From IMG/VR virus record IMGVR_UViG_3300038393_003172, positions 9,209 to 73,208 of that record: a DNA stretch of 64,000 nucleotides; one strand, given 5' to 3'. Positions 1-64,000 of the stretch are shown here, in pieces. Position 1 is the stretch's first letter. Each line of letters opens with the position of its first letter. Position numbers and translations under genes: made by a program. This stretch comes from a virus. Under the pieces are notes generated by a model. That model had not been told where the DNA came from. It saw nothing but the letters and a program-made list of their open reading frames with translations, and did not search any database.

Positions 1-348
1 GGGCCGGCAGTCGCTGGGGTCGTGGTTCAGGTGCATCGTGGTCAGCACGATGACGATGGGCTTGGGGCCTTCCTCGCTCTGCGGCCAATCCAGCTCGGCG
101 GCGTACTGCTGCGCCTCTTTGTAGGTCCAGCGCTTCGTGCCGATCATGGGCAGCAGGCCGCGGCCGGCGTAGCCTTCGACGGGCTGCCACACCCAGATGC
201 CGCGCTCCTGGCGCCAGTGCCCCACGGCGTACTGGCAAGCGCCGCAGCCCTCCCACTGGCAGCGCCAGCCGGCGCGCTCCTTGGCCGCGAGGCTGATGGC
301 GTCCCAATCTGGCGGGTAGAGGGCTTTCTTGTCCTTTGTGATGGGCAT
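1..348 (-). CDS. HNH endonuclease-like protein (runs off the window edge)
   Basis: Hand translation MPITKDKKALYPPDWDAIS...RAGWRCQWEGC...IVLTTMHLNHDPSDCR matches the phage HNH pattern YP.DW..I / VLT..HL.HDP. Confidence 0.75.
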   Translation of the reverse strand, partial: MPITKDKKALYPPDWDAISLAAKERAGWRCQWEGCGACQYAVGHWRQERGIWVWQPVEGYAGRGLLPMIGTKRWTYKEAQQYAAELDWPQSEEGPKPIVIVLTTMHLNHDPSDCRP

Positions 349-351
349 GGC

Positions 352-699
352 TTACCCCTTGGTCAGTTCATCGCCGGCCATGGCGATGATCGAAGCTATA
401 GATGCAGATATGGCCTCGGGGCCGATCACTTGCCCGCCTGGCGCCTTGAAAGACACCTCTATGACGCCCCTGTGACCGTCAACGAATACCCGGCCACCTT
501 TCCAGTTTGCGAAGACGCAGGCGCTGTTTATGTCGGCCACACGCACGACGTGGGTCACCATCGCTGGATTCAAGTCGATCCATTTCACGATGCGGCCGAA
601 GCGCGGAATGCAGTCGTCGCACAGCTCGGAGCCGTGCTGGCGCTGCAGGAATCCAGACCCGCGGCAGCGAAGGCATCGGTACTCGATGCGGGCTTTCAT
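352..699 (-). CDS. Hypothetical protein with CxxC pairs
   Basis: MKARIEYRCLRCRGSG...LCDDC; start overlaps the upstream stop. Confidence 0.65.
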   Translation of the reverse strand: MKARIEYRCLRCRGSGFLQRQHGSELCDDCIPRFGRIVKWIDLNPAMVTHVVRVADINSACVFANWKGGRVFVDGHRGVIEVSFKAPGGQVIGPEAISASIASIIAMAGDELTKG

Positions 700-1088
700 G
701 GAAGTTCCACCCACACGCCGCACTTGTTCGCCACCACGGCCCGGCACACGGCCTCGGGAAGCGTCAGGCCCATTTCGTTGCTGTGGTGGTGGCTGACGCG
801 CGCGAGCCAGTGCTTCACGTTGACGGGTTCTCCGTCGAACACGCCGCCGGGATCGCGCGGCTCTACGCGCACGTCGTACTTCGTGATGAGCTCACCGACG
901 CCAGATAGGTCCGTGGACGGGGCATAGCGGGGCGTGTCGTCCCCGCCGATGTAGCCGGCGAATCCTGTTCGATCCAGAACCCAGCAGTCGCCACGCACCG
1001 GGTGACGCATGACCTTCAGGCCCTCGGCAACGGCCATGGCCGTGTCCAGCATTGGGCCGGCTGGCAGATCGCTGACGCGGTGCTTCAT
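696..1088 (-). CDS. DUF2591/NinX-like phage protein
   Basis: LD.A.A.AEG, YAPSTD..G.LI and G.T..EA.CRA.V motifs. Confidence 0.7.
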   Translation of the reverse strand: MKHRVSDLPAGPMLDTAMAVAEGLKVMRHPVRGDCWVLDRTGFAGYIGGDDTPRYAPSTDLSGVGELITKYDVRVEPRDPGGVFDGEPVNVKHWLARVSHHHSNEMGLTLPEAVCRAVVANKCGVWVELP

Positions 1089-1090
1089 AG

Positions 1091-2320
1091 TCAGCCCTTC
1101 ACGCACACGACCTGCTTGAGCGTGTGAACCACATCCACCAGGTCGGCCTGCGCAGCCATCACGGCGTCTATGTCCTTGTACGCCTGGGGCGTCTCGTCCA
1201 GCACGTCGGCGTCCTTACGGCACTCCACGCCGGCGGTGGCCGCCTCGTGATCGGCCAGCGTGAATCGCTTGCGGGCCTCGTTGCGGCTCATCGCGCGGCC
1301 AGCGCCATGCGAGCAACTGCAGAAGCTCTCGCGGTTGCCCTTGCCGCGCACGATGAAACTGCGGGCGCCCATGCTGCCGGGGATGATCCCGAGCTGGCTT
1401 TCTTGCGCGGACACGGCGCCCTTGCGCGTCACCATCACGTCCGCGCCGAAGTGCTTCTCGCGCGAGACGTAGTTGTGGTGGCAGTTCACCGCAGAGCAGA
1501 CGCATGCAAACGGCCTGTGAATCGCACTGGCCATGGCAGACAGGGCCGCTTCCATCATCAGCTCACGGTTAGCGGCGGCAAAGCGTTGCGCCCAATCGAG
1601 CGCCTTCCAGTAGTCGTTGAAAAGCTCAGAGCCCTCGGGGATGTAGGCCAGGTCGTCGTCGGGCAGGTTGATGAACCAGCGACGCATGTCCTTCTTCGCC
1701 AGCTCGATGAAGTGGCTGCCGATGGCGTTGCCGATCCCCCGCGATCCCGAGTGCAGCATGATCCAGACGCGCTGCTCTTCGTCCAGGCAGACCTCCACGA
1801 AGTGGTTGCCCGTGCCCAGGGTGCCGGCGTGCGAGGCCGCGCGCTGCGCCGCCTGCCGAATTGCCGGGTACTTGTCGCTGATCCAGCAAAGCTCGGACAT
1901 GATCGGCTGCATCTTGACAAGCACGTCAGGAGGGGTTGTGCCCCAGGCGCCACGGTCCCCGGAGCGGCCGTTGTTCGTGCGGCCATGCGGGATGCGGGCC
2001 TCGATGGCGCTGCGCAGCCCGGCCAGGTTGTCGGGCAGATCGCTGGCGGTGAGCGTCGTGCGCTGGGCGATCATCCCGCAGCCGATGTCCACACCCACAG
2101 CGGCCGGGATGATGGCGCCCTTGGTCGGTATGACGCTGCCCACCGTGGCGCCTTTGCCGAGGTGAACGTCCGGCATCACAGCCATATGCTTGTGAATGAA
2201 CGGCATGCCGGCGATGTTGAGCAGCTGCTTGCGCGCCTCGTCCTCGACCTGCACGCCGCGCGTCCATGCCTTGATCGGCACGCGGGCGCCTTCCATCACT
2301 TCATAGCTGTAGGTGGTCAT
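1091..2320 (-). CDS. rtcB: RtcB family RNA ligase
   Basis: MPDVHLGKGATVG, VGVDIGCG, GTLGTGNHF, HSGSRG, CHHNY, PGSMG, SHGAGR, DETPQAYKD, terminal VKG. Confidence 0.97.
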   Translation of the reverse strand: MTTYSYEVMEGARVPIKAWTRGVQVEDEARKQLLNIAGMPFIHKHMAVMPDVHLGKGATVGSVIPTKGAIIPAAVGVDIGCGMIAQRTTLTASDLPDNLAGLRSAIEARIPHGRTNNGRSGDRGAWGTTPPDVLVKMQPIMSELCWISDKYPAIRQAAQRAASHAGTLGTGNHFVEVCLDEEQRVWIMLHSGSRGIGNAIGSHFIELAKKDMRRWFINLPDDDLAYIPEGSELFNDYWKALDWAQRFAAANRELMMEAALSAMASAIHRPFACVCSAVNCHHNYVSREKHFGADVMVTRKGAVSAQESQLGIIPGSMGARSFIVRGKGNRESFCSCSHGAGRAMSRNEARKRFTLADHEAATAGVECRKDADVLDETPQAYKDIDAVMAAQADLVDVVHTLKQVVCVKG

Positions 2321-2336
2321 CAGTTTTCCTTCTTCC

Positions 2337-2420
2337 GTTGCATAAAACTGGCCGGCTGTCCCATAAAACCGGCCCGGAACTGCATAAAACCGGGCGCGCG
2401 TTGCATAAACACGGGCTTCC
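2337..2420. repeat. Four imperfect 21-bp tandem repeats upstream of rtcB
   Basis: CATAAA cores at 2341, 2362, 2383 and 2404, each followed by ACCGG-like sequence. Confidence 0.8.
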
Positions 2421-2444
2421 GTCCCGCGAATCAGCCCGGCTGTC

Positions 2445-3011
2445 TCACCAGTACGCGTTCGGGTTCTTGTGGTCCGGGTACTGCTGCGCCAGCCACACAG
2501 CAGCCTGCTGGCGCATCGCATCGCGGACTTCGTAGCTGTCGCTTTGCGAAGCCGTGCCGAAGTCCTTCAAGGGCTTGCCGGCGTCCATCACAGACACGGT
2601 GGTCTGTCCCGCCTGCGGCGTGTCGTAACGGCTCTGGACGTAGTAGCGCGGCTCCAAGTTCATGTGCGCGCTGCGGTCGTAGAACGCAGCCTTGTAGAAG
2701 ATCGACGCGCGCTTGCGGCCCTGATCGTCGTGCAGGTAGCTCCACATGGCGTGGTCGCTGGCGACCTTCTTCCAGCCCGGCGGCAGCGTGGCCTTCACGA
2801 ACAGGTCGTCGGCGTCCTCACCGAACACGATGCCCAGCGCCTCAAGCTGCGCGCGCGTGGTGCCGTGTAGCAGTTCCTTGGGCAGCGTTTCGGATGCTAC
2901 GAAGTCGCGCTGGCCGCGCGCCTCCTGGGCCTCGATGCCTCCGGGGGGGGAAGCCACTTTGAAGTTTTCCATGTCGCCCCTCAGAAGGGCGCCAAAGGCT
3001 GCAGGGTTCAT
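2445..3011 (-). CDS. Conserved phage hypothetical protein
   Basis: PGGIEAQEA.GQ, LPPGW, H.MWS.L.D..GR.RA.IFYKAAFYDR motifs of a phage family of unknown function. Confidence 0.8.
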   Translation of the reverse strand: MNPAAFGALLRGDMENFKVASPPGGIEAQEARGQRDFVASETLPKELLHGTTRAQLEALGIVFGEDADDLFVKATLPPGWKKVASDHAMWSYLHDDQGRKRASIFYKAAFYDRSAHMNLEPRYYVQSRYDTPQAGQTTVSVMDAGKPLKDFGTASQSDSYEVRDAMRQQAAVWLAQQYPDHKNPNAYW

Positions 3012-3080
3012 CGGTCAGTCCTCGGGTTAGGCCGCGCGTCGGCGGCGGGTTGGTCATCGGTAATAGACAAGTGCGCTGAA

Positions 3081-3419
3081 TCAGCACCACCACAGCACGA
3101 CGCGCGTCTCGGGCGGTAGCGCCTCCACGAAGCACACCACCGCGTAGTCGATGCCGCCTTGGCCTTGAGCACCAAACAAATGGTGGGCCAGCCGGTGCGC
3201 CGGCATCCATGTCAGCGGCACGTGGTAGGCGTCAGTCTTGCGCTCGGTTTCGCCTTCGTCGTCCCACCAATACACGCCCTCGGGCAGTGGTATCGCCTCA
3301 GCCTTGATCCGGTCGAATGCTTCGTAGTCCTGCCAGAACAGCCGCAGGCGGTCGTAGGCGATGACAGGCTGGCCTGGCCGATGTTGATACTCGAACGCCA
3401 GGTACAGGTTTGCGCTCAT
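3081..3419 (-). CDS. Hypothetical protein
   Basis: Operon-coupled ORF with protein-like composition. Confidence 0.7.
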   Translation of the reverse strand: MSANLYLAFEYQHRPGQPVIAYDRLRLFWQDYEAFDRIKAEAIPLPEGVYWWDDEGETERKTDAYHVPLTWMPAHRLAHHLFGAQGQGGIDYAVVCFVEALPPETRVVLWWC

Positions 3420-3700
3420 GGGGCCCGACCCTTCATGACTTCGGCCACCTTGGCATCCATCTCCGCAGCGTCCAGAGCGAAGTCCAAGTTCTGCCAGGTT
3501 TCCCCAGGCAGAAGAAACCTGAGCCTATGAATCTCAGCTCTCCCGTCCGCGTGCAAATGGATTTCGGCCCTGAGCTTGTGAATGTTCTGGCACAGGAACT
3601 CGTAGCGAGCGCGCAGCGTCTCGTAGTCCAGCCGAGGCTGCGCCGGGGTCGTGACGCGCAGCAGCTCGTCCATCATCTCGGGGGCTTGGTTGGTGGTCAT
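3416..3700 (-). CDS. Hypothetical protein
   Basis: Start reassigned to MTTNQAPE; GGAG RBS; overlaps neighbours. Confidence 0.6.
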   Translation of the reverse strand: MTTNQAPEMMDELLRVTTPAQPRLDYETLRARYEFLCQNIHKLRAEIHLHADGRAEIHRLRFLLPGETWQNLDFALDAAEMDAKVAEVMKGRAP

Positions 3701-3981
3701 CAGAAAAGCTCCTTTTGTGGCGCCTCGGCCGCGTGCTTGGGGCACAGGTGTTCGTCGGGGCCGATCTGCTTGGCGTGCTCGCTGCAGATGGGCATGTCGC
3801 ATGTCTTGCCTTCGTCGCCAACTGGCGCGTCGCACAGGAACGCCGACGCTTTGCAGCAGTGGTGGTACGTGGTGCCCAGGTGCTGCCACTCGAAAGGCGC
3901 CCTGCACGGTGCATCGTGCAGGCGCTTGCCGCCGATCTTGAAATGAACCAGGCCGAGGTTGGGCACCCGGTAGAAGGGCAT
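3700..3981 (-). CDS. Cys/His-rich zinc-finger-like protein
   Basis: LCDAPV...TCDMPICSEHA...LCPKH. Confidence 0.7.
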   Translation of the reverse strand: MPFYRVPNLGLVHFKIGGKRLHDAPCRAPFEWQHLGTTYHHCCKASAFLCDAPVGDEGKTCDMPICSEHAKQIGPDEHLCPKHAAEAPQKELF

Positions 3982-4059
3982 CACTTCCCTCCGTTGCGGT
4001 CGCGCAGCCAGTTGGCCGCGAGCAGTGCGACGAGAAGGCCCAGCATCCACAGGCCGGTT

Positions 4060-4371
4060 TCAAGCCCGGTGTCCATGGGCGCCCCTTCGGCACTGATGCT
4101 GGATGCGAATGCGCAGCGCGAACAGACGGCCCTGCTTGAGCTTTGGACGGACCTTGCCGCCAACGTACAGCCGGCAGCCCCACACGTAGACGCTGGGCAC
4201 CATCGGCTCCGTGCGAAGTCGGTGGACCGCCTGCCGCCGCAACACGATCCTGTCGTGCGTGTGGCTGCGCCTTGGGGTGTAGTCCTTCGGGGTGCGGTAG
4301 CCGCTGTGCCTGCCGCGTTTCTCCATGGCCCGCAGGCGCTTGTCCATCATCAGGGTTCTGGAATTGCTCAT
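4060..4371 (-). CDS. Basic hypothetical protein
   Basis: MSNSRTLMM start with GAGGA RBS. Confidence 0.5.
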   Translation of the reverse strand: MSNSRTLMMDKRLRAMEKRGRHSGYRTPKDYTPRRSHTHDRIVLRRQAVHRLRTEPMVPSVYVWGCRLYVGGKVRPKLKQGRLFALRIRIQHQCRRGAHGHRA

Positions 4372-4498
4372 TCCTCGTCGTCCTCGTCGGTCTTCAAGAA
4401 CAGCCACAGCACCAGCAGCGAAAGCGCTCCGACGAATAGCCAGTAGCCGGTCATGAACGAGCGGTGATCGCCGAAGCAGAGGCTGTAGTAGGTGTGGG

Positions 4499-5029
4499 TC
4501 AAGTCCGTTCCTTGCTTGCCCATACCAAGGCCTCGCGCTGCTGCTCCGGGGTGCCGTGCTTGAGCATCACAGCAGCAAGCTGGAGTTGCGTTTCCGGGTT
4601 GCTTGGAACGGGCATCTTGGTGACGGTCGGCGCCTCCGTCACCATAGTTCGGTCGCACGCGTACTTCAGCGCATCGGCGACCACGCCAGAGGGTTCATCG
4701 CCCTGCACGGTGGGCACCTGCTGGCGCTCGTCGTTGGCGTCGTAGAGGTCCACGTGCAGCTCGCCAGCTTTCACCTGCACCACGATCTGCCAGCCCTCGG
4801 GCAACTCACGCTTGGCCTGCTCCAGCCGGTATCCAAGCAGGCTGTCTCCTGGGCCAATCTGCGCAGAGGCTTGCTCATGCACATGGAACGCGGCCCTCAT
4901 GAGGTCAACGATCTGACTGCAAGCCTGGTACTGCAAATGCGCGGGCAATGCCTTCGACACTGACGATGGGGACTCGCCGGCCTTGTTGTAAACGGCGTGC
5001 AGGAACGTCTCCAGCGTGTCGAACTTCAT
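4499..5029 (-). CDS. Hypothetical protein
   Basis: MKFDTLETF start overlaps the DHFR stop. Confidence 0.7.
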   Translation of the reverse strand: MKFDTLETFLHAVYNKAGESPSSVSKALPAHLQYQACSQIVDLMRAAFHVHEQASAQIGPGDSLLGYRLEQAKRELPEGWQIVVQVKAGELHVDLYDANDERQQVPTVQGDEPSGVVADALKYACDRTMVTEAPTVTKMPVPSNPETQLQLAAVMLKHGTPEQQREALVWASKERT

Positions 5030-5856
5030 GCTTCGCCTTTCCGGCAGCACTCGGCCGGCAGCTTCGGGCAGGAGGCGCAGTCAGGCCCATCAGGCAGGGC
5101 GCGCAGCGGCTGCCAGGACACGGGGCGCACCTGATAGAAGCCGCTGCCGTCCGAGTAGGGCAGGAACCACCCGTCGAAGGATGGCTGTTCCTCACCGCCG
5201 CCGCAGGCGTAGTGCATGGGCTCCAGCAGCTTCCCGTCAGCCGCGCGCCCGCGCACATACGTGCAGTCCTGCGGCGCAGAGCTCAAGGCGTCCCAGCGCC
5301 CTGGGCGCCATTCCACGTCATCGCTCCAGTGCCGGCGGATGCGCCGGTAGGTGTTGATGGCGAACTTGAAGCCAGCCGCAGCGCGGCGAACAGCGCCGCG
5401 CTCCTGTCTGAAGCGCCAGCGCGAGAAGTAAGGCAGCTTCGTGTCGCCATCGAAGTCGCGGTCGATCTCGGTGAGCACCACCTCGTCGGCCACGTGCAGC
5501 GCCAGCGCGTACACCTGGGCGCCGCCTATGACGTAGATCACTGGCTCACGCAGATGCGTCAGGCGTGCAATGGCGAACTCCAGTGATGGAGCCAGTTCCT
5601 GCGCACCGCATTCCGCTGCAGCCGCAGCGTGTGCCTCTGTGCGCGTCAGCACCACGTTGCGCCGGCCCGGCAGCGGCCGGTGCTGCGCAGGCAGGCTCTC
5701 CCAGGTGCGCCAGCCCATCACCACCGCCGCGCCCATGGTGAGCTTGCGGAAGTGCTCCATGTCTTCGGGGAAGTGTCCCCAGGGCAGGGCACCCTTGTGG
5801 CCGATCACGCCGTTGCGGGCGACGGCGGCCACCAGCACGACGCGCGGGCGGCTCAC
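5026..5856 (-). CDS. folA: Dihydrofolate reductase with ~100-aa C-terminal extension
   Basis: VAAVARNGVIG..G.LPW, ED..HFRKLT, VVMG.RTWESLP, RPLPGRRNVVLTR, VIGGAQVY, GDT motifs; GTG start at 5856. Confidence 0.93.
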   Translation of the reverse strand: MSRPRVVLVAAVARNGVIGHKGALPWGHFPEDMEHFRKLTMGAAVVMGWRTWESLPAQHRPLPGRRNVVLTRTEAHAAAAAECGAQELAPSLEFAIARLTHLREPVIYVIGGAQVYALALHVADEVVLTEIDRDFDGDTKLPYFSRWRFRQERGAVRRAAAGFKFAINTYRRIRRHWSDDVEWRPGRWDALSSAPQDCTYVRGRAADGKLLEPMHYACGGGEEQPSFDGWFLPYSDGSGFYQVRPVSWQPLRALPDGPDCASCPKLPAECCRKGEA

Positions 5857-6062
5857 TGCGCCACCTCGGGCGTGGCCGGCGCGACAGCGAACGAGGGATG
5901 CGGCGGCAACGGGCACCACACCGGCGGCGGCGTGGCAATGCCGTTTTCCACGGCCTGCGGCGGCAGTTCCTGGTGGTTCATCTGCGCGCACTCCCAGCGG
6001 CCGTAATTCCGCTTGCGGTACGGGCAGAAGGCGCAGGCAGTGATAGGGATGCAGCGGATCAC
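5853..6062 (-). CDS. Small Cys-rich protein
   Basis: CAFCPY...EC...PVWCPL; overlaps both neighbours. Confidence 0.6.
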   Translation of the reverse strand: MIRCIPITACAFCPYRKRNYGRWECAQMNHQELPPQAVENGIATPPPVWCPLPPHPSFAVAPATPEVAQ

Positions 6063-6778
6063 GGCTTTGCTCCTTCGCTGCCCGTCTTTACACCTACCGG
6101 TATGGCGGCCTGTTCGCCGCGCAGCGGGCTGCCCAGCCCGTGCTGGCGCTGGCACTCCAGAGCCTTCCCGATCACTTCCGTGGCGTCCCGGCCGCCCCTG
6201 ACCTTCGACGCGATCATGCGAATGAACATCGCCAGCTCGGCTACAAGCAGTGGCACGTCGCCGAAGCCCAGGCGCTGGTGAGCCTGCTGCGCAGCAGGCG
6301 TGCTCATGTCGGCCATGGACTCCAGCACCGCCAGCACGATGGCCGTGGCGTTGTCGCCTGTGCTGTCGTGGGCAAATGCGGTCAGCGCCTCGTCCACGCT
6401 GGCGAAGCCCACGAGCCGCTCGGCGTCGGCCCAGGTGGCGGGTATGACCGGCGCCGCGGCGGCAGCCGTGTTCACGGCGCTGACGAACTGCTGCAGCGTC
6501 GCGCCGAAATTCTCCTGGGCCTGCTGTGCGTTCTGCAGCCGGGATTCCCTGGCCTCCTGCAGCCGCAGCCGCGCCAGCTCGGCCACATCGCCTTCAGGAA
6601 CCATTCGCATGCCTTCCGGCGCCCGGTAAACCGTGCGACTCTCCATGCCGGCGTCCAGCGCCAGCTTGTAGCCGTTGCAGGTGTCCATGAACGCCATGAA
6701 CCGCTGTGCGTCCTCGGACTTGAGCGAAAAGGTCACCGGAGGCTTGCCGTCCTCAAGGTCGATGTTCATCACTGGCAT
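6059..6778 (-). CDS. Hypothetical protein
   Basis: 239-aa ORF with RBS, in operon. Confidence 0.7.
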   Translation of the reverse strand: MPVMNIDLEDGKPPVTFSLKSEDAQRFMAFMDTCNGYKLALDAGMESRTVYRAPEGMRMVPEGDVAELARLRLQEARESRLQNAQQAQENFGATLQQFVSAVNTAAAAAPVIPATWADAERLVGFASVDEALTAFAHDSTGDNATAIVLAVLESMADMSTPAAQQAHQRLGFGDVPLLVAELAMFIRMIASKVRGGRDATEVIGKALECQRQHGLGSPLRGEQAAIPVGVKTGSEGAKP

Positions 6779-7110
6779 GAGGTTTCCTCCGGGTTATCGG
6801 CCTTGGCCTTGGCTTCCAGCGCCGCTATGTCGTCGGCGCTGGTGATGCCGTAGTGCGGCATGAGCGCGCCGCCTGCGTGCCAGAGGCGCTCCCATGCTTC
6901 CTTCGTGATCCCGCCGCGCTGGCGCTGCGCCAGCAGCATGTAGACTGCCAGGAACAGCTCGCGTTGCTCCGCATCCACCTCGGTTTTCCTTTCCAACTCG
7001 GCACGAACAAGGCCAGTCAATTCCCCGATGGTCCCGGGTTTGCCGTAGGCCATGAATGACAAGTCAACCAGGGCATCTGTGGCGGTTTTGGGCTTATCGC
7101 AGGTAAACAA
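6769..7110 (-). CDS. Hypothetical protein
   Basis: TTG start after GGAGG, downstream of the operator at 7126. Confidence 0.6.
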   Translation of the reverse strand: MFTCDKPKTATDALVDLSFMAYGKPGTIGELTGLVRAELERKTEVDAEQRELFLAVYMLLAQRQRGGITKEAWERLWHAGGALMPHYGITSADDIAALEAKAKADNPEETSCQ

Positions 7111-7125
7111 GGTGCCTCCGTTTTT

Positions 7126-7140
7126 GTAGCGCGGCGCTAC
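7126..7140. promoter_or_regulatory. Operator A (putative CI site)
   Basis: Perfect odd palindrome GTAGCGCGGCGCTAC, intergenic. Confidence 0.8.
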
Positions 7141-7210
7141 ATCATATAGAGAATCCTGTGGATAACGCTATTCCCGCAGGGTGGTTGTGTAACGCATCGA
7201 ACTGCTGACC

Positions 7211-7702
7211 TCACGCCTTGCTGGTCAAATTTGTCAGCGCCTGCGTTACCGCAGCGGCAATGCGTTGCTCCATGTGCTTGCCCAGCGCCAGCGCAACACG
7301 CTGCTCCAGCATCTGCCCTATGTCGTGGTCCAGCCGCTGCTGCAGATTCGCCAGCAGTTCATCGCGCAGCTTGCCCAGGCGCTCGGGCGACAGGTCCATC
7401 CCTTCGGCTATGGCGCGTTTCAGCGCCTCGTCGGCTTCCGTCTGCAGGCTTTCCTTGACCTCTTGGCCTATGGTGATGCGCCGACCCTTTATCACGACCC
7501 CGGCGCGCGCTATGGCCTCGCTTGCAGCCTGCTCGACCTGCAGCCGGACGCTATTTTGGAAGTCGGGCAGGTTCAGGTCCTTCTGGACGAGCCGCTTCAC
7601 GGCCTGGTCGATGACGGCGTTGCGCAGGGCCAATCGAGCTTCAGTGCCCTCAGGGAACAGGGCGGCCAGGGCGGTGTTGTCAAGGGATAGGTATATGGAC
7701 AT
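7211..7702 (-). CDS. Helical hypothetical protein
   Basis: 163-aa ORF with protein-like composition. Confidence 0.7.
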   Translation of the reverse strand: MSIYLSLDNTALAALFPEGTEARLALRNAVIDQAVKRLVQKDLNLPDFQNSVRLQVEQAASEAIARAGVVIKGRRITIGQEVKESLQTEADEALKRAIAEGMDLSPERLGKLRDELLANLQQRLDHDIGQMLEQRVALALGKHMEQRIAAAVTQALTNLTSKA

Positions 7703-7745
7703 GGTGTGCAGATCGTTGTGTTGTCAGGCGGTGGTTAGGCAGTGG

Positions 7746-8303
7746 TCAGGCGGCCTCTTTGCGGCGGAACATCCATGGGCGTGTTTCCATGGTCGGGATA
7801 GTTTCGTTATCAACATATGGCTCCAGTGCGATGGAGTGGTCAGATACAGAAGGCCCCTCGAAGAACAGAACCACCGCACCGCGAGAGAAGAAAATGGAAT
7901 GCACCTCGTCAGCCTTCATGGAGTAGCACTCGCCTGTGCTGTAGCAGTGGTCTGCGTGGACCCAGCGGCTGACCCCAAGAGGCTCTTTGGAGTAGTCGCC
8001 CATGGCCCCCTTGTAGGAGAGCGACGAAACGCAAAACTGATCTGCTGCCGGATGGTCCGCAGCGGCTCTACGCCACAGCCGGTTGCGCACGTTCCCGCGC
8101 AGCACCCAGCACTGGAAATCAAATCGGTGGCTGTGCGGCGTAATCGCCTCTTGGTGCTCGCGGCTGCAGTGAAAAAGCCGCACGGTGCCGCGCTCGCTGC
8201 GTCCCCCAATGAGGTAGCTGGTCAGGCCCGGGATAACGTAGTTGCTCACGGGAGAATGAGCCATGCTCATCAGCGAATCGACATCAAATAGGACCGAGTT
8301 CAC
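7746..8303 (-). CDS. Cupin-like hypothetical protein
   Basis: TPHSHRFDF..VLRG and G..Y.M...EVHSI metal-binding pattern. Confidence 0.65.
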   Translation of the reverse strand: MNSVLFDVDSLMSMAHSPVSNYVIPGLTSYLIGGRSERGTVRLFHCSREHQEAITPHSHRFDFQCWVLRGNVRNRLWRRAAADHPAADQFCVSSLSYKGAMGDYSKEPLGVSRWVHADHCYSTGECYSMKADEVHSIFFSRGAVVLFFEGPSVSDHSIALEPYVDNETIPTMETRPWMFRRKEAA

Positions 8304-8662
8304 GCTTCTTTCTCCTTTTGTGCGTTGTTCCAGGGTTCGGTGACCGTCCAGCCTGCAGCGCGCAGTTCTTCGACCACCTTGCGAACGTGCGGGCACACGT
8401 AGTGAGGGTTCAGCCTCCAGCGCCTGTAGCTGTACGTCACCTCGCCGCGGTCGGCGGGGGCCTTGAGCAGCCCGCGGATGCGTCGGCCGTCTGTGCCCAG
8501 CGCAGTGCGCAGTTCGGTCGTTGTCATGCCTTCCTCGCTGCTGCCGATGAGCGCCAGCACCCGGCGTGTCTCGCTCGTGCTGGCGCCGCTGGCCTGCAGC
8601 GCGGCCGGTATGCGGTTGATGGGTTTGTTCATGGGTCTCCTGATCTGCTGCTGGTCAGCCAT
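8300..8662 (-). CDS. Winged-HTH-like protein
   Basis: GMTTTELRTALG...RGEV...RWRL. Confidence 0.55.
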   Translation of the reverse strand: MADQQQIRRPMNKPINRIPAALQASGASTSETRRVLALIGSSEEGMTTTELRTALGTDGRRIRGLLKAPADRGEVTYSYRRWRLNPHYVCPHVRKVVEELRAAGWTVTEPWNNAQKEKEA

Positions 8663-8668
8663 GGGCGC

Positions 8669-9085
8669 TTATCCGTTAGTGATGGAATCGAGTTGTTTGG
8701 ACAGCCAGGCTTTCTGCTGCCCGATGCCCATGCCGCGCATCGGCACGGTCACGTCAAGGCAGGCCGTCCAGCCCCGGTAGCACCGGCCGGCGAGCACCTC
8801 CAGCGGCTCGGCCAGCAGCCGCGCCGCGCCAAGCTGCGCCAGAACCAGCGCATTCCATGCGGCCAGTCGCTCGCGCGTGGCGTGCGCCAGCGTGTCGTCG
8901 TACGGCTGCAGCACCGTGTCCGGGGCCACCAGCCCGTGCTTGGCCGACAAGATGAACCAGCGGGCACCGCGCAACGCGGCCAGGGAGCGGGCCTTGCGGA
9001 ACAGGTCGCCCTGGTAGAGCAGGCGGGCCTCGGCCGGGGCGGCCAGCTTGGCCTTGCTGCAGGCAACGAGGATCACCCGCTCCAT
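8669..9085 (-). CDS. DUF6884-like protein
   Basis: LVACSK.K, A..LYQG.LF, WFILSAKHGLV, PYD.TL, P.RGMGIGQQ. Confidence 0.8.
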   Translation of the reverse strand: MERVILVACSKAKLAAPAEARLLYQGDLFRKARSLAALRGARWFILSAKHGLVAPDTVLQPYDDTLAHATRERLAAWNALVLAQLGAARLLAEPLEVLAGRCYRGWTACLDVTVPMRGMGIGQQKAWLSKQLDSITNG

Positions 9086-9396
9086 CACAGCGTCCTCTGC
9101 GTCACGGGTACACATGCCAGTTCGGGCGGCACGACGAACCCGCTGGGGCGAACCTCTGCCGGAGCGACGGTCTTGATCGTCCAGGCTTCGCCGCAGGCGT
9201 GGCATTGGTAGTGGCGCGGCGGCAGGTCGATGCCGGCCGGCGACTTGGTGAACTCGTCCAGCGGCGCGTGGTGCCCGCACTTGCACTGGATGCCGAACCC
9301 ATCGGCCACAGCCTTCAGGGCCGTGGGCTGCGCTGGCTGCATGAGCTTGTCCATGCGCTCGCGCAGGCGGGCGAACTTCAGCGAAACATCAGCCAT
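9085..9396 (-). CDS. Zinc-ribbon protein
   Basis: CKCGH and YQCHACG. Confidence 0.6.
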   Translation of the reverse strand: MADVSLKFARLRERMDKLMQPAQPTALKAVADGFGIQCKCGHHAPLDEFTKSPAGIDLPPRHYQCHACGEAWTIKTVAPAEVRPSGFVVPPELACVPVTQRTL

Positions 9397-9399
9397 GGA

Positions 9400-9939
9400 T
9401 CACTCCTTAGGCCCGGCGGGCTTTTCCGCCCAGGCGATCACGCGGCCCTCCACCGGACGTCCATCGGCTGCCCAATGCCATCCATCGGCGTCGTGCCACG
9501 CATCGAACACTTCGGGCTGGCCCGCGACGGCCAGCAGCACGGTCTTGCAGGACTCGGGCAGGTGGTTGCGCCCGGCCATGCGGTGCCACACCACGGTTTC
9601 GTGCGCCGTGGCGCGGCCGATCTTGATGCGTGCCTTCGGCGCGGGTGCCGCCAGGTGGGCAAACTCCGCAGCACGCTCGGCCACCACGTACAGCCCCTTC
9701 TGGCGCGGCCCTTTCAGGTTCACCAGCTTCTTGTGCTTCACCAGGTTCCAGACAGTGAACTGGGCGCTGTCGCCCAGTTCGTCCACGATTTCGTCCATCG
9801 TGCGCGGCTCGTTGCAGTAGGCCAGCACCTCCCCAGATGTGCCCATGTTGTAGGAGGCAACGCGCTGGCGCTGTGTGGCCATGAGGTTCACAGGCAGCGT
9901 AACGGGGCCTAGCAGTTGATCGAATGGGCTGGCGTTCAT
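9400..9939 (-). CDS. Hypothetical protein (HTH-like N-terminus)
   Basis: MNASPFDQ start with GGAG RBS. Confidence 0.6.
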   Translation of the reverse strand: MNASPFDQLLGPVTLPVNLMATQRQRVASYNMGTSGEVLAYCNEPRTMDEIVDELGDSAQFTVWNLVKHKKLVNLKGPRQKGLYVVAERAAEFAHLAAPAPKARIKIGRATAHETVVWHRMAGRNHLPESCKTVLLAVAGQPEVFDAWHDADGWHWAADGRPVEGRVIAWAEKPAGPKE

Positions 9940-9941
9940 GG

Positions 9942-11756
9942 TCAGGCTCCCTGTGCCACGCTGATCGCCACCGCCACGTTGCGCACCCAGATGGGCGCCG
10001 CGGAGAGCTGGAACGTCTCGCCGGACCATGCGAGCAGTAGAGTGCGCCCCATCTCGCTGGCTATCGCTTCAGCGGCAGCGGGGGGGACGGCGTTTCCAAT
10101 TCTTTCCCTCCAGTCGCTGTCGCTCAGGCCGTCGAGCTCCAACGCTTCCTCCGGCTCCACCAGCGACTGCATGACGGCGCACTCCCAGGTCGTGAACGGG
10201 CGGTGCCAGGTGCCGTCCTCGGCCACGATCAGCGCGTTGATGTTGTCGGTGGCCGCTGGCAGCAGCCGCGGGTCGGCCACGCTCCAGCGCCCGTTGTCAT
10301 GGCAGGCCGCCGCGCTCACCGCGCCGCTGGTGCCGTCCCATGGCAGCACACCGTAGTGGCCGCCCGTCAGGTAGGCCGCGCGCTCGGCGTCCATGCCGCT
10401 GCGCGGGTCGGCCACGGACAGCCAGCCGCCCTGCACACCCTTGCCGCCCGCGATGACCGTGCGCGAGGGCTCGCCCCACTGCCCGACCACCAGGTTGTTG
10501 CCGTGGCGATCCCATTGCGGGCGCGGGTCGGCCAGCGCCAGCCCGCCCGCCGTGGGGCCAGCGCCGCCGGTGATGGCCGGCGAGGTGTCGCCCATGCGAA
10601 CCACGCGGAACACGTTGTTGTGCCGCACGCCCTCGGGCCGCGGGTCGGCCACGCTGTAGGTGCCGCCGCCGGGCGCGGACTGCCCGGTGATGGCGCCGCT
10701 GGTTTCATCCCAGCGCCGCACGCCGTACTGCTGGTATTGCTTGGCAGCTTCCGGTGCGCGCGGGTCGGCCACGCTGAAGGCGCCGGTGGCCGGGCGCGCG
10801 TTGCCGGTCACCGTGCCGGCGCTGTCGTCCCAGGCATGCACGCCCAGCGCCGTGTTGCGCATGTCGGGCACGATCAGGTAGTCCCGCAGCACTCCGTCCT
10901 GCACCGCCAGCCGGTTGAGGCTGCGCCAGTCCTTGCCGGCCTCCACGAACGCGAGGCGCACCCAGGTCTGCCACTGCAGGCGCGGCAGCCGGTGCATCGG
11001 GCCGGCGCGCATGTCGCCCGGCAGGGGGGCACGCGACAGCACGTCGCCAACGGTCAGCAGCCGGTGCTGTTCCGGCTCGTACAGCAGCGGCGGCACCTTC
11101 TCGGTGTGGCGCGCAACCATCAGGAACCGCTTGCGGCTCTGCGGCAGCTTGCCGATCTTGCCGCAGTCGTGCGTCGTTTCGGCCACGGCGTAGCCGAAGG
11201 CGCGCAGCATGGACTGGATCTTGTCGAGCAGTGCCCGGCCGCGCGTGGCGATCATCGGGACGTTCTCGAAAATGATCAGCTCGGGCGGGTCGTCGCGCCA
11301 TGCCTCCAGCATCAGCCACATGCCGCGAACCGTCAGCTCGCTCAGTGCGATGTACTTTCCCGTGAGACTCTTTTTCGCGGAGAGCAGGCCCGAGAAGGCT
11401 TTGCACGGCGCGGACAGGAACACGATGTGGGGCCGCTCGCCGCCGGCTGCACGCTTAATGTCCTGGGGGGTTGCCTCGTGCCATCCAGCGGGCGGCTGCC
11501 GGCCCCAGAAGCGCACGTACTGGCTGCGGTCGAACAGGTCCAGCACCGTGCCGGGCACACCGGCCAACCGGCCGAAGTCGCGCACCGCAGCGGGGTCCAC
11601 GTCGATGCCGCCGATACAGCGGAAGCGCGCCTCCATGTTCCCGACGCGGGCCTCGCCTTGGTTGAAGCCTTTGGCGCCGCCGCCCAGGCCGGCGAACAGG
11701 TGGAAGTGGCGAATCTCACGCACGTCCGGTGCAAAGGTAATTGCGTCACGTTTCAT
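9942..11756 (-). CDS. C5 cytosine DNA methyltransferase with internal ADPR repeats
   Basis: LFAGLGG (I), SAPCKAFS (IV), FENVP (VI), QSRKR (VIII), IGNAVPP (X). Confidence 0.93.
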   Translation of the reverse strand: MKRDAITFAPDVREIRHFHLFAGLGGGAKGFNQGEARVGNMEARFRCIGGIDVDPAAVRDFGRLAGVPGTVLDLFDRSQYVRFWGRQPPAGWHEATPQDIKRAAGGERPHIVFLSAPCKAFSGLLSAKKSLTGKYIALSELTVRGMWLMLEAWRDDPPELIIFENVPMIATRGRALLDKIQSMLRAFGYAVAETTHDCGKIGKLPQSRKRFLMVARHTEKVPPLLYEPEQHRLLTVGDVLSRAPLPGDMRAGPMHRLPRLQWQTWVRLAFVEAGKDWRSLNRLAVQDGVLRDYLIVPDMRNTALGVHAWDDSAGTVTGNARPATGAFSVADPRAPEAAKQYQQYGVRRWDETSGAITGQSAPGGGTYSVADPRPEGVRHNNVFRVVRMGDTSPAITGGAGPTAGGLALADPRPQWDRHGNNLVVGQWGEPSRTVIAGGKGVQGGWLSVADPRSGMDAERAAYLTGGHYGVLPWDGTSGAVSAAACHDNGRWSVADPRLLPAATDNINALIVAEDGTWHRPFTTWECAVMQSLVEPEEALELDGLSDSDWRERIGNAVPPAAAEAIASEMGRTLLLAWSGETFQLSAAPIWVRNVAVAISVAQGA

Positions 11757-11784
11757 CGAGCGAATCTCCAGGGGGCAAGGTGAT

Positions 11785-11799
11785 GTAGCGCGGCGCTAC
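11785..11799. promoter_or_regulatory. Operator A upstream of the methyltransferase
   Basis: ATGTAGCGCGGCGCTACAT, 19-bp palindrome at 11783-11801. Confidence 0.8.
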
Positions 11800-11858
11800 A
11801 TGGCAGGCATCTTGCCCCCCTTTTGGCGTTAACCAAAGGGCCTAGACGTGTGTATGCG

Positions 11859-12155
11859 CTACCGTTGCGATTGCAACGGAGACTCGCCGTGTTCCTCGCT
11901 CCATGCAGCGCGCATCAGCTCATCGAACTCGGCGCAGTCGTCGCACACCGGAACGCCGAGGTTCTCACCCTTTTCGCAGCACCAGAAGTCGGCCGGCTGC
12001 AGCGCCAGCCGCACCGCCTCCTCCGGCAGGCACTGCGCCGCAGCGACATACGCGATGGCCTTTTCCTGATCGCCGTGGCAACTCCCGTTTAGAGCGTCAT
12101 CGACGGCACGCTTGACGCGCTCCCGGGCGACGATGGGTGCCGTCACTTGCGCCAC
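11859..12155 (-). CDS. Hypothetical protein
   Basis: ORF with WCCEKG..CDDC, in operon. Confidence 0.5.
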   Translation of the reverse strand: MAQVTAPIVARERVKRAVDDALNGSCHGDQEKAIAYVAAAQCLPEEAVRLALQPADFWCCEKGENLGVPVCDDCAEFDELMRAAWSEEHGESPLQSQR

Positions 12156-12475
12156 CCTCGCATCGTGTCGGCCGCGATGGCGGCGTCCATGTGCATGCCG
12201 TAGTCCCGGGCCTTGAAGCCGGGGAAGCGCTGCTCGTAGTCCTTGGACAACTGCTCTGCTTCCTTGTCCAAAGCGGCACAGAATTCTTCAGCAGTGAACA
12301 CGCCCTTCCCAACGAGCATCGCCACCAAGGCCGAAACCTCGGCGCGCAGCAGGATGGTCAGCTCGCGGTGGTCGCGCACCGCATCACTCTCCGGGTCGCC
12401 CTTGGGGCGGGTGCCCAACTGCCAGCCGGCGAACACGGCTCGCCACTTGCACAGGCGCTGCAGGGCCGCACTCAC
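12143..12475 (-). CDS. Hypothetical protein
   Basis: 110 aa, start overlaps the upstream stop. Confidence 0.7.
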   Translation of the reverse strand: MSAALQRLCKWRAVFAGWQLGTRPKGDPESDAVRDHRELTILLRAEVSALVAMLVGKGVFTAEEFCAALDKEAEQLSKDYEQRFPGFKARDYGMHMDAAIAADTMRGWRK

Positions 12476-13422
12476 TTCCGGCCGCCTTTCTTGGTAGCGG
12501 GCTTGGTAGCCACTGGCTTGGCCTTCGCGCTGGGCTTGAGCGCTGGCTTGGCCTTGTCCTGCACGGCCTCGGAGGCCGCATCGGATTCGCCCGGCGCCGC
12601 ATCGGAATTCTGGTTTTCTGCATCGTGCTGGGCGTTTTCTGCATCAACCGCAGCCTGCAGTGCCTCAATCGGGGTCTGCGGCGCATTGGCTGGCGGCGTT
12701 GCTGCCTCGGGCACGGCGTCGATCTGCACGCGCGGCTGTGCGCCAGCGTGCCAGTCCGTCCAGCCCTGCGTCCACTGGAACACCAACTCGTGTCGCACGC
12801 TCGGGCAGGCTTCCTTGGGCAACTCGCGCTCGGCGGCGACCCAGCCGTCTCGGTATGCCTGGTCAAGCTCGGTCTGCAGCGGCATGTGCGGCAGCGCCGG
12901 CACTTCCTTGAATTCCGCGTCGATCACATCGCCTGGCTGGTAGGCGCCCTCCATGCCCTTGCCGTCGCCGTTCGGGTCGTACTCGTGGCCGAGGTCCATC
13001 GCGCGCTGGTCGGGTTCGCCCTTCACACCCTCGGTGTCGCCCATGTGATCCGTGGCTGATGCGACGATGACCAGCACCTCCTGGCCTTGCGAGTCGAACA
13101 GCTCGTGGCGGGCCGGGCAGGTCTTGCTGAACACGAGGCTGCCCTTGATGCCGCTCTTGGTGTTTGCGAAGTTCTCCAGCACCGCCGGAACCGCTGTGCG
13201 GTTGTTGCTGGCGATCAAGTGAACGGCCATCGTGACGGCGGCCTCCACGGCGGTGCGCAGGCGGCCAATGACGTCGTCCTGCTTGTTCTTGGTCAGCTTG
13301 GGCCAAACGTCCGGCAGCATCCGGCACTCCATCACCAGCCGCTCCAGCAGGTCGCGGCCGATGGTGTTGGCCGTCATCTGAAGGGTCTGCTTCATATCGT
13401 CTTGAGAATCACGAGCGCCCAT
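12472..13422 (-). CDS. Conserved phage protein with basic C-terminal tail
   Basis: W.KL....QDDVI.RLR...V..AV.LIAS motif; follows the recombination genes. Confidence 0.75.
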   Translation of the reverse strand: MGARDSQDDMKQTLQMTANTIGRDLLERLVMECRMLPDVWPKLTKNKQDDVIGRLRTAVEAAVTMAVHLIASNNRTAVPAVLENFANTKSGIKGSLVFSKTCPARHELFDSQGQEVLVIVASATDHMGDTEGVKGEPDQRAMDLGHEYDPNGDGKGMEGAYQPGDVIDAEFKEVPALPHMPLQTELDQAYRDGWVAAERELPKEACPSVRHELVFQWTQGWTDWHAGAQPRVQIDAVPEAATPPANAPQTPIEALQAAVDAENAQHDAENQNSDAAPGESDAASEAVQDKAKPALKPSAKAKPVATKPATKKGGRK

Positions 13423-13623
13423 CGCGGGCTCCTTTCATCGTTGGTGGGACTGGACGGCGCGTGCTCTATCGGCCGCGCTCGCTGCCCCGGGTTTCAGCAG
13501 TTGCCAGTGAGAAGAAATAGGGCGGCGGCCTAAGCCGCTCGCGCCGAGCAATTCCTGCGGAGTCGTGGAAGCAGGACGGAGGGAGGAAGCGGCGCTCGGT
13601 ACGCTGGGATCGCCCAGGAACAG

Positions 13624-13848
13624 TTACTTGGCCAGTGCGGTCTTGATGACCTGCTTGGCTGTTTGGTAGTGCTTGCCCTCGGGGGCTCCTTCCGCGTAGC
13701 TGGTCATGCGCTTGCTGCCTGGCCAGTAGTGGACGTTGACCGCGCCGCCGATCACCAACACCCGTCCGTCCGGGTATTCGATGAGCTGCAGTTCTTCCTC
13801 GCGGGCGAGGCGGCGCAGTTCCTTGACTTCTGGATGGAGCTTTGCCAT
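13624..13848 (-). CDS. Small hypothetical protein
   Basis: V.GGAVNVHYWP.SKR.T.Y motif; coupled to the recT stop. Confidence 0.65.
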   Translation of the reverse strand: MAKLHPEVKELRRLAREEELQLIEYPDGRVLVIGGAVNVHYWPGSKRMTSYAEGAPEGKHYQTAKQVIKTALAK

Positions 13849-15185
13849 CAGGCGCCTCGCGTGCCGCGCTTGGAGGCTGGCGCAGGTGCAGGGGCTGGCG
13901 ATGCGTCGCCGATCAGCGAGACTTGGCCACTGGCGCCGGCCTGCCGGTCCTCAACCTCGGCGCGCAGCCGCTGGTACATGCCGGTCAGCATTTCGCGCGC
14001 GTCCTCGTCCTGCACGTCGCGCAGCTCGTCGGCTTTCAGATCCAGGGTGTCGAGGTCGTTCTTGTCGGCCGCGGCCTGCATGCTCTCGGCGAACTTGTCA
14101 GCGTTGAAGGTCGGGGGCTCGGCCTGCTGGCGCTGCTGCTGCGCCGGGGCCTGCGCGGGCGTCTGCGCCTTGTAGTTCTGCGGCACGGCCACCTGCACGC
14201 GCTCGGCGCGCTCCTGCATGATCGGCATGTGGCTCACGTCCACCGCCGGGGTCTGCGGCGCCTCCAGCGCGGCCTGCTGATCGTCAGCGTGGGGGCCGGC
14301 GTCGGGTATGTCCGCGTCGCCGCCCACCACGGCGCGCGCTGCATCCGGGTCTTCGAAGGCCCGCATGTCAACGGCGCCCATGTCGGCCCTGTTGTCAAGC
14401 TCAGCGGCCACAGCCAGCGCGTCGCCGCTGGAAATCGGCAGGATCTTGGCGTGCTTCTTGATGGCCGATTTGGCAGCCATGTCATCGAACCACATCACCC
14501 AGGGCGTTTCGTCCAGCTTCTTGCGGTTGTAGGGCGTGGCGTCCTCTGCCACCTTGCCGGTCAGGCTGACGTAGGTTTCGCTTTTGCTGCGGATTTTGTG
14601 AATTTCCTCCAGCGGCAGAATGCAGGCGGTTTCCTCGCCCGAGGCCAGCATCACATGCGAGAAGGCGCCGATGGGATCGCCACGGTCGCGCATCGTCTTG
14701 GCGTAGCGCAGGAAGGTTTCGCTGCCCTGCATGTGCTCGAAGAAATCGTTCGCATGCACCGTTTCGGCGGTCAGGCGCTTGATGTGCGGCGAGCGGTAGG
14801 CCAGCGTCACGAAGCCGCGCGCGCCGATCTGGAATTGGCACTCGTAGTACTCGACCCACTGGTTGCCTACCTTCTTCTTCTTCTTATAGGGAAGGAGGAA
14901 AGCCTGCTGCTGGATGGTGTTGGGCTCCAGCCCCAGCGCGGCCGAGGCCATCATTGCGCCAAGCACCGAGTGCGGGTCGCACTGCAGCAGCAGCGGCGTT
15001 TTTTTCACCGCGTTGATGCACAGGCTCACCATGCGCTCGGGCGTCATGATCTTGCCGGCCACCGCCGCGATGCCCTTCTTGAAGCGGTCGCTCTGCATCA
15101 TGTCGAAGATGCCGCGGGGTTGCTGCGGGGCCTGGGCCGCCGCCCCGGTGGCTACGGCTTTCAGTGCTTGTGCGCTCATGTTCAC
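13848..15185 (-). CDS. recT: RecT family ssDNA-annealing recombinase
   Basis: L..CDP.SVLGA....A.LGLEPN, QFQIG.RG...LAYRS, PW..WFD.MA.KSAIK. Confidence 0.93.
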   Translation of the reverse strand: MNMSAQALKAVATGAAAQAPQQPRGIFDMMQSDRFKKGIAAVAGKIMTPERMVSLCINAVKKTPLLLQCDPHSVLGAMMASAALGLEPNTIQQQAFLLPYKKKKKVGNQWVEYYECQFQIGARGFVTLAYRSPHIKRLTAETVHANDFFEHMQGSETFLRYAKTMRDRGDPIGAFSHVMLASGEETACILPLEEIHKIRSKSETYVSLTGKVAEDATPYNRKKLDETPWVMWFDDMAAKSAIKKHAKILPISSGDALAVAAELDNRADMGAVDMRAFEDPDAARAVVGGDADIPDAGPHADDQQAALEAPQTPAVDVSHMPIMQERAERVQVAVPQNYKAQTPAQAPAQQQRQQAEPPTFNADKFAESMQAAADKNDLDTLDLKADELRDVQDEDAREMLTGMYQRLRAEVEDRQAGASGQVSLIGDASPAPAPAPASKRGTRGA

Positions 15186-16153
15186 AGTCCTTTGGTGTCG
15201 AATGCCTTGAGGGAGAAAACGCGGCTTTCCCAGGTGCGGGTGAATGCCTTGGCAATGTCCGGGTGGGCTTCCTTCAGCCCGGTTTCATCCAAGTACTTGC
15301 CGCTGCGGTGCTTCCAGTCCAGGGCCTTCTTGCCGTTGGGCAGGATCAGCTCGCCGCATTCGCCCATGGCGCGCTTGATGTCGAATTCCAGCGCCTCGGC
15401 CTCGGCCTCGCATGCCTTGGATTGCTGCTGCAGCGCGCGCAGGCGCAGAACCTTGGAGGTCAGGTCGGCATCGGCGAGCAGCGCCGGCACGTCCGATTGC
15501 TTGGCGTACATCCTGGCTATGTCAGCCAGGTCGATTGGCGGCGGAGGCACGCGCGCAAGCACATGGTTGTTCCAGAAGGCCAGGCCGTGCGCGCGCAGCG
15601 CGGCAATAGTTTCGTCATCACCCATCACCGGGTAGGTACGCAGCTCGTCCGCGCCGAAAAGCGCGGCCAGCATCCCTTTACGGCGGCGCGTCACGCCCAT
15701 GCCCCACATCACCTGCGCGGTGTAGTGAATGGGCAGGTCATCGGTGCCCGATTCGCCCCATTCCTTTGTCTTGAATGGGTGGACAGTCTTGAGTTCCGCG
15801 TTCCAGATCTCCGGGTCGCCGTCCAGCCGCAGTTCAAAGTCGATTTCCGAGGCCATGAAGCCGTACTCAGCGTCTTGGTAGCGGCGGTTGCTCGCCACGA
15901 TCTCCACGGTGTGGCCTTCGTCTTCCAGGCGCTCCACCAGCATTTCGGCCACCGCGCCTTCCCACCGCTGGCCTCGGCGCAGCGCGCCCTTGTTCTTAAC
16001 CTTAGTTTCAGCAGCAGGCGCCGTCTTTTTCTCGTAGAGGGCCATCGGCGTTGTCCACGGGCTGATGCCCATCACCGCGGCTATGTCGCTGCCGCCCAGC
16101 CACTGGCTGCGTTGGGTTTCTGGCGCAAGGAGGGTCAGTTCGCTCATGTCCAT
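15182..16153 (-). CDS. YqaJ-like viral recombination exonuclease
   Basis: LGGSDIAAVMGISPW.TP..LY..K, ELKT, P.HY.AQV; adjacent to recT. Confidence 0.92.
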   Translation of the reverse strand: MDMSELTLLAPETQRSQWLGGSDIAAVMGISPWTTPMALYEKKTAPAAETKVKNKGALRRGQRWEGAVAEMLVERLEDEGHTVEIVASNRRYQDAEYGFMASEIDFELRLDGDPEIWNAELKTVHPFKTKEWGESGTDDLPIHYTAQVMWGMGVTRRRKGMLAALFGADELRTYPVMGDDETIAALRAHGLAFWNNHVLARVPPPPIDLADIARMYAKQSDVPALLADADLTSKVLRLRALQQQSKACEAEAEALEFDIKRAMGECGELILPNGKKALDWKHRSGKYLDETGLKEAHPDIAKAFTRTWESRVFSLKAFDTKGL

Positions 16154-16156
16154 GGT

Positions 16157-16915
16157 TCAGACCCCCGCCTTCTTCACCAGCTTGAGGTTCTTGCGCTGGA
16201 TCTGCGCAGGCCAGTTCCATGCGGGGTGATGCACAACGGTGATGTCGCCGCTCAAGGAAACCACGACGCCCACCAAGCCCGTGAGCGTTTGCACCTTGTC
16301 TCCCACGCGCAGCGGCTCAAATTCCTGCGCCGCCTCGCTGGGCGAGAGCACGCCGGCCTCGGCCCCAGCCAGGCCCATGGCCTCACGCTCGTCGTCGCCT
16401 TCGGCCGGTTGCAATGCGTCCCGCAGCTCGGCCTGGTTCAGCGTGCGCAGGTTCTCGGGCAACAGCAGCAACCGGTTGCCGTCGACCTCGACATAGACGC
16501 CATGGCCGTCCTCGCTGTGGCCGTCAACGCGGCCAATCAAACCTGCCACAGCCTTTGCCAGCTCAAGGGTAAAGGGCCATGGGTCTTGCAACCACAGCGC
16601 ATCGACCATGTCGGTGATGCGAACCATTGCGCCGGGGACGAAGGCCGCCGCGCTGCGCGCTTCTTCGGCCGCGCGCTTGGCGTCCATTTCCGGCGTGGGC
16701 TCGGTCTTGGTAGCGCGCATGCGCTGCAGCACCTGCTGGTTGTGCGTGGGCACCATCTTGGGCACGTACTCCATGCGCCCATCGGGCCCGGTCTTGAACG
16801 TGCCTTGCGGCGTCGTGCGCTGCGTCTGCTCCTTGAGGCGCTGCTGCAGATCGGGCTTGGGCTGGCTCTTGTGGGCGCCGCTGTAGCGGTTGCCGGTGAC
16901 GGTTCCGAGGGACAT
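16157..16915 (-). CDS. Hypothetical protein with two SH3/KOW-like repeats
   Basis: PGAMVRI...GLIGRV...ENL and VGDKVQT..GLVGVV...KNL. Confidence 0.6.
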   Translation of the reverse strand: MSLGTVTGNRYSGAHKSQPKPDLQQRLKEQTQRTTPQGTFKTGPDGRMEYVPKMVPTHNQQVLQRMRATKTEPTPEMDAKRAAEEARSAAAFVPGAMVRITDMVDALWLQDPWPFTLELAKAVAGLIGRVDGHSEDGHGVYVEVDGNRLLLLPENLRTLNQAELRDALQPAEGDDEREAMGLAGAEAGVLSPSEAAQEFEPLRVGDKVQTLTGLVGVVVSLSGDITVVHHPAWNWPAQIQRKNLKLVKKAGV

Positions 16916-17114
16916 GGCGACTCTCCTGTGCGTGTGGTTGCGGATCAGGCCTTGAAGGCGTCCTTGGCCTTCGTCCACAGCTTCTTGGCGCCGCCGTAGC
17001 GCGCGCCGACCTCGGCGCCGATGGCAAAAATCACCACGGCGGTAAGCAGTTCTCCGAGCATTGGGGCTCCTTTATGGAAAGGGCGGCCTCGGCCGCCCGA
17101 TGCGGGTGAAACGC

Positions 17115-17741
17115 TTAGTCGGCGATGGCCTTGAGGACCACTTCGGCGGCGCTGCCGGCGGCCATCAGCTGTTCCATCGTGCAGGTGTCCACGATGTCGA
17201 ACTTGGGCTTGTTGCCCAGCGCATCGCTCAGGTTGTCGTCCAGTTCCTTCAGGAAGGCGCCGGCACCCGCGTCATTGCCGATCTGCACCAGCAGCAGCGT
17301 GAGGTCGTCGTCATTGGCTTGGCTGTTGGCCTGGTCGATGATCACCTTCTTGACCGCGGCCTTGTCGTCGGGTTCGCCGTCGAAGAAGAACACGATGAAG
17401 TCCTTCTTCTCGCTTTTGCCGGCCAGATTGAACGCGGCCTGCAGCCAAAGGTGCATCGGGGTGGAGCCGCCCGGCTCGGTGTCGAACAGTTCGGCTACAT
17501 CGTTCGCGCTGGCGCCGTCCTTGACCACCGGGCTCATGCCCTTGCCGATCACCACGCCCAGCCCGTCGCTGTCGATCTTGGAGAGCGAGTGGGCGAATCC
17601 GAAGGCGGTCTCCTTCATGTAGGCGTTGCGGGTCAGGTCACCGGGGCAGTCGTTGCGCAGCGTGGAAGCGGAAAAGTCGCCGCCCACAACGAAATCGAAC
17701 TCTTGCAGTTTGGTGATGTCGCTCATCAGGTTCTTTCTCAT
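17115..17741 (-). CDS. von Willebrand factor A (vWA) domain protein
   Basis: MIDAS-like DFSAS, GGSTPM, FDGEPDD, VQIGND..A..FL..LDD. Confidence 0.85.
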   Translation of the reverse strand: MRKNLMSDITKLQEFDFVVGGDFSASTLRNDCPGDLTRNAYMKETAFGFAHSLSKIDSDGLGVVIGKGMSPVVKDGASANDVAELFDTEPGGSTPMHLWLQAAFNLAGKSEKKDFIVFFFDGEPDDKAAVKKVIIDQANSQANDDDLTLLLVQIGNDAGAGAFLKELDDNLSDALGNKPKFDIVDTCTMEQLMAAGSAAEVVLKAIAD

Positions 17742-18079
17742 CTGCCGGCGTGGAATGGGGCCGCCGGCATGCCCCGTTGGGAAATCAGTAGAGGCTCAGG
17801 TACGAGAGGCCAAACAGCGCCACTGCGACAACCGCAGGCCAGAACAGCGCCACCTTGTCCAGATGTTTTTGGGTGATCGCCATTGCTACTTCCATCTCAG
17901 CAGGCCGCGCAGCACGCTCAACAGGTCGCGCAATCCGAAGCCGCCGCCACTGCAGTAGTCGGAAGTCAGCCCACCTTTGCAGCGTCGGCCGCACTGGAAG
18001 CACGCACCCATCTGAGCCGCGGCAAGACGCGCTTGCTGGGAAGGGCTGGGTTGCAGTCGGATTTCACGCATGGCGGACC

Positions 18080-18298
18080 TCAGTGGTTCAGTGGGTCGCG
18101 GGCGGGGCAGCCGCTGCCCTGCCGGCATTGCCAGCCGTACTTGCACGGCGGGCAGCCGGGGTCTGACGCAGCTTCCTGTTCCGTTTCGGTGGCGCACTGG
18201 CGCTCGTGGTCTGCCAGTTCGGCGTCCACGCGCGTCGGGTTGATCTCGCGAATAAAGGCCAGGATGCGAATGGCCTTCTGATGCATGGCAGCGCTCAT
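18080..18298 (-). CDS. Small hypothetical protein
   Basis: Coupled ORF with Cys-rich C-terminus. Confidence 0.5.
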   Translation of the reverse strand: MSAAMHQKAIRILAFIREINPTRVDAELADHERQCATETEQEAASDPGCPPCKYGWQCRQGSGCPARDPLNH

Positions 18299-18726
18299 TC
18301 CGGCACCCGCAGGATCGGGTTCACGACCAGGGCCAGCGACGTGCGCGCAGCCTCACTGAGCACCGCCAGTTGCCCGCGCAGCTCGTCGTCATCGAGCGAG
18401 CTGGCGTCCTCGCCGAGCCGCACCAACGCCAGCGCCAGGGAATGCAGGCTCGGGCTCGCAGCGAAAAGGGCGGCCACTGCCTCCGCATTGATGCGGTACT
18501 CGCGGTCCTCGCCCAGCAGGCTCACCACCACGCCCAGCAGCGCGTCCTTGGTGCCGAAGCGCCCGCCCACCTCGGCAAACACGGAGCGCCGATAAGCCGC
18601 GTCCAGCTTGTACGGACCCTCGGGGAAGCGGGCCTGGAACAGTACCGAGGCTCGAGTGTCCTTGGTGTCGTTGACGGCGAGACTGTCAGTGCAGCGGCGA
18701 CGGGGCCACGAAAAAAGGGCTGCCAT
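18295..18726 (-). CDS. Hypothetical protein
   Basis: MAALFSW start; ANA..AA.P.L-like motif. Confidence 0.55.
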   Translation of the reverse strand: MAALFSWPRRRCTDSLAVNDTKDTRASVLFQARFPEGPYKLDAAYRRSVFAEVGGRFGTKDALLGVVVSLLGEDREYRINAEAVAALFAASPSLHSLALALVRLGEDASSLDDDELRGQLAVLSEAARTSLALVVNPILRVPE

Positions 18727-18974
18727 TACTGATGCTCCTTGGGGGTGGTAACGCGCAGGAATACGCGCAGGGCGTACTCCATGTGGTCGCGTAGTGAGTC
18801 GCCTGAGGGCAGGTTTCCGAAGATCGCCTGCAGATGGCTCATGGTCCCGGGCATGGCGGCGACCACAGCGATAGGGGCTAATGCCTTGAGCAGCGCCTTC
18901 TCGCGGTTGCTGAAGGCGTCCGACGCCACGGCCTCGGCCAGCAGTGCGTCGATTTGCAGCGGTGAGGCGTCCAT
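18726..18974 (-). CDS. Small hypothetical protein
   Basis: TAATG coupling at both ends. Confidence 0.6.
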   Translation of the reverse strand: MDASPLQIDALLAEAVASDAFSNREKALLKALAPIAVVAAMPGTMSHLQAIFGNLPSGDSLRDHMEYALRVFLRVTTPKEHQ

Positions 18975-19525
18975 TACGCAGCCCGGCGGTTTGCGTAGTG
19001 CTGCGCATCCAGCGTGCGCTGGTACGTGTCAGCGGCCAGGGATGCGCTGTAGGCGCAGGGGGGGTGCAGCGAGAGGGGTGTGTCGTGCGCGACTTGGCTG
19101 TCGGCGGCCACGGCCTGGGCCTCCCAGGCGCTCACTTGCTCGGCGCTGAAGGGGGTGCGCTCGCCGATCAGCACCTTGCGGCAGCCGCTGGCGTCGGGGA
19201 TGTGGCAGTGGTAGAGCCTGGCGAACGGTGCGCCGTCATCTGTAAAGGTCTGGTACTCGATCCACACCTTTTTGCCGGCGCCCTTGTCGCCGATATAGGC
19301 TTCCATCAGCCTCCAGCCTGGGGCGCACTGCGGAATTTGCGCTTGTTTTGCGCGCTCCGCATTTTCTATATACCGCTCCAACGAAGCCTCCAGATATGTC
19401 GCGCGTGCCGCGTAATAGGAGGCTTCCGCTTTTTCCGTGCTGCCAGGGAAATCAGCGAGTGATTGAGCCTTGGCATTTTGGCCTGCGGTATGCGCGCGGG
19501 CCATAATTTCTTCAAGTTTGCTCAC
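18974..19525 (-). CDS. First gene of the leftward early operon, hypothetical
   Basis: GTG start after GGAGG, downstream of the PL-like promoter. Confidence 0.65.
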   Translation of the reverse strand: MSKLEEIMARAHTAGQNAKAQSLADFPGSTEKAEASYYAARATYLEASLERYIENAERAKQAQIPQCAPGWRLMEAYIGDKGAGKKVWIEYQTFTDDGAPFARLYHCHIPDASGCRKVLIGERTPFSAEQVSAWEAQAVAADSQVAHDTPLSLHPPCAYSASLAADTYQRTLDAQHYANRRAA

Positions 19526-19561
19526 CACAACCTCCATACGGTATTTCGACCGCATGGATGC

Positions 19562-19602
19562 AGTGTAGCGCCGCGCTACGTGTATAGCAAGCGCCGCGCT
19601 AC
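19562..19602 (-). promoter_or_regulatory. PL-like sigma70 promoter with two operator A sites
   Basis: Minus strand TTGCTA-17bp-TACACT; operators at 19565-19579 (perfect) and 19588-19602. Confidence 0.85.
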
Positions 19603-20240
19603 GAAGGCTGGAGTGTTTGAATGAGGGGTGCTGACCCGGGAAAATCCCGAATTCTTTAGAAACTGAGGGTAACGGAAATGCTTCGTCCCACTATATGGGA
19701 CGTTAATTAATTGGCCATTTTGGGGATTAAACCCTTGCTGGCCGCCGCCGGGGCGCGGAAGGCGTCAGGTACGCCTGGAGATGCGTGAGAGCGTAGGCAC
19801 GGTGTCCAGCCCGCAGGGGCTGAGGTTGATGAAGTCGGGGGTCAGGTTGCGCGGCGCTGACAGACGTGCCTGGGCCGCAGTACGGCTCATGGCATCGGGA
19901 ATGCTTTCTTGCGGAGCCGCGCGCAGCCGCTTCCGCAGGTACTCATCGACCAGACCCTCGATGAATCCGCCGCTTTTTTGCGATCCGCTCTGGTCGATGA
20001 GCGGGTCCACGGTATTGCTCATGTGCATCTGCCCTACTGGTTAAATCACCATGAAGGGCAGTAGTTTGCCCCCATTGGCGAGGGCCGAAGGTTAGTGCTC
20101 AAGCCTACTTATAGCGTCCGGTTACAGCATGCACACAGACGCAAGTGCGAAATCCACCCAGCACACGGAATTTGTGCTTATGAAAGCTCGTTGCAAGCTT
20201 ATACAGAGCGCGACACTTGCTGCACGCGGTAAGACTAGGC

Positions 20241-20954
20241 TCAGTCCTTGCGACCAGCTGCTTCCCTGTGGCCAAAGCGCATTCGGCCGACCAGGTCGTC
20301 AACTATCGCCGCTGCTGCGCCAGCTCCTTCTTGCTCTATCTTCCTCTGTACGTGCTCCACTGCGCCAACGACCATGGAGAAGTACTCAGCGAACGTTGGT
20401 CGTATAGGAGCCTGGTCGCAGTACGCTGCGATGATGCTCGCTATCTCCAGCACCATGGTTGGTGAAAGTTGCTCGTCAGATACACCATTCGAGTCAATTG
20501 GGGAACTTTCCCTCCCCCTGGCTGGGTGCATGTAAGCCGTCAGTTGCTTGCCTGATGCGCTTACTTTGTCGCCTGGTAGGTCGTTGTCGAACCATGCGTA
20601 GCAAAGACCTGGAACCTTGCTCTCCAGTCGGCGAGCTAAGTCGTCACCGACCTGGGGTATGCGTTTGCCGCCCTCCTTGCGTTTGGATGGCAATGGGTTC
20701 TCGTTGATGATCTGTCGCAGGTAGGCCTCCGACACTTCGCCCCACTCGGCAACCTTCGGCCGGCTGTGTCGCTCGCATAGCCACACGAGCTTTCGCTTGC
20801 GTCGATCTGCGCTCGTTTCCCAATGAGCCCGTGCCTCCCAATCGGGAGGTTCGCAATGTTCAGTGACGGCTTGGCCGGAGGCTCCGTCTTCCTCGTCGTC
20901 GGCGAGTCTGTGGATGCGACTGATGTAGCCGTGGGCATTGCGGGCACGTTCCAT
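20241..20954 (-). CDS. CI-like HTH repressor without a recognisable S24 peptidase domain
   Basis: RRKRKLVWL...VAEWGEVSEAYLRQII...VGDDLARRLE...WFD; lies between the divergent operator clusters; start uncertain. Confidence 0.75.
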   Translation of the reverse strand: MERARNAHGYISRIHRLADDEEDGASGQAVTEHCEPPDWEARAHWETSADRRKRKLVWLCERHSRPKVAEWGEVSEAYLRQIINENPLPSKRKEGGKRIPQVGDDLARRLESKVPGLCYAWFDNDLPGDKVSASGKQLTAYMHPARGRESSPIDSNGVSDEQLSPTMVLEIASIIAAYCDQAPIRPTFAEYFSMVVGAVEHVQRKIEQEGAGAAAAIVDDLVGRMRFGHREAAGRKD

Positions 20955-20974
20955 GCCGGCATTGTCCCCTTTCC

Positions 20975-21061
20975 GTAGCGCGGCGCACCCTGGGAGAAGC
21001 GCGGCGCTACGGTCGCTTTTCTGCGGATCGCCTTGCTGCCCTCGTAGCCCGGCGCTACAGT
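20975..21061 (+). promoter_or_regulatory. OR/PR-like region: three operator A sites and a rightward promoter
   Basis: Sites at 20975-20989, 20996-21010 and 21044-21058; TTGCTG(21033)-17bp-TACAGT(21056). Confidence 0.85.
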
Positions 21062-21582
21062 GCGCGCCATGCAGTATGTCGCCACCAGCCTCCATGGCAC
21101 CATTAAGAACCCAGGGTGTACTACCCTGCAGGTTTTGAATGGTGGCGAGTGCCAGCTGTTTCAGAAATATCGCTTCAGCAGATGTTTCGTCGAAGCTAGA
21201 TTTCCCGGGGCTCTTTTTGAATTTCATCGGAGTGAACTGCTTAATTTTTCGGCCGCAAAGGCGGGCTTTGTAAGGCCGGATTGGCAAAGAGCAGTTGGCA
21301 TGCCTGCCTACCCGTGGGGACATTGGCCGAGCACATCGTCCCCGCAGTCCCAAGCGGAGGCCATTTCTTATTGGCCTGAAGCGCACGGTACACCGGGCGT
21401 AATACCCAAAGCAAAGCCAAGCCTTCCCCGGATGTTGGCATTTGCAACCTCATGGCACCGCAGCCGCCCTCACGCCACACGCTGGTGTGGAAAACATTTT
21501 GTTGGGAATACGCCCCCGATGGGGGAGGTAGTTACCACTCGTCTGCACCGGGCCACTACCCGAAAGCAGGCATCCATTGGTT

Positions 21583-21609
21583 GCGCCCCGCAACGGAGGC
21601 GCGTTTTTT
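21583..21609 (+). terminator. tR1-like intrinsic terminator
   Basis: GCGCCCCG-CAA-CGGAGGCGC followed by GTTTTTT. Confidence 0.55.
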
Positions 21610-21740
21610 ATGCAGCGGCTAGGCCGCAACCGAAAAGACAGCGTTCCGGGCTGTCCTGCCGCTGCACCCCTTCTGTCCGGAGTCTGTGCGGAGCAGACAT
21701 AGATGAAACAGCAGTCAAACACTGCGGATAGGGGGCTCGC

Positions 21741-22868
21741 ATGAGCCGCTTCCGCAAGATCGAGTCCCGCATGTGGTCCGACGACAGGTTTCGAGCTCTA
21801 TCCCCCATGCTCCCCAGCGGGCAAGGCTTGTGGGTTTTCCTACTCACCGGCCCCCATACCGGTCCGGTGCCTGGCCTTTTCCGCGCTGGCCGCGCTGGCA
21901 TGGCAGAGGAATTGGGCTGGGAGATCGATGACCTCGACAGTGCATTCGCTGAAGTCGCCGCGCAGGGTATGGCGAAGGCCGACTTCAAGGCCAGGCTCGT
22001 ATGGCTCCCCAACGGCCTCAAGCACAACAAGCCCGAGAGTCCCAACGTGGTCAGGTCATGGCGCGCGGAGCTTGACTTGCTGCCTGAGTGCGACCTGAAG
22101 CGGGAGGCGCTGAAGGGGCTGCGTGCGAAGCTGGCCGACTACGGCGTTCCCTATGTCGAAGCGTTCGATGAAGTTGTGCCCAGCCGGTACGCGGACATAT
22201 GCGAAACACCTTTGCCAAACACTCACGGTAAACCTTCCGGTAAGGCTTCTGGCAATGCTGGCGAAGCCATCCCGGAAGGCATCCCAGAAGGCATGCCCGA
22301 ATCAGGAGCAGGAGCAGGAACAGGAATTGACGACGACGACCCGGGCGCAGGCGCGCGCACGGGCACGCACGCGAGCGCGCCTGCGTGCGAGGGCGATCCG
22401 CTCGATGACCCGGCCGTGCCGCAGAAGCGCAGCGAGTGGAAAGCGCTGTTCGCCGAGCGCTACCATGAACTGGACATCTCCAGCGAACGTGCGCTCGACT
22501 GCATGAAGGGCTGGAAGAAGGCCGGCGTGACGGCCGGGCAGATGCGCCAGGCGATCCTGCGCGCCGAGGAACGATCCGCTGGCCCGGTGGGCTGCTGGTC
22601 GGCCTACGTCGATACGGTGCTGAACGACCAGCGCGAAGCTGCGGCCCAGGCTGCTGCGAAGGCCAGCGTGCCGCGGGCCGAGCACGGCCCGCCACGCAGC
22701 GCGGCGCCGCCTATGTGCCCTTCGCCGGATGACCGGCAGACGCAGGAGTACCTGCGCCAGCAGGCGCTTGCGCCCGATGAGAAGGAGCGTGGTCAGGCCA
22801 AGGCCAAGGCAATCCGTCAGCAGCGCGGGCTGGGGAAACCATCCCAGCCCGGAGGAGCACAGGCATGA
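21741..22868 (+). CDS. Phage replication initiator protein
   Basis: FRKI...MW.D.RFR.LS, LLTGPHT..PGLFR, K.N.PESPNVV.SW N-terminal domain; O-gene position; internal repeats. Confidence 0.8.
   Translation: MSRFRKIESRMWSDDRFRALSPMLPSGQGLWVFLLTGPHTGPVPGLFRAGRAGMAEELGWEIDDLDSAFAEVAAQGMAKADFKARLVWLPNGLKHNKPESPNVVRSWRAELDLLPECDLKREALKGLRAKLADYGVPYVEAFDEVVPSRYADICETPLPNTHGKPSGKASGNAGEAIPEGIPEGMPESGAGAGTGIDDDDPGAGARTGTHASAPACEGDPLDDPAVPQKRSEWKALFAERYHELDISSERALDCMKGWKKAGVTAGQMRQAILRAEERSAGPVGCWSAYVDTVLNDQREAAAQAAAKASVPRAEHGPPRSAAPPMCPSPDDRQTQEYLRQQALAPDEKERGQAKAKAIRQQRGLGKPSQPGGAQA
22209..22326 (+). repeat. 12-bp imperfect repeats plus (CAGGAR)x4 inside the initiator, candidate origin
   Basis: ccttccggtaag, gcttctggcaat, ccatcccggaag, gcatcccagaag, gcatgcccgaat, then caggag caggag caggaa caggaa. 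Confidence 0.55.
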
Positions 22869-23725
22869 GCCGCTACGAATCCGTGCGGGGGGCCTGCGAT
22901 GCGGTTGCGCGCCCCATGAGTGGATCCGGCCACCTGATGACACGCCAGTGCCGCACCTGCAAGCTGCTCAAGGCCAGCGGGAAGGACGTGCAGGGGCGCT
23001 CGTGGAGCTTCGACGGGCTGTTTTGGGACTGCCCGGCCTGCACGGCAGCAAAAGCGCCAGCCGCGGCGCCCGCGACCAACCTAAAGCCGGTGGCGCAGGC
23101 CGTTGCGCAGGCGCAGCCCGCCCAGCAGCTCGCCGAGCGCCCGCGCCACATTCACACCCCGGACGACCTGAAGGCCTGGTGCAACGTGGACGCGCAGTCC
23201 GGGTGCTGGCACTGGACGGGCTGCTTCCGCAGTGACGACGGCGTGCCGCTGGTCAGCTACATCGCCGGCGATGGGCGGCACAGGCGCGAGCGAGGGCGCC
23301 GCGCCGCGCTGAACATCGCGCGAAAGCAGCGGGTGCCTGATGGTCACCTGGCCTGGGCCAAGGTCAGGTGCCCGAGCGAGGACTGCGTAAACCCAGCGCA
23401 CGCTATGAGCGGGTCCCGTACCCAGAAGATGAATTTCATGCGCGGGCACGGCATGCTCGATGAGCAGGCGAAAAGGCTGCGCGGGTTCAACAGCCAGCGC
23501 CAACGAATATCCGCTGAGCAGGCTGTCGAACTCAGGCGCGTCATAGAAGCTGGCCACGCCACAGCGGACGAGCTGGCGGCCAAGCTCAACGTGAGCCCTA
23601 CGACCGTGGGTGCCGCCAAGCGCGGGGAGCGCAAGTGCGACGTGTCCGCGACCGTCGATGCGCAGCGGCTGGCCAACGTCGCCAGCATCTTTCGCCTGGG
23701 CAAGGTGATCGGTGGTGCTGCATGA
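22865..23725 (+). CDS. Zn-ribbon + HNH-like + HTH protein
   Basis: CRTC/CPAC, GCWHWTG, C....CVNPAH, C-terminal LAAKLNVS.TTV. Confidence 0.7.
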   Translation: MSRYESVRGACDAVARPMSGSGHLMTRQCRTCKLLKASGKDVQGRSWSFDGLFWDCPACTAAKAPAAAPATNLKPVAQAVAQAQPAQQLAERPRHIHTPDDLKAWCNVDAQSGCWHWTGCFRSDDGVPLVSYIAGDGRHRRERGRRAALNIARKQRVPDGHLAWAKVRCPSEDCVNPAHAMSGSRTQKMNFMRGHGMLDEQAKRLRGFNSQRQRISAEQAVELRRVIEAGHATADELAAKLNVSPTTVGAAKRGERKCDVSATVDAQRLANVASIFRLGKVIGGAA

Positions 23726-24615
23726 AGGCCGCCGCCCGCGCGATGAAGCGCCAGCAGGCGCAACGGCCGGTGCTGGCGCTGGTGCCCGCGCCGGCTCCGC
23801 ACGCACTGTTGGGGCGGGTGCCTTTTGCCGCCCGCGTTGTAGCGCTGCGCTATGCGCAGCCCCGCCGGTTGCTGCGCCTCCAGATGGCGAACTGGTCGCT
23901 GAATCGGCGCAAGCTGGTACAGGTGTCGCTGCGCCAGCACGAGGCGCTTGATGCCATCGCAACTGGTCACGGCACTGTGCGTCATGCGCAGGTGCTCGCG
24001 GGCGCCGCCAACATCGCCGTGGTGCTGTGCAATTGGGGCCTTGGCACCGAGCACGAGTTTGCGGTCGTCACCGCGCAGCGCGTGATTCAGGAACTGCAGC
24101 GTTTCGTGCCGCGCCCAAAGCCAGGGAAGCAGGTGGACCCGCTGGTGCCGCTGGGCAAGCCGGGGGTGTGCCCGCTGGACCGGCTAGGGCTAGAGGCCGT
24201 GGCTGGGCTGCTGCTGGTGCATGACGCGCAGCGCGAGCACGCCGACTGCACGAGAGGCTTGATGGTGCGCGCGGAGCAGGAGGTGCTGCGCCGCACCTAC
24301 GTGGACAAGAACATCGTCACGGCCAGCAGCCCGAAGCCTGCGGGCGTCAAGGATGCCAGCGGCAAGACGGTGCTGAAGGCACGCATGGACGGCGTGGGCC
24401 GCATGGTCACCGCCACGCTGCGCCGGCTGCGCACCCTGGTCCAGCCCGAGGACGGCAGCGAACTGGGCCTCGTGATCGCCACCCTGGAGACGTATTGCTC
24501 CGTGGCCGAGGCCGTCATGTCGCAGTGCCCGGCGCAGCTCGTGCGCCAGTGCGCAGAGATGGTTGCGGACGAAGCCGCGAAGGCCGCGGCGCAAGCAGAA
24601 GGAGTTCCTGTATGA
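23722..24615 (+). CDS. Hypothetical protein
   Basis: ATGA overlap with the upstream gene. Confidence 0.65.
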   Translation: MKAAARAMKRQQAQRPVLALVPAPAPHALLGRVPFAARVVALRYAQPRRLLRLQMANWSLNRRKLVQVSLRQHEALDAIATGHGTVRHAQVLAGAANIAVVLCNWGLGTEHEFAVVTAQRVIQELQRFVPRPKPGKQVDPLVPLGKPGVCPLDRLGLEAVAGLLLVHDAQREHADCTRGLMVRAEQEVLRRTYVDKNIVTASSPKPAGVKDASGKTVLKARMDGVGRMVTATLRRLRTLVQPEDGSELGLVIATLETYCSVAEAVMSQCPAQLVRQCAEMVADEAAKAAAQAEGVPV

Positions 24616-24896
24616 GCACAGCAGACCTCGTGGGCGCGATGGTCCACAGCAACGCACTTCAGACCAAGCTCGCGCGCATTGCTGCGGCGACCTGGCAGGA
24701 CTACGGATTCGGAGCGCATGCGCTGGTGGCCGCTGATGACCACGAGGTGCTGGTGCTGCTGACCGCGCGTTTTCACGCGCAGGAGCCCGGCAACGACCTC
24801 TACGTGGTCGACGCCACGGATCGCTGCTACCGGGGCCTGGACAACGCCAAGGCGGCCAGCGTGCGCGATCTGAAGGTGGAGATCGGTCTGCAATGA
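24612..24896 (+). CDS. Hypothetical protein
   Basis: ATGA overlap, GGAG RBS. Confidence 0.6.
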   Translation: MSTADLVGAMVHSNALQTKLARIAAATWQDYGFGAHALVAADDHEVLVLLTARFHAQEPGNDLYVVDATDRCYRGLDNAKAASVRDLKVEIGLQ

Positions 24897-25477
24897 GCTC
24901 GTCCTGTCGTGCTGTGGTTATGGTGGTCTCGGCCGCCTTGTTGTCCTACGCCACGCTGCTGGCGACGGACGCCCCCTTTTTACTGTCCGGAGGGTTGTGA
25001 TGTGGCTGCCGTGGGTCGATCTGTGCGCCGACTTGTTGGGGCGCTGCTGGTTGTCGTGGGTCTGCTGGGCGCTGCGAGAGCAAAGCAGCGCCGTGCAGCG
25101 CGCCGATGCGCGGTGGTGCGCCCTGATGTTGTCCCAGCAGGTGGTGGCGTGACGCAGGCGCCGCCGCCGCTGCGCGCGCGCTGCAGTGCCGGCGAGTGGG
25201 CCATCGTGACGCGCACGCCTTGGCAGCTTGCTGGCCTGCTGGGGCGTGTGGTGCGCTTGCTGTCTCCCTACGAATCGCAGGGCCGCTTGGCGTGGTGGTT
25301 GGAGAGCGATGTGGCGTTTGTGACCAGCGGCCCCTTCCGTGACAGCGGAGGGCCGGTGCGCGCTGGCGAGAGGATGCGCATCAATGCGATGTACGACCAA
25401 TGGCTGACGCCGCTGCGCGGTGCGCTGGACGTCACGGCCGAGATGCACGAGATGCACCAGATGCAAGGACGGCGCGC

Positions 25478-25996
25478 ATGAGCCAGCACGACCCGCTGCA
25501 GCCGCAGGTGCTGCGCTTCACGATCTTCGGTGAGGCTTGTTCCAAGGCAAATTCGCGCCAGCAGGTGGACATGCCCAGGAAGGGCGGCGGCACGCGCCGC
25601 ACCAGCATCAAGAGCGAAAAAGCGCTGGCCTTTGAGGCTGATGCGCTGCGCCAGATACCGACCACGGCGCGCAAGCGCCTGACCGGGCCGGTTCACATCG
25701 TCCTGCGCATCTTCTACGCCAGCGAGCGGCCCGACTTGGACGAAAGCCTTGTGCTCGACGTTCTTCAAGACCGCTACACGCTGGTGCCCGCCGCGGTGGC
25801 GCCTGGCGAGAAGCCCAAGAAGAAGCGGCTGCTGATCCAGAACGGCGTCTATTGCAACGACCGCCAGATCAAGCGTCGCGAGGTGCTGTGGGCACTGGAC
25901 AAGAAGAACCCGCGCGTGGAGGTCGCGCTGCGGGAAATGCACGACGCCGAGTTGCAGGTCCTGCAGCGCACCGACCTGATGGAGCTTTTCGCGTGA
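25478..25996 (+). CDS. rusA: RusA-like Holliday junction resolvase
   Basis: GE..SKANSR, RPDLD...LD.LQ, NDRQI, DKKNPRVEV. Confidence 0.85.
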   Translation: MSQHDPLQPQVLRFTIFGEACSKANSRQQVDMPRKGGGTRRTSIKSEKALAFEADALRQIPTTARKRLTGPVHIVLRIFYASERPDLDESLVLDVLQDRYTLVPAAVAPGEKPKKKRLLIQNGVYCNDRQIKRREVLWALDKKNPRVEVALREMHDAELQVLQRTDLMELFA

Positions 25997-26226
25997 CCAC
26001 GCTGCCCAGCACTGCCCACAAATTCGACGAGGACGCGGTGTGCATCCACTGCGGATTCGACGGCGCCGAGTGGTCCCACTGGAAGCGCCACACCTATGAG
26101 GGCCGCGCAAGCGAAGCCCGACAGCCGCTGTGCGAGCGGCGCCCAACCATGGCCGAGCGCTTGAGCAGGCCCGGTGCATCAGAAACGAATTAACTGCGTG
26201 CGATTCATTCCAACGAGGCCCCTTCG

Positions 26227-26823
26227 ATGACGAACCCGAACTCAAACCCTCTTGCTGCTCCCTCTGAAATCGGCGAGGTGAAGCAGATGCTCAAGGCCGT
26301 GCTTGAAATGCTGGTGAGGCCCAAGCAGTACCCGGAAATCCCCATCACTCCGCGCGAGTGGGACAAGACGCGTGGGGAGCAGTACCCCGAGACCAAGACG
26401 CGCCTGACCGCATGGATGGCTCAAAGCCAAAGCGCCGGCCCTGATGCCAAGGTGCCGTTTCCCCCAGACCTGGACCATGCGTACCGCCATGTCGGCGAGC
26501 TGCAGATGGCGCATAGCAACTTCAACGGCGTGTTTGCGCTGGACTTCAATGGCTGCGTGGAGCTGGCGCTGCACATGGTGACCTGGGTGCTGCAGACCCA
26601 GGTGCGCAACCAAGCCGCCGCTCAAGGCCGTCCCGTCGAGGAAGTGTGGGCCGACCTGATGGCGTCCTCCGGTGTTGTCCCGCCTCCGGTCCCTGTAAGG
26701 GGGAATCAGGAAGAACAAGGGCAGCAGGAAACAGCCGCTGGCCAGGACGAAGTGCAGGCCGTCGAAGGGACCGATCCGAACGAAGCGCAGCACGTTAATT
26801 CGGTTTCAGGGGAGGGCGCGTGA
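26227..26823 (+). CDS. Hypothetical protein
   Basis: 198-aa ORF with GAGG RBS. Confidence 0.7.
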   Translation: MTNPNSNPLAAPSEIGEVKQMLKAVLEMLVRPKQYPEIPITPREWDKTRGEQYPETKTRLTAWMAQSQSAGPDAKVPFPPDLDHAYRHVGELQMAHSNFNGVFALDFNGCVELALHMVTWVLQTQVRNQAAAQGRPVEEVWADLMASSGVVPPPVPVRGNQEEQGQQETAAGQDEVQAVEGTDPNEAQHVNSVSGEGA

Positions 26824-27034
26824 AGCGCATGTTCTGCTTCTCTGGCCGAGAGCTGGCGCTGTTCAGCGTCGCCATCGCACTGATCGCCTCCATCAGCGCC
26901 AGCCTGATCACATCCATTCGCATCCGCACGTCCGATGAGTGCGTGCCTTTCCCCGATGACAGCTTCGACTTCGAGCCCGTGCGCCGGGCTGGCTCGATGA
27001 CGGCATCCATCCACCCCGCGCCGGAGACACTGCA

Positions 27035-27556
27035 GTGAAGCTCAAGCACTGGATCAAGCACCAGCAGGATTGCCGAGGCAATCCAACACCGGAGCGCGAT
27101 AAACGCGCAAAAGAAGTCGCGGCAAGCGACAAGCCATTCGGTGTTCATCTCGACGAAGAAGAAGCCTCCCACTATGTGCAGAGCGTCAGTGACACCAGCG
27201 ACTACGAGGATGCGCTGGCCTGGCACGGCTGGGCGCTGCATGAGGCTTTCCTGGCGGGCATCACCGCCGAGCGTGATCGCGTGCGCATTCAGGGCGTTAT
27301 CGACGCCTACATCAACGCCAAGGATGAGCAGGCTTTGAACGATGCCCACGAGGGCATCACCGCATTGGTGAAGGAAAGGTCCGCGTGCATCCGCCGAACC
27401 TTCAACTACGACCGTTCTCGGCGTATCGAGCAATTGATGCGCGCGGCCGGCTTTTCTCTGGACGACACGGACTGGAAGTCGGGGACGTGCTGGTGGCACA
27501 AAAGCAGCGAGAAGCGCACGTTGGTGCTGGCTGACTGGTCAGGAGTTGCCCAATGA
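27035..27556 (+). CDS. Hypothetical protein
   Basis: GTGA overlap, in operon. Confidence 0.6.
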   Translation: MKLKHWIKHQQDCRGNPTPERDKRAKEVAASDKPFGVHLDEEEASHYVQSVSDTSDYEDALAWHGWALHEAFLAGITAERDRVRIQGVIDAYINAKDEQALNDAHEGITALVKERSACIRRTFNYDRSRRIEQLMRAAGFSLDDTDWKSGTCWWHKSSEKRTLVLADWSGVAQ

Positions 27557-28323
27557 ACTGGATCGACTCTGCCGCTGCATGGTTCATCGGCGTGGCGACG
27601 TCGCCAGCGGCGCCGTACCTGCTGGTCGCTGCGCTGGTCGTGGTGTTCTTCTCGCTGGTCGCCATCTTCCGTGCATGGCTGGACCTTCAGGATGCGAAGA
27701 ACGCCCTAAATCACAGTGGCCACGTGCCGCCGCGCGCATTGCCCGATCCCCCAGAACGGATCACGGAGCCCCCTTTCGCCGATGCCGTGCTGCGCACGCT
27801 CGGACCTGATGCTGGGCCGCACTTGGCGGGGCGACAGGTATGGGTACGCCGGGCGCCGCCACCACCGGCCAAGGACTGCTGCGGCGCCTGCGACGGCACC
27901 AAGTGCGGCGACAAGCCGCCGCCCAGCGCCAGCACCATGACGCCCAACGAGCTGCGCAATGCTGCGCTGCGTGCATCGCTGTCGGCCGCGCCCGGCCGCA
28001 ACCCTTCGCGCCCGGTGCCCACGCCCAGCCGGCCCGCTGCGCCCGCGCCGGCCGCGCGCCGCCGTGACGATGACGACGACCAGCCCTACCAGGGCAGCTA
28101 CTACGGCCAGGCCGCCAGCCGAGCCATCAACGACGATCCGCCGGCGCCAGCGCCGTCTTTCCGCAGCGGCCTGGGTGGCGACTTCGGCGGGGCCGGCGCG
28201 TCCAGCTCGTGGGACGTGCCCAGCAAGTCCTGCGGCTCGTCCACGTCCTCCTATGACAGCGGCTCCAGCAGCAGCGACAACTCCTGCAGCGACAGCGGTT
28301 CTTCCGGCGGCTCCAGCGACTGA
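27553..28323 (+). CDS. Membrane-anchored protein with Pro-rich linker and Gly/Ser-rich tail
   Basis: N-terminal hydrophobic helix; GGDFGGAGASSSW; poly-Ser end. Confidence 0.7.
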   Translation: MNWIDSAAAWFIGVATSPAAPYLLVAALVVVFFSLVAIFRAWLDLQDAKNALNHSGHVPPRALPDPPERITEPPFADAVLRTLGPDAGPHLAGRQVWVRRAPPPPAKDCCGACDGTKCGDKPPPSASTMTPNELRNAALRASLSAAPGRNPSRPVPTPSRPAAPAPAARRRDDDDDQPYQGSYYGQAASRAINDDPPAPAPSFRSGLGGDFGGAGASSSWDVPSKSCGSSTSSYDSGSSSSDNSCSDSGSSGGSSD

Positions 28324-28518
28324 CATGAGCGACATCACTCAATCCATGGCCACCGAGGTCTGCCGCTTCTGCGGTGGCGAAACCGAGCTTCGGCACGGCA
28401 GCTTCGGCGAACGCATCCACAAGCGCCAGCGCCCGCGCGTCGGCACCGCTTGTCCCCACATCCCTGAACTGATCCCGCGCGCGGAGTACGAGGCGCTGCA
28501 GGACGCCAAAGGAGCCGA

Positions 28519-28899
28519 GTGATGGCTGTTGCATCCACCGCTGCCGCAGTGGCAGCAACCGCCGCTATAGCCGCACGCCGCGCGGAATGTGCCGTGACGG
28601 TCAATGGCTACCAGCACGACAAGGCGACTACGGCAGAGATGCGCCAGTACGCCGACTGCATTGACACGCTGCACCCTGAACAGATTGAGCCCGGCATCGG
28701 CACGCTGGTCGTCTGCACTGTCCTGCTCGCCGGGATGGTGCTTGGAGCGCTTCACGAATGCCTGTGTGAGACGTTCGGTGGGATCTTCGGGCGCCTCGGC
28801 TTCGGAGCGTTCAAGGGGCTCCTTGGCGGCGTCGCGCTCCTGATCGTCGGTGGCCTTGCGCTGCTGGCATGGACTGCATACCTAGGAGTGACCGCTTGA
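28519..28899 (+). CDS. Membrane protein
   Basis: Two C-terminal hydrophobic helices; M.QYA.CI..L.P motif. Confidence 0.6.
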   Translation: MMAVASTAAAVAATAAIAARRAECAVTVNGYQHDKATTAEMRQYADCIDTLHPEQIEPGIGTLVVCTVLLAGMVLGALHECLCETFGGIFGRLGFGAFKGLLGGVALLIVGGLALLAWTAYLGVTA

Positions 28900-29141
28900 A
28901 CCCCACCCAGCACCGCACCAGCACGCGCGTGCTCGGCGCACCGGCCGGCTGGAACCAGGCCGAGCTGCCCTGCGGCGCCATCGCCATCGCTGACCGCGTG
29001 GAAGGAACGCTGCGCACTGTCACGACGCACTGGCGCCCCACGGCAGAGGAACTCGCGCTGCTCAATGCCGGCGGGCTTGTGGCTGTCACCATGCCTGGCA
29101 TCACGCTTCCTCCCATGAGGCTGGAGGTCGAATCGCAATGA
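28896..29141 (+). CDS. Small conserved phage protein
   Basis: LGAP.GW, W.PT.EELA.LNAGG, PPM motif. Confidence 0.7.
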   Translation: MNPTQHRTSTRVLGAPAGWNQAELPCGAIAIADRVEGTLRTVTTHWRPTAEELALLNAGGLVAVTMPGITLPPMRLEVESQ

Positions 29142-29653
29142 CACCAGCGCGATTGGAAGTGTTGCAAGGTCAACTCACACAGGCAGATCGAACGGTGCTC
29201 TCCGCAGTGCCTATCGGCGAGGCCTGGACCATGCAGCAGATCCAGCAGGAGCTGGCCCGCCTGGGCCAGGTCAAGGATGTGAGCACGGTCGCTGGCTGGC
29301 TGAACAAGTTGGTGAGCATGCGGCTGGTCAGAGAACCGGCCAGAGGGAAGTTCCAGCGCGCCAAGGTCCGCGAGAAAGAATCCCCCGAGCAGGCGCCGAC
29401 ACCTCCACAACCCAAGGAGCCCGTGCAAGTGAAAACCACCCCGGCGCCAGCCGCCGAACCAAAGAAGCCTGGACAGCTAGACCGGCTCGCTGCCATTTCG
29501 GCTGACATGCGCAAAGAGGCAGACAGGCTCGTGAAGCTGGCTGACGCCATCGACGCCGCGGCGCTGCTCACCGAAGAAGAAATGGCTGCCGCTGCCGAGG
29601 AAACGAAGAAGCTCAAGAAGCTTGGGGAAATTCTCAAGGAACTAGGCCAATGA
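29138..29653 (+). CDS. Winged-HTH plus coiled-coil protein
   Basis: VL.AVPI.E.WT, LVREP..G.FQR. Confidence 0.7.
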   Translation: MTPARLEVLQGQLTQADRTVLSAVPIGEAWTMQQIQQELARLGQVKDVSTVAGWLNKLVSMRLVREPARGKFQRAKVREKESPEQAPTPPQPKEPVQVKTTPAPAAEPKKPGQLDRLAAISADMRKEADRLVKLADAIDAAALLTEEEMAAAAEETKKLKKLGEILKELGQ

Positions 29654-30964
29654 CCACCAAGAATCGCAAAACCTGCTCCACCGACAACGGCCGCCACTCG
29701 TGGAAGTTCGTCGGGAACGTCACGCTCAAAAGCGAAAGCATCGCGTCCTTCAGGATGCGGCATGTCGGCGCACTCCGATGCGTCCACTGCAAGCTCACCA
29801 AGGAAGGCCAGGCGCTGAAGGGCGCGAAGGAACTGACCTTCAAGCAACTGCACCGCGGCAAATCATGAGCGACGCCAACAACATCCCCACGCATCCGGTG
29901 CAGGTGAAGCGCATCGGCTACGGGCAGCGCGCCCGCGCGCCGCAGGCCGTGACGATGGCGGCTTACGAGGTCTATTGCCACGTCTATGCCCCGCAAGAAG
30001 CGCTTGCGACGGGAGAGTGCCGTGGCGGTTTCGCCGTGAGCGAGCTGATTGCGTTCCTCTACGCGCGCTCCTTTCCGAAAGCGGAGTGGCGTGCCCGCGT
30101 TGACGAGGCATTCAAAGGCATGGAAGGCATCTGATGAGCGACGACACCCTGACCCTGGACGGCTACGGGGCGATCAACTGGCACGGTCAGCCCCGCATCC
30201 TGGCGCACCGTGACCCGATGATGGGCGACATCATCGAGCTGCGCCTTGGCGTGGACACGCCGCAGGGCAGCCGCTATGTCGCGCGCCCCGTGGTGATGGC
30301 GAAGCACGAGCCTGGTCGTCCCATCGCGCCGATGGTGAGCCTCGACATGGGCACCGCTCAGATGCTGATGGACGAGCTCTGGCGCTGCGGCCTGCGCCCG
30401 ACCGAGGGCACCGGCTCGGCCGGCGCGCTGGCGGCCACGCAGGCGCACCTGGCCGACATGCGCCGGCTGTGCTTCGAGTTCGTCGGCGTTGATGGAAGGA
30501 GTGACGATGTTGCTTCGCATCCGTAGAGGCAGCAGTTCCACCGCAGACGTTCCGGGCTTGGCGCTGTTGATCTATGCCGCCTTTCTCGCCGCCTGCGTCG
30601 CGTTCATCTACTTCGCCAACCGAGCCGATGAGAGGCAGACCAGGGAATGCGCCGCACGCAGCGGTCACATCGTCCGCGGGGGGCACATGAACCGCAGCCG
30701 CTACTGCCTGTTGCCCAATGGAGAACTGACCCGATGAACACCCTTGAGGACATGGCGGCGCAAGCGCAGCGCCACCTCGACGGCAGCCGCGTGAACACCG
30801 ACCGCATGGCGAAGAACGTGCTCGTGCTCGTCGAACAGGTCCGAGCGCTTGAGGATCGGCTCTATGCGCTTACGTCCACTGCAGAAACCATCGCCGAGCC
30901 AAAGAACTACAGCAGTGCCCGCGAGGCCATCGACGACATGCTGCGCGGGGCGGGCCTGGGATGA
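29650..30964 (+). CDS. Run of five small coupled hypothetical genes (29650-29868, 29865-30134, 30134-30526, ~30507-30737, 30734-30964)
   Basis: Start/stop overlaps and protein-like translations. Confidence 0.6.
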
Positions 30965-31605
30965 GCGACACACCCGCTGGCGTCGTCGCCACCAGCGGCC
31001 CCGTGCGCACGCGCGAGGACAACACGCTGCGCCTGCAACTCGCCATCGACCCGGCCCTGGCCAAGATCGCCTTCCGGCTGTTCGGCCAGCGCGGCACCGC
31101 GGTGGCGCTGGCGCTGCTGGGCAAGCCCGAGGTGCCAGCGGTCGAAGCCGCCAGCGCGGCGGTCGAAACCATGGCGAAGGGCGTGATGCGGCTGTTCGTG
31201 GACGTGGAGCCGCGCAATGCCGCCCGTGCCTTCGAGCTGTTCGGAGAGCAGGGCACGCTCATGGCGCTGGCCGCGCTGACGCCCGAGCACCTGCGCGAGC
31301 GCGAGCGCGAGAAGCAGCAGCGCCTGGAAGCGCGCGGCCTGCGCCCGGCCTACCTGGCCGTGCAGTGGTGCAACGACGGCGCCTTCGTGCTCTGGCTGGC
31401 CGGCGCCTACCCGGACGCCTTCCGCTGCGCGCAGGAGTCGAGTCCTGACGGCAAGGGCAGCGATTGGGCTGCTGACTGTATCCGCCAGGTCTGCGACCTG
31501 ACGTCACGCGGTCAGCTCGACACCGACGCCGACGCCCGCAGCCGATTCGACCGCAACATCCGCCGCCCCTTCGTGGCCTGGCAACAGGCCCAAACCACTA
31601 CCTAA
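30961..31605 (+). CDS. Conserved phage protein
   Basis: LA...C.D..F..W, IR.VC..TSR.QLD.D..A..RF motif. Confidence 0.7.
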   Translation: MSDTPAGVVATSGPVRTREDNTLRLQLAIDPALAKIAFRLFGQRGTAVALALLGKPEVPAVEAASAAVETMAKGVMRLFVDVEPRNAARAFELFGEQGTLMALAALTPEHLREREREKQQRLEARGLRPAYLAVQWCNDGAFVLWLAGAYPDAFRCAQESSPDGKGSDWAADCIRQVCDLTSRGQLDTDADARSRFDRNIRRPFVAWQQAQTTT

Positions 31606-31616
31606 GGAGCCTGACC

Positions 31617-31856
31617 ATGCACCCCATCAAGTTCACCAGCGACATCGAACTGCCCGAGTGGATTGTTGCCGAGCAGATCGTGAGTTTCCGATGCGTACCC
31701 AACAACTTGACGAGCGTCTATCTCGCAAACGGCAAGTACGTCTTCGTGCGGGAGACGCCGGAAGAAGTGGCGAAGCGCATCACGGATGCGGTGACGCCGC
31801 ACGCTAGTCCCAAAGCATCCCTACTGTCGCGCCTTACCCGTGGAGCCTTTGCATGA
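31617..31856 (+). CDS. FlbD-like small protein
   Basis: T.V.L.NGK.V.VRETPEEV..RI. Confidence 0.6.
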   Translation: MHPIKFTSDIELPEWIVAEQIVSFRCVPNNLTSVYLANGKYVFVRETPEEVAKRITDAVTPHASPKASLLSRLTRGAFA

Positions 31857-32458
31857 GCACGTTGATAGTCGTCGCCTTGGTCCTGCTGAACCTGGGCATC
31901 AGCTACTGGAACGCCCGTGTGTGCGGGCAGGTCTGGAACGAGGTCAAGGCCCTTGGCGGCTGGATGCGCGTCGTCGTGTGGAGCGGCGCGGTGCAGTCGG
32001 CCGTGGGCTTCTCGTCGGTGCTGCTGCTGGCGCTGGGCGGCTTGGCCTATGTCACCGGCTACCTGCCAGCCGAGTACGCGCGGCGCATGACAAGCCTGTG
32101 GTACGTGCTGGTGATCATTCCGGCGCTCATGACAGGCTGGGTGCTCACGATCCACTCATGGATCGTGCTCTGGCGCGAGCGGTCGTTGATGGACCTCGCA
32201 GCGGCAAGCTGGAATACCTTCGCCAGCCTTAAGAACACATACGACGCGGTGCAGCACATGGGCGGCGCGATGGACAGCGCGGGAAGCCTGTTCGGTGACC
32301 TTTTTGACGATGTAGACGACCCCAAGGCAGCGCTGGCGCTGCTGTGCTTGGTGATCGTGGTGTCATCGATCCTCGGCGGCGTGCTGCTAACCTGGCTCAT
32401 CATCAGGAAGCACCGCGGCACGCTGGCACTGCCGAAGCTGCAAAGGAGCGCGGCGTGA
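31853..32458 (+). CDS. Multi-pass membrane protein
   Basis: Four hydrophobic helices. Confidence 0.75.
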   Translation: MSTLIVVALVLLNLGISYWNARVCGQVWNEVKALGGWMRVVVWSGAVQSAVGFSSVLLLALGGLAYVTGYLPAEYARRMTSLWYVLVIIPALMTGWVLTIHSWIVLWRERSLMDLAAASWNTFASLKNTYDAVQHMGGAMDSAGSLFGDLFDDVDDPKAALALLCLVIVVSSILGGVLLTWLIIRKHRGTLALPKLQRSAA

Positions 32459-32978
32459 CAGCCGACCTGTTCCCCCAGGCCGCGCCAGCGGCCTACACCT
32501 GCAGCTCCTGCGGCGCCTCGCTGGCTGACGAGGAAGCCGTGCTCATGCACTGCTGCCCGACCCGGCTGCCGCTGATCGCCGAGGCCGCGCGTCTGAAGCT
32601 CGATCCTGGCGACGTGCTGGTGCTGCGCATCGAAGGGCCGCCTCTGTCCAAAGAAGGACACGAATGTGCGAAGCGCTGGCTTGCGGATCAACTGCCGCCG
32701 GGCATCCACACGCTGATTCTCAGCAGCAGGGAGTCGCTGCAGGTCATCAAGGCGCCTACCGCAGAGGCCGCGCCATGAGCGGATCGAACTGCCGCCTCAC
32801 GCGCAAGGCCGTCAACATGAAGCGCTTCCTGCGCCAGCACGCGGCCAAGGCCAAGCGTGCCCAAGAGCGGGCGGAAAGCCTAAACAGGTTTTTCGAACTC
32901 GCGGCCCGTCCGATGCGGATCCAGCCAACACCGCGCCGCTCCTGGCTGTCTCGCCTCACTTTCGGAGTCCTTGGATGA
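32455..32978 (+). CDS. Two small coupled hypothetical genes (32455-32778, 32775-32978)
   Basis: GTGA/ATGA overlaps. Confidence 0.55.
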
Positions 32979-33931
32979 AAACCACCGTTCAACGCGCGCT
33001 GTGGGCCTTCAAGCTCAAGGTCACCGTGCTGCGCCACCCTCTGCCGCCGGCCCCGGCCCTGGCGCCTGAGTCACAACACGAACCCAAGCCAGCCACGCGC
33101 GCTGATTTCAAGGTGCTGGTCAACGGTCGGCCTGTCGATGTGGTGACGCGCTGGGAGCCCGTGCCCGGCGGCCCCGAGCACCACAAGCGCCTCAAGGTGA
33201 CGATCCCCGAAGGCACGCTGAAGGTGGGCGGTCCGCTGCGGGTGCAGGAGCTGGTGGACGCTTACATCAAGGCTACTGCCGACGAACCCGGCGAGTTGGA
33301 TCACCTGGCTGCTTTCCAGCGGTTCCACCTGGGCGAGCCGTACCCGTACAAGGTCGGCGTGGACCTGGGCTCGGGCGACGACTTCACTTACATGTGGACT
33401 GAGCCGCGCCATGGCGGCTACGTCAAGCCCGAGTGGTTCAAGAATGGCGGCGAGCACGGCGGCGGCGTGCGCCTGGTAGGCGAATCCGCCCCTAAGCTGG
33501 AGCGCCAGGTGGGCAGGACCAGCCGGCAGATGCTGGACGCGCCCATCGGCGCGGCGTTCCTGTGGCTGCGCGACGAGTTGAGCTACCCGCGCAACCTGGC
33601 CCGCCACCTCGGCCGCACGGACCTCAAGATCGTGGGGCCTTCGTGGCTACAGCACGGCTGGCGCGGCCTGCGCCTGCCCGCGCTGGTGCTGGACCACGCC
33701 GCGTGGGGGCGGTTGACCCGCATCCAGCACGACATGCTCGACAACGCCATGGACTACATCGGCAGCCGCCCGCACCCCGTGGTGTCGTGGCCGCGCCGCG
33801 CCGGCAAGGCCACGGCACTGCAGGCCCTGGAAGCTGCCCAGCGGGAGCGCTGGTGCCGCGACCTCGACCGCGAAATACGCCTCCCGGCGAGCTGGAACCT
33901 TGATGACCTTGAAGGCAGTTCCTGCGACTGA
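32975..33931 (+). CDS. Mosaic hypothetical protein
   Basis: RQVGRTSRQML.AP..A.F, Y...LA..LGR.DL module. Confidence 0.6.
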   Translation: MKTTVQRALWAFKLKVTVLRHPLPPAPALAPESQHEPKPATRADFKVLVNGRPVDVVTRWEPVPGGPEHHKRLKVTIPEGTLKVGGPLRVQELVDAYIKATADEPGELDHLAAFQRFHLGEPYPYKVGVDLGSGDDFTYMWTEPRHGGYVKPEWFKNGGEHGGGVRLVGESAPKLERQVGRTSRQMLDAPIGAAFLWLRDELSYPRNLARHLGRTDLKIVGPSWLQHGWRGLRLPALVLDHAAWGRLTRIQHDMLDNAMDYIGSRPHPVVSWPRRAGKATALQALEAAQRERWCRDLDREIRLPASWNLDDLEGSSCD

Positions 33932-33998
33932 CCGCGTTCAAGAATAATTGAACAAAACGCGCATCTTAGTTCAAACATAGGTGAACAAACACCCGATC

Positions 33999-34256
33999 AT
34001 GAGCGACACCGTTGCCCCCCAAGCCGAAGCCTCCGTCCCCATAGCCGTGCCGGCGCCAACGCTGTCTGAACTGCGCAGCGCGCGGCAGACGTTGGAGCTC
34101 GACATCCAAGGCGCCATCGCCTGCCTGTTGCGCTCCTTCCACGACCGCACTGGCGTCTCCGTCACCGATGTGGATCTGCGGCTGCAAAAGATCTGGCCCA
34201 CCAACCAGCCGCCGAGGCACACCGTTATCGGCGTGCGCGTTGCGCTCGATATCTGA
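33999..34256 (+). CDS. Small hypothetical protein
   Basis: LE..I...L..F...TGV.V..V motif. Confidence 0.6.
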   Translation: MSDTVAPQAEASVPIAVPAPTLSELRSARQTLELDIQGAIACLLRSFHDRTGVSVTDVDLRLQKIWPTNQPPRHTVIGVRVALDI

Positions 34257-34280
34257 CACTCCAACGGCCCCGGGGAAGTT

Positions 34281-35207
34281 ATGACCGACGCAGCCGCCGC
34301 CAAAGTCACCACAGAGGAACACTATGCCCGCGCCATAGGCGCGCACAGGCTCGTGGTGGACTTCAACGCCATCAGCGCGGTGGACGACCTGATCCTGATG
34401 GGATGGCTGCGGGCCGGCGCCGTGCAGCGCATGCGCGAACGCCGGCGCGCGCGGCGCAACGGCGAGCCGGTGCCCCGGGCAGCACGAGGTCCAGCGCCAG
34501 CCCTCGGCTCAGACGAACTGCTGAACGCCGCAGCGCAGGTGCCCGAGAACCTGGCACCGCTGCTGTTTCGGCTGGCTGTTGAATGGGGCAACGTGCGCGG
34601 CACCCACGAGCTGGCCCTGAAGCGCCAGCGCGAGTTGGAGAGCGGCGTCCAACTGCTCGCCAAGGAAATCGGCCGCCAACTGGCGCAGCCGGGCTACGAC
34701 AAGGCCGTGGTGGACGATCAGGTCAAGACCATGAAGTCGATACGCGACCAGGCCGAGCGCGAGGCCACCACCGAGGCCCTGCTGATGCTCTCCGAGCTGC
34801 GCACGCTGGCCCCGGCGCGCGAGGCCCTGGGCCGCTGGGCGGCGGTGCAGGCATCGCGGTTTCCGCTCGCGGGGCTGCCGAAGAACGCGACGCACAAGCA
34901 GGTGGTGAACGCGGCCCGTAAGAACAGCATAAGCAACGAGGCTGTCGCGGCGCTGTCCGGCCGCGTGCTCAAGGCGTTCCTCGATCCGCGCTGCCGCCCG
35001 TGCGGCGGCATCGGCACGAAGGGGGGCTATGGCGCTCCGATCCTGAAGTGCGGGGCCTGCCGCGGCAGCGGGCTTGTGCGCGAGTCGCTTGGCGAGACAG
35101 ATGCGGAGCGCCGCTTCGCGCGCTTCATGCTCGACAGCATGCAGGAGATGGTGCTGAAGGTGCAGGGCAGCATGAAGGCGCTGCTGTACGCGGAGCAAAC
35201 GGCATGA
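34281..35207 (+). CDS. Antitermination protein Q-like
   Basis: CRPCGGIG and CGACRGSG zinc finger; near the end of the rightward early operon. Confidence 0.65.
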   Translation: MTDAAAAKVTTEEHYARAIGAHRLVVDFNAISAVDDLILMGWLRAGAVQRMRERRRARRNGEPVPRAARGPAPALGSDELLNAAAQVPENLAPLLFRLAVEWGNVRGTHELALKRQRELESGVQLLAKEIGRQLAQPGYDKAVVDDQVKTMKSIRDQAEREATTEALLMLSELRTLAPAREALGRWAAVQASRFPLAGLPKNATHKQVVNAARKNSISNEAVAALSGRVLKAFLDPRCRPCGGIGTKGGYGAPILKCGACRGSGLVRESLGETDAERRFARFMLDSMQEMVLKVQGSMKALLYAEQTA

Positions 35208-35395
35208 GACGTGGCATCGACTGGCCCATGTGGCTCCTGGCTGCCTTCGTGGTCGGCGTGCTGTCGGTTATCGCTGTCGGAGCGCTTAGGACGACGCAGG
35301 CCCAGCGCCGCGAGTGCCTGGCGCGCGGCGGGGAGTTCGTGGACGGGGGGCGGGCCAGCCCGCTATGCCTAAAACCAGGGTCGGTGCTGCGCTGA
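35204..35395 (+). CDS. Small membrane protein
   Basis: Hydrophobic helix then EC.ARGG..C; same pattern as the ~30507-30737 ORF. Confidence 0.55.
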   Translation: MRRGIDWPMWLLAAFVVGVLSVIAVGALRTTQAQRRECLARGGEFVDGGRASPLCLKPGSVLR

Positions 35396-35601
35396 ACTGA
35401 AATCCCACAGCCCCGCTTCCGGCCATCCTGGGCGCCAGCCCGCGGCCAAAGGGGCTTGCCAGCCGGCGGTGCGAGAAACACCGGCCAAGCCGCGACGCGC
35501 GTGAACAAGCCTCCCGGGTAGTCTCCACCGGGGGGAGGCGGGCGCGGCAGTCGCCCCGGCCCTGGGGCGCACGCTGCGCCGACAGTACCAACTGCCGGCA
35601 C

Positions 35602-35629
35602 AAGAAAGCCCGCTTGAGCGGGCTTTCTT
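35602..35629. terminator. Bidirectional intrinsic terminator
   Basis: AAGAAAGCCCGC-TTGA-GCGGGCTTTCTT. Confidence 0.85.
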
Positions 35630-35834
35630 ACTCCACACTCACCCCCCGGTGCAGAGGGGGGAGTGCTTTCAAGTAGTTGCGTGGACTATGGCACTGCGGG
35701 CATAGACTGCGCCCCACCCCAGGTGAGGTGTGGCAGGTGCGGCGGTGACACCGCGCCGCTGGGTATGGCCCCGAATATCGCGTCGAATAGGGCAACTGCC
35801 ACGCAGTGACGCGCCGCCCTCACCGTCTCATTAT

Positions 35835-36434
35835 TCATCGTCGCCAACTGCTGCGGGCGCTGCTGGGCAGCGTGCTGCGGGACCAGGTGGGCAGCCGAAA
35901 CGTGCAGCGCAGGCTGAAGCTGGCCCTGGACGGTTGATCATGCTTCTTGCACGCGCCGTGGACTACTTGGTCAGCAATGTTGTCGATGTAGCGCACGATC
36001 CTCAGCGCCCCAAGATCCCGCAACATTTCCACGGCCTCTGTCGCCGCACAGGCGCCGGTGAGCACCGAGTATGGGTCGCCCGGCAAGGGCGTCCATCGTT
36101 TGCGCAGGCGATGTTCGATGACGAAGGTTACGTTCGCATCGGGCAGTGATGGCCCGCGGCGGCGCAGCGCAGAGGTTTCCTTGGGCATTTCTACTTCCAT
36201 GCGCGGCACCAACACAAAGCCCGGGTGCTGGCCCGTCTTGAGTTGAAAGTAAGCCCACCGTACCGGGTCCATCTTTGCTTTCGGAGTTCCGTCTGGCTTC
36301 CTCCGTTCGCAGTTGCTCCAGGTCATTACCTCCTTAATGCTTACTATGTCGCATGCCTGCCCCTGCGATAGATTGGCCCTAAGACGCCCGTTCCTAACTT
36401 CCTCGGGTGTTGGAACAGGCAGGCGCATTTCCAT
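35835..36434 (-). CDS. XRE-HTH regulator (KorC/Aca-like) with C-terminal extension
   Basis: PTPEEVR..R..ANLSQ.QA, W.NCE, M...RW..F.LKTGQHP. Confidence 0.7.
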   Translation of the reverse strand: MEMRLPVPTPEEVRNGRLRANLSQGQACDIVSIKEVMTWSNCERRKPDGTPKAKMDPVRWAYFQLKTGQHPGFVLVPRMEVEMPKETSALRRRGPSLPDANVTFVIEHRLRKRWTPLPGDPYSVLTGACAATEAVEMLRDLGALRIVRYIDNIADQVVHGACKKHDQPSRASFSLRCTFRLPTWSRSTLPSSARSSWRR

Positions 36435-36751
36435 TGCCCTGCCTGCAAATCTTTTGGGCTCTTTGTCACAGCAGCCTCCCTTTTCTCTCTCTTTGGTTGA
36501 TTACCTCTAAACAAGGGTCTGTTAGTCGCTTAAAAGCACACGGACAACTACCGTAGAAAGGTAATAGCCTTGGTGCGCAAAAAAACAGTCTATTGCTTTC
36601 GCAATGCGCAATATTCCCTTAAATTAGTTCCTTCAGCTACACGGCTGATATAGTTTTTTCAGCTAGTTCATAAGCCACCCCGACGCGCAACTATCGAAGG
36701 ACGGAAATCATGAGGCGTTGCGCGCAACGGGTCAACGACTAACTCGCAAAA

Positions 36752-36940
36752 ATGAGCGCGATCAAGATGAAACCAAACCCCGCCACGGTGCGCTCCCGGC
36801 GGCTACGAGACGAGCGAGCCAAGGAGGGCATCAAGGAACTGCGAGGTGTCTATGTCCCGCTGGAACTGCACACCGAGGCCAAGGAGGCCATCAAGGAGTG
36901 GCTGCGCTTGAAGCTGGCCGCGGTGAACGGCCGCGCGTAG
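36752..36940 (+). CDS. Small basic, possibly ribbon-helix-helix protein
   Basis: R.RRLRDER..EG.KELRGVYVP.E.H. Confidence 0.65.
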   Translation: MSAIKMKPNPATVRSRRLRDERAKEGIKELRGVYVPLELHTEAKEAIKEWLRLKLAAVNGRA

Positions 36941-36954
36941 AGGGAAATGGGTAG

Positions 36955-36974
36955 CCCGCCTCCCGGCGGGCTTG
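36955..36974. terminator. Hairpin between convergent genes
   Basis: GCCCGCC-TCCC-GGCGGGC followed by TT. Confidence 0.55.
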
Positions 36975-36994
36975 TGCTGCCAGGCAGCAATGGG

Positions 36995-37381
36995 TCAGGC
37001 GCCGCGTTTTATCCCGCACAGGAACGTCAGAACCTTGCCGGCGCGTGTCCAAACACTGAAGGGGACGTTGTCCTTTGGCTGCAGCAGACCGGCCCTGTCG
37101 ATCTGCGCGCGCTTGTCCAGCGCAACATAGAACGGCCTGTCCGTCATGTCCTCGAAGACGGCATCGACAGCGTTGTGCTGGACCTGTGAGCGCTCGATTG
37201 TCACGAAACGGCCAGTCTTCATCTCGCCTATAGAGCTTATCCGGTTGTCGGGCACCAGCAGGCGCAATGCGCCGGCGTTCCCGCTCAAGAAGAACAGCCC
37301 TCGCTGCGCCAATTCGGAGTCCCAATAGTTGGTTTCCGTGATGTCCTGGCCGTTGTTGGCAACCTTAATGAATCCGCTCAT
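36995..37381 (-). CDS. Conserved mobile-element hypothetical protein
   Basis: TNYWDSE.A..G.FFLS.NAGA.RLLVPD and FED motifs. Confidence 0.75.
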   Translation of the reverse strand: MSGFIKVANNGQDITETNYWDSELAQRGLFFLSGNAGALRLLVPDNRISSIGEMKTGRFVTIERSQVQHNAVDAVFEDMTDRPFYVALDKRAQIDRAGLLQPKDNVPFSVWTRAGKVLTFLCGIKRGA

Positions 37382-37392
37382 CGTGCATCCCT

Positions 37393-37902
37393 CTATTGGT
37401 AGTTGTTAATGTTCATAAGCGCGATGGTCCAGCGGGACAGCGGTGTCGGCGATTCGTCTATGTCTAGGGCCATGACGTTCCTGACCGTGAAGCGGTGCTC
37501 AAAAAACATCAACAGCCGCCGCTTCTCGCGGTTGCCATCATCGCGCCCTGTTTGATACGACAGGAACTGGTGCTTGGCCGCCATGTAGGCATCGCTGTCG
37601 GTCCTGTAGCCATCGATGCCCACACTGAGCGGGTTCCCAATGTCGGGCAGGTGCGCCACAGTGCGGCAGAACTTGAAGAACTGGCCCTCAATGGTTGAGT
37701 GCTCAAGGGGTAGCTTGTTGCGCCACTGCGTGCCAGGCGCGGCGGCGCGAAGCTCGGCAATCTTGCTGGCCTCAAGGTAGAGCATGCGCGTGACGGCCTC
37801 GCCGTAGGTTTCTGCCATCCACCAGTACGTCCTGTGCTCAGGGCAATACGGCTGGATCAGCTCGTCACGGATCGCACTGACAACTTCTTGATGGCTTGCC
37901 AT
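37393..37902 (-). CDS. Hypothetical protein
   Basis: MASHQEVV start. Confidence 0.6.
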   Translation of the reverse strand: MASHQEVVSAIRDELIQPYCPEHRTYWWMAETYGEAVTRMLYLEASKIAELRAAAPGTQWRNKLPLEHSTIEGQFFKFCRTVAHLPDIGNPLSVGIDGYRTDSDAYMAAKHQFLSYQTGRDDGNREKRRLLMFFEHRFTVRNVMALDIDESPTPLSRWTIALMNINNYQ

Positions 37903-37904
37903 GT

Positions 37905-38459
37905 TCACCCCCGCTGCGGAAGGAAGGTCAGGGTGCCGTTGTCGATCTCGGCGGATATGCGCTCGCGCACTTCGCGCTCGGGCATGGTCAGTTCTTCTTC
38001 GTGCAGCCAGCCGCGGCGCATGAACCCCACGCTCCTGTAGAGCTCCGCGTCGGGCACGCCGCGGCGGATCGGCCTGTGCTGGTTCCTGCACAGCACCTTG
38101 CCCCAGCCCCACACCACGGCCCGGCCTCCGATCAGCAGCGGCTCGGACCGAAATTCTGAAATCCTGGCGTATTCCCTTTCCTGCACCATCGTGTCGAGCT
38201 TGGTGGCGTGGCCCCAGGCGATGGCGAAGGGCTCCCCGGTGCGGGGATGCAGCCGGACCTCAGCGCTGGTGAACGGGCACTCGTACTCCGGGTCGCCTTC
38301 GTCCGTGTACCACTCGTCAGCCAGCAACTCGTGGGAGGCGTTGGGGTCCAGCAGCAGCGCCAGCACATCGGCGTCCAGCGCCAGCAGGTCTTGCAAGCCC
38401 ACGTTGATGCGCTCGGCCATCTTTTTGATCTGCGTCTTCTGTTCTTCGGTCAGGTCCAT
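37905..38459 (-). CDS. Acidic hypothetical protein
   Basis: 184 aa, AAGGA RBS. Confidence 0.7.
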   Translation of the reverse strand: MDLTEEQKTQIKKMAERINVGLQDLLALDADVLALLLDPNASHELLADEWYTDEGDPEYECPFTSAEVRLHPRTGEPFAIAWGHATKLDTMVQEREYARISEFRSEPLLIGGRAVVWGWGKVLCRNQHRPIRRGVPDAELYRSVGFMRRGWLHEEELTMPEREVRERISAEIDNGTLTFLPQRG

Positions 38460-38486
38460 GGGGTTGGTTCCTTGCGGGGTGAAGTG

Positions 38487-38819
38487 TCAGGACAGCAGCC
38501 CATCGGCCGCCTGCGCTGCGTCAAGCGGCAGCACCTGCAGCGTCGGGTGGCGCTTGGCGGCCAGCAGCATGAGGGTCCAGCGGGCGTTGGTCATCGGGCG
38601 GTCGCCGCGCTCTATCTCGCCGATGGCCTGTGCGTCGGTCAGGCCGATCAAGTGGGCCGTCTGTTCAAGCGTCCAGCCCATCGCCAGCCGCAGCTCGCGC
38701 ACCTCCAGCCCGCTGGGTGTGGGCAGTTCGGGGAAGATTGCAAGCGGCGGTGCCTTCTTGGGGCCACGCTTCCCGGGCGTGCGCGGGGGTGCCGCCGCGG
38801 TCGTGGTTGCTGTGGACAT
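38487..38819 (-). CDS. XRE-HTH repressor (KorC/Aca-like), candidate binder of operator B
   Basis: PSGLEVRELRLAMGWTLEQTAHLIG...ERGDRPMTNARWTLML..KRHP; operator B in its own promoter. Confidence 0.8.
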   Translation of the reverse strand: MSTATTTAAAPPRTPGKRGPKKAPPLAIFPELPTPSGLEVRELRLAMGWTLEQTAHLIGLTDAQAIGEIERGDRPMTNARWTLMLLAAKRHPTLQVLPLDAAQAADGLLS

Positions 38820-38849
38820 GAGGGAGCCTCCGGGTGGTGGTGTATTCAT

Positions 38850-38878
38850 ATATTAGGTGATTTACCCAAGAGTTTCAT
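38850..38878 (-). promoter_or_regulatory. Promoter with operator B
   Basis: ATGAAA-17bp-TAATAT on the minus strand; TTAGGTGATTTACCCAA at 38853-38869. Confidence 0.75.
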
Positions 38879-38901
38879 CCTCCGCAGCCAGGGGGCGCCG
38901 C

Positions 38902-41900
38902 TTACAGCCGGTGCGCCGGCAGGGGCAGGCCCTGCCGCAAGAAGCCGTGCCGATCCTGCTCGTGCTGGTACACGTCGAAGCGGCCCATGTCGCACAGCGC
39001 CAGCCTGGCGTCCAGCAGGTCTTTGCGGAACCCGCGGGGGGTGTCGGGGCGCTCGCCGCGCTCCACAGCGAACGCCTCGCGGACGAACATCTGTAGCTCG
39101 AGCGCCGTCTTAGGCAGGTGGCTCAAGTCCTCCGGAGGGGGCAGGGGGCGGAACAGCATCATGTGAGGCTCCTTGGTACTTCAGGGGAGTCAGGGGGCGT
39201 GCCCAGCATCACGGTCCATCGCCAGATCGAAGGTGCGGCTGTCAACGGCCAGAGGCACATCCGGGCAGGTGCTGCGCATGTGGGCCGCATACCCGCCGTC
39301 GTCGCCGGGTGGCAGCGTCAGCCCTGGGTTTGCCATGTCAGCGGCCAGTTCCTCGGCCAGCGCGTCGTCTGCCCAGCCGTCCAGCATCGCCCGCGTGTGC
39401 GTGCGGACCTCATGGCCCAGCACCAGCAGCAGCGCGCCCACAAGGTCGTCGGCCTCGCCCAGCACGTCCACGTCCGCGGTGTCGGGCTCGTCGCGGCTGG
39501 CGCTGGTGATGGTCACCGACAGCGTGACCTCGTACTGCAGCGCGGGCCGACCATCGAGGCCGCCTTTCTTGGTAGGGTGCTGGCGCACCTGAATGCCGTA
39601 GCAGCCCAGCTCCAGGCCGTCATCGGCGCTGTCGATGCTCACCCGGGCAGGCTTCAGCCCGTCGATGTAGCTGAACGGGCCCGATGAGGGCTGCCCCTTC
39701 AGGAACTCGGCCAGGAAGCGGGCCGCGAAGTCCAGTTGGTCGTCGGTGATGCGGTACATGGTGTGGCTCCTTCAGGGCATGGCGGGGAACACGTTGTGGG
39801 CAGGCAGGCCCAGTGCCTCGCGCCGGCCGGCTTCTTCAAGAACAGTGCCGATCAGGTCGGACGCGATGTAGGCGGCCTCGGGGGTGTGCATGCCCCAGGT
39901 GAGCCCGTACTGCGCCACCAGCGCCCGGTAAGCGGCCTGCGCCTGTTCGCGCGTGTAGGGGTCCACCCAGGTCAGCGCCAGCCGCGCCAGCAGTTCCACC
40001 TGGTTTCCGGCCTCGTCGTGGTGGAGGCCGCACTTGTCGCCCACACCCGCGCGCGGTGTGAAGGTGAACGTGAACCGCTGGCGCTGGCTGCCTGGCACCG
40101 GATGCTTGGTCATCGTGCCGACCACTGAGCGGTTTGCGCGGACGTACTTCGTGCCGCAGGCGGTCCAAATGTCGAAGGTAGGCATGGCGGTGTCCTCCGG
40201 GTCAGGATTCAGTGGCGGGCTTGGCGGGCATGTTCTCGGTGTTCCAGATGCTGCGCACCAGCGCGCGCACCTGCTTGATGCCGGCTGGCGACAGCGCAGC
40301 GATGTGCCGTGGGGCCTCGCGCTCAGCCCAGAAGCGCAGGCGCTGCGCCTCCAGCTCGGCCTCGATCTCCTGGGTGATGGGCTGCGCATAGGACGAATCC
40401 CAGGACGATCCCTGCACCTTGCCGGTGGCGCGCGTCAGCCGGGAGCCTCCATCGCACACCACAACCGTGGGCGTGATGCGCTCAACGGTCAGTGCGCGCC
40501 AGAGGCCCCCTTGCTGCACAGCCAGCCGGTCGCCGGGCTTTACGTCGGGGTTCCAAGTGCTTTTCATGGGGTAGGCCCTCTCGTTGCGGTCAGGCAGTGC
40601 AGGTAGAGGCGGCCATGCGCAGCAGCTTGTCGGCGAGCTTGCGGCTGACCTTCAGGCGCTCGTTGTGGTGGCGCTGCAGCGCGGAGCCCTCGCCTGCGGC
40701 CTTGTAGCCCGCGAGGTCGTAGTTGTCGCTCCGGTTCAGGGCTTCCAGCAGGAACTTGAAGTCGGCGCCTGACAGGGCTTCATCGTCGGCGTCGGCGGTG
40801 GTATGGGTGATGGAGGACACAGTTCGGTTCCTTTTCGTGGGCAGCAGTGAAAGGGCGGTGATGGGTCAGGCGGCGGCGGTGCGGGTATGCAGCAGCGCGG
40901 CCAGCTCGGCGTTGCGCTGGCGCTCGCTGGCCAGGGAGGCGCGCAGCGCGGCGGCCTCGGCCTCGGCCTGCAGCGCGCGCGCGTGCCAGCCGTGCAGCCC
41001 CTGGGTCCACCACTCCTGCCCTGGGGGCACGGCGGTTGGGGCCTGCACCAGCGAAGCAGCGTTGGCGATGGCTGCGCGGGCGCCAGGCAGCCATGCCGAG
41101 AGAATCAGGCTCCCTTCCTTGTTGGCGATCTCCACGCGGCCCACTGCCGCCTGAAGGGATTCCACAAGATCGCGCACGGCGTCGCGATGTTGCAAAGAGG
41201 TATTCATGGCAGGGCCTCAGACGACAGCGGCACGGGGCACGCTGATGTGGTTGGGGATCGTCCAGCAGTCATCCAGCAGGAACATCAGAACGGCGTAAGC
41301 GGCCTGCGCGCGCTTGACACAGATGGCGTGGTAGGCCATCGCCCGGCTTGGCCGCGCCTCCAGCCATTCCACGTGAGCCAGGCGCAGCGCCTCCAGCCGC
41401 GCGGGCCAGCCGCGGCGCTTCTTCATGCGCTCCACGGTGGGGAGGCGCAGGCCGCCCGGGTCGGCCACGAAGCCGTTCACCTGGCGCACAAAGGCGTTGC
41501 ATTCCTCGGCCACCTCCAGCGCGCACGCCGCGTCCTCGCGCTGCCGGCGCTCGGCTTCCTGATCGTCAAGCTGCCTGCGCACCAGGGCCTTGTATCGGTT
41601 CTCTGCCGCTACTCCCATGTCGTTCTCCTTCAGGCGGCGCGCTGTGCGCCGTGCTGCAGTTGGTCGGTGGTCATGCGCTCGATGCGCTGCAGCTCGTAGC
41701 GCAGCACGTTGAGCGCGGTGTCGCAGGCGGGGGCGAAGGGGGAGGCAGTGCCGGCGCTGTGAACGCGCTCCGCAGCACGCTCCCGGGCTGCCTGCGCCAG
41801 CAGCGCGCGCTCGGATTCGGTAGTGGTGCTCATGCTGGTGCCCCCTGTCACGCGCTGCGGGTGGCCGCGATCCGCAGCTCGGCGCGGCGCAGCTCGTCGT

Positions 41901-42784
41901 TGAGAAGGTCGATGGCGGCGCGCGCCGTCAGGTGCTGCCGGATGCCGTCCACCGAGGCGGGGTCGCTGCCGTGCGTGGTGCTGCGGGCGATCAGCTTGGC
42001 GAGCCGGGCGTCTGCGGCTGCGCTGCTGCAGGTGGGGTCGCCAAACTCGGCCTCAACAAGCTGTCGGGCGTTGGCTGCCATGCCCTGCAGCAGCTTGCGC
42101 AGGTGCTCGTCCTGCTCGGCGCGCGTGATGTGCAGCACCGCCAGGTTGGAGATGTGCGAGGCGGTGCGGCTGGCGTCGGTGTTCATGTCAGGCTCCGGTG
42201 TGGAAGGTGCCCAGCAGCGCCAGCGCGGCACGGCCCCGCTTGGCGATGGCGTCGGCGTCGAAGTCGCCGTTGGGCTCGATGGCCCAGGAGGGCGGTTGCT
42301 GCTGCACCCCGTGGCCCGTTGACAACTCTGTGTGGGCCGTCGCCGCGCGCAGCGCATCGGACAGCGCCGGCACGGCATCCGCTATGCGGCACAGGCGCTT
42401 GAGCTCTGAGGTGGCCTTGGCGCGGCCTTGCACGGTGCCTTTCTCCAGAAGGGTCAGCAGGACGGGCAGCGTGCCCTCCCAAGTCATGCGCAGGTCGATG
42501 GTCTGCTGTGCGGGGGCGGGGGCCGGCGCAGGTGCCGGGATGGGCAGCCGGAACCCCGGGCGGCGCCAGCAGGTGGTCACGGCCTCGCCGCTGCAGTTCC
42601 GGGTGGCGCCTGACGGCATACGCTCGGGGGCGTCGATGCAGTAGCAGGCGGCGTCATAGGTGATGCCCTGGAAGTCGGCACGCAGGTTGTCCTCGGTATA
42701 GGCGGCCGACGCCAAGGAGCCGGTGCCGTAGAACAGGGCAAAGCCGGCGTGTGGCGTTTCGGGGGTGACGGCGGGCAGGGGCAT
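38902..42784 (-). CDS. Ten small hypothetical genes (38902-39162, 39190-39759, 39772-40185, 40202-40567, 40590-40820, 40866-41207, 41217-41618, 41630-41833, 41848-42186, 42188-42784)
   Basis: Head-to-tail minus-strand ORFs, most with GGAG/AGGA RBS; no recognisable family. Confidence 0.65.
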
Positions 42785-42851
42785 GTCGGGTGCTCCGTGG
42801 TTAGGCGGGGAACGGGGGGAGCCCGGTGCGGGGCTCCCCTTGAGCGGTGCG

Positions 42852-44261
42852 TCAGGCGGTCTTCTTCGCGCCGCGCTTCGCGGGCACCTTCACCGGGGCC
42901 GCTTCAGCGGCAGGCGCTGCGGCGGCACCCTTGCGCGCCTTCGTGCTGCTGCTGCGCGCGGCCTTGGCAACGGCCTGCTGCACTGCCTGCGCCACCTCCG
43001 GGGTGGGGGCCTGCTCGGGCTGCGCGGCATCCTCGGCCGCGAGCTGCACCGGCTCGGCGCTGACGGCCTGCACCGGGGCCTGTTCCTCGGCCGCGCCAGC
43101 CGTCGCCAGCTCAGGCACGGGGGCCTCCACCGTGGCCTGCTCCGGGGCCGGCTCGGCGGCAGCCGCAGCGGCAGCCAAGTTCAGCGTCACGGCAACCGCC
43201 GAGGGCGCCGTCTCCGACACGCTGGCGCCAGCCTTCGCGCACATCTCGCGCAGCGCCTTCCAGGCGTTCAGCTTGATCGCCTCGCCAGAGCCAAACCAGG
43301 CGCTGTCCAGTCGAGTGCTGTTCGTCTTGCGGCGCTCGTGGTCAACGAACTCGGTCACGCTGTTGAGCAGCGACCATGCGTTGCCCTTGCCGCACAGGTT
43401 GGCGCCGATCAGCTTGCCGTCGAACAGCTCCATCACCCGCTTGTAAGCCTTGCTGCGGCGCACATCGGGCAGCGCCTTACCAGGGGGCAGCGACTGTGAG
43501 GACAGCAGCACGTCCGCCACCAGCGCGTCGGCCTGCGCCTCGGTCACGTCCACCTGCGCCATCAGCCGGGCCTCGACAAGCCAGCGGTCCCAGGCGTTCA
43601 CCACGATCCCCAGGCGCTGGCGCACCTCGTCGGCCTTGAACTTCGTCATGTGCGGCACCCGCACACACTGCACGACAGGCCCTTCCGTGGTGTCCCGCTC
43701 GGTCTGCCTGCTTCCGTTCGCCATGGATGCGCCTGCAGCCATCGTCAGCGTGTTGTTGCACACCACGCGCACCGCGGTGAACTTGGCCGTGGTGGACATG
43801 GAGCCGTCGAAGCTCGTAGCGAGCAGCACATAGGGGCGCACCTGATCGTGGCCCACCACCGGGGCACCGTCGTTCACCCGCGCCAGCCCCCAGATGCGCT
43901 TGCCGTCCAGCAGCGAGCCGGCGGTTTCCAGCGTGAAGCCGCCGGCCTCGGCCAGCTTTCCGAAGAAGTCCAGCACCTCGCCCGGCTGGACCACCTTGTA
44001 GCGGCTGCCCACGATGCCCAGCTCCGCGCCGGTATCGCTGCGCACCAGCGCGTGGCCGCCGCTGACAGGGTGCAGGGGGCTGTCCTCCCCGCGCTGGAAC
44101 ATCAGCGCGGCGCGCTCCACGCTCCAGTCCAGCCCCGCCTCGCGGCGCCAGGTTTCGAGGTCGGCGCCAGCCGACAGGCGCTGGCCCAGGCCGTGCCACG
44201 GGGTTTCACCCACGAAGGCGATTGCGTCACGGCCGGTGGTGTTGTCGATCAGGTGAGCCAT
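42852..44261 (-). CDS. DUF932 family phage/plasmid protein with Ala/Glu/Pro-rich tail
   Basis: GETPWHGLG, AGLDW.V, VRSDTG..LG.VG.RYKVVQP, ETAG.L..GKRIW.LA, S.DGS, RVVC.NTL, TEFVDH, WFG.G. Confidence 0.9.
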   Translation of the reverse strand: MAHLIDNTTGRDAIAFVGETPWHGLGQRLSAGADLETWRREAGLDWSVERAALMFQRGEDSPLHPVSGGHALVRSDTGAELGIVGSRYKVVQPGEVLDFFGKLAEAGGFTLETAGSLLDGKRIWGLARVNDGAPVVGHDQVRPYVLLATSFDGSMSTTAKFTAVRVVCNNTLTMAAGASMANGSRQTERDTTEGPVVQCVRVPHMTKFKADEVRQRLGIVVNAWDRWLVEARLMAQVDVTEAQADALVADVLLSSQSLPPGKALPDVRRSKAYKRVMELFDGKLIGANLCGKGNAWSLLNSVTEFVDHERRKTNSTRLDSAWFGSGEAIKLNAWKALREMCAKAGASVSETAPSAVAVTLNLAAAAAAAEPAPEQATVEAPVPELATAGAAEEQAPVQAVSAEPVQLAAEDAAQPEQAPTPEVAQAVQQAVAKAARSSSTKARKGAAAAPAAEAAPVKVPAKRGAKKTA

Positions 44262-44336
44262 TTGTATCTCCAGAGCGCCCGCGTGGGGCAGGTTGAGGGT
44301 CCAATTGGGTAGCGCCTTATTGCGCCGCCGTGAGGT

Positions 44337-44366
44337 AAATTTAGGTGTTGCGCCCAATGGTTGCAA
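44337..44366 (-). promoter_or_regulatory. Promoter with operator B
   Basis: TTGCAA-17bp-TAAATT; TTAGGTGTTGCGCCCAA at 44341-44357. Confidence 0.8.
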
Positions 44367-44398
44367 GGTAATTCATCATTCCTTGCCCCCCTGTTTGG

Positions 44399-44413
44399 GT
44401 AGCGCCGCGCTAC
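44399..44413. promoter_or_regulatory. Operator A
   Basis: Perfect GTAGCGCCGCGCTAC. Confidence 0.8.
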
Positions 44414-44431
44414 ATGCAGCGCACAGAAAAA

Positions 44432-46117
44432 CTAGGCGGCGCGCTGCGCAGCCAGCAGGGCAACGGACACGCTGGTGCCAGCGAAGGCGTTGTCGTGCTG
44501 GCGCGACCATTCGTGCTGCAGCCCCGGCAACACGTCCTTGCCGCGCATGCCTGCAGGCAGCACGGCCACAAGGCGGCCCTTGGGTGCGAGCAGTTGTGAC
44601 GCGGCCTCGATGTGCGCCTGCGCGCGGCCCTGGCTGAAGGGCGGGTTCATCACGATGCGGTCGAACGTGCGGCCCTGCTGGCGCATGGCCTCGGCCCACT
44701 GCAGGAAGTCGGCCTCATGCACTTCCGTAAATCCCTTGGCCTTCAGGATGGTGCAGTGCAGGGGGCTGATTTCCACGCACGTCAGCCGCTCGCGCGGCAG
44801 GTGCTCGGCGATGCCGCCGTGGCCCGCGCTGGGCTCCAGCACGGTGTGGCCTTCGCCGATCTGTGCCATCTCGACGGCCTGCTGCGCCAGCGCCTCGGGC
44901 GTCGGGTAGAACTGGTGGGCCTGCTGGTCCGGGATGCAGCCGCTGGAGACGATCTCAGCCAGCACATCGGCCGGGCAGTAGTCGAACTCAAAGGCGTCCG
45001 GGTCCTTGCCCCGCTGCGTGCCGCCGATGGCCTGCAGCACCGCGCGCGCCTGCTGGCGCACATGCTTGTCGGTGCTGGTGCCGTGCGGGTAGTACTTCAG
45101 CACGCGCGTGTTGTGCAGGCGGTGCCAGCGCTCCGGGTAGCCCCCCGGGTTCGTGCGCTCATGCACCGGCTCGGACGCTTCCAGCAGGCCCAGCACCGCG
45201 AAGGGCAGCGGGCGGCCCATCATCACGAATTCCTTGTGGGGCTTCTTGGGCTTGGTGCGGAACTCGCTCGGTATGGCTGCGGGGTGCAGGTAGGCCAGCA
45301 CCTGATTGAGCCGCACGGCCATGTCGGGATGCACCTCCAGATGACCGTTGCCGTTCAGGTACACCCGCAGGCGCAGCGCGCCGCCATCCAGCGTCAGCCA
45401 CTTGCCAGGCTGGCGCTTCTGTGCGTTCTCCACGATCTTGTTGGTCGCATAGTGCGGCGGTTCGTCCCGCCCCATGAAGCGCGCGATCACCACACGCAGG
45501 TCGTTGATGAGCCCGCACCTGCCGCCATAGCTGCCCCATTCGTTGAGCACGTTGGTCAGGATCATTCGCTTGAAGAACCCCTCGGGCCTGTTCGTGACGT
45601 GCTCCCGGGACAGCCCTTGGAAGATGCCGTCCACGCGCTCCGCGAAGAACCGCTCCCGCGAGTGCAGCAGCTCCGCGATGGTAGACAGCACGGATTCACG
45701 CTCGAAGGCCGGCGTGGCGTGCGTCCTGATGGCCTCGTGCCATTCGTCCCGGCGTGCCTTGGGCATGTGGTTGAGCACGTCCGTCAGGCTGATGGCCTCC
45801 TGCCAGAAGTAGGCGTTGAGCGCTGCCATGGCGCCAGCGGGGGCGAACAGCTCCTTCACCGTGGCGCTGATGCTGTGGCGCCGGTCCTTGTCGGTGTTGC
45901 CGTCCACGAAGTAGCTGAACACGCCCCCCAGCTCCCCCTCCATGGTTTCGGCCAGCCGAACGATGCGCAGGCGCGCGGCCTCGTACCGGCCGAACAGGGA
46001 ATCCAGTGCCCCCGTGGGTGCTGGGGCGAAGAACTGCGGCGCGTCGTCATCGACCACCTCGCAATGGGCTGGCGCTGCTGCAGCGGCCACGTCGAAATCC
46101 AGCGTGTCTTGTGTCAT
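44432..46117 (-). CDS. DUF4942-type SAM-dependent DNA methyltransferase
   Basis: LS.EHVTN.P.GF.KRMI, H.EVHPDMA.RLN, QFYPTP, LEPSAG.G, MNPPF. Confidence 0.88.
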   Translation of the reverse strand: MTQDTLDFDVAAAAAPAHCEVVDDDAPQFFAPAPTGALDSLFGRYEAARLRIVRLAETMEGELGGVFSYFVDGNTDKDRRHSISATVKELFAPAGAMAALNAYFWQEAISLTDVLNHMPKARRDEWHEAIRTHATPAFERESVLSTIAELLHSRERFFAERVDGIFQGLSREHVTNRPEGFFKRMILTNVLNEWGSYGGRCGLINDLRVVIARFMGRDEPPHYATNKIVENAQKRQPGKWLTLDGGALRLRVYLNGNGHLEVHPDMAVRLNQVLAYLHPAAIPSEFRTKPKKPHKEFVMMGRPLPFAVLGLLEASEPVHERTNPGGYPERWHRLHNTRVLKYYPHGTSTDKHVRQQARAVLQAIGGTQRGKDPDAFEFDYCPADVLAEIVSSGCIPDQQAHQFYPTPEALAQQAVEMAQIGEGHTVLEPSAGHGGIAEHLPRERLTCVEISPLHCTILKAKGFTEVHEADFLQWAEAMRQQGRTFDRIVMNPPFSQGRAQAHIEAASQLLAPKGRLVAVLPAGMRGKDVLPGLQHEWSRQHDNAFAGTSVSVALLAAQRAA

Positions 46118-46156
46118 GGTCAGGGCTCCTGTCGTTGGTAGGTGTGCAGGGGAAGG

Positions 46157-46828
46157 TCAGGCAGCGAGGGGCACGGCAGGTGCAGCGGTGCCAGCCGCGC
46201 GCGTCACTGCAGCCTGTGCCTCGGGCGGGAGGTCGGCCACGGGCACGCAGTCGCCGGTCTGGTCGTAGAAGTAGAGCTCCATCTGCCCCACGTCCGCGCC
46301 TGCCGCATAGCCCAGCGGCTGCAGCACCTCGGACAGCCGCGCCGCGGTGCCCAGCAGGTCCAGTTCCTCGCGCACGTTCTCCACCACCTGGTCAAAGTCG
46401 TCCTCGCGGTTCCTCTGCACCATGTCCACGGCCTTGCCCGTGGCTGCCTGCAGCGCGGCGGCATCGTCGGCCGCAGCAGGGTGGAGGGGCTGGCGCAGCC
46501 GAATGTCGAAGTACTCGGCCAGCGTCACGGTCGGCGTGTTGGTGGCCGTGTCGGCCAGCGTGAAGAACCCGGGCATGTCGTAGAAGCGCCGGGCGCGCTG
46601 CAGCACCGGCTCCGCGTCGACGCCAGCCAGCACGGGCAGCTTGGCCTCATGCCTGCCCGTGACCATCAGCACGCCGCTCGCGGGGTCGTACACGGCAGCA
46701 GTGATTTCCTCGCTGGGCATCCAGCCTTGCACCTCGGCGGTCAGGTCGTGGAAGGGGGCGCTGCAGTGCGCCAGCGCGAACGAGGCGGTGGGGCAATCGG
46801 CAAGCGTGAAGTCGGCCTTTTTCGACAT
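46157..46828 (-). CDS. Acidic hypothetical protein
   Basis: MSKKADF start after CAGGAG. Confidence 0.7.
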   Translation of the reverse strand: MSKKADFTLADCPTASFALAHCSAPFHDLTAEVQGWMPSEEITAAVYDPASGVLMVTGRHEAKLPVLAGVDAEPVLQRARRFYDMPGFFTLADTATNTPTVTLAEYFDIRLRQPLHPAAADDAAALQAATGKAVDMVQRNREDDFDQVVENVREELDLLGTAARLSEVLQPLGYAAGADVGQMELYFYDQTGDCVPVADLPPEAQAAVTRAAGTAAPAVPLAA

Positions 46829-46885
46829 GGTGTGCTCCTGTGCCAGCAGGCGGGTTGCGGGTTTGGTTCGTGCTGGCATGTCGTG

Positions 46886-46989
46886 ACATTAGGCGTGACA
46901 CCAAAATGATTGAATCAGAAACACGGATTTCTTACCCCCTCATCGCGGGATGCGTTGTCGTTGAATCTTTTTGGTGTAGCACCTAATGT
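46886..46989. promoter_or_regulatory. Back-to-back promoters, each with operator B
   Basis: Minus: TTCAAT-17bp-TAATGT with site 46889-46905. Plus: TTGAAT(46961)-17bp-TAATGT(46984) with site 46970-46986. Confidence 0.8.
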
Positions 46990-47032
46990 TGTCGCATGCA
47001 AACGCGCAACGCAACCTGAAAGGAGCGACGGC

Positions 47033-47860
47033 ATGCAGGTCAAATTGATCGTGGGCGCGACCCACGCCTATGTGTGCATCACGAAGGAAAACGGCGGGTC
47101 GCTGGACTGGCGCCTGGACGGCGGGTGCGGCCCCGTGGCCGACCTGCGGCGCCAGATCGAGCGCGAGCGCGCAGACATCGCGCGCCGCGAGGCGCGGCTC
47201 GCCACGCTGGCCGAGGCCGCCGCGGTGCTGGAACTCAGCGGCCATCGGTGAGGGTGCAGCCATGCAAGCCCCTGACACCAAGCCCGGCGCCTACTTCGTC
47301 AGCGTGCAGGACGGTGACCGCTTCGCTGCCGCCCTCGGCCCGTTCGTGGACGACCACGCGGCTGCGCTGGCGCAGATCGAGGCCGTGCGCGCGCTGGCGC
47401 AGCGGCTGCAGCCCCGCGCCGCGTTCTACGCCTTCGGCACCTGCCGCCTGGACCACGACCACCCGCAGGCGCAGCGGCCCGGCACGCTGAACGACTACTT
47501 CCCGGCGCTGGCGCTGCCAAGCCGTGCCGCCTGGGTGCAGCAGCAGGGAGCAGCCGCGTGAACGCGCGCGCTGTGTACCGGGCCGTCATGCGGTGCTACC
47601 GCATCGCGCGGCGCGACCCGATGAACGTGGCAGGGTTCGTGGCCGCCACCGGCGCTGTGCGCGAGCTGACGGGCGTTTGGGACGTGCCCATGCCCCCCAC
47701 GCCGCAGCAGCGCGCCGGGTGGGAACGGCCGCCGCGCTCGCGCTTCGTGCCTGCCGACTTCGGAGGCCCCGAGCGCGAGGTGCTGACGCAGCCGGGCCGC
47801 CTGTGCGTGTGGCGGTCCATGACGCTGTTCTGCAGGCGCACGCGCGCCGCCCCCCGCTGA
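47033..47860 (+). CDS. Three small hypothetical genes (47033-47251, 47262-47561, 47558-47860)
   Basis: AAGGAG RBS after the plus-strand promoter; coupled ORFs. Confidence 0.65.
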
Positions 47861-47975
47861 CGCCTGCGGCTGCCTGCCGCAGCACCCGCCCGGCCAGCGC
47901 CGGGCGTTGCCGTTTGTGCGCCTGGCTGCCCGGTGCCTGCGCACCTGCAGCGCCAGCGCGCGGCGCCAATGCGAA

Positions 47976-47995
47976 CGGGGGCCGAAGCCCCCCGA
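47976..47995. terminator. Hairpin between convergent operons
   Basis: CGGGGGC-CGAA-GCCCCC(C)G. Confidence 0.5.
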
Positions 47996-48018
47996 GGTGT
48001 TGTGTGTGCGCGGCTCGG

Positions 48019-48285
48019 TCAGGGAGCCGCGAGGTGCTCGTAGAGCTCCGGGTGGCGCCGCTGCATTTCGTCGGTGGCGATCTGCAGCGCCTGGGCCTCG
48101 TCTGCGGGCAGGCTGCGCACATAGTCGCCCTCGTACCGGAGGGTCAGGCGTCCGTTGCGCACCCGCACGGTCAGGAACCCGTCGCCATCGGCGCACCATG
48201 CGCGCGCCTGCGGGTAGAAGGTCCAGACGATTGCGCCGGCGCGTTGCGTGCGCAGCGCAGCGGGCGGGGCAGAGGGGGCTGGCAT
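48019..48285 (-). CDS. Array gene, hypothetical
   Basis: Preceded by variant motif CCCTGCTACCCGCACAGGAG. Confidence 0.6.
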   Translation of the reverse strand: MPAPSAPPAALRTQRAGAIVWTFYPQARAWCADGDGFLTVRVRNGRLTLRYEGDYVRSLPADEAQALQIATDEMQRRHPELYEHLAAP

Positions 48286-48329
48286 GACTGGCTCCTGTGC
48301 GGGTAGCAGGGAAACGGGGGATGGCTCCA

Positions 48330-48977
48330 TCACCACAGGTGGCAGTTGTCGCCATAGTCGCCGTCCTCCAGCGCCTGCACGCTGGGCATCAGTTCCACGA
48401 CGGACTTGTCGGGCTCATCAATGCTCTGCGCCCACACCAGAGCGACCTTCCCGTTGGGCAGGTACACCCGCACGTAAGGCCCACCGCCGCGGTCCTCGTC
48501 GTACTCGACCCGGATGGGGGGCGCCTCCTGCGCCTGCGTTGGCGCGGCTGCAGGTGGGGCCGCAGGTGCTGGCGCTGGGGCAGGTGCTGGCGCAGCGAAG
48601 CAGGCGAGGGCCGTGCGCCGGGCAGCACTGAAGCTGCCGTAGGCGTTGCCCAGCAGCGCCAGTGCCGCGTCCTGCGTGATGGCCTCGCTGATGTTCTCGA
48701 TGCCCGCGGGACCGCCGCTCCAGCGCGCGCGGTTGCCCTCCAGCGCCATCACCAACTGCTCGCGCGCTTCGTCGTCGGTCTTGGTGGGGTCGCTGGCCTG
48801 CGCGCGCAGCACGTCACGGGTGGCTTCCTCCAGCGCGCCGAGCGCCGCGAGCAGTTGCGCGCGCGCCTCGCACTGGCGCTGTCGCGCTGCCTGGTGCTGC
48901 TGCCGCACCGCAGCCAGCGCCGCGGGGTGCGGCTGCGCCGGCGTTTCCGTGGCAGGGGGGGAGATCACGTTGCTCAT
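48330..48977 (-). CDS. Array gene, LPNGK-domain paralog 3
   Basis: PYVRVYLPNGKVALVW. Confidence 0.7.
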   Translation of the reverse strand: MSNVISPPATETPAQPHPAALAAVRQQHQAARQRQCEARAQLLAALGALEEATRDVLRAQASDPTKTDDEAREQLVMALEGNRARWSGGPAGIENISEAITQDAALALLGNAYGSFSAARRTALACFAAPAPAPAPAPAAPPAAAPTQAQEAPPIRVEYDEDRGGGPYVRVYLPNGKVALVWAQSIDEPDKSVVELMPSVQALEDGDYGDNCHLW

Positions 48978-49020
48978 GTGGGGCTCCTTGGGGGTGTGCG
49001 TGAAAGGGGGGTGAGGGGCG

Positions 49021-49338
49021 TCAGATGCGGGGCGGCATCTGCGCCAGCACCAGCGTGAAGGCGGCGTTCCACAGCGCGGTTTCGGCGTCGTGCTCCGCTT
49101 CGCTGCGCCGGCCTTCCTCAACGTCGCTCGGCAGCACCGGCTCGCGCCCGTGCAGGTCTTCGAACGCGGCAGCCATGAGCATGTTCGTGTCCAGCGGCGC
49201 CTCTGCGGTGCCGGCCAGCACCTGCGCCAGCACATCGGGCAGCAGGTACTCGCGCAGGAGCTGCACGTAGCGCCCGGCCAGTTCCAGCGGGGTGCAGAGG
49301 GGGGCGACGGGGGCGGGGGCAAGGGTCAGGGCTTCCAT
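49021..49338 (-). CDS. Array gene, acidic hypothetical
   Basis: D.NM.MAAAF and LWNAAF; preceded by the motif. Confidence 0.7.
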   Translation of the reverse strand: MEALTLAPAPVAPLCTPLELAGRYVQLLREYLLPDVLAQVLAGTAEAPLDTNMLMAAAFEDLHGREPVLPSDVEEGRRSEAEHDAETALWNAAFTLVLAQMPPRI

Positions 49339-49371
49339 GTGCGGCTCCGGGTAGGCGGGAAACGGGGGGGC

Positions 49372-49785
49372 TCAGAACGCGTTGCGCCACATGCGGCGGT
49401 CGGCCTCGACGCAGGCGAGCGTGTCGTACAGGTTCGCCAGCCGCTGCTCGGCACGGTGCAGGGGAACGCCGGCCTCAAGCCGCGCATAGGCTGCCTTCAG
49501 TCGGCGCGCACTGAATGCCTGCTCAACGCGCCGGATGCGCCGATACATCAGCGCCTCGGCGCACTCCCAGGGTGCGGTGCGCTGCAGCCGGGCGAGCAGC
49601 CCCTGCTCGTGCTCCCGGTTCTGCCGCAGGTATTCGCCGACGCTGCGCCGTTCCTCGCGGCGGTTGCGCCCGTAGAACAGGGGCTCCTTCGGCTGCAGCG
49701 GCGCACCGGGCTTGCGCCGCTGCTGGCGCTGCACGGCACGGGCGATGTTCTGGCGACGGCGGATCAGGGGGGTGATGGCGGTCAT
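49372..49785 (-). CDS. Array gene, Arg-rich hypothetical
   Basis: GAGGA RBS; MTAITPLIRRR. Confidence 0.6.
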   Translation of the reverse strand: MTAITPLIRRRQNIARAVQRQQRRKPGAPLQPKEPLFYGRNRREERRSVGEYLRQNREHEQGLLARLQRTAPWECAEALMYRRIRRVEQAFSARRLKAAYARLEAGVPLHRAEQRLANLYDTLACVEADRRMWRNAF

Positions 49786-49795
49786 GGCTGCGTCC

Positions 49796-50155
49796 TCATC
49801 CCTGCGCTTCGTTGGCCTGCTGCGCTGCACGCGCTGCCTGCTCCTGCATCAGCCGGTGCATCTGCAGCACACCGGGCAGGCGCCACTTGAGGAACTGCAG
49901 CGCCTGCTCCCGCAGGTCCTGCTCCTGCGCGTTGCGGGCGAGGCAGCGGGCCTCCCCCTGCCACGTTGCGCTGGCGCTGCTGGCGATGGTCACCAGATCC
50001 GCGCGCGCCGCCTGCTCATTCGGTGCGGCGCACACCGTGGCGATCAGCATGGCCTCGTTGGCGTCGTGCATGGCCTGCGCGGCGCACTCGAAGGCTTTCA
50101 GCGCGGCACGCTGGGCGTCCACGGCCTGCAGCCGGGCTTCGGTTTCGGGGGTCAT
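49796..50155 (-). CDS. Array gene, helical hypothetical
   Basis: Preceded by the motif and AAGGAG. Confidence 0.7.
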   Translation of the reverse strand: MTPETEARLQAVDAQRAALKAFECAAQAMHDANEAMLIATVCAAPNEQAARADLVTIASSASATWQGEARCLARNAQEQDLREQALQFLKWRLPGVLQMHRLMQEQAARAAQQANEAQG

Positions 50156-50197
50156 GGTCGTTGCTCCTTTGGGGGTAGGCGGGAAATGGGGCAGGGG

Positions 50198-50524
50198 TCA
50201 GAACGGGATGTCCTCGAAAGCTGGCAGCGGCAGTGCATCGGCCGCCTCCTGTGCGGCGCGCAGGGAGTCGGCGTCGTCCCACCAGCGGATCGGCGGCATC
50301 ACCTCCACCGTGTCCACGCCAGCGCGGCGCGAGGCCCACGCGATGGACGTGGCGCTGCACTCGTCCGTTGCGCAGGTGAGCACCACCAGGTCGTCGGTCT
50401 GCGCCAGCGCGCGCCGCGCCATGCAGACGGCCAGCGCGGCGGTTTCGTAGCAGTAGCCGTGGATCGGCTGGCTGATGAACGCGCCGTTGTCGTCAACCGG
50501 GTGGAAGGCGTGGATGGTGAACAT
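50198..50524 (-). CDS. Array gene ending in EDIPF
   Basis: Preceded by the motif; SSB-like C-terminal tetrapeptide. Confidence 0.7.
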   Translation of the reverse strand: MFTIHAFHPVDDNGAFISQPIHGYCYETAALAVCMARRALAQTDDLVVLTCATDECSATSIAWASRRAGVDTVEVMPPIRWWDDADSLRAAQEAADALPLPAFEDIPF

Positions 50525-50561
50525 GGCAGGTGCTCCGGGTAGGCGGGGAAGCGGGGTACGG

Positions 50562-50930
50562 TCAGTCGCGGGATTCGAGGAAACGGGCCACGTCGCGGCG
50601 CGTGCGCAGCTTCACGGGTCGGTATTCGGTGCGCTGGGGCAGGCCACCGCCGGTGACCAGCACCGGGTCCAGCGCCTGCACCGCACCGCAGGGCAGCAGC
50701 TCGCAGTCGTATCCGTTGCTGTGCAGCCACTGCAGCATTTCGTCCTGCTCGGCCGTGGCGCCTGCGGGCAGCACGAGGTCCAGCGCGAGGACGGTGCAGC
50801 GGTGGTAGGTGTCGCTCACCTGCTGCACAGCGTGTTCCGGGTCGGCTGCCTGCACGCGCGCGGTGCCGCAGGTGCCAGTGGGGTTGTCCCAGTCCTCGGG
50901 GAAGCAGTAGAGGGCGTCGTAGGCGGGCAT
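50562..50930 (-). CDS. Array gene, hypothetical
   Basis: Preceded by the motif. Confidence 0.7.
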   Translation of the reverse strand: MPAYDALYCFPEDWDNPTGTCGTARVQAADPEHAVQQVSDTYHRCTVLALDLVLPAGATAEQDEMLQWLHSNGYDCELLPCGAVQALDPVLVTGGGLPQRTEYRPVKLRTRRDVARFLESRD

Positions 50931-50961
50931 GGTGGTGCTCCGGGTAGGCGGGCAGGGAGGG

Positions 50962-51195
50962 TCAGTGCAGGTAGGGGGCAGCCGCAGCGTGGGCCTCGGT
51001 CAGCCGGTAGGCGGCAGCCAGCAGCGCGTCGTCGCTGCGCAGCAGCAGCGCGCACTCGCGGGCATGTTGTGAGGCCTCGCGGTGCGCCGGGCCACGCACG
51101 CAGTCGGGCACGTCAGCCAGCGCAGCGCGCACGCGCGCCAGCTCGGTGGTCAGGTGCTGGCGCAGGCCAGCAGCGGAGGCAGGGTTCAGCGTCAT
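50962..51195 (-). CDS. Array gene, hypothetical
   Basis: Preceded by the motif. Confidence 0.65.
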   Translation of the reverse strand: MTLNPASAAGLRQHLTTELARVRAALADVPDCVRGPAHREASQHARECALLLRSDDALLAAAYRLTEAHAAAAPYLH

Positions 51196-51228
51196 GGTGG
51201 TGCTCCTGTGGGTAGGCGGGCAGGGGTG

Positions 51229-51543
51229 TCAGGTGCGGTGTGCGCGTGGGCGGATGGCGTCGGCCACGCGCCGCGCGCGCAGCCACGGGTCCGTGTGGTA
51301 GGCGCGGCAGTAGCCCCGCTCCAGCGCATAGGCCCATGCAGCCTCGTGCGTTTCGAACTGCAGGCCGTCCGCGTCCAGCCGCTTGAAGCGCCCCTTGCCG
51401 CCCCACTGGTTCGTGAGGTCCGGGTACAGGCGCGCGACCTTCAGCGTGTGGACCGTGCCGCCCCCGTGATGCACGGAAACGCACACGGGGGGTTGGCTGG
51501 CGGTCACGGGCTCCTGGGTGCAGGTGAGGCGGCGGTTGGTCAT
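51229..51543 (-). CDS. Array gene, hypothetical
   Basis: Preceded by the motif; DG.QFET.EAA..YAL.RGY. Confidence 0.7.
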   Translation of the reverse strand: MTNRRLTCTQEPVTASQPPVCVSVHHGGGTVHTLKVARLYPDLTNQWGGKGRFKRLDADGLQFETHEAAWAYALERGYCRAYHTDPWLRARRVADAIRPRAHRT

Positions 51544-51571
51544 GGCTGGCTCCGGTGTGCGGGTAGGCGGG

Positions 51572-51898
51572 TCACAGCAGGCCGAGGCGCCGCGCGTGTG
51601 CGTGCAGCTTCTGGCGGGTGTTGGTCAGGTCAGCCGCTACGTGCCGGGCCTTGCCCTCCTGCACCAGCAGTTCGATCACCTCCAGCCGCAGGTCCGTGTC
51701 CGGGTCAACGACCGGGGGGGCGGCGTTCTGCACCCGGCGCAGGCGGTCGGCTTCCTCCTGTGCCTGCTGCGCCTGCCGCTGCGCGCGCTGCTCCGGGGTT
51801 TCCGGCGGCAGGGGGGGCATGGACAGCAGCTTCTGCACAACCCGCAGCAGGCGGGCATCGACGCTGGACAGCGGCAGCAGGGGCGGGGTGGCGGGCAT
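51572..51898 (-). CDS. Array gene, hypothetical
   Basis: Preceded by a variant motif. Confidence 0.65.
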   Translation of the reverse strand: MPATPPLLPLSSVDARLLRVVQKLLSMPPLPPETPEQRAQRQAQQAQEEADRLRRVQNAAPPVVDPDTDLRLEVIELLVQEGKARHVAADLTNTRQKLHAHARRLGLL

Positions 51899-51937
51899 GG
51901 CGGGGCTCCGGGGGGTGTGCGTACAGGGGGGCGGGTT

Positions 51938-52270
51938 TCAGAAGCGCACGTACTGCGCGCCGCTGTCGGTGGGGTCGGTGTCGGCGGTGGGCAGCAGCAC
52001 CACCGCGCACAGGTCGCCTTCCTCGGCCATGGCGTCCGGGTACACATGCAGCGCCTTTCCGCCCGGGAGGGTGATGTGCAGGTACGGGCAGGTCACATCG
52101 CCCTCCCGCTGCACCTGCACACCCGTGATGGGTTCGAAGGGCTCGGCATAGGCCATGTCCGCGCGCTGCTGCTGCCTGTACGCCTCCTCCTTCCAGCGGG
52201 CGGCTTCTTCGCGCGCCGCCTGCAGTTCGGCCAGCAGTTCATTCCGTTCGTGGTCAGGCATCAGTTCCAT
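51938..52270 (-). CDS. Array gene, LPNGK-domain paralog 2
   Basis: EPITGVQV...PYLHITLPGGKALHVYP; preceded by two motif copies. Confidence 0.7.
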   Translation of the reverse strand: MELMPDHERNELLAELQAAREEAARWKEEAYRQQQRADMAYAEPFEPITGVQVQREGDVTCPYLHITLPGGKALHVYPDAMAEEGDLCAVVLLPTADTDPTDSGAQYVRF

Positions 52271-52324
52271 GGCGGGCTCCGGTGTGCGGGTAGGCGGTGC
52301 GGGGGGGTAGGCGGGGGCAGCGGC

Positions 52325-52699
52325 TCACCACGCCTGCGAATGCGCAGCGGGGGTGCCGGATTCCATGGCGTCCACGCTGGCGTGCAGTTCGACCGCGCTG
52401 CTGGATTCGTCGTCCGCACTGCGCGGGTACACGCACAGCGCCTTCCCGTTGGGGAGGTAGATCACGAGGAAATCGCCGGCCCCCATATCGCTGCAGGTGT
52501 CCACCTGCACCCCCGGGATCGGTTCGCTGCGCTGCGGGTGCGCCTGCACCGGCTGCGGCTGGCGCAGTTCAGCGGGCACCGGCACACCTGCGCGGCTGGC
52601 TGCGGTCAGCACCGCCTGCTGTGCAGCGGCCAGATCGCGCAGCGCCTGCGCATAGGTTTCGACGGCCTGCAGGTGGGCACGGATGGCGGGGGTATTCAT
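52325..52699 (-). CDS. Array gene, LPNGK-domain paralog 1
   Basis: EPIPGVQV...FLVIYLPNGKALCVYP. Confidence 0.7.
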   Translation of the reverse strand: MNTPAIRAHLQAVETYAQALRDLAAAQQAVLTAASRAGVPVPAELRQPQPVQAHPQRSEPIPGVQVDTCSDMGAGDFLVIYLPNGKALCVYPRSADDESSSAVELHASVDAMESGTPAAHSQAW

Positions 52700-52729
52700 G
52701 GCGGGGGTTCCTGTGTGTGCGTGTAGGGG

Positions 52730-53227
52730 TCAGGCTGCGGCGTGGCAGGAGCGCACCGCGTCGTCCGCGCGCACCAGCAGCGGCAGCACCGCGTCGGCGC
52801 CGCAGCGGTCCAGGGCCTGCACGAAGCGGCGCACCCGGGCCAGCACCGCACGGGTGGGCAGGTGCCCGGTGCGTGCCGCTGCAGCGCCCTCCCGCGCCAT
52901 GCGCGCCAGTTCGTGCGCACCGGGCACAGGCAGCCGGGGCAGTTCGGCAGCAGCGGCGTCCAGCACGTCCAGCAGCGCGGCGTCCGGCTGCCCGGCTGCG
53001 GGGGCGGCAGGGGCAGGACGGGCCACGCGCCAGCCGGTGTCCGAGTCCAGCACCACGACCCGGGCGCCATCCAGCCCGCTGCGCTGCGCTGCTGCCTGCT
53101 GGGCAGCCTCCAGCGTGTCGAACGGCGGGGTGTGCATGTCGAACGCGGTCACCTGCACTGCGCCGCTAGGCGGCTGCTTGCGGGTGCGGCGGGCGGGGGC
53201 GGTGGATTGGTAGGCGATGCGGAACAT
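52730..53227 (-). CDS. Array gene, hypothetical
   Basis: MFRIAYQ start after the motif and CAGGAG. Confidence 0.65.
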   Translation of the reverse strand: MFRIAYQSTAPARRTRKQPPSGAVQVTAFDMHTPPFDTLEAAQQAAAQRSGLDGARVVVLDSDTGWRVARPAPAAPAAGQPDAALLDVLDAAAAELPRLPVPGAHELARMAREGAAAARTGHLPTRAVLARVRRFVQALDRCGADAVLPLLVRADDAVRSCHAAA

Positions 53228-53264
53228 GGCGGTTCTCCTGTGCGGGTAGGCGGGCGGGGGGTGT

Positions 53265-53666
53265 TCAGCGTGCGTTCGGCACGAACAGGGCAGCGAAGGC
53301 GGCGTCTGCGGGCAGGCCCAGCGCGCGCACCGTCTGCACCGCATCCAGCGGCGCGGCGTTCACCCGGGCAGGCACTGCCGCGACGGCCTGCGTCTGCGCA
53401 GCCGGCACGCCCAGCACCAGCACCACGGCAGCCAGCAGCGCCAGTGCAGCGGTCAGCAGCGCCTGCAGGAGGCCCCGCTGGGCACGGGCAGCAGCGGCAG
53501 CGTCCGCAGCCATGGCGTCAGCGCGCGCATCCCGGGCCTCCTGGCGCGTGCGGTACACGTCCACGGGGGCACCGTCCCGCACCAGCGTCCAGCCGATTTG
53601 CTGGCGCGTGGCACGGCCGGTTTGGGGATTCAGGGCATAGGCGCGCTTCACTTGGTAGGTGTGCAT
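53265..53666 (-). CDS. First array gene, membrane-anchored hypothetical
   Basis: MHTYQVKR start after GGAG; hydrophobic helix near the C-terminus. Confidence 0.65.
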   Translation of the reverse strand: MHTYQVKRAYALNPQTGRATRQQIGWTLVRDGAPVDVYRTRQEARDARADAMAADAAAAARAQRGLLQALLTAALALLAAVVLVLGVPAAQTQAVAAVPARVNAAPLDAVQTVRALGLPADAAFAALFVPNAR

Positions 53667-53754
53667 ATATGGCTCCGGTTGGCGCACGCACAGCACCGCG
53701 CGCGCGTGGTGCGCTGCGTTTGTGGCGGTGTCTTGTGTGCGGTGCATGGGTGAA

Positions 53755-53818
53755 ACATTAGGCGTAGAACCCAATAGTTGTAGCCCCGCATTCCTGGGTA
53801 TATGTAGCGCCGCGCTGG
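53755..53818 (-). promoter_or_regulatory. Array promoter with operator B and an adjacent operator A
   Basis: -10 TAATGT; TTAGGCGTAGAACCCAA at 53758-53774; GTAGCGCCGCGCTGG at 53804-53818. Confidence 0.75.
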
Positions 53819-53860
53819 CATATTAAGTGCCGCCCTTATATATGCGCCCGGTGCTGCTGA

Positions 53861-54346
53861 TATATATATGCGGCACCGGCTGCCCCGCCTGCCTGCACCT
53901 GCAGCGCTGCCCGGGGCTGCCTGCTGTAGCGCACACCTGCACCGGCTGCCCGGGTGCTGGCCACCTGCTGCCCGTGCTACCGCACGCATGCCCTGCCCGT
54001 GCCTGCCCGGGTGCCTGTGCTGCCCTGCCTGCTGCTGCCGCAGGTGTGCCCGGCTGCCTGCACTGCGCAGCTCCTGCACCGGCTGCACTCCTGCCCGCCT
54101 GCTCCTGCACTGCGCACCGGCTGCCCGTGCTGGTGCTGCCTGCCTGCGTGTGCCCTGCTGCGGCTGCCTGCTGCCCCGGGTGTGCCGTGCCTGCCCGGGT
54201 GTGTGCCTGCCTGCTGCCCGCCTGCTGGGGCGCGCAGCGCCCCGGGGCAGGCTGCACGGGTGCCCGGTGCCGGGTGTGCCGGTGCCTGCGCCCCTGCCCC
54301 CGCCCCGCTGCGCACGCGCGCCGCAGCTGCGGCCCCACACGGGCCG
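53861..54346. repeat. Low-complexity TGC/CTGCC-rich non-coding tract
   Basis: Built from CCTGC, TGCCC and GTGCC words; no AA, TT or GA on the plus strand by eye. Confidence 0.85.
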
Positions 54347-54414
54347 TTCGCTCGACCAGGTGCCACACCCCCACAGCCAGGCCGAACGTGCAGACAGCGC
54401 CCGCGTCGCGCCCC

Positions 54415-54490
54415 AGGGGGGGAGGTAAATCGTTGGGGCTTCGAGGGGTCGAAACCGCGGTGGGCCTCAGGCGCAGATTTTTTTCGTCCA
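54415..54490 (+). other. Probable cos/packaging-initiation region
   Basis: GGGGGGGAGGTAAATC...ACCGCGGTGGGCCTCAGGCGCAGATTTTTTT resembles the G-run...ACCGC...T-run signature upstream of HK97-type terminase operons. Confidence 0.5.
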
Positions 54491-54561
54491 AAAAGGGGTT
54501 CCTCGGGCCGCCGCGTGCCTTTTTGCGCTGGCCGCTGCGAAACCACTTGACGGCACGCGCG

Positions 54562-54590
54562 TTGTGTGTCCGATAGCGCGGCGCTACAAT
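54562..54590 (+). promoter_or_regulatory. Rightward promoter overlapped by operator A
   Basis: TTGTGT-17bp-TACAAT; ATAGCGCGGCGCTAC at 54573-54587. Confidence 0.7.
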
Positions 54591-54704
54591 GCGCGCACGC
54601 CTGGTTCGGTGCTGCCTGCCAGGGGAATTTGCCCACCGCGCCAGCGGTCAACCCGGTTCCGATCCGGGAGCCCAGCGTGGGACAGGTATTTCCGAAAAAA
54701 ATCT

Positions 54705-54732
54705 AAGCCCGCCGCAAGCGGGTTTTCCTTTT
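54705..54732 (+). terminator. Intrinsic terminator ~110 nt after the promoter
   Basis: AAGCCCGC-CGCAA-GCGGGTTTT followed by CCTTTT. Confidence 0.7.
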
Positions 54733-54845
54733 CTGGAGAGGGTTCGCGAGCAGCGGCGGGGTTGGTTGTTGCGCGCGATTTGCCGGGTCACACCGGACCT
54801 CTCCACCCGCTCCACAAACCGACTTTATGGAGTCGGCTCCACAAC

Positions 54846-54927
54846 GCGGACGTAGCTCAGACGGTAGAGCAGGATCGGCCAGCCAAGGCCACGGTCCCGG
54901 TCGCTGGTTCGATTCCAGCCGTTCGCG
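54846..54927 (+). tRNA. tRNA-like RNA (Gly-GCC-like) with an abnormally extended anticodon arm
   Basis: Acceptor GCGGACG/CGTTCGC; D-arm GCTC-AGACGGTA-GAGC; T-arm GCTGG-TTCGATT-CCAGC; 16 nt between GGATC and GGTCC. Confidence 0.8.
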
Positions 54928-55055
54928 CCCCCAACACAGTCAGCGCCCGCGCGGCGCTACCCAGCGGCAGGTGGGATCAACAGCCGCAGGCCGTGGCGTG
55001 ACGAACGGTTGCCTGCGGCCTCATCCCCCGCCGGGCAAAGACGGGTGCGGCCATC

Positions 55056-55382
55056 ATGACCTTCAAGCTCAAGGCGCTGGCGCCGCGCGTCGGGACGTTG
55101 AATACGCAGCGTGTGCAGCGACTGACGACAGACACGCAGCGCATCACCGGCAGCACATGGCAGAAAACCCGCGACCGCATCCTGCGGCGCGACAAGGGCC
55201 TGTGCCAGTGCCCCAAGTGCCAGGCACCCGGCGCCATCCCGTTGATCGCGCACGAGGTTGACCACCGCATCCCCTTGTGGGAGCCCGGCGGCACCAACGA
55301 CGACTCCAACTTGTGGTCGCTCAACCGCGACTGCCACAAGAAGAAAACGGCCGACGAAGCCAAACGCCGCGCCGGCAAGTAG
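55056..55382 (+). CDS. Packaging-associated HNH endonuclease
   Basis: W...R.RIL.RD.GLCQ, EVDH.IP...GG.....NL.SL..DCH.KKT. Confidence 0.9.
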   Translation: MTFKLKALAPRVGTLNTQRVQRLTTDTQRITGSTWQKTRDRILRRDKGLCQCPKCQAPGAIPLIAHEVDHRIPLWEPGGTNDDSNLWSLNRDCHKKKTADEAKRRAGK

Positions 55383-55437
55383 CCGCAGCGCGAGCAGCCT
55401 TTAGACACTCCCGCCGGCTGCTCCCCGGCACAGTTCC

Positions 55438-57120
55438 ATGGACAACACACCTGCTGTCCGCGCCCTCCCGGTCGCGGACCTGATCCCCTACGCGCGCAAC
55501 AGCCGCACCCACGACGAAGGGCAAATTGCCCAGCTCGCTGCCAGCCTGGATGAGTTCGGGATGGTGGGCAGCATCGTTGTCCGTGACGGCGTAATCGCCA
55601 AAGGACACGGCACGCTGGACGCTATCCGCAAGTTGTATGCGGCTGGCAAGCTGCTGTACCCGGCGCCAGGCAAGGCCGGCGGTGCTGACCCGTACCCTGT
55701 GGGCACGGCCCCGGTGCTGGAGGTGTCGGGCTGGACCGATGCGCAGTTCCGCGCATACGTCATCGCCGACAACAAGTTGGCCTTGAATGCCGGGTGGGAC
55801 GAGGAAATGCTGCGCATCGAGTTCGATGCGCTGAAGGACGATGGCTTCGACCTGTCCCTTGTGGGTTTCGACGCCGACGAGCTCAAGGACATATTCACCG
55901 GCCCCGCTACCGGCGAAGGGGAGGGGGAAGGCAAGGGCGGTGAGCCCGACGAGGGCGAGAAGGTCGGCAGCCTGGCCGAGCGGTTCTTGATACCGCCCTT
56001 CACCGTGCTCAATGCGCGTGAGGGCTGGTGGCAGGACCGCAAGCGTGCCTGGCTGGCGCTGGGCATCAAGTCGGAACTCGGCCGCGGCGAGAACGCGCTG
56101 GGCATGAGCGAGCAGGCCAAGAACCCGGACACGTACCGGGAGCGCCGGGAGCAGACCGAAGACCTGCGCGGCGGCCTGACGCACCGGACCACGACCGACC
56201 CGTACCGCAACAAGAAAAAGGGCGAGATGGGCGGCGTGCTGATGAAGTCGTGGACTTCGCACCCGCTGTTCTACCCGCAGAAGCAGGCCAAGGAAAAGGA
56301 ACTAGGCCGCGAGTTGACAACGGCCGAGTTCATCGAGAAGTACTTCGTCCCGCCCACGGACGATGCCTACACCAGCGGCACCAGCATCTTCGACCCCGTG
56401 CTGTGCGAGTTGGCCTATGCCTGGTTCTCGCCCAAGGGCGGCACGGTGCTGGACCCGTTTGCCGGCGGCAGCGTGCGCGGCGTCGTGGCGTCCAAGCTGG
56501 GGCGCCAGTACATCGGGCACGAGCTGCGCGCCGAGCAGGTAGAGGCCAACCGCAAGCAGGGCGCGGAGATCTGTGCCGACGCCGAGCACCCGCCGGCGTG
56601 GATATGCGGCGACAGCCGCACCATCGACAAGACCTGCAAGGACGTGCATGCGGACCTGGTGTTCACCTGCCCGCCGTATGCGGACTTGGAGGTGTACTCG
56701 GACAACCCCGCAGACCTGTCCACGCTGGGCTATGAGGAATTCCGCGCCGCCTACTTCGAGATCATCAAGAAGGCATGCGCGCGGCTGAAGAAGGATCGCT
56801 TCGCCTGCTGCGTCGTCGGCGAGGTGCGCGACAAGAAGGGCAACTACTACGACTTCGTGGGCGACACCGTGCAGGCATTCCGCGACGCTGGCCTGCACTT
56901 CTACAACGAAGCCATCTTGGTGACGGCCATCGGCTCGCTGCCGATTCGCACCGGCAAGCAGTTCGCCACCAGCCGCAAGCTGGGTAAGACGCATCAGAAC
57001 ATCCTCGTGTTCGTGAAGGGCGATGGCAAGAAAGCCGCCGCGGCGTGCGGCGAGGTTGACGTATCGGCGGCCATCAGTGCCGTCGAGGCCGAGGGCGGCG
57101 AAGGCGCGGAGGCCCTATGA
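55438..57120 (+). CDS. ParB-N domain fused to an amino-DNA methyltransferase
   Basis: LIPYARNSRTH, GHG, IADNKL..NAGWD; TSIFDPVLCE, DPFAGGSVRG, TCPPY. Confidence 0.9.
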   Translation: MDNTPAVRALPVADLIPYARNSRTHDEGQIAQLAASLDEFGMVGSIVVRDGVIAKGHGTLDAIRKLYAAGKLLYPAPGKAGGADPYPVGTAPVLEVSGWTDAQFRAYVIADNKLALNAGWDEEMLRIEFDALKDDGFDLSLVGFDADELKDIFTGPATGEGEGEGKGGEPDEGEKVGSLAERFLIPPFTVLNAREGWWQDRKRAWLALGIKSELGRGENALGMSEQAKNPDTYRERREQTEDLRGGLTHRTTTDPYRNKKKGEMGGVLMKSWTSHPLFYPQKQAKEKELGRELTTAEFIEKYFVPPTDDAYTSGTSIFDPVLCELAYAWFSPKGGTVLDPFAGGSVRGVVASKLGRQYIGHELRAEQVEANRKQGAEICADAEHPPAWICGDSRTIDKTCKDVHADLVFTCPPYADLEVYSDNPADLSTLGYEEFRAAYFEIIKKACARLKKDRFACCVVGEVRDKKGNYYDFVGDTVQAFRDAGLHFYNEAILVTAIGSLPIRTGKQFATSRKLGKTHQNILVFVKGDGKKAAAACGEVDVSAAISAVEAEGGEGAEAL

Positions 57121-57524
57121 GCGATATCGAAAAGAAGGGGCCGGGCCGCCCCGCCTACGAGCCCACCGAAAAGGAACGCCGCCAGGTCAAGACCCTCTCT
57201 GGCATGGGCATCCCGGACTACGAGATTGCCAAGGTCATGCAGGTGTCCGAGCCGACGCTGCGCAAGTACTTCGCACATGAACTGGACATAGGCCACATCG
57301 AGGCCAACGCCCAGGTGGCACAGAGCCTGTTCAGGCAGGCCACGCACGCGGAGAAGCCGAACGTGGCCGCCACGATCTTCTGGCTCAAGTGCCGCGCCGG
57401 CTGGAAGGAGGCCGAGCACGCGCCGCTTGGCAAGAAGGAGCAGCGGGAACTTGACGCGCAGACCGCCGAGCAAGGGACCGGCTGGGAGGACTTGCTTTCT
57501 CCCCCCGGCGCACGGGTGCAGTGA
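57117..57524 (+). CDS. Terminase small subunit
   Basis: GRP.Y.PT, IA......PTLRKYF..EL, LGKKEQ, W.DLL; directly upstream of the large subunit. Confidence 0.85.
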   Translation: MSDIEKKGPGRPAYEPTEKERRQVKTLSGMGIPDYEIAKVMQVSEPTLRKYFAHELDIGHIEANAQVAQSLFRQATHAEKPNVAATIFWLKCRAGWKEAEHAPLGKKEQRELDAQTAEQGTGWEDLLSPPGARVQ

Positions 57525-57538
57525 CCGGCTCGTAGGGA

Positions 57539-59206
57539 ATGGCCTGGGACCTGTCCTGCCCGGATTGGCAGGACCGTATCAGGGAGGGGCGCTCGCTGCT
57601 TCCCACGCTGCCGCTGATCCAGTCGGAGGCGAACAGGGCGGTGGCGATCTTCAACCGCCTGAGGCTGCCAGATGTGCCGGGCACGCCGACGATGGAGAAG
57701 GCGGCCGGCGACTGGCAGCGGGACCTGGTGCGCGCGCTGTTCGGCAGCTACGACCCGGCCAGCGGCGAGCGGCACATCCGCGAAGCCTTCACGCTGGTTC
57801 CAAAGAAGAACTCAAAAACGACTGGTGGAGCCGCCATCATGGTCACGGCCATGCTGATGAGCCGCCGGCCGCGGGCGGAATTCCTGATGGTCGCGCCGAC
57901 TCTGGAGATCGCTGACCTCGCCTTCAACCAGGCGCTTGGCATGATCGAGTCGGACCCTGTGCTGCAGGTGAAGTGCAAGCCGCAGCCGCACCTGAAGCGC
58001 ATCACGTACTTGCCCACGGGCTGTTTCCTCAAGGTGAAGTCCTTCGACCCGAAGGTTGTCACGGGGTCAAAGCCTGCTGGGGTCTTGCTGGATGAGGTCC
58101 ACGTTATCGCCGAGGCGCACGACGCTGACCGCGTGATCGGCCAGCTCCGCGGCGGCCTGATTTCTCAGCCCGAAGCGTTCCTGGCGATGATCACCACGCA
58201 GTCGGAGCGCCCGCCGGCCGGGGTGTTCAAGGCCGAGCTGACGAAGGCGCGCGCGGTGCGCGACGGCAAGCTGAAGAATGCCGGCCTGCTGCCGCTGCTG
58301 TACGAGTTTCCCGAAGGCGTCGATTGGCGCGACTCGGCGAACTGGCACATGGTCACGCCCAACCGCGGGCTGTCGATCACGGTCGAACGGTTGATCCCGG
58401 ACTACGAAAAGGCCGTGGTCGCGGGTGAGGAAGAACTGCGGCGCTGGGCCAGCCAGCACCTGAACGTCGAGATTGGCCTGGCGCTGCGCAGCGACAGATG
58501 GGCCGGCGCCGATTTTTGGGAGCGGTGCGCTGACAAGGTTCTGACTCTTGATGAGCTGATGGACCGCAGCGAGGTGTGCGTCGTCGGCATAGACGGCGGC
58601 GGCCTGGACGACCTGCTGGGCCTGAACGTGCTGGGGCGCTGCCGGGAGACGCGCCGCTGGCTGTCTTGGTCACACGCCTGGGCGCATGAAATCGCGCTGC
58701 AGCGGCGCTTGGAAATCGCCTCACGCCTGCGCGACTTCGAGGCCGCGGGCGAGCTGACCATCGTGGCCGTGCCCGGCGATGACGTGCAGGAGGTAGCCGA
58801 TGTGGTGTGCCGCATCCGCGACCGCGGCCTGCTGCCTGAGAAAAACGCCATCGGCGTCGATGCAGCTGGCATCGGCGACATCGTTGACGCGCTGACCGAC
58901 CCGAGCCGCGGCGACCCCGAGGCTATGGAGCAAATGATCATCGGCATCAGCCAGGGGTGGCGCTTGAACGGCGCCATCAAGACCGTTGAGCGCAAGTGCG
59001 CGGGCGGCGAGCTGGTGCATGGCGGCAGCACCCTGATGAATTGGTGCGTGGGCAACGCCCGCACAGAGGTACGAGGCAACGCCATCAGCGTGACGAAGCA
59101 GGCCAGCGGCACGGGGAAGATCGACCCGTTGATGGCCCTGTTCGATTCGGCCTCGCTCATGGCAATGAACCCCGTCGCCAGCGGCGGACAAAGCTTTTGG
59201 GAATAG
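57539..59206 (+). CDS. Terminase large subunit
   Basis: VPKKNSKTT (Walker A), LLDEVH, ITTQS, GIDGGGLDDL, KIDPLMA. Confidence 0.96.
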   Translation: MAWDLSCPDWQDRIREGRSLLPTLPLIQSEANRAVAIFNRLRLPDVPGTPTMEKAAGDWQRDLVRALFGSYDPASGERHIREAFTLVPKKNSKTTGGAAIMVTAMLMSRRPRAEFLMVAPTLEIADLAFNQALGMIESDPVLQVKCKPQPHLKRITYLPTGCFLKVKSFDPKVVTGSKPAGVLLDEVHVIAEAHDADRVIGQLRGGLISQPEAFLAMITTQSERPPAGVFKAELTKARAVRDGKLKNAGLLPLLYEFPEGVDWRDSANWHMVTPNRGLSITVERLIPDYEKAVVAGEEELRRWASQHLNVEIGLALRSDRWAGADFWERCADKVLTLDELMDRSEVCVVGIDGGGLDDLLGLNVLGRCRETRRWLSWSHAWAHEIALQRRLEIASRLRDFEAAGELTIVAVPGDDVQEVADVVCRIRDRGLLPEKNAIGVDAAGIGDIVDALTDPSRGDPEAMEQMIIGISQGWRLNGAIKTVERKCAGGELVHGGSTLMNWCVGNARTEVRGNAISVTKQASGTGKIDPLMALFDSASLMAMNPVASGGQSFWE

Positions 59207-59208
59207 GC

Positions 59209-59460
59209 ATGAGCATCGACACCACCCGCATCACCGCCGCTGCTGCACGCGCGGCGACCGGCGCGGCCAAGGCGCTGACGGCCACCGCCGCGTTCCTTGG
59301 CCGCCTCACGCCCGACGCGCTGGCGCTGGCCGGCGGCAGCCTGGTGAGCTACGGCGCGAGCCTGATCTACTTCCCCGCCGGCTTCATCGTCGGCGGCGCG
59401 CTGCTGAGCGCCGTTGGCGTCATCGGCGCGATCAACGCCAAGCGCAAGGCCGGCGAGTGA
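59209..59460 (+). CDS. Small membrane protein
   Basis: G.SLVSYG..LIY.PAGFI.GG; typical gene between terminase and portal. Confidence 0.75.
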   Translation: MSIDTTRITAAAARAATGAAKALTATAAFLGRLTPDALALAGGSLVSYGASLIYFPAGFIVGGALLSAVGVIGAINAKRKAGE

Positions 59461-60857
59461 GCTTCCTGGGCAGCCTGCTGCGCGGTCGCGGGCGCAGCGC
59501 CGCGCTCACGGCCGAGTCGTTCCCGGAGGGATTTTGGGAGTGCCTGGGCATCGGCCCCTCGGCAGCCGGCACAGACGTTAACTTCAAGACGGCGCTGCAG
59601 ACGATGGCGGTGCTGGGCTGCGTGCGGGTGCTGGCCGAGGGCGTTGGCCAAGTGCCGCTGAAGCTGTTCAAGGCACGCCGGGACGGGGGCAGCGACGTGG
59701 CCTTCGACCACCCGCTGTATCGGGTGCTGTACCGCCGGCCGAACCCCTGGCAAACGTCGCTCGAGTTCCGCGAAATGATGGTCGCGCACGTCGCGCTGGC
59801 CGGGCGCTTCGTGGCATTCAAGTCCGTAGCGAGCAGCGGGCGGATCATGGAGCTGATCCCCTTCCTGCCCAACGAGGTCAGCGTCGAGGTCGATACCCGG
59901 CGCAACGTCACCTACCGCGTGAGCAGTGAGATCACCGGCGAGTCCGCGGTGTTCCCCGCCGAGGCCATCTGGCATGTGAAGGGCCTGTCGTGGAACGGCT
60001 GGGATGGCCTGAAGCCGCTGCAGCTCGCGCGCGAGGCGGTTGGCCTGTCACTGGCCACCGAGAAGGCACACGCGCTGCTGCACGCCAATGGCGCCCAGCC
60101 GGGTGGCCTCTACAGCGTGGACGGCACGCTGGGCAAGGATCAGTACCAGGCGCTGCGGAACTGGATCACGCAGAACCTGTCGGGCGAGAACCGCTTCAAG
60201 CCGTTGATCTTGGACCGCGGGGCCAAGTTCATAACCACGGCCATGACGGGTGTCGATGCACAGCATCTGGAAACTCGCAAATTCCAGATCGAGGAAGTGT
60301 GCCGCGCCTTCCGCGTGTTCCCGCAGATGATCGGGTACAGCGACAAGACCAGCACCTTCGCCAGCGCCGAGGCGTTCTTCATTGCGCACGTCGTCCACAC
60401 GCTCATGCCGTGGTACGAGCGCATCGAGCAGAGCATCGACTGCAACCTGCTCACCGAGAAGGACGCGCGCGAGGGCATCTACGCGAAGTTCATCCCCAAC
60501 GCGCTGCTGCGCGGAACGGCCAAGGACCGCGCCGAGTTCTACAAGGCGCTGTGGGAAATGGGTGCGCTGTCGCCCAACGAAATCCGCGCGATGGAAGAAA
60601 TGAACCCCTACGAGGGGGGCGGCACCTACCGCGTGCAGTTGAACCTCACCGACGCGAGCAAGCCGACGCCCGACCCCGTGGCGCCGGCCGCAGCGGGCAA
60701 AGAAGAAAACGAGCCTCCCCAAAAGCCATCCCAGGCGCAGAAGGCGCGCGTGGCCGCCGGCCGCGTGCTGTCCGCGCGCAACGAGCGCCGCATCCGGGAT
60801 GCGCAGGACAGCCTTGAGCAAGTGCTCGGGGAACTCGACAAGCAAGAGCAGGAGTAG
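59457..60857 (+). CDS. HK97-family portal protein
   Basis: HPLY..L...PN.WQT..EF, NGA.PGG, DAQ.LETRKFQIEE.CR.F.V.P, NEIR..E..NP. Confidence 0.96.
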   Translation: MSFLGSLLRGRGRSAALTAESFPEGFWECLGIGPSAAGTDVNFKTALQTMAVLGCVRVLAEGVGQVPLKLFKARRDGGSDVAFDHPLYRVLYRRPNPWQTSLEFREMMVAHVALAGRFVAFKSVASSGRIMELIPFLPNEVSVEVDTRRNVTYRVSSEITGESAVFPAEAIWHVKGLSWNGWDGLKPLQLAREAVGLSLATEKAHALLHANGAQPGGLYSVDGTLGKDQYQALRNWITQNLSGENRFKPLILDRGAKFITTAMTGVDAQHLETRKFQIEEVCRAFRVFPQMIGYSDKTSTFASAEAFFIAHVVHTLMPWYERIEQSIDCNLLTEKDAREGIYAKFIPNALLRGTAKDRAEFYKALWEMGALSPNEIRAMEEMNPYEGGGTYRVQLNLTDASKPTPDPVAPAAAGKEENEPPQKPSQAQKARVAAGRVLSARNERRIRDAQDSLEQVLGELDKQEQE

Positions 60858-60861
60858 GGCC

Positions 60862-61827
60862 ATGCCCAAGCAACTCATTGACCTGGCCGCGCTTCCGATG
60901 CGGGCCATGAACCTCGCGCCGCGCGCGCTCGGCCCAGGTCATCTGCGGCTGGCGGCCGAGCAGGAAAACGAGGCCCGGCTGTACGTGTACGGCGACATCG
61001 GCGGCTGGTACGACGCCATCACCGCAGACAGCGTGGTGCGCGAGCTGGCAACGCTGGAGAGCGACACCGATCTGCATGCACACATCAACAGCCCAGGCGG
61101 CAGCGTGTTTGAAGGCATCGCCATCTACAACGCCCTGGCGATGCACAAGGGCAAGGTGATCGTCCACATCGATGGCATCGCGGCCAGCATCGCCAGCGTG
61201 ATTGCCATGGCCGGCGATGAAATCCACATCGGCGAGGCCGCCAGCTTCATGGTGCATTCGCCCTGGACCATCGTCGCAGCCAATGCCAAGGGCCTGCGCA
61301 AAGAGGCCGAGGTGCTGGACGTGCTGGAAGGCGGGCTGCTGGACATTTACGCCGGCCGTACCGGCGCCGACCGTGAGGCGCTCGCCAAGTGGCTGGACGA
61401 GGAAACGTGGTTCCGCGGCCAGGCTGCCGTGGATGCCGGCTTCGCCTCTGCCCTCGTACCGGCCAAAGGCAAGGACGGCGACGGCGACAAGAAGAAGGCG
61501 CTGCTTTCCCCCTCCTACCTGCAGCGCAGCGCCATGCTGCCGCTGTTCAAAAACACCCCCGTGGACCTCCTGCCTGCCGATGACGAAGGCACGCCGGAGG
61601 TACGCACCCTTGAGCGCCTTCTGCGTGATGCAGAAGGCCTCTCCGCAGCCCAGGCCAAGCGAGTCATCGCCATGACCCGGGCACTGCACACCGGGCCTCG
61701 CGACGAGTCTCGGCTACCCGCCCCTGCTGCCGCACCCGCTGCGCAGCCGGCGGCACAGGACCGCCGCGATGACGGTCTGTCCGAGCTGAAGCGCCTAACT
61801 GCCGCCCTGCGCGGCCAGCCCGCCTAA
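60862..61827 (+). CDS. ClpP-type head maturation protease
   Basis: INSPGGSVFEG, DGIAASIASVI, MVHSPW, ETW....AV..GFA. Confidence 0.94.
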   Translation: MPKQLIDLAALPMRAMNLAPRALGPGHLRLAAEQENEARLYVYGDIGGWYDAITADSVVRELATLESDTDLHAHINSPGGSVFEGIAIYNALAMHKGKVIVHIDGIAASIASVIAMAGDEIHIGEAASFMVHSPWTIVAANAKGLRKEAEVLDVLEGGLLDIYAGRTGADREALAKWLDEETWFRGQAAVDAGFASALVPAKGKDGDGDKKKALLSPSYLQRSAMLPLFKNTPVDLLPADDEGTPEVRTLERLLRDAEGLSAAQAKRVIAMTRALHTGPRDESRLPAPAAAPAAQPAAQDRRDDGLSELKRLTAALRGQPA

Positions 61828-61851
61828 GCACTCGTCCCCCCCAGCCCAACG

Positions 61852-61876
61852 AAGCCGCCCGCGAGGCGGCTTTTTG
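61852..61876 (+). terminator. Intrinsic terminator-like hairpin
   Basis: AAGCCGCC-CGCGA-GGCGGCTTTTT. Confidence 0.7.
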
Positions 61877-61897
61877 CATTTCAGAAAAGGAAACGTC

Positions 61898-63154
61898 ATG
61901 TCTGACGCCGTGAAAGAAGCCGTCGAGCAGGCCATGCACGCGGTCAAGGAACTGCGCGATAGCAACGACAAGCTGCTCGCCGGCAAGGCCGATGGCCAGG
62001 CCGTGTCCGACCTGCAGGCCAAGGTCGAGAAGATCAGCGATTCGCTGGACCGCTTCGAAAACATGAACCAGCAGCTCGTGGCGGCGCAGGCCACCACGAA
62101 GGCCCAGCAGGAGCAACTGGAAAAGCTGGAAGCGGCCATCCAGCGCGCCGCGCTGCCCGGCGCCGGCACGGGTGCGGACGAGAAGGCCGCGGCCAAGGAG
62201 ATGCAGAAGCTGTTCGACAAGCTGATGCGCACCCGCACCGAGGCCCGCGACCCGCAGGACGTGGTGAAGATCAAGCAGCACATGGCTGCGCTGGTCAAGG
62301 GCGACGACGCCAGCGCCGGCTACCTGCTGGCCCCGGCGGAAATCGAGCGCGCCATCCTGAAGGACGTGATCGAGCTGTCCCCGATCCGCCAGATCGCCAC
62401 GGTGCGCATCATCGGCGGCCCGTCCTACAAGTGGCGTCGCCGCATCGGCACGGGCTCGGCCACGCGCGTGGGTGAAATCCAGCCGCGCACCAACAGCCAA
62501 GACCCGCGCTACGGGATGGGAGAAATCCTGGCGCCCGAAATGATCGCGCGCCACGAGGTCAGCCAGCAAATGCTGGAGGACAGCGACTACGACCTGCTGG
62601 CCGAGCTGCGCGAGGAAGTCTCGGAGCAGATGGCCGTCAAGGAAGGCCAGGAGTGCATCAACGGCAACGGCTCCATCGCGCACCAGATGGAGGGCCTGCT
62701 GGTGGCCTCTGGCATCGGCGAGGTGGTCACGGGCGATGCCAACAAGATCACCGTCGAGGGCTACATCAACTGCTACCACGAGCTGAAGACCGTGTACGCG
62801 CGCACGGCTCAGTGGGCGCTGAACCGCAAGACGCTGCGTGACACGCGCAAGCTCAAGGACTCCACCGGCCAGTACCTGTGGGTGCCTGGCTTCGCCACCG
62901 CCACGCCCAACACCATTTTGGGCGCGACGTACGTCGAGTTCCCCGACCTGCCTGACATCACCGCCAACGCCTACCCGGTGTTGTTCGGCGACTTCAAGAA
63001 GGGCTACACGATCGTTGACCGTGTGGGGCTGGGATTCCTCGCCGACTACATCACCGGCGCCGATGACGGCCTGGTCGTGTACCGCGCGCGCAAGCGCGTG
63101 GGCGGCGGCGTGAAGCAGGCCGAGGCCATCAAGAAGCTGAAGATCAGCGCCTAA
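61898..63154 (+). CDS. HK97-fold major capsid protein
   Basis: Coiled-coil delta domain, GYL.P.E, SP.RQIA, SQQML.DS, KLKD..GQYLW, FGDFK.GY.IVDR, KRVGG. Confidence 0.96.
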   Translation: MSDAVKEAVEQAMHAVKELRDSNDKLLAGKADGQAVSDLQAKVEKISDSLDRFENMNQQLVAAQATTKAQQEQLEKLEAAIQRAALPGAGTGADEKAAAKEMQKLFDKLMRTRTEARDPQDVVKIKQHMAALVKGDDASAGYLLAPAEIERAILKDVIELSPIRQIATVRIIGGPSYKWRRRIGTGSATRVGEIQPRTNSQDPRYGMGEILAPEMIARHEVSQQMLEDSDYDLLAELREEVSEQMAVKEGQECINGNGSIAHQMEGLLVASGIGEVVTGDANKITVEGYINCYHELKTVYARTAQWALNRKTLRDTRKLKDSTGQYLWVPGFATATPNTILGATYVEFPDLPDITANAYPVLFGDFKKGYTIVDRVGLGFLADYITGADDGLVVYRARKRVGGGVKQAEAIKKLKISA

Positions 63155-63157
63155 GTG

Positions 63158-63186
63158 AAAAAGGCCCGCCCTGTGCGGGCTTTTTT
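63158..63186 (+). terminator. Intrinsic terminator
   Basis: GCCCGC-CCTGT-GCGGGC followed by TTTTTT. Confidence 0.8.
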
Positions 63187-63215
63187 GCATCCACGAATTC
63201 TTTGGAGTAGTTGCC

Positions 63216-63653
63216 ATGCGCGACCTCGTTTCCTGCATCGCCGCCGTGCCGGCGCTCAACGCCACGCTGTCTGCTGACGCCACCAGCGCCGCCATCGACC
63301 TCAAGGGCTTCGACAGCGCCGTCGTCGCCATCAGCGTCGGTGCGGGCGGCATCACCTTCAGTTCGTCCAACAAGATCGAATTTCTGCTGCTGCACTCCAG
63401 CGATGACGTCACCTATGTGCCCGTCACCGCCTCGGACGTGCGCCTGGGCCAGAACGCCGACGCCAGCGTGGGCACCGGCGGCATCGTGAAGTCGCTCGTC
63501 GCGGCGCACGCCGCGCTCGACGTGACCGAGGTGGGCTACATCGGCTGGCGCCGCTACCTGAAGGTGACTGCCGACTTCAGCGGCACCCACGGCGCCGGCA
63601 CGCCCATCTGCGTGAACGTCATCAAGGGCCATCCGGCCAGCGCCCCGGCCTAA
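63216..63653 (+). CDS. Putative capsid decoration/cement protein
   Basis: IDL.GF.S, HS.D, GYIG.RRY; follows the capsid gene. Confidence 0.7.
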   Translation: MRDLVSCIAAVPALNATLSADATSAAIDLKGFDSAVVAISVGAGGITFSSSNKIEFLLLHSSDDVTYVPVTASDVRLGQNADASVGTGGIVKSLVAAHAALDVTEVGYIGWRRYLKVTADFSGTHGAGTPICVNVIKGHPASAPA

Positions 63654-63682
63654 GCCGTCCGCACCTTCCGCCACCCACAAAT

Positions 63683-63705
63683 GGGCCGCCTTCGGGCGGC
63701 CTTTT
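63683..63705 (+). terminator. Intrinsic terminator
   Basis: GGCCGCC-TTCG-GGCGGCC followed by TTTT. Confidence 0.75.
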
Positions 63706-63727
63706 CCATTTTCTGGAGGCCGCACGC

Positions 63728-64000
63728 ATGGGCGCTCTTACCGACTACGCGCAGAACAAAGTGACGGACGCGCTGCGCCGCGGCCAGTCCCTCGGCGCAC
63801 CGACCACGCTCTACTTCGCCTTGCTCACTTGCACGAAGGGGGCGCGGGCAAACAGCACTGCGTACTCGTTGAACGACACCATCGCGGTGCAAGCCAACGA
63901 CAGCCGTTACCACCTCTACAAATGCACCACGGCCGGCACCTCTGCAGCGTCGCAGAGCACGCTGTATCCCGGCACGGCCGGCGAGTCCGTGACCGATGGC
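63728..64000 (+). CDS. Virion structural (fibre-like) protein, 3' end beyond the window
   Basis: Hand translation MGALTDYAQNKVTDAL.RGQ....PTTLYFALLT...YKCTTAGTS; GGAGG RBS. Confidence 0.75.
   Translation, partial: MGALTDYAQNKVTDALRRGQSLGAPTTLYFALLTCTKGARANSTAYSLNDTIAVQANDSRYHLYKCTTAGTSAASQSTLYPGTAGESVTDG

Follow-up and report, generated by a model that had tools for sequence, protein, structure and literature searches.

Five copies of a 17-bp inverted repeat at predicted promoters of a phage accessory block, and a candidate XRE-type repressor

Aca proteins are small phage regulators, usually with an HTH, that act on inverted repeats in their own promoters. According to one published account (PMC13551039), one Aca-type repressor can govern several operons; multi-operon cases include Aca1, Aca2, Aca10, and Aca14. 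In the kil-kor system of IncP-1 plasmids (RK2/RP4), a small repressor, KorC, acts together with KorA at klcA, kleA, and kleC. KorC thus serves several accessory or establishment promoters, and at some of these a second, global repressor has its operator as well. Published work on RP4 (PMC7314908) describes klcA as an antirestriction gene that KorA and KorC repress and whose expression rises about 120-fold on entry. The C proteins of restriction-modification systems (C.AhdI, C.Esp1396I) are small dimeric XRE proteins with dyad operators at their own promoters. These operators come in pairs at the -35 of one R-M promoter, where C proteins both activate and repress. In lambdoid phages, the operators of CI and Cro are dyads that lie over core promoter elements.

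Here we analyzed a soil prophage. The window is a stretch of 64,000 nucleotides, positions 9,209 to 73,208 of the IMG/VR record IMGVR_UViG_3300038393_003172. An earlier note on this DNA had claimed that a 17-bp operator, which we call operator B, recurs in five promoters that are governed by one "KorC/Aca-like" repressor.

A block-specific repeat in a fixed promoter register

The pattern TTAGGYGNNNNRCCMAA (TTAGGYG-N4-RCCMAA) has five exact matches in the window (38853+, 44341+, 46889+, 46970-, and 53758+). After dinucleotide-preserving shuffling, the mean was 0.00 exact matches and none of 100 shuffles reached five, so the claimed inverted repeat is borne out at all five positions. The whole 73,208-base provirus record has the same five sites and no further copy, and the reversed pattern has 0 matches in it. 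There are no sites with one mismatch in the window. Allowing two mismatches adds three places (24102, 36711, and 39110). The resulting 12 matches (counting palindromic double hits) compare with 5.53 expected, and 3 of 100 shuffles reach 12, which puts the two-mismatch class within chance expectation. Because the pattern was itself derived from the five sites, we also used each site's 20-mer as a query, requiring at least 14 of 20 identical positions and using 100 first-order Markov sequences as the background. The five queries retrieved 3, 4, 3, 4, and 4 of the remaining four sites, with 0.26-1.97 hits expected.

Operator B is a 17-bp near-palindrome with two TTrGG half-sites that are 12 bp apart, centre to centre. 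The sites are confined to a block of about 17 kb and 70% GC, and the immunity region has none. All five are in intergenic gaps, those with the lowest GC in the block, and they account for five of its seven lowest-GC 50-nt runs (percentiles 0.33-2.69). Operator B is present at every operon start of the block. All five sites point towards a start codon that is preceded by a Shine-Dalgarno sequence and lies 30-88 nt away, with the TAA half of the operator on the gene side. In promoter orientation, the common layout is a -35-like hexamer, 3 nt, TTKGGYNNNNYRCC (14 nt of the repeat), and then a TAAnnT -10, which gives a predicted promoter spacer of 17 bp. The repeat had been described as filling most of the spacer and the first bases of the -10, and this is accurate because all five sites show the same layout. 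We conclude that every operon start of the block has a real, block-specific, dyad-symmetric site whose register with the -10 is constant.

A scan for consensus promoters flagged none of the five B promoters in the proposed orientation, so we infer these promoters from position, orientation, and AT-richness rather than from consensus strength. (A single match lies nearby: GTGACA-16-AATGAT, which spans the 46889 site on the opposite strand.) Among the sequencing runs listed for this DNA, none was an RNA run. At three of the five sites, CATGC occurs 5-7 nt downstream of the -10.

The phage has a second operator, operator A (GTAGCGCNGCGCTAC), which also makes up the spacer and the first three -10 bases, at two clearer promoters. 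These are TTGCTG-17-TACAGT at 21033-21061 and TTGTGT-17-TACAAT at 54562-54590. That operator A shares this design supports reading operator B as the operator of a repressor. Operator A also occurs near two of the B sites. At B2, a copy with 0 mismatches (GTAGCGCCGCGCTAC, 44399..44413) precedes the -35-like hexamer by 33 nt, and at B5, an A-like copy with 2 mismatches (53804..53818) precedes it by 21 nt.

Five predicted operons and a candidate binder

The site B1 (38853..38869, minus strand, where it reads TTGGGTAAATCACCTAA) is 30 nt upstream of an XRE gene, P0001, which confirms the claim of a site in the promoter of this gene. Its -10-like hexamer is TAATAT (38850-38855) and its -35-like hexamer is ATGAAA (38873-38878), both on the minus strand; among the 50-nt GC windows of the block, that of B1 is at percentile 0.33. 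From the reading of ORFs and GC3, the rest of the XRE operon (36995..38459, minus strand) would comprise P0003 (37905-38459, 184 aa) and two lower-GC ORFs (37393-37902 and 36995-37381). None of these three partners had a family match in Pfam, PHROG, NCBIfam, or PADLOC searches. B2 (44341..44357, minus strand, TTGGGCGCAACACCTAA), with TAAATT at 44338-44343 and TTGCAA at 44361-44366, is upstream of a gene for a DUF932 protein (42852-44261; E = 5.8e-52; phrog_1221). By the same kind of reading, its operon (38902..44261, minus strand) also includes about 10 small ORFs, which had no Pfam or PHROG match above the cut-off.

B3 and B4 form a divergent pair, 81 bp apart. B3, the leftward member (46889..46905, minus strand, TTTGGTGTCACGCCTAA; TAATGT at 46886-46891 and TTCAAT at 46909-46914), precedes an operon at 44432..46828 on the minus strand. 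This encodes a 223-aa ORFan (46157-46828) and a 561-aa protein (44432-46117) that matches DUF4942 (Pfam, E = 3e-23), MTS, and the DNA methyltransferase family phrog_6263 (E = 1.3e-176). B4, the rightward member (46970..46986, plus strand, TTTGGTGTAGCACCTAA; TTGAAT at 46961-46966 and TAATGT at 46984-46989), precedes three small ORFs that we read from the sequence (47033-47251, 47262-47561, and 47558-47860, plus strand). Profile searches, including Pfam, found no family match for these three. The B4 operon, which spans 47033..47860 as read, may reach about 48300. Finally, B5 (53758..53774, minus strand, TTGGGTTCTACGCCTAA; TAATGT at 53755-53760 and, as a weak -35-like hexamer, CTACAA at 53778-53783) heads an array of small genes. 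ORFs and GC3 suggest an operon of 13 small ORFs (48330..53666, minus strand), from 53265-53666 down to 48330-48977. These ORFs are separated by GGGTAGGCGGG-type spacers, with the repeat families D5, D6, D13, and D15. There was no Pfam match above the cut-off among 10 proteins scanned from this operon, and no PHROG match among three.

The P0001 gene (38487..38819, minus strand) has its start at 38819, preceded by GGAGG, and encodes 110 amino acids. Residues 40-74 match HTH_3 (PF01381; E = 1e-5, 25.9 bits versus a cut-off of 23), and there is a basic N-terminal arm. In the AF2 model (mean pLDDT 77), P0001 has five helices. Four of these, at residues 37-47, 51-57, 63-71, and 78-87, have pLDDT of 90-96, and the fifth (99-108) has lower confidence. 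The profile match and the predicted five-helix fold, which resembles that of lambda repressor, identify P0001 as an XRE / HTH_3 transcription factor. Every top Foldseek neighbour of the model is a repressor of the XRE type (E = 6e-3 to 5e-2), and the nearest structures are dimeric operator-binding repressors. The neighbours include restriction-modification C proteins, HipB, and Aca10, and every match is weak. Searches against NCBIfam gave just sub-threshold matches of the HipB and MqsA antitoxin types. The P0001 family has 10 proteins, and helix 3 of the HTH is nearly identical throughout. P0001 is the most likely candidate, as judged from the sequence, for the binder of operator B and for an autorepressor.

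We also compared the P0001 promoter with the promoters of homologues from five Azohydromonas loci, which are more distant than the relatives of P0001 with 52-73% identity. The sole invariant block upstream in the six promoters is CCTAA-AT (CCTAAnAT), at a similar distance from the ATG. TTAGGCG, which fits the half-site consensus, is on the bottom strand in four of the five Azohydromonas loci, and one of them has both half-sites with a spacer that is one base shorter. The left half-site is not kept in three of the five. Furthermore, the multi-site regulon is absent from those Azohydromonas genomes: exact copies are at XRE genes only, and the counts of three-mismatch sites equal those of the reversed control. 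Because of the missing left half and the lack of a multi-site regulon there, the comparative support comes from a short block that contains the -10. No related regulon was found elsewhere.

Our preferred reading is that the B sites are operators of a dimeric, block-specific repressor, that P0001 is its likeliest binder, and that five units are under coordinated control. We consider the chances of this to be about even. What we infer is that the promoters are active, that they are repressed, which protein binds, and when the genes are expressed. Operator B would lie between a weak -35-like hexamer and TAAnnT, and since its end is the first three bases of the -10, a bound dimer would keep RNA polymerase from the -10 by steric occlusion. 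The five promoters would head five transcription units with about 33 ORFs (36995-53666), which would run counter to the genes for replication and packaging that flank them in a lambdoid-type prophage. The operator in P0001's own promoter would give negative autoregulation along with coordinated throttling of the block. With the phage-wide operator A upstream of the -35 at two of the five B promoters, these two would also answer to the main immunity repressor.

Other explanations for the repeat

The regulon could be real with another protein as its binder, so that P0001 is merely one of the regulated genes. We think this unlikely, taking together P0002, a cryptic small protein of the block, a ParB-like/methyltransferase fusion (55438-57120), and a host factor. 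P0002 (35835..36434, minus strand, 199 aa) adjoins the block, just outside it, and is one of 6 family members that share a conserved N-terminus. The HTH in this part is paralogous to that of P0001 (BLASTP, 25% identity over 73 residues, E = 2e-5), but its recognition helix, EVMTWSNCERR, differs from P0001's DAQAIGEIERG. A degenerate B-like site (36711..36727, minus strand) overlaps the best consensus-like leftward promoter upstream of P0002, TTGACC-17-CATGAT. However, its 2 mismatches fall one in each half, and such a site is within chance expectation. A cryptic regulator is possible given that 25 of the 28 scanned block proteins are below the Pfam cut-off. That the left half-site is not conserved upstream of three of the five distant P0001 homologues would also fit another binder, but the TTAGGCG half-site accompanies P0001 homologues into another genus. 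And when a regulator has an operator in its own promoter, this usually marks it as an HTH repressor with autoregulation.

Two further explanations do without a repressor. It is distinctly improbable, in our view, that operator B is a core-promoter element for a phage-specific activator, sigma factor, or polymerase that switches the block on as a temporal class. The dyad, with about one helical turn between half-sites, suits a dimeric HTH protein and not a sigma factor or a single-subunit polymerase, and neither an RNA polymerase nor a sigma family was found among the scanned proteins, which are part of the window's ORFs. On the other hand, the hexamers match the sigma-70 consensus poorly, and an activator is often required at weak promoters. 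Conservation also extends into the -10 and, at the three sites with CATGC, beyond it. But the binding site of an activator is usually at the -35 or further upstream, and the MerR-type activators that bind in the spacer need spacers of 19-20 bp, versus 17 bp here. In the immunity region, operator A is placed in this same way at the PR-like promoter, which speaks against a core-promoter element. We give very little credence to the idea that the repeats are non-transcriptional, either as junctions for recombination or module exchange or as partition or packaging sites between operons. The phage does encode a protein with a ParB-like domain, and contig depth in the metagenome X7 drops over about 44.9-49.3 kb and 51.8-54.07 kb, which suggests phage variants with block modules replaced. 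But the depth breakpoints (about 44.93, 49.31, 51.81, and 54.07 kb) match no B site, and no integrase or recombinase was found among the scanned block proteins. Also, a fixed register with the hexamers and a constant orientation to the start codon are unexpected for recombination or partition sites.

Comparison with known systems

Returning to P0001 as a repressor of the block, how similar is this circuit to those described before? P0001 would resemble the Aca proteins as a small phage regulator with an HTH and predicted binding to an inverted repeat in its own promoter. A Foldseek comparison with Aca10 (7xi5_A) gave a TM-score to the target of 0.90 and 30% identity over 56 columns, with E = 1.9e-2, which is weaker than the 0.001 mark. 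P0001 had no Aca-specific profile match in Pfam, PHROG, or NCBIfam searches, which may omit some Aca families. The P0001 gene is first in its operon, not last as for Aca. Another difference is that no known acr gene or named anti-defence family was found in the block, with 28 proteins scanned for Pfam, 18 for PHROGs, and 8 for PADLOC. The label "KorC/Aca-like" holds insofar as P0001 is a small XRE-type HTH protein. Given the generic XRE fold and the weak neighbours, we use it as an analogy only. The earlier note called the regulon far larger than typical acr-aca operons, and with five promoters and about 33 genes this is fair on size. As to function, three of the 28 scanned block proteins pass a Pfam cut-off (HTH_3, DUF932, and the DUF4942-methyltransferase protein), so an anti-defence role for the block stays a guess, and its genes are anti-defence candidates at the level of a guess from sequence.

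P0001's best matches, although weak, are to C proteins (C.AhdI, E = 0.027; Foldseek rank 1, E = 5.7e-3). It also matches PADLOC's Control_protein (E = 5.6e-4, 18.3 bits), and its family profile against PDB gave E = 0.42. As in R-M systems, there is a methyltransferase in one of the B operons, but it is 5.6 kb from P0001 and in another operon, and no restriction endonuclease was found among the scanned block proteins. In contrast to the paired operators of C proteins, operator B occurs singly, as a 17-bp site that takes up spacer and -10 positions at each of five promoters. The phage's own operator A, with its spacer-plus-TAC register, is similar to the lambdoid CI/Cro operators. Operator B shares with these the dyad and the overlap with core promoter elements, but its sites are single and in an accessory block, without tandem cooperative arrays, save for the divergent pair.

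The KorC-type layout, with several promoters and two repressors, is present here at the level of DNA sites, as operator A is at two of the five B promoters. This would be a functional analogy and not membership, as IncP-1 kil-kor is a plasmid system and this is a phage. We tentatively consider a fuller version, which we think rather unlikely: a temperate phage with a plasmid-style kil-kor circuit, in which one dedicated AT-hook-plus-XRE autorepressor, from a very small new family, controls five operons (about 17 kb and about 33 genes, almost all ORFan), with two of the operons also under the main immunity repressor and a burst of expression on entry or induction before shut-off. If so, this would be the largest single-repressor accessory (possibly counter-defence) phage regulon described, with about 30 candidate effectors.

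If the circuit works as proposed, then one 17-bp motif marks about 33 co-regulated phage genes of unknown function, among them those for a DUF932 protein and an orphan DNA methyltransferase. Public data contain hardly any relatives of these genes, and their common regulation offers one of few ways to approach them. The type of circuit is conventional, and control of several operons by one Aca-type repressor is already in the literature. What is of value here is therefore the gene set and its scale, not a new mechanism. Relative to the known systems, the block would be a phage counterpart of the dual-repressor (KorA/KorC) logic of IncP plasmids, and it would imply that Aca-type control can cover a whole genome module.

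A probable operator repeated in five predicted promoters

The earlier note described a 17-bp near-palindrome (operator B) in five promoters of the phage. We found exactly five matches to its pattern in the window, all at the claimed positions (38853, 44341, 46889, 46970 in reverse, and 53758), and a mean of 0.00 matches in 100 shuffles. No site in the window has one mismatch, and the two-mismatch class adds three places. (The total is then 12 matches versus 5.53 expected, which is within chance.) There are no further copies in the whole 73,208-base record, and a reversed control pattern has none. Because the pattern itself was built from the sites, we also used each single 20-mer as a query, with a threshold of at least 14 of 20 identities. 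Out of the four remaining sites, these queries found 3, 4, 3, 4, and 4, as compared to 0.26-1.97 matches in first-order Markov random sequences. A degenerate B-like site, TTGCGCGCAACGCCTCA (36711-36727, minus strand), is within chance when taken by itself. It overlaps a consensus-like promoter, the only leftward one of its kind in the AT-rich region that separates the gene for P0002 (a 199-aa HTH protein, discussed below) from a 62-aa rightward ORF.

All five sites have the same arrangement when read towards the downstream gene: a -35-like hexamer (ATGAAA, TTGCAA, TTCAAT, TTGAAT, or CTACAA), 3 nt, TTKGGYNNNNYRCC, and then a -10-like hexamer (TAATGT at three sites, TAATAT and TAAATT at one each). 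As proposed, the operator lies in the spacer and the start of the -10: all five spacers measure 17 nt, and the final TAA of the operator opens the -10. The dyad is TTrGG-N7-CCyAA, and positions 1-2, 4-5, 13-14, and 16-17 pair at all five sites. Position 3 differs between the halves: it is always A in the half nearer the gene, as part of the -10, and is G or T in the distal half. One site is indeed in the promoter of the XRE gene, with the -10 ending 30 nt before the start at 38819. The corresponding distances to the next start preceded by a Shine-Dalgarno sequence are 76 nt for the DUF932 gene (44261), 57 nt for 46828, 43 nt for 47033, and 88 nt for 53666. We considered leaderless mRNAs, as three sites have an ATG 6-7 nt past the -10, and rejected them, given the Shine-Dalgarno-preceded starts further downstream; at 46970, the early ATG opens just a 7-codon frame. 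Separately, CATGC lies 5-7 nt 3' of TAATGT in three of the five promoters (46874-46880, 46995-47001, and 53743-53749). It could be a start-site region or a methylation target (the phage has at least three DNA methyltransferases).

The sites occupy five of the seven lowest-GC 50-nt runs in the surrounding gene block (percentiles 0.33-2.69; block mean GC 0.694). Every larger intergenic gap identified in the block has one site, and the divergent gap at 46829-47032 has two. A consensus promoter scan flagged none of the five promoters in the proposed orientation, so they would be weak sigma-70-type promoters at best. On the opposite strand, across the 46889 site, the scan reported GTGACA-16-AATGAT.

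The phage's second repeat, operator A (GTAGCGCNGCGCTAC), provides an internal parallel. It has 27 matches with up to three mismatches, versus 9.65 expected, and none of 100 shuffles reached 27. Exact or near-exact copies (7126, 11785, 19565, 19588, 20975, 20996, 21044, 23839, 44399, 53804, and 54573) are scattered throughout the phage, and the immunity region is marked by clusters at 19.57-19.60 and 20.98-21.06 kb. In the promoters at 21033-21061 (TTGCTG-17-TACAGT) and 54562-54590 (TTGTGT-17-TACAAT), operator A occupies the spacer and contributes TAC to the -10, which is exactly the layout of operator B. That the phage seems to use one design twice favors B as a repressor operator. We consider it quite probable that the repeat is real and non-random and is best read as a set of repressor operators that defines a block-wide regulon.

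At two B promoters, copies of operator A precede the -35-like hexamer (44399-44413, and 53804-53818 with two mismatches), which implies, as far as the sequence goes, that these two would be under dual control. Also, the operator A site at 54562-54590 precedes the HNH, ParB-methyltransferase, and terminase genes, so immunity control may act directly on the packaging operon.

Candidate repressors

The earlier note attributed the circuit to a KorC/Aca-like repressor. The candidate B binder, P0001 (38487-38819), is a 110-aa protein that scores above Pfam's cutoff for HTH_3, so the description as a small HTH_3 protein holds up. None of the searches places it in a named family. The best match in a sequence search of PDB is C.AhdI (E = 0.027), and the family profile had no PDB match below E = 0.26. 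Matches in NCBIfam are to antitoxin-type HTH families and are all sub-threshold, PADLOC gives Control_protein (E = 5.6e-4) and capH (E = 3e-3), and PHROGs has no match. Foldseek neighbors are C.AhdI, HipB, C.Esp1396I, C.Kpn2I, C.BclI, Aca10, and P22 c2, all with E > 0.005. In the predicted structure, residues 37-87 form four helices (pLDDT 90-96), followed by a lower-confidence helix at 99-108; the basic N-terminus is disordered. The family is tiny (10 clusters with 52-73% identity, mostly from Logan assemblies). It has a conserved basic N-terminal arm (residues 12-24 of P0001), with KRGRPKK in Azohydromonas and KRGPKK in P0001, which we take to be AT-hook-like. In a genome of 70% GC, such an arm would be suited to AT-rich -10 regions.

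The main rival candidate for B binding is P0002 (35835-36434). Its HTH domain is paralogous to P0001's, with a different recognition helix, and its C-terminal part is conserved. The predicted structure has a mean pLDDT of 57, too low for a fold comparison. In the public annotation, this ORF (P0013, 145 aa, starting at Met55) loses the N-terminal HTH; because that HTH is kept in all five homologues, the 199-aa form is more likely. An operator of its own for P0002, TGCGCAA, was rejected, as this word shows no enrichment (18 occurrences versus 23.7 expected).

Five loci in four Azohydromonas species from the genome collection, and one metagenome locus (L091), encode homologues of P0001 with about 50% identity. 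(Pattern searching of whole genomes added a sixth Azohydromonas copy, whose reading frame is broken by stops.) L091 was the one locus with a relative of P0001 in the JGI metagenomes, and it lacks a B-like site upstream. IMG/VR has no relatives by either the single protein or the family profile. The strict core TTKGGN7CCTAA is absent from the five Azohydromonas loci. An alignment of six upstream regions (that of P0001 and those of the five Azohydromonas loci) has a single invariant block, CCTAA-AT, some 35-45 nt ahead of the ATG. On the bottom strand, four of the five Azohydromonas promoters have TTAGGCG, which fits the B half-site consensus. One locus (L006) has both half-sites, with a center of 6 nt instead of 7; the distal half is not conserved in the remaining promoters. 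Promoter function alone could explain the conservation of CCTAA-AT, because the block includes the -10. When we scanned the four genomes with their conserved promoter block, exact copies were at XRE genes only, and three-mismatch counts equaled the reversed control, which indicates that these genomes have no B-type regulon. Nor do the loci share anything else with the phage's block: of 38 proteins from the window used as queries, P0001 and P0002 alone had matches. Comparative support for P0001 as the putative B binder is thin, and we see the full model, in which P0001 is the most likely candidate, as evenly balanced between right and wrong.

The putatively regulated block and its setting

The provirus record in IMG/VR is 61% complete (CheckV), and the window is about 66-72% GC. 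PHROG matches give a lambdoid-type layout, with a RecT-like protein and methyltransferases (9.9-15.2 kb, minus strand), a DnaD-like loader (21741), a ParB-like/methyltransferase fusion (55438-57120), the large terminase (57539-59206), and the major head protein (61898-63154). The ORF at 55056-55382, which adjoins the ParB-methyltransferase and terminase genes, looks HNH endonuclease-like by eye. The sole tRNA that ARAGORN calls in the window is tRNA-Ser(GCT) (8766-8849), and we rejected a tRNA-like stretch at 54846-54933, where it calls none. The block (about 36995-53666) is mostly leftward, with the rightward early genes on one side and the packaging genes on the other, and has about 33 ORFs in a GC3-based reading. 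Spacers of GGGTAGGCGGG type are repeated between small array genes at 48301-53254 (repeat families D5, D6, D13, and D15).

Just three of 28 block proteins scanned passed Pfam's curated cutoffs (HTH_3, DUF932, and DUF4942 with a methyltransferase domain). PHROGs adds phrog_6263 (DNA methyltransferase), phrog_1221, and two unnamed families, and PADLOC finds nothing in the block beyond the regulator. An anti-defense role for these genes is speculative, based on one orphan methyltransferase and analogy. The XRE operon ends with two lower-GC ORFs of 169 and 128 aa (36995-37902; GC is 0.58 in bin 36001-38000 versus about 0.69 for the block), which have no match in Pfam, PHROGs, NCBIfam, or PADLOC and look like a recently acquired two-gene cassette.

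Seven metagenome runs of soil or rhizosphere DNA contain the same DNA, and an eighth contains part of it; no RNA runs are among those listed. As regards expression, contigs of four of these runs were aligned to this DNA and gave no starts or ends. In one run (X7), contig depth drops from about 2500 into the tens across about 44930-49310 and 51810-54070, while the flanks stay high. Part of the methyltransferase gene is covered by divergent contigs, in which 117 of 830 letters differ. These observations point to a co-occurring variant of the phage with these modules replaced.

In searches that may not cover the records closest to this one, we found no second regulon of this kind via DUF932, the 223-aa protein (46157-46828), P0003 (a 184-aa protein of the XRE operon), or, among the matches listed, the DNA pattern. 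DUF932 has 151 relatives, and the 80 loci kept for a motif search gave 18 relaxed-motif matches in 924,360 nt, at most two per locus; the nearest loci have unrelated upstream DNA. Neither the 223-aa protein nor P0003 has relatives in IMG/VR, and ESM Atlas gave no usable match for the former. Scanning IMG/VR with the operator plus -10 pattern gave at least 116 loci, with one match each, and no locus among the matches listed has GC above 0.62. Also among these, seven loci with two relaxed matches have GC of 0.30-0.37, and we attribute them to chance in AT-rich DNA. A megablast of the block found a short methyltransferase match in two phage records and nothing in plasmids.

Comparison with known circuits

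The promoters of acr genes contain inverted repeats to which Aca repressors bind, and control of more than one operon by an Aca-type repressor has been published (PMC13551039). On paper, the predicted B circuit resembles both these systems and KorA/KorC of RP4: it would have multiple promoters, dual control at some of them, and a small repressor that acts on its own gene. The KorC/Aca label is an analogy of this sort. In RP4, KorA and KorC repress the antirestriction gene klcA, whose induction in transconjugants is about 120-fold (PMC7314908). With five promoters, about 33 genes, and about 17 kb, the predicted circuit is larger than the cases compared here from PMC7314908 and PMC13551039. Overall, the predicted B circuit is of a known kind, and it is valuable chiefly as a way into a large set of ORFan phage genes.

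What the first reader, a model, noticed from the sequence alone, without database searches (positions are those of the whole stretch)
48019..53666. Cassette-like array of small genes joined by a conserved CCCGCCTACCC-RBS element
Seen: 14 small co-oriented minus-strand ORFs. Most of the ~30-55 bp gaps follow the pattern TGA, C-rich stretch, CCCGCCTACCC, optional GCACA/GCACACC, GGAG, ATG. Eight exact 11-mers lie at 49349, 50173, 50537, 50942, 51210, 51561, 52305 and 53244. Near copies lie at 52288, 48301 and 42799, with looser versions near 46135, 49000, 51925 and 52720. I did not see the motif in the early or head operons, where genes overlap instead. It is not palindromic, not a sigma70 promoter and not an attC site. 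Inference: a standardised gene joint. It could be (a) microhomology letting the phage RecT/YqaJ pair swap, add or delete single genes, (b) an mRNA site for a processing nuclease or RNA-binding regulator acting on all these RBSs, or (c) a translation-enhancing leader. Small cargo of unknown function next to DUF932 and a DUF4942 methyltransferase suggests anti-defence or host-takeover genes.
Basis: partly seen in the sequence, partly recalled or inferred. Interest (0 to 1): 0.85.

Follow-up and report, generated by a model that had tools for sequence, protein, structure and literature searches.

The report
Repeated leader motif before phage genes
A soil prophage places the same 11-letter C-rich word just ahead of the ribosome-binding site of most genes in a 14-gene operon of unknown function, much like the unexplained start-associated sequences of some other phages.

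Summary
CCCGCCTACCC occurs 8 times exactly, all on the minus strand between 49349 and 53254 (0.03 expected), and nowhere else on the 73-kb provirus contig. Each copy lies in an intercistronic gap, 0-7 nt 5' of a GGAG Shine-Dalgarno. Similarity between joints runs from the core to the ATG and stops there.

The joints contain no promoter, terminator, inverted repeat or Rfam family. The word is not common in candidate host clades. A profile of the joint finds one weak match in 160 TerL-related phage loci, and none of 302 sampled genomes has more than one match. It shows no 16S rRNA complementarity and no predicted gain in RBS accessibility.

The cargo genes are near-ORFans, so "anti-defence" is unsupported.

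Best reading: a start-associated leader module. The closest published cases are the SAS of cluster K mycobacteriophages and the 26-bp repeat of Citrobacter phage Mordin, both of unknown function. The mechanism remains inferred. No relatives carrying the array were reachable, so the recombination idea is untested. This scan had already noted the same stretch.

The parts
48019..53666 (-). Array of 14 small genes g1-g14 (77-215 aa). It is the promoter-proximal part of a long minus-strand operon, divergent from the packaging genes.
   Evidence: 14 of 14 start with ATG and end with TGA; GC3 is 0.81-0.91. No Pfam or PHROG family for any.
53244..53254 (-). Core copy before g2 (exact), followed by GCACA and then GGAG.
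   Evidence: core-to-SD 5 nt, SD-to-ATG 7 nt.
52288..52315 (-). Two core copies before g4: exact at 52305-52315 and 1 mismatch at 52288-52298. The second is followed by GCACACC and then GGAG.
   Evidence: In isolation this joint folds worse than 199 of 200 shuffles.
51561..51571 (-). Core copy before g6 (exact), starting directly after g5's TGA.
   Evidence: The joint is 97% identical over 30 nt to the g4 joint (family D20).
51210..51220 (-). Core copy before g7 (exact).
   Evidence: The joint is 86% identical over 28 nt to the g8 joint (family D2).
50942..50952 (-). Core copy before g8 (exact), abutting GGAG.
50537..50547 (-). Core copy before g9 (exact), abutting GGAG.
   Evidence: In the local fold the 11-mer is the loop of a weak 5-bp stem between GCUUC and GGAGC, no better than shuffles.
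50173..50183 (-). Core copy before g10 (exact).
49349..49359 (-). Core copy before g12 (exact), abutting GGAG.
48301..48311 (-). Core copy before g14 (2 mismatches, CCCTGCTACCC), followed by GCACA and then GGAG.
   Evidence: Profile score 31.8 bits, but this joint is a training sequence of the model.
52700..52729 (-). Degenerate joint before g3: C-tract, CGCACAC, then AGGA; no 11-mer.
51899..51937 (-). Degenerate joint before g5.
   Evidence: family D17: 72% over 36 nt with the g13 joint.
48978..49020 (-). Degenerate joint before g13.
49786..49795 (-). 10-nt gap before g11, the only array joint without the element. An SD-like GAGGA overlaps g10's stop.
46829..46866 (-). Leader of g15 (46157-46828), the first gene after the next promoter-like island. 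It is a degenerate copy reading CCCGCCTGCTGGCACAGGAG.
46115..46152 (-). Leader of the DUF4942 methyltransferase gene, a weak joint-like match.
   Evidence: 10.7 bits, E=0.05; not a training sequence.
42799..42809 (-). Core copy (1 mismatch, CCCGCCTAACC) before the gene at 42188-42784, directly after a 9-bp hairpin at 42816-42839.
   Evidence: hairpin z = -1.9.
47977..47992 (-). GC hairpin with a UUCG loop, 26 nt after g14's stop. This is the likely 3' end of the array's transcription unit; it has no U-tract.
   Evidence: One search gives the fold. The terminator scan does not call it.
53667..53900 (-). Upstream region with AT-rich islands. It is presumed to hold the array's promoter and operators, and it contains no copy of the motif.
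   Evidence: Read. No motif match within 1 mismatch and no profile match. No consensus sigma70 site is called. Earlier first-reader notes place operators here (untested).

Best explanation
The 11-mer is the core of a start-associated leader module. The module is about 25-40 nt long and reads: C-rich tract, CCCGCCTACCC, optional GCACA(CC), GGAG, 6-8 nt, ATG. It belongs to the 5' side of each cistron and travels with it.

My best guess is that it acts on the polycistronic mRNA. It would give every cistron of this ORFan operon the same translation-initiation region, and probably the same recognition site for one trans-acting factor (an RNA-binding regulator or processing nuclease, phage- or host-encoded). 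The whole set could then be switched together.

What is shown: the anatomy, the specificity to this operon, and the absence of promoter, terminator or hairpin features.

What is inferred: that the element is read as RNA rather than DNA, that a trans factor exists, and that it affects expression.

A side effect follows whatever the primary function. The joints are direct repeats that could let a RecT-type annealing protein delete or duplicate whole cassettes while always regenerating an intact ribosome-binding site.
For: Strand and placement. All 8 exact copies and the 3 contextual near-copies are co-directional with the genes.

Anchoring. The core sits 0-7 nt from the SD, and the SD sits 6-8 nt from the ATG. 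The distance from the upstream stop varies from 0 to 26 nt, and is 42 nt at x198.

Boundaries. The conserved block is sharp: 1.12 bits per column against 0.38 and 0.29 in the flanks. Similarity between whole joints ends at the ATG: g4/g6 fall from 0.90 to 0.50 and g7/g8 from 0.85 to 0.55 (one search gives 97% over 30 nt and 86% over 28 nt).

Unrelated downstream genes. Apart from the paralogs g3, g4 and g13, the downstream proteins show no clear similarity to each other; a few weak pairs (E about 0.001-0.01) lie in alanine-rich sequence.

Specificity on the contig. This is the only leader family on the 73-kb contig. All 25 profile matches lie on the minus strand between 39.7 and 53.3 kb.

Absence elsewhere. 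In 160 TerL-related loci there are 0 exact copies and 1 weak profile match. The word is rarer than its reversed control in 81 genomes (161 against 833) and in 5 further genomes (11 against 46) of candidate host clades. None of 302 sampled genomes has more than one profile match.

Rarity of the architecture. At most 3 leaders share a 9-mer in any of 295 comparison loci, against 8 here. The same test finds 12 in the published Mordin case.

Other features. The joints contain no promoter, terminator, inverted repeat or Rfam family. They are 63% C and 12% G outside the SD, so the SD is the only purine run.

Published parallels. SAS and the Mordin repeat have the same layout.
Against: No direct evidence shows that the element is read as RNA.

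The two computable translation models failed. There is no complementarity to 16S rRNA beyond shuffled motifs in 3 candidate-clade rRNAs. Predicted SD accessibility is not better with native leaders (0.010) than with coding-like leaders (0.023) or shuffled leaders (0.008).

No candidate trans factor was identified.

The host is unknown, so the host-frequency tests used stand-in clades.

No relative with the array was available, so conservation over evolutionary time, the strongest argument made for SAS, is not shown here.

The closest paralogs, g3 and g13, carry the most degenerate joints. The exact 11-mer is therefore not indispensable for every cistron.

A DNA-level reader would produce the same anatomy.
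Confidence: 0.45

Rival explanations
1. A DNA site for a sequence-specific, probably monomeric, phage DNA-binding protein that blocks or modulates transcription elongation through the operon. This would be a stoperator-like roadblock that keeps the array silent in the lysogen.
For: The site is asymmetric, lies in short intergenic gaps, and has a single orientation relative to transcription. These are the properties described for stoperators. The record is a provirus. At least one HTH regulator is encoded in the same operon, at 38487-38819.
Against: Stoperator systems use the same site as an operator in the early promoter and spread it genome-wide. Here no copy lies in the promoter region 53667-53900, and none lies outside 39.7-53.3 kb. 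The tight anchoring to the SD and ATG, and the conservation running through the SD to the ATG, are not needed for a roadblock. Earlier notes assign other, palindromic operators to this phage (untested).
Confidence: 0.17
2. A recombination joint is the selected function. The repeated joints would serve as short homologies for the phage RecT-type annealing protein, so that single cassettes are gained, lost or swapped. This is functionally like the PeSL elements of T4-type phages.
For: RecT is encoded on the contig. Joint pairs of 28-30 nt at 86-97% identity flank unrelated genes. Similarity stops exactly at the ATG. The cargo genes are ORFans, as in PeSL-rich regions. One cassette holds two genes (g10-g11) with no joint between them.
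Against: No variant with a different cassette content was seen, and no relative was available. PeSL-type architecture (a promoter plus a stem-loop) is absent. Recombination alone does not explain the fixed position next to the SD, or why the 11-mer is better kept than its flanks. The three array genes searched have 0-2 homologs anywhere, so there is no sign of independently circulating cassettes.
Confidence: 0.13
3. A relic of serial tandem duplication of one ancestral unit (leader plus gene). The coding parts diverged beyond recognition. The leader survives only because any RBS region is constrained and C-rich. It has no function beyond being an ordinary RBS.
For: g3, g4 and g13 are paralogs. 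The closest pair, g3 and g13, share the same degenerate joint type. Joint sub-families exist. The SD-to-ATG half of the profile matches generic GC-rich leaders in other genomes.
Against: Eight joints keep 11 of 11 identity while most downstream proteins show no clear similarity to each other. The block has sharp edges rather than a gradual decay. Other genes of the same contig, and 295 comparison loci, manage without any shared leader. Near-identical joints such as g4/g6 precede unrelated proteins.
Confidence: 0.12
4. A composition-driven signal rather than a sequence-specific one. The C-rich, G-poor joints would act as Rho loading (rut-like) sites that impose polarity. Alternatively, their G-rich complement would form G-quadruplexes on the template strand.
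For: The joints are 63% C and 12% G outside the SD. Five of the 6 plus-strand G4-type motifs of the whole window lie in the array, and 3 of them overlap core copies. The properties of rut sites are recalled, not from a call.
Against: Neither model needs, or explains, an exactly conserved 11-mer that includes its TA centre. The joints are 28-54 nt, shorter than the roughly 70-80 nt I recall for rut sites. Several joints (g4, g6, g7) give no canonical G4 hit in the scan.
Confidence: 0.05

Closest known systems
Start-associated sequences (SAS) of cluster K mycobacteriophages (Pope et al. 2011, PMC3203893, passages read; PMC11373665 and PMC12699233, passages read)
   Same: Both are short asymmetric repeats in about 10-19 copies and in one orientation. 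Both sit just upstream of start codons and are confined to non-structural genes. Both are biased to ATG starts, associated with unusually wide intergenic gaps, precede genes of different families, and are rare in the host. In both cases the function is unknown.
   Different: The SAS (GGGATAGGAGCCC) contains the SD itself and lies 3-9 nt from the start codon. Here the conserved core is a separate C-rich word 0-7 nt 5' of the SD, 13-22 nt from the ATG, with an unrelated sequence. The hosts differ (Actinobacteria; here probably a high-GC proteobacterium). SAS are conserved across many sequenced phages, whereas this element is known from one provirus. No ESAS-like inverted repeat or promoter accompanies it.
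26-bp SAS-like repeat of Citrobacter phage Mordin, Felix O1-like (PMC4611695, passage read; record KT363872 read)
   Same: This is a Gram-negative phage. It has an array of small hypothetical genes separated by gaps, with a repeated word abutting GGAG and a fixed spacer to the ATG. The authors report 8 copies; my test finds 12 leaders sharing the 9-mer. The role is unknown.
   Different: Its repeat is AT-rich with an unrelated sequence. The repeat unit extends further upstream. That phage is virulent and encodes RegB-like and Pnk RNA enzymes, which I did not find here.
Stoperators of cluster A mycobacteriophages (PMC9283540, passages read)
   Same: Both are asymmetric sites in short intergenic spaces, strictly co-oriented with transcription, in a temperate phage.
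   Different: Stoperators occur genome-wide in more than 20 copies and double as promoter operators. This element is confined to about 11 kb, is absent from the promoter region, and is anchored to the SD and ATG.
PeSL elements of T4-type phages (PMC4122927, passages read; PMC2839356 seen only as a search listing)
   Same: Both are conserved intergenic elements between ORFan genes in a plastic region. Both are possible substrates for cassette-level recombination.
   Different: PeSLs are composites of a terminator stem-loop and a sigma70-like promoter. Neither part is present here.
T4 RegB / RegA control of early mRNAs at their ribosome-binding sites (recalled, not from a call)
   Same: It is a precedent for one phage factor acting on the RBS regions of many early cistrons. 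RegB cleaves within GGAG, and GGAG is the SD of 12 of the 13 array genes that follow g1.
   Different: No RegB or RegA homolog was identified here. Their targets are not defined by an upstream C-rich word.

Membership tests
SAS (cluster K mycobacteriophages) | Short asymmetric repeat present in about 11-19 copies per genome | tested here: met
   8 exact copies and 3 contextual near-copies of the 11-mer. 14 joints score 19-35 bits with the profile built from them.
SAS (cluster K mycobacteriophages) | One orientation, co-directional with the downstream genes | tested here: met
   All exact copies are on the minus strand, as are the genes.
SAS (cluster K mycobacteriophages) | The repeat contains the SD core and lies 3-9 nt from the start codon | tested here: not met
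   The core lies 0-7 nt 5' of GGAG and 13-22 nt from the ATG. It does not include the SD.
SAS (cluster K mycobacteriophages) | Match to the consensus GGGATAGGAGCCC within 2 mismatches (criterion quoted) | tested here: not met
   The sequence of the core is unrelated.
SAS (cluster K mycobacteriophages) | Restricted to non-structural genes, with ATG-biased starts and wide gaps | tested here: met
   There is none in the packaging or head genes, nor elsewhere on the contig. 14 of 14 genes start with ATG. Gaps are 28-54 nt.
SAS (cluster K mycobacteriophages) | Rare or absent in the host genome | tested here: inconclusive
   The host is unknown. In stand-in clades the word is rarer than its reversed control (161 against 833 in 81 genomes; 11 against 46 in 5 genomes). 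No genome of 302 has more than 1 profile match.
SAS (cluster K mycobacteriophages) | Conserved across related phages, in front of genes of different families | not testable with these tools
   No relative with the array could be fetched. Within this genome the element precedes unrelated genes.
Stoperator system (cluster A mycobacteriophages) | The same asymmetric site serves as operator in the early promoter and occurs genome-wide in more than 20 copies | tested here: not met
   There is no copy in 53667-53900 and none outside 39.7-53.3 kb.
Stoperator system (cluster A mycobacteriophages) | Site orientation correlates with the direction of transcription | tested here: met
Stoperator system (cluster A mycobacteriophages) | A cognate monomeric repressor with HTH plus stoperator domain | not tested
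   No search for such a repressor was made.
PeSL (T4-type phages) | Composite of a terminator stem-loop and a sigma70-like early promoter | tested here: not met
   There are 0 promoter-like sites and no terminator-like site in any joint. No local inverted repeats lie in the joints. The joints fold weakly or not at all.
PeSL (T4-type phages) | Indel and replacement breakpoints between close relatives fall at the element | not testable with these tools
   No close relative's DNA was reachable.
Integron attC cassette array | Imperfect inverted-repeat recombination site between cassettes | tested here: not met
   The joints hold no inverted repeat and are G-poor, so they cannot self-pair. The size range and structure of attC sites are recalled.

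The most novel reading that the evidence does not exclude
The 11-mer is the recognition site of a dedicated trans-acting RNA-binding or RNA-processing factor that switches a whole operon of ORFan early genes after transcription. One candidate is the arginine-rich protein g11, the only array gene that lacks the joint. If so, this would be a proteobacterial counterpart of the unexplained SAS elements. Here the recognised word is physically separate from the Shine-Dalgarno, so the two can be mutated independently. That would make the open question of what SAS-type elements do directly testable.
Probability: 0.15. Interest if true: 0.7.

Novelty: new variant of a known kind. Interest (0 to 1): 0.45.

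Why it matters
Start-associated repeats were described in 2011, and the papers I read from 2024 and 2025 still call their role unknown. This is a further, independent case, with an unrelated sequence, in a different phage lineage and probably a different host phylum.

It adds one useful property. The conserved word sits 0-7 nt away from the SD instead of overlapping it. Its conservation therefore cannot be explained by SD-anti-SD pairing, and core and SD can be altered separately in reporter constructs.

If a trans factor reads it, that would be a compact way for a phage to co-regulate a set of fast-evolving accessory genes. If it mainly serves recombination, it would show how cassettes can be shuffled while always regenerating a working RBS.

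The value is limited because the element is known from one metagenomic provirus with an unknown host and no accessible relatives.

Tried and rejected
Relatives by DNA.
- blastn of the array found no match in GenBank phages or in plasmids.
- Motif+SD pattern in IMG/VR: 115 or more single hits. None of the 115 fetched loci shows the joint architecture.
- 19-nt composite pattern: 0 hits in IMG/VR. In JGI metagenomes it gave 20 hits, all inside coding sequence.

Relatives by protein.
- g13 has 2 homologs (75% and 59% identity), but none in genome, viral or metagenome contigs.
- The DUF4942 methyltransferase has no relative in IMG/VR by tblastn. Its best phage hits (about 50%) are not syntenic.
- g1-g14 have no tblastn hit in the 160 TerL loci.
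- L253 has two near-copies that do not form a repeated joint.
- G048 has three copies that lie in paralogous coding sequence.

Sequencing runs. Eight DNA metagenome runs (soil and rhizosphere) hold the stretch, and no RNA holder is listed. Laying four of the runs showed only the same sequence. The run with a 0.35 share is the same phage at low depth. The joints reported at 80% likeness have sides of 20-32 nt, and I treat them as noise.

Host. ARAGORN's tRNA-Ser at 8766-8849 looks like a false positive in coding-like sequence, so I did not use it. The host remains unknown. The best TerL loci are from Roseomonas and Neoroseomonas (66-68%), and others are from Burkholderiales. The portal is at most 49% identical to alphaproteobacterial phages. 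DUF932 is closest to Cupriavidus plasmids (44%).

Mechanisms considered and set aside.
- 16S pairing.
- Leader-driven SD accessibility.
- Promoter or terminator.
- A known RNA family.
- An antisense partner at 21303.
- An RfaH ops-like site: the G-rich strand is the template strand here, so the orientation is wrong (ops recalled, no call).
- A Chi-like site: the word is not over-represented in stand-in clades, and intergenic anchoring would be unexplained.
- A weak hairpin that puts the core in the loop and pairs (G)YUUCC with the SD. It is predicted for g9 and x198, but the g9 joint folds no better than shuffles (z = 0.60); at x198 the whole-stretch z of -1.9 mostly reflects the upstream 9-bp hairpin.

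Cargo. No Pfam or PHROG family for any of the 14 genes, and no usable atlas hit for the 2 tested, g13 and g11. I did not run structure prediction, complex prediction or PADLOC.

Their site tables could refine the comparison of spacing.

Full report
WHAT IS THERE

The window is bases 9209-73208 of a 73,208-bp IMG/VR provirus record. CCCGCCTACCC occurs 8 times exactly, always on the minus strand, between 49349 and 53254. Dinucleotide-preserving shuffles give 0.03 on average, and 0 of 100 reach 8. Within one mismatch there are 12 matches against 1.70 expected. Within two mismatches the count is 42 against 34.25, which is no longer above chance. There is no further exact copy on the whole contig.

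On the minus strand I read 14 genes, g1-g14, of 77-215 aa. All 14 start with ATG, all end with TGA, and GC3 is 0.81-0.91.

Twelve of the 13 gaps between them are 28-54 nt long; the g10-g11 gap is 10 nt. Eight gaps hold an exact core, and the g4 gap holds a second copy with 1 mismatch. The g14 gap holds a 2-mismatch copy. Three gaps (g3, g5, g13) hold a degenerate version: a C-tract, then CGCACAC, then the SD. The short g11 gap has none.

Outside the array there are three more leaders of this kind. A 1-mismatch copy precedes the gene at 42188-42784. The leader of g15 (46157-46828) is a degenerate copy. The methyltransferase leader matches weakly.

GEOMETRY

The core lies 0, 0, 0, 2, 3, 5, 5, 5, 7 or 7 nt 5' of GGAG. 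The SD lies 6-8 nt from the ATG. The distance from the upstream stop varies from 0 to 26 nt, and is 42 nt at x198. The element is therefore tied to the start of the downstream gene, not to the end of the upstream one.

The 11-mer is a sharply bounded block: 1.12 bits per column against 0.38 in the 5' flank and 0.29 in the 3' flank.

Whole joints fall into sub-families. g4 and g6 are 97% identical over 30 nt. g7 and g8 are 86% identical over 28 nt. g5 and g13 are 72% identical over 36 nt. Similarity drops to background right after the ATG. Over 78 pairs, leader identity is 0.59 against 0.48 for the first ten codons. g4/g6 fall from 0.90 to 0.50 and g7/g8 from 0.85 to 0.55.

Only g3, g4 and g13 are recognisable paralogs. 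The closest pair, g3 and g13, share the degenerate joint type.

Outside the SD the joints are 63% C and 12% G, against 34.5% G in the coding sequence. The SD is thus the only purine run in each joint.

WHAT IT IS NOT

- No sigma70-like promoter (0 found) and no terminator-like site lies in any joint.
- There are no local inverted repeats in the joints.
- The joints fold weakly or not at all. The g4 joint folds worse than 199 of 200 shuffles.
- No Rfam family matches 42000-54200 at E up to 1.

HOW SPECIFIC IT IS

It is the only leader family on the contig. I built a sequence-only profile of 14 joints. On the window it gives 25 matches, all on the minus strand between 39.7 and 53.3 kb. Fourteen of these are its own training joints, at 19-35 bits.

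TerL (57539-59206) has many relatives at 66-92% identity. I fetched 160 TerL-anchored loci with up to 10 kb of flank, 2.32 Mb in total. Identity to the window's TerL was 51-68% in genome contigs and 50-69% in viral contigs. In these loci:
- there are 0 exact cores and 31 matches within 1 mismatch;
- there is 1 weak profile match, E=0.16;
- g1-g14 have no tblastn hit;
- only 1 of 160 loci has any 9-mer shared by the leaders of 3 or more SD+start sites, and that word is a terminator T-tract.

Among 135 unrelated loci, 2 reach 3 shared leaders and none exceeds 3. The window reaches 8.

As a positive control, the same test finds 12 leaders sharing one word in Citrobacter phage Mordin. It is nearly blind to the SAS of mycobacteriophage Anaya, because that element overlaps the SD rather than lying 5' of it.

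HOST-SIDE TESTS

The host could not be identified. I used stand-ins drawn from the clades of the best TerL loci: Roseomonas, Neoroseomonas, Reyranella, Variovorax and Noviherbaspirillum.
- The 11-mer occurs 11 times in 5 genomes, against 46 for the reversed control word.
- It occurs 161 times in 81 genomes of one family, against 833 for the control, with at most 13 per genome.
- The profile gives one weak match each in 7 of 302 sampled genomes, and never two in one genome. Only the best-ranked candidates of each genome were scored there, so I write "not found in those searched".
- The core, and an 18-nt extension of it, are not more complementary to three 16S rRNAs than shuffled versions are.

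TRANSLATION-ACCESSIBILITY TEST

Predicted probability that the SD is unpaired averages 0.010 for the 12 native joints. It averages 0.023 when the pre-SD leader is replaced by coding-like sequence (Wilcoxon p=0.016, in the wrong direction for an enhancer). It averages 0.008 when the leader is shuffled. Thermodynamic prediction thus gives no support to the idea that the leader opens up the RBS.

CARGO AND CONTEXT

- None of the 14 proteins has a Pfam or PHROG family.
- g13 has 2 homologs in 5.8 billion proteins.
- g6 has none besides itself in the length range searched.
- g9 has 2 other matches in 1.84 billion representatives.
- The atlas gave no usable hit for g13 or g11.

The "anti-defence" reading therefore has no support beyond the neighbourhood.

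Downstream on the same strand lie the DUF4942+methyltransferase gene and the DUF932 gene. An HTH regulator lies at 38487-38819. To the right, on the plus strand, lie an N6/N4 methyltransferase, TerL, portal and capsid. RecT and a C5 methyltransferase lie far to the left.

COMPARISON WITH WHAT IS KNOWN

From passages of Pope et al. 2011, SAS are 13-bp asymmetric repeats present in 11-19 copies in one orientation. They lie within a few nt of start codons, are confined to non-structural genes, are biased to ATG, are associated with wide gaps, and are rare in the host. They precede genes of different families, and their function is unknown. Passages from 2024 and 2025 still call the role ill-defined.

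A Genome Announcement on Citrobacter phage Mordin reports a 26-bp SAS-like repeat upstream of 8 hypothetical genes. Its record shows small genes with 14-bp repeats abutting the RBS.

In the library searched, 8 papers hold the term "start-associated sequence" (7 listed), and Mordin is the only one of those listed on a phage outside the mycobacteriophages. A search for "intergenic repeat" with "bacteriophage", "Shine-Dalgarno" and "start codon" gave one unrelated paper.

The present element shares the layout but fails two defining SAS features. It does not contain the SD, and its sequence is unrelated. I therefore file it as working like an SAS, not as a member of that family.

Stoperators share the asymmetry and the orientation. 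However, they are genome-wide and double as promoter operators, which is not the case here. PeSLs share the setting between ORFans, but they are promoter-plus-hairpin composites, and both parts are absent here.

VERDICT

The element is specific to one operon family of one phage.

The best-supported description is a start-associated leader module of unknown mechanism. I put about 0.45 on an RNA-level role in expression, 0.17 on a DNA-level roadblock site, 0.13 on recombination as the selected function, 0.12 on a duplication relic, and 0.05 on a purely compositional signal.

The recombination consequence (precise cassette loss or gain between near-identical joints) is plausible as a by-product under any of these readings. 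It rests on recalled knowledge of how much homology annealing proteins need, not on a call.

Noticed in passing
window 48330-48977, 52325-52699, 51938-52270: g13, g3 and g4 share a C-terminal domain of about 60 aa with a conserved YLPNGK-type stretch. The two database homologs of g13 (75% and 59% identity) conserve it almost perfectly, while the N-terminal half varies.
   Followed up: partly
window 49372-49785: g11 has a strongly arginine-rich N-terminal half. It is the only array gene without the joint, being coupled to g10 by a 10-nt gap. Atlas model pLDDT is 0.69, with no structural match above TM 0.43.
   Followed up: partly
window 48000-53700, plus strand: Five of the 6 canonical G-quadruplex-type motifs on the plus strand of the whole 64-kb window lie inside the array. 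Three of them overlap core copies. This follows from the C-rich joints.
   Followed up: partly
window 50525-50570 and 42785-42860: In the g9 and x198 joints, the pyrimidine stretch just 5' of the core (GCUUC or GUUCC) is predicted to pair with GGAGC. That puts the 11-12-nt core in the loop and the SD in the stem. The stems are weak, and the g9 joint folds no better than shuffles (z = 0.60).
   Followed up: partly
window 1091-2521: An RtcB RNA ligase gene lies on this contig. The SAS-bearing mycobacteriophage Anaya also encodes an RtcB-like ligase (gp88). The SAS-like phage Mordin encodes a RegB-like endoribonuclease and a polynucleotide kinase. This may be coincidence, or a link between start-associated repeats and RNA cleavage and repair.
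   Followed up: no
window about 53770, 46900, 44350, 38855 (minus strand): AT-rich islands containing CCTAAT(G/A)T-like words precede g1, g15, the DUF932 gene and the HTH gene. They are presumably the promoters of this block. Earlier first-reader notes describe operator repeats here.
   Followed up: no
window 47070-47860, plus strand: Two overlapping plus-strand ORFs (163 and 100 aa, no Pfam family) sit convergently between the array's terminal hairpin and the g15 promoter region.
   Followed up: partly
window 8766-8849: ARAGORN calls a tRNA-Ser(GCT) here, but the sequence looks like ordinary GC-rich coding sequence. It is probably a false positive.
   Followed up: partly
window 53265-53666: g1, the first gene of the array, has a long hydrophobic Ala/Leu/Val stretch (about residues 65-90) that looks like a membrane segment. 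Its leader lacks the core.
   Followed up: no
L107 (IMG/VR contig), reverse-strand positions about 880-940, 4420-4475, 5795-5850: An unrelated viral contig carries three copies of a different composite: an AT-rich promoter-like box, then a GC hairpin, then CCCCCATCA, then GGAG. This is closer to a PeSL-type element.
   Followed up: partly
window 47900-53900: Seven of the 8 listed DNA metagenome runs (soil and rhizosphere, coded studies) hold 99-100% of the sampled words, so a near-identical copy of this stretch is in them. The eighth holds 35%. Several of these runs may be the source samples.
   Followed up: partly
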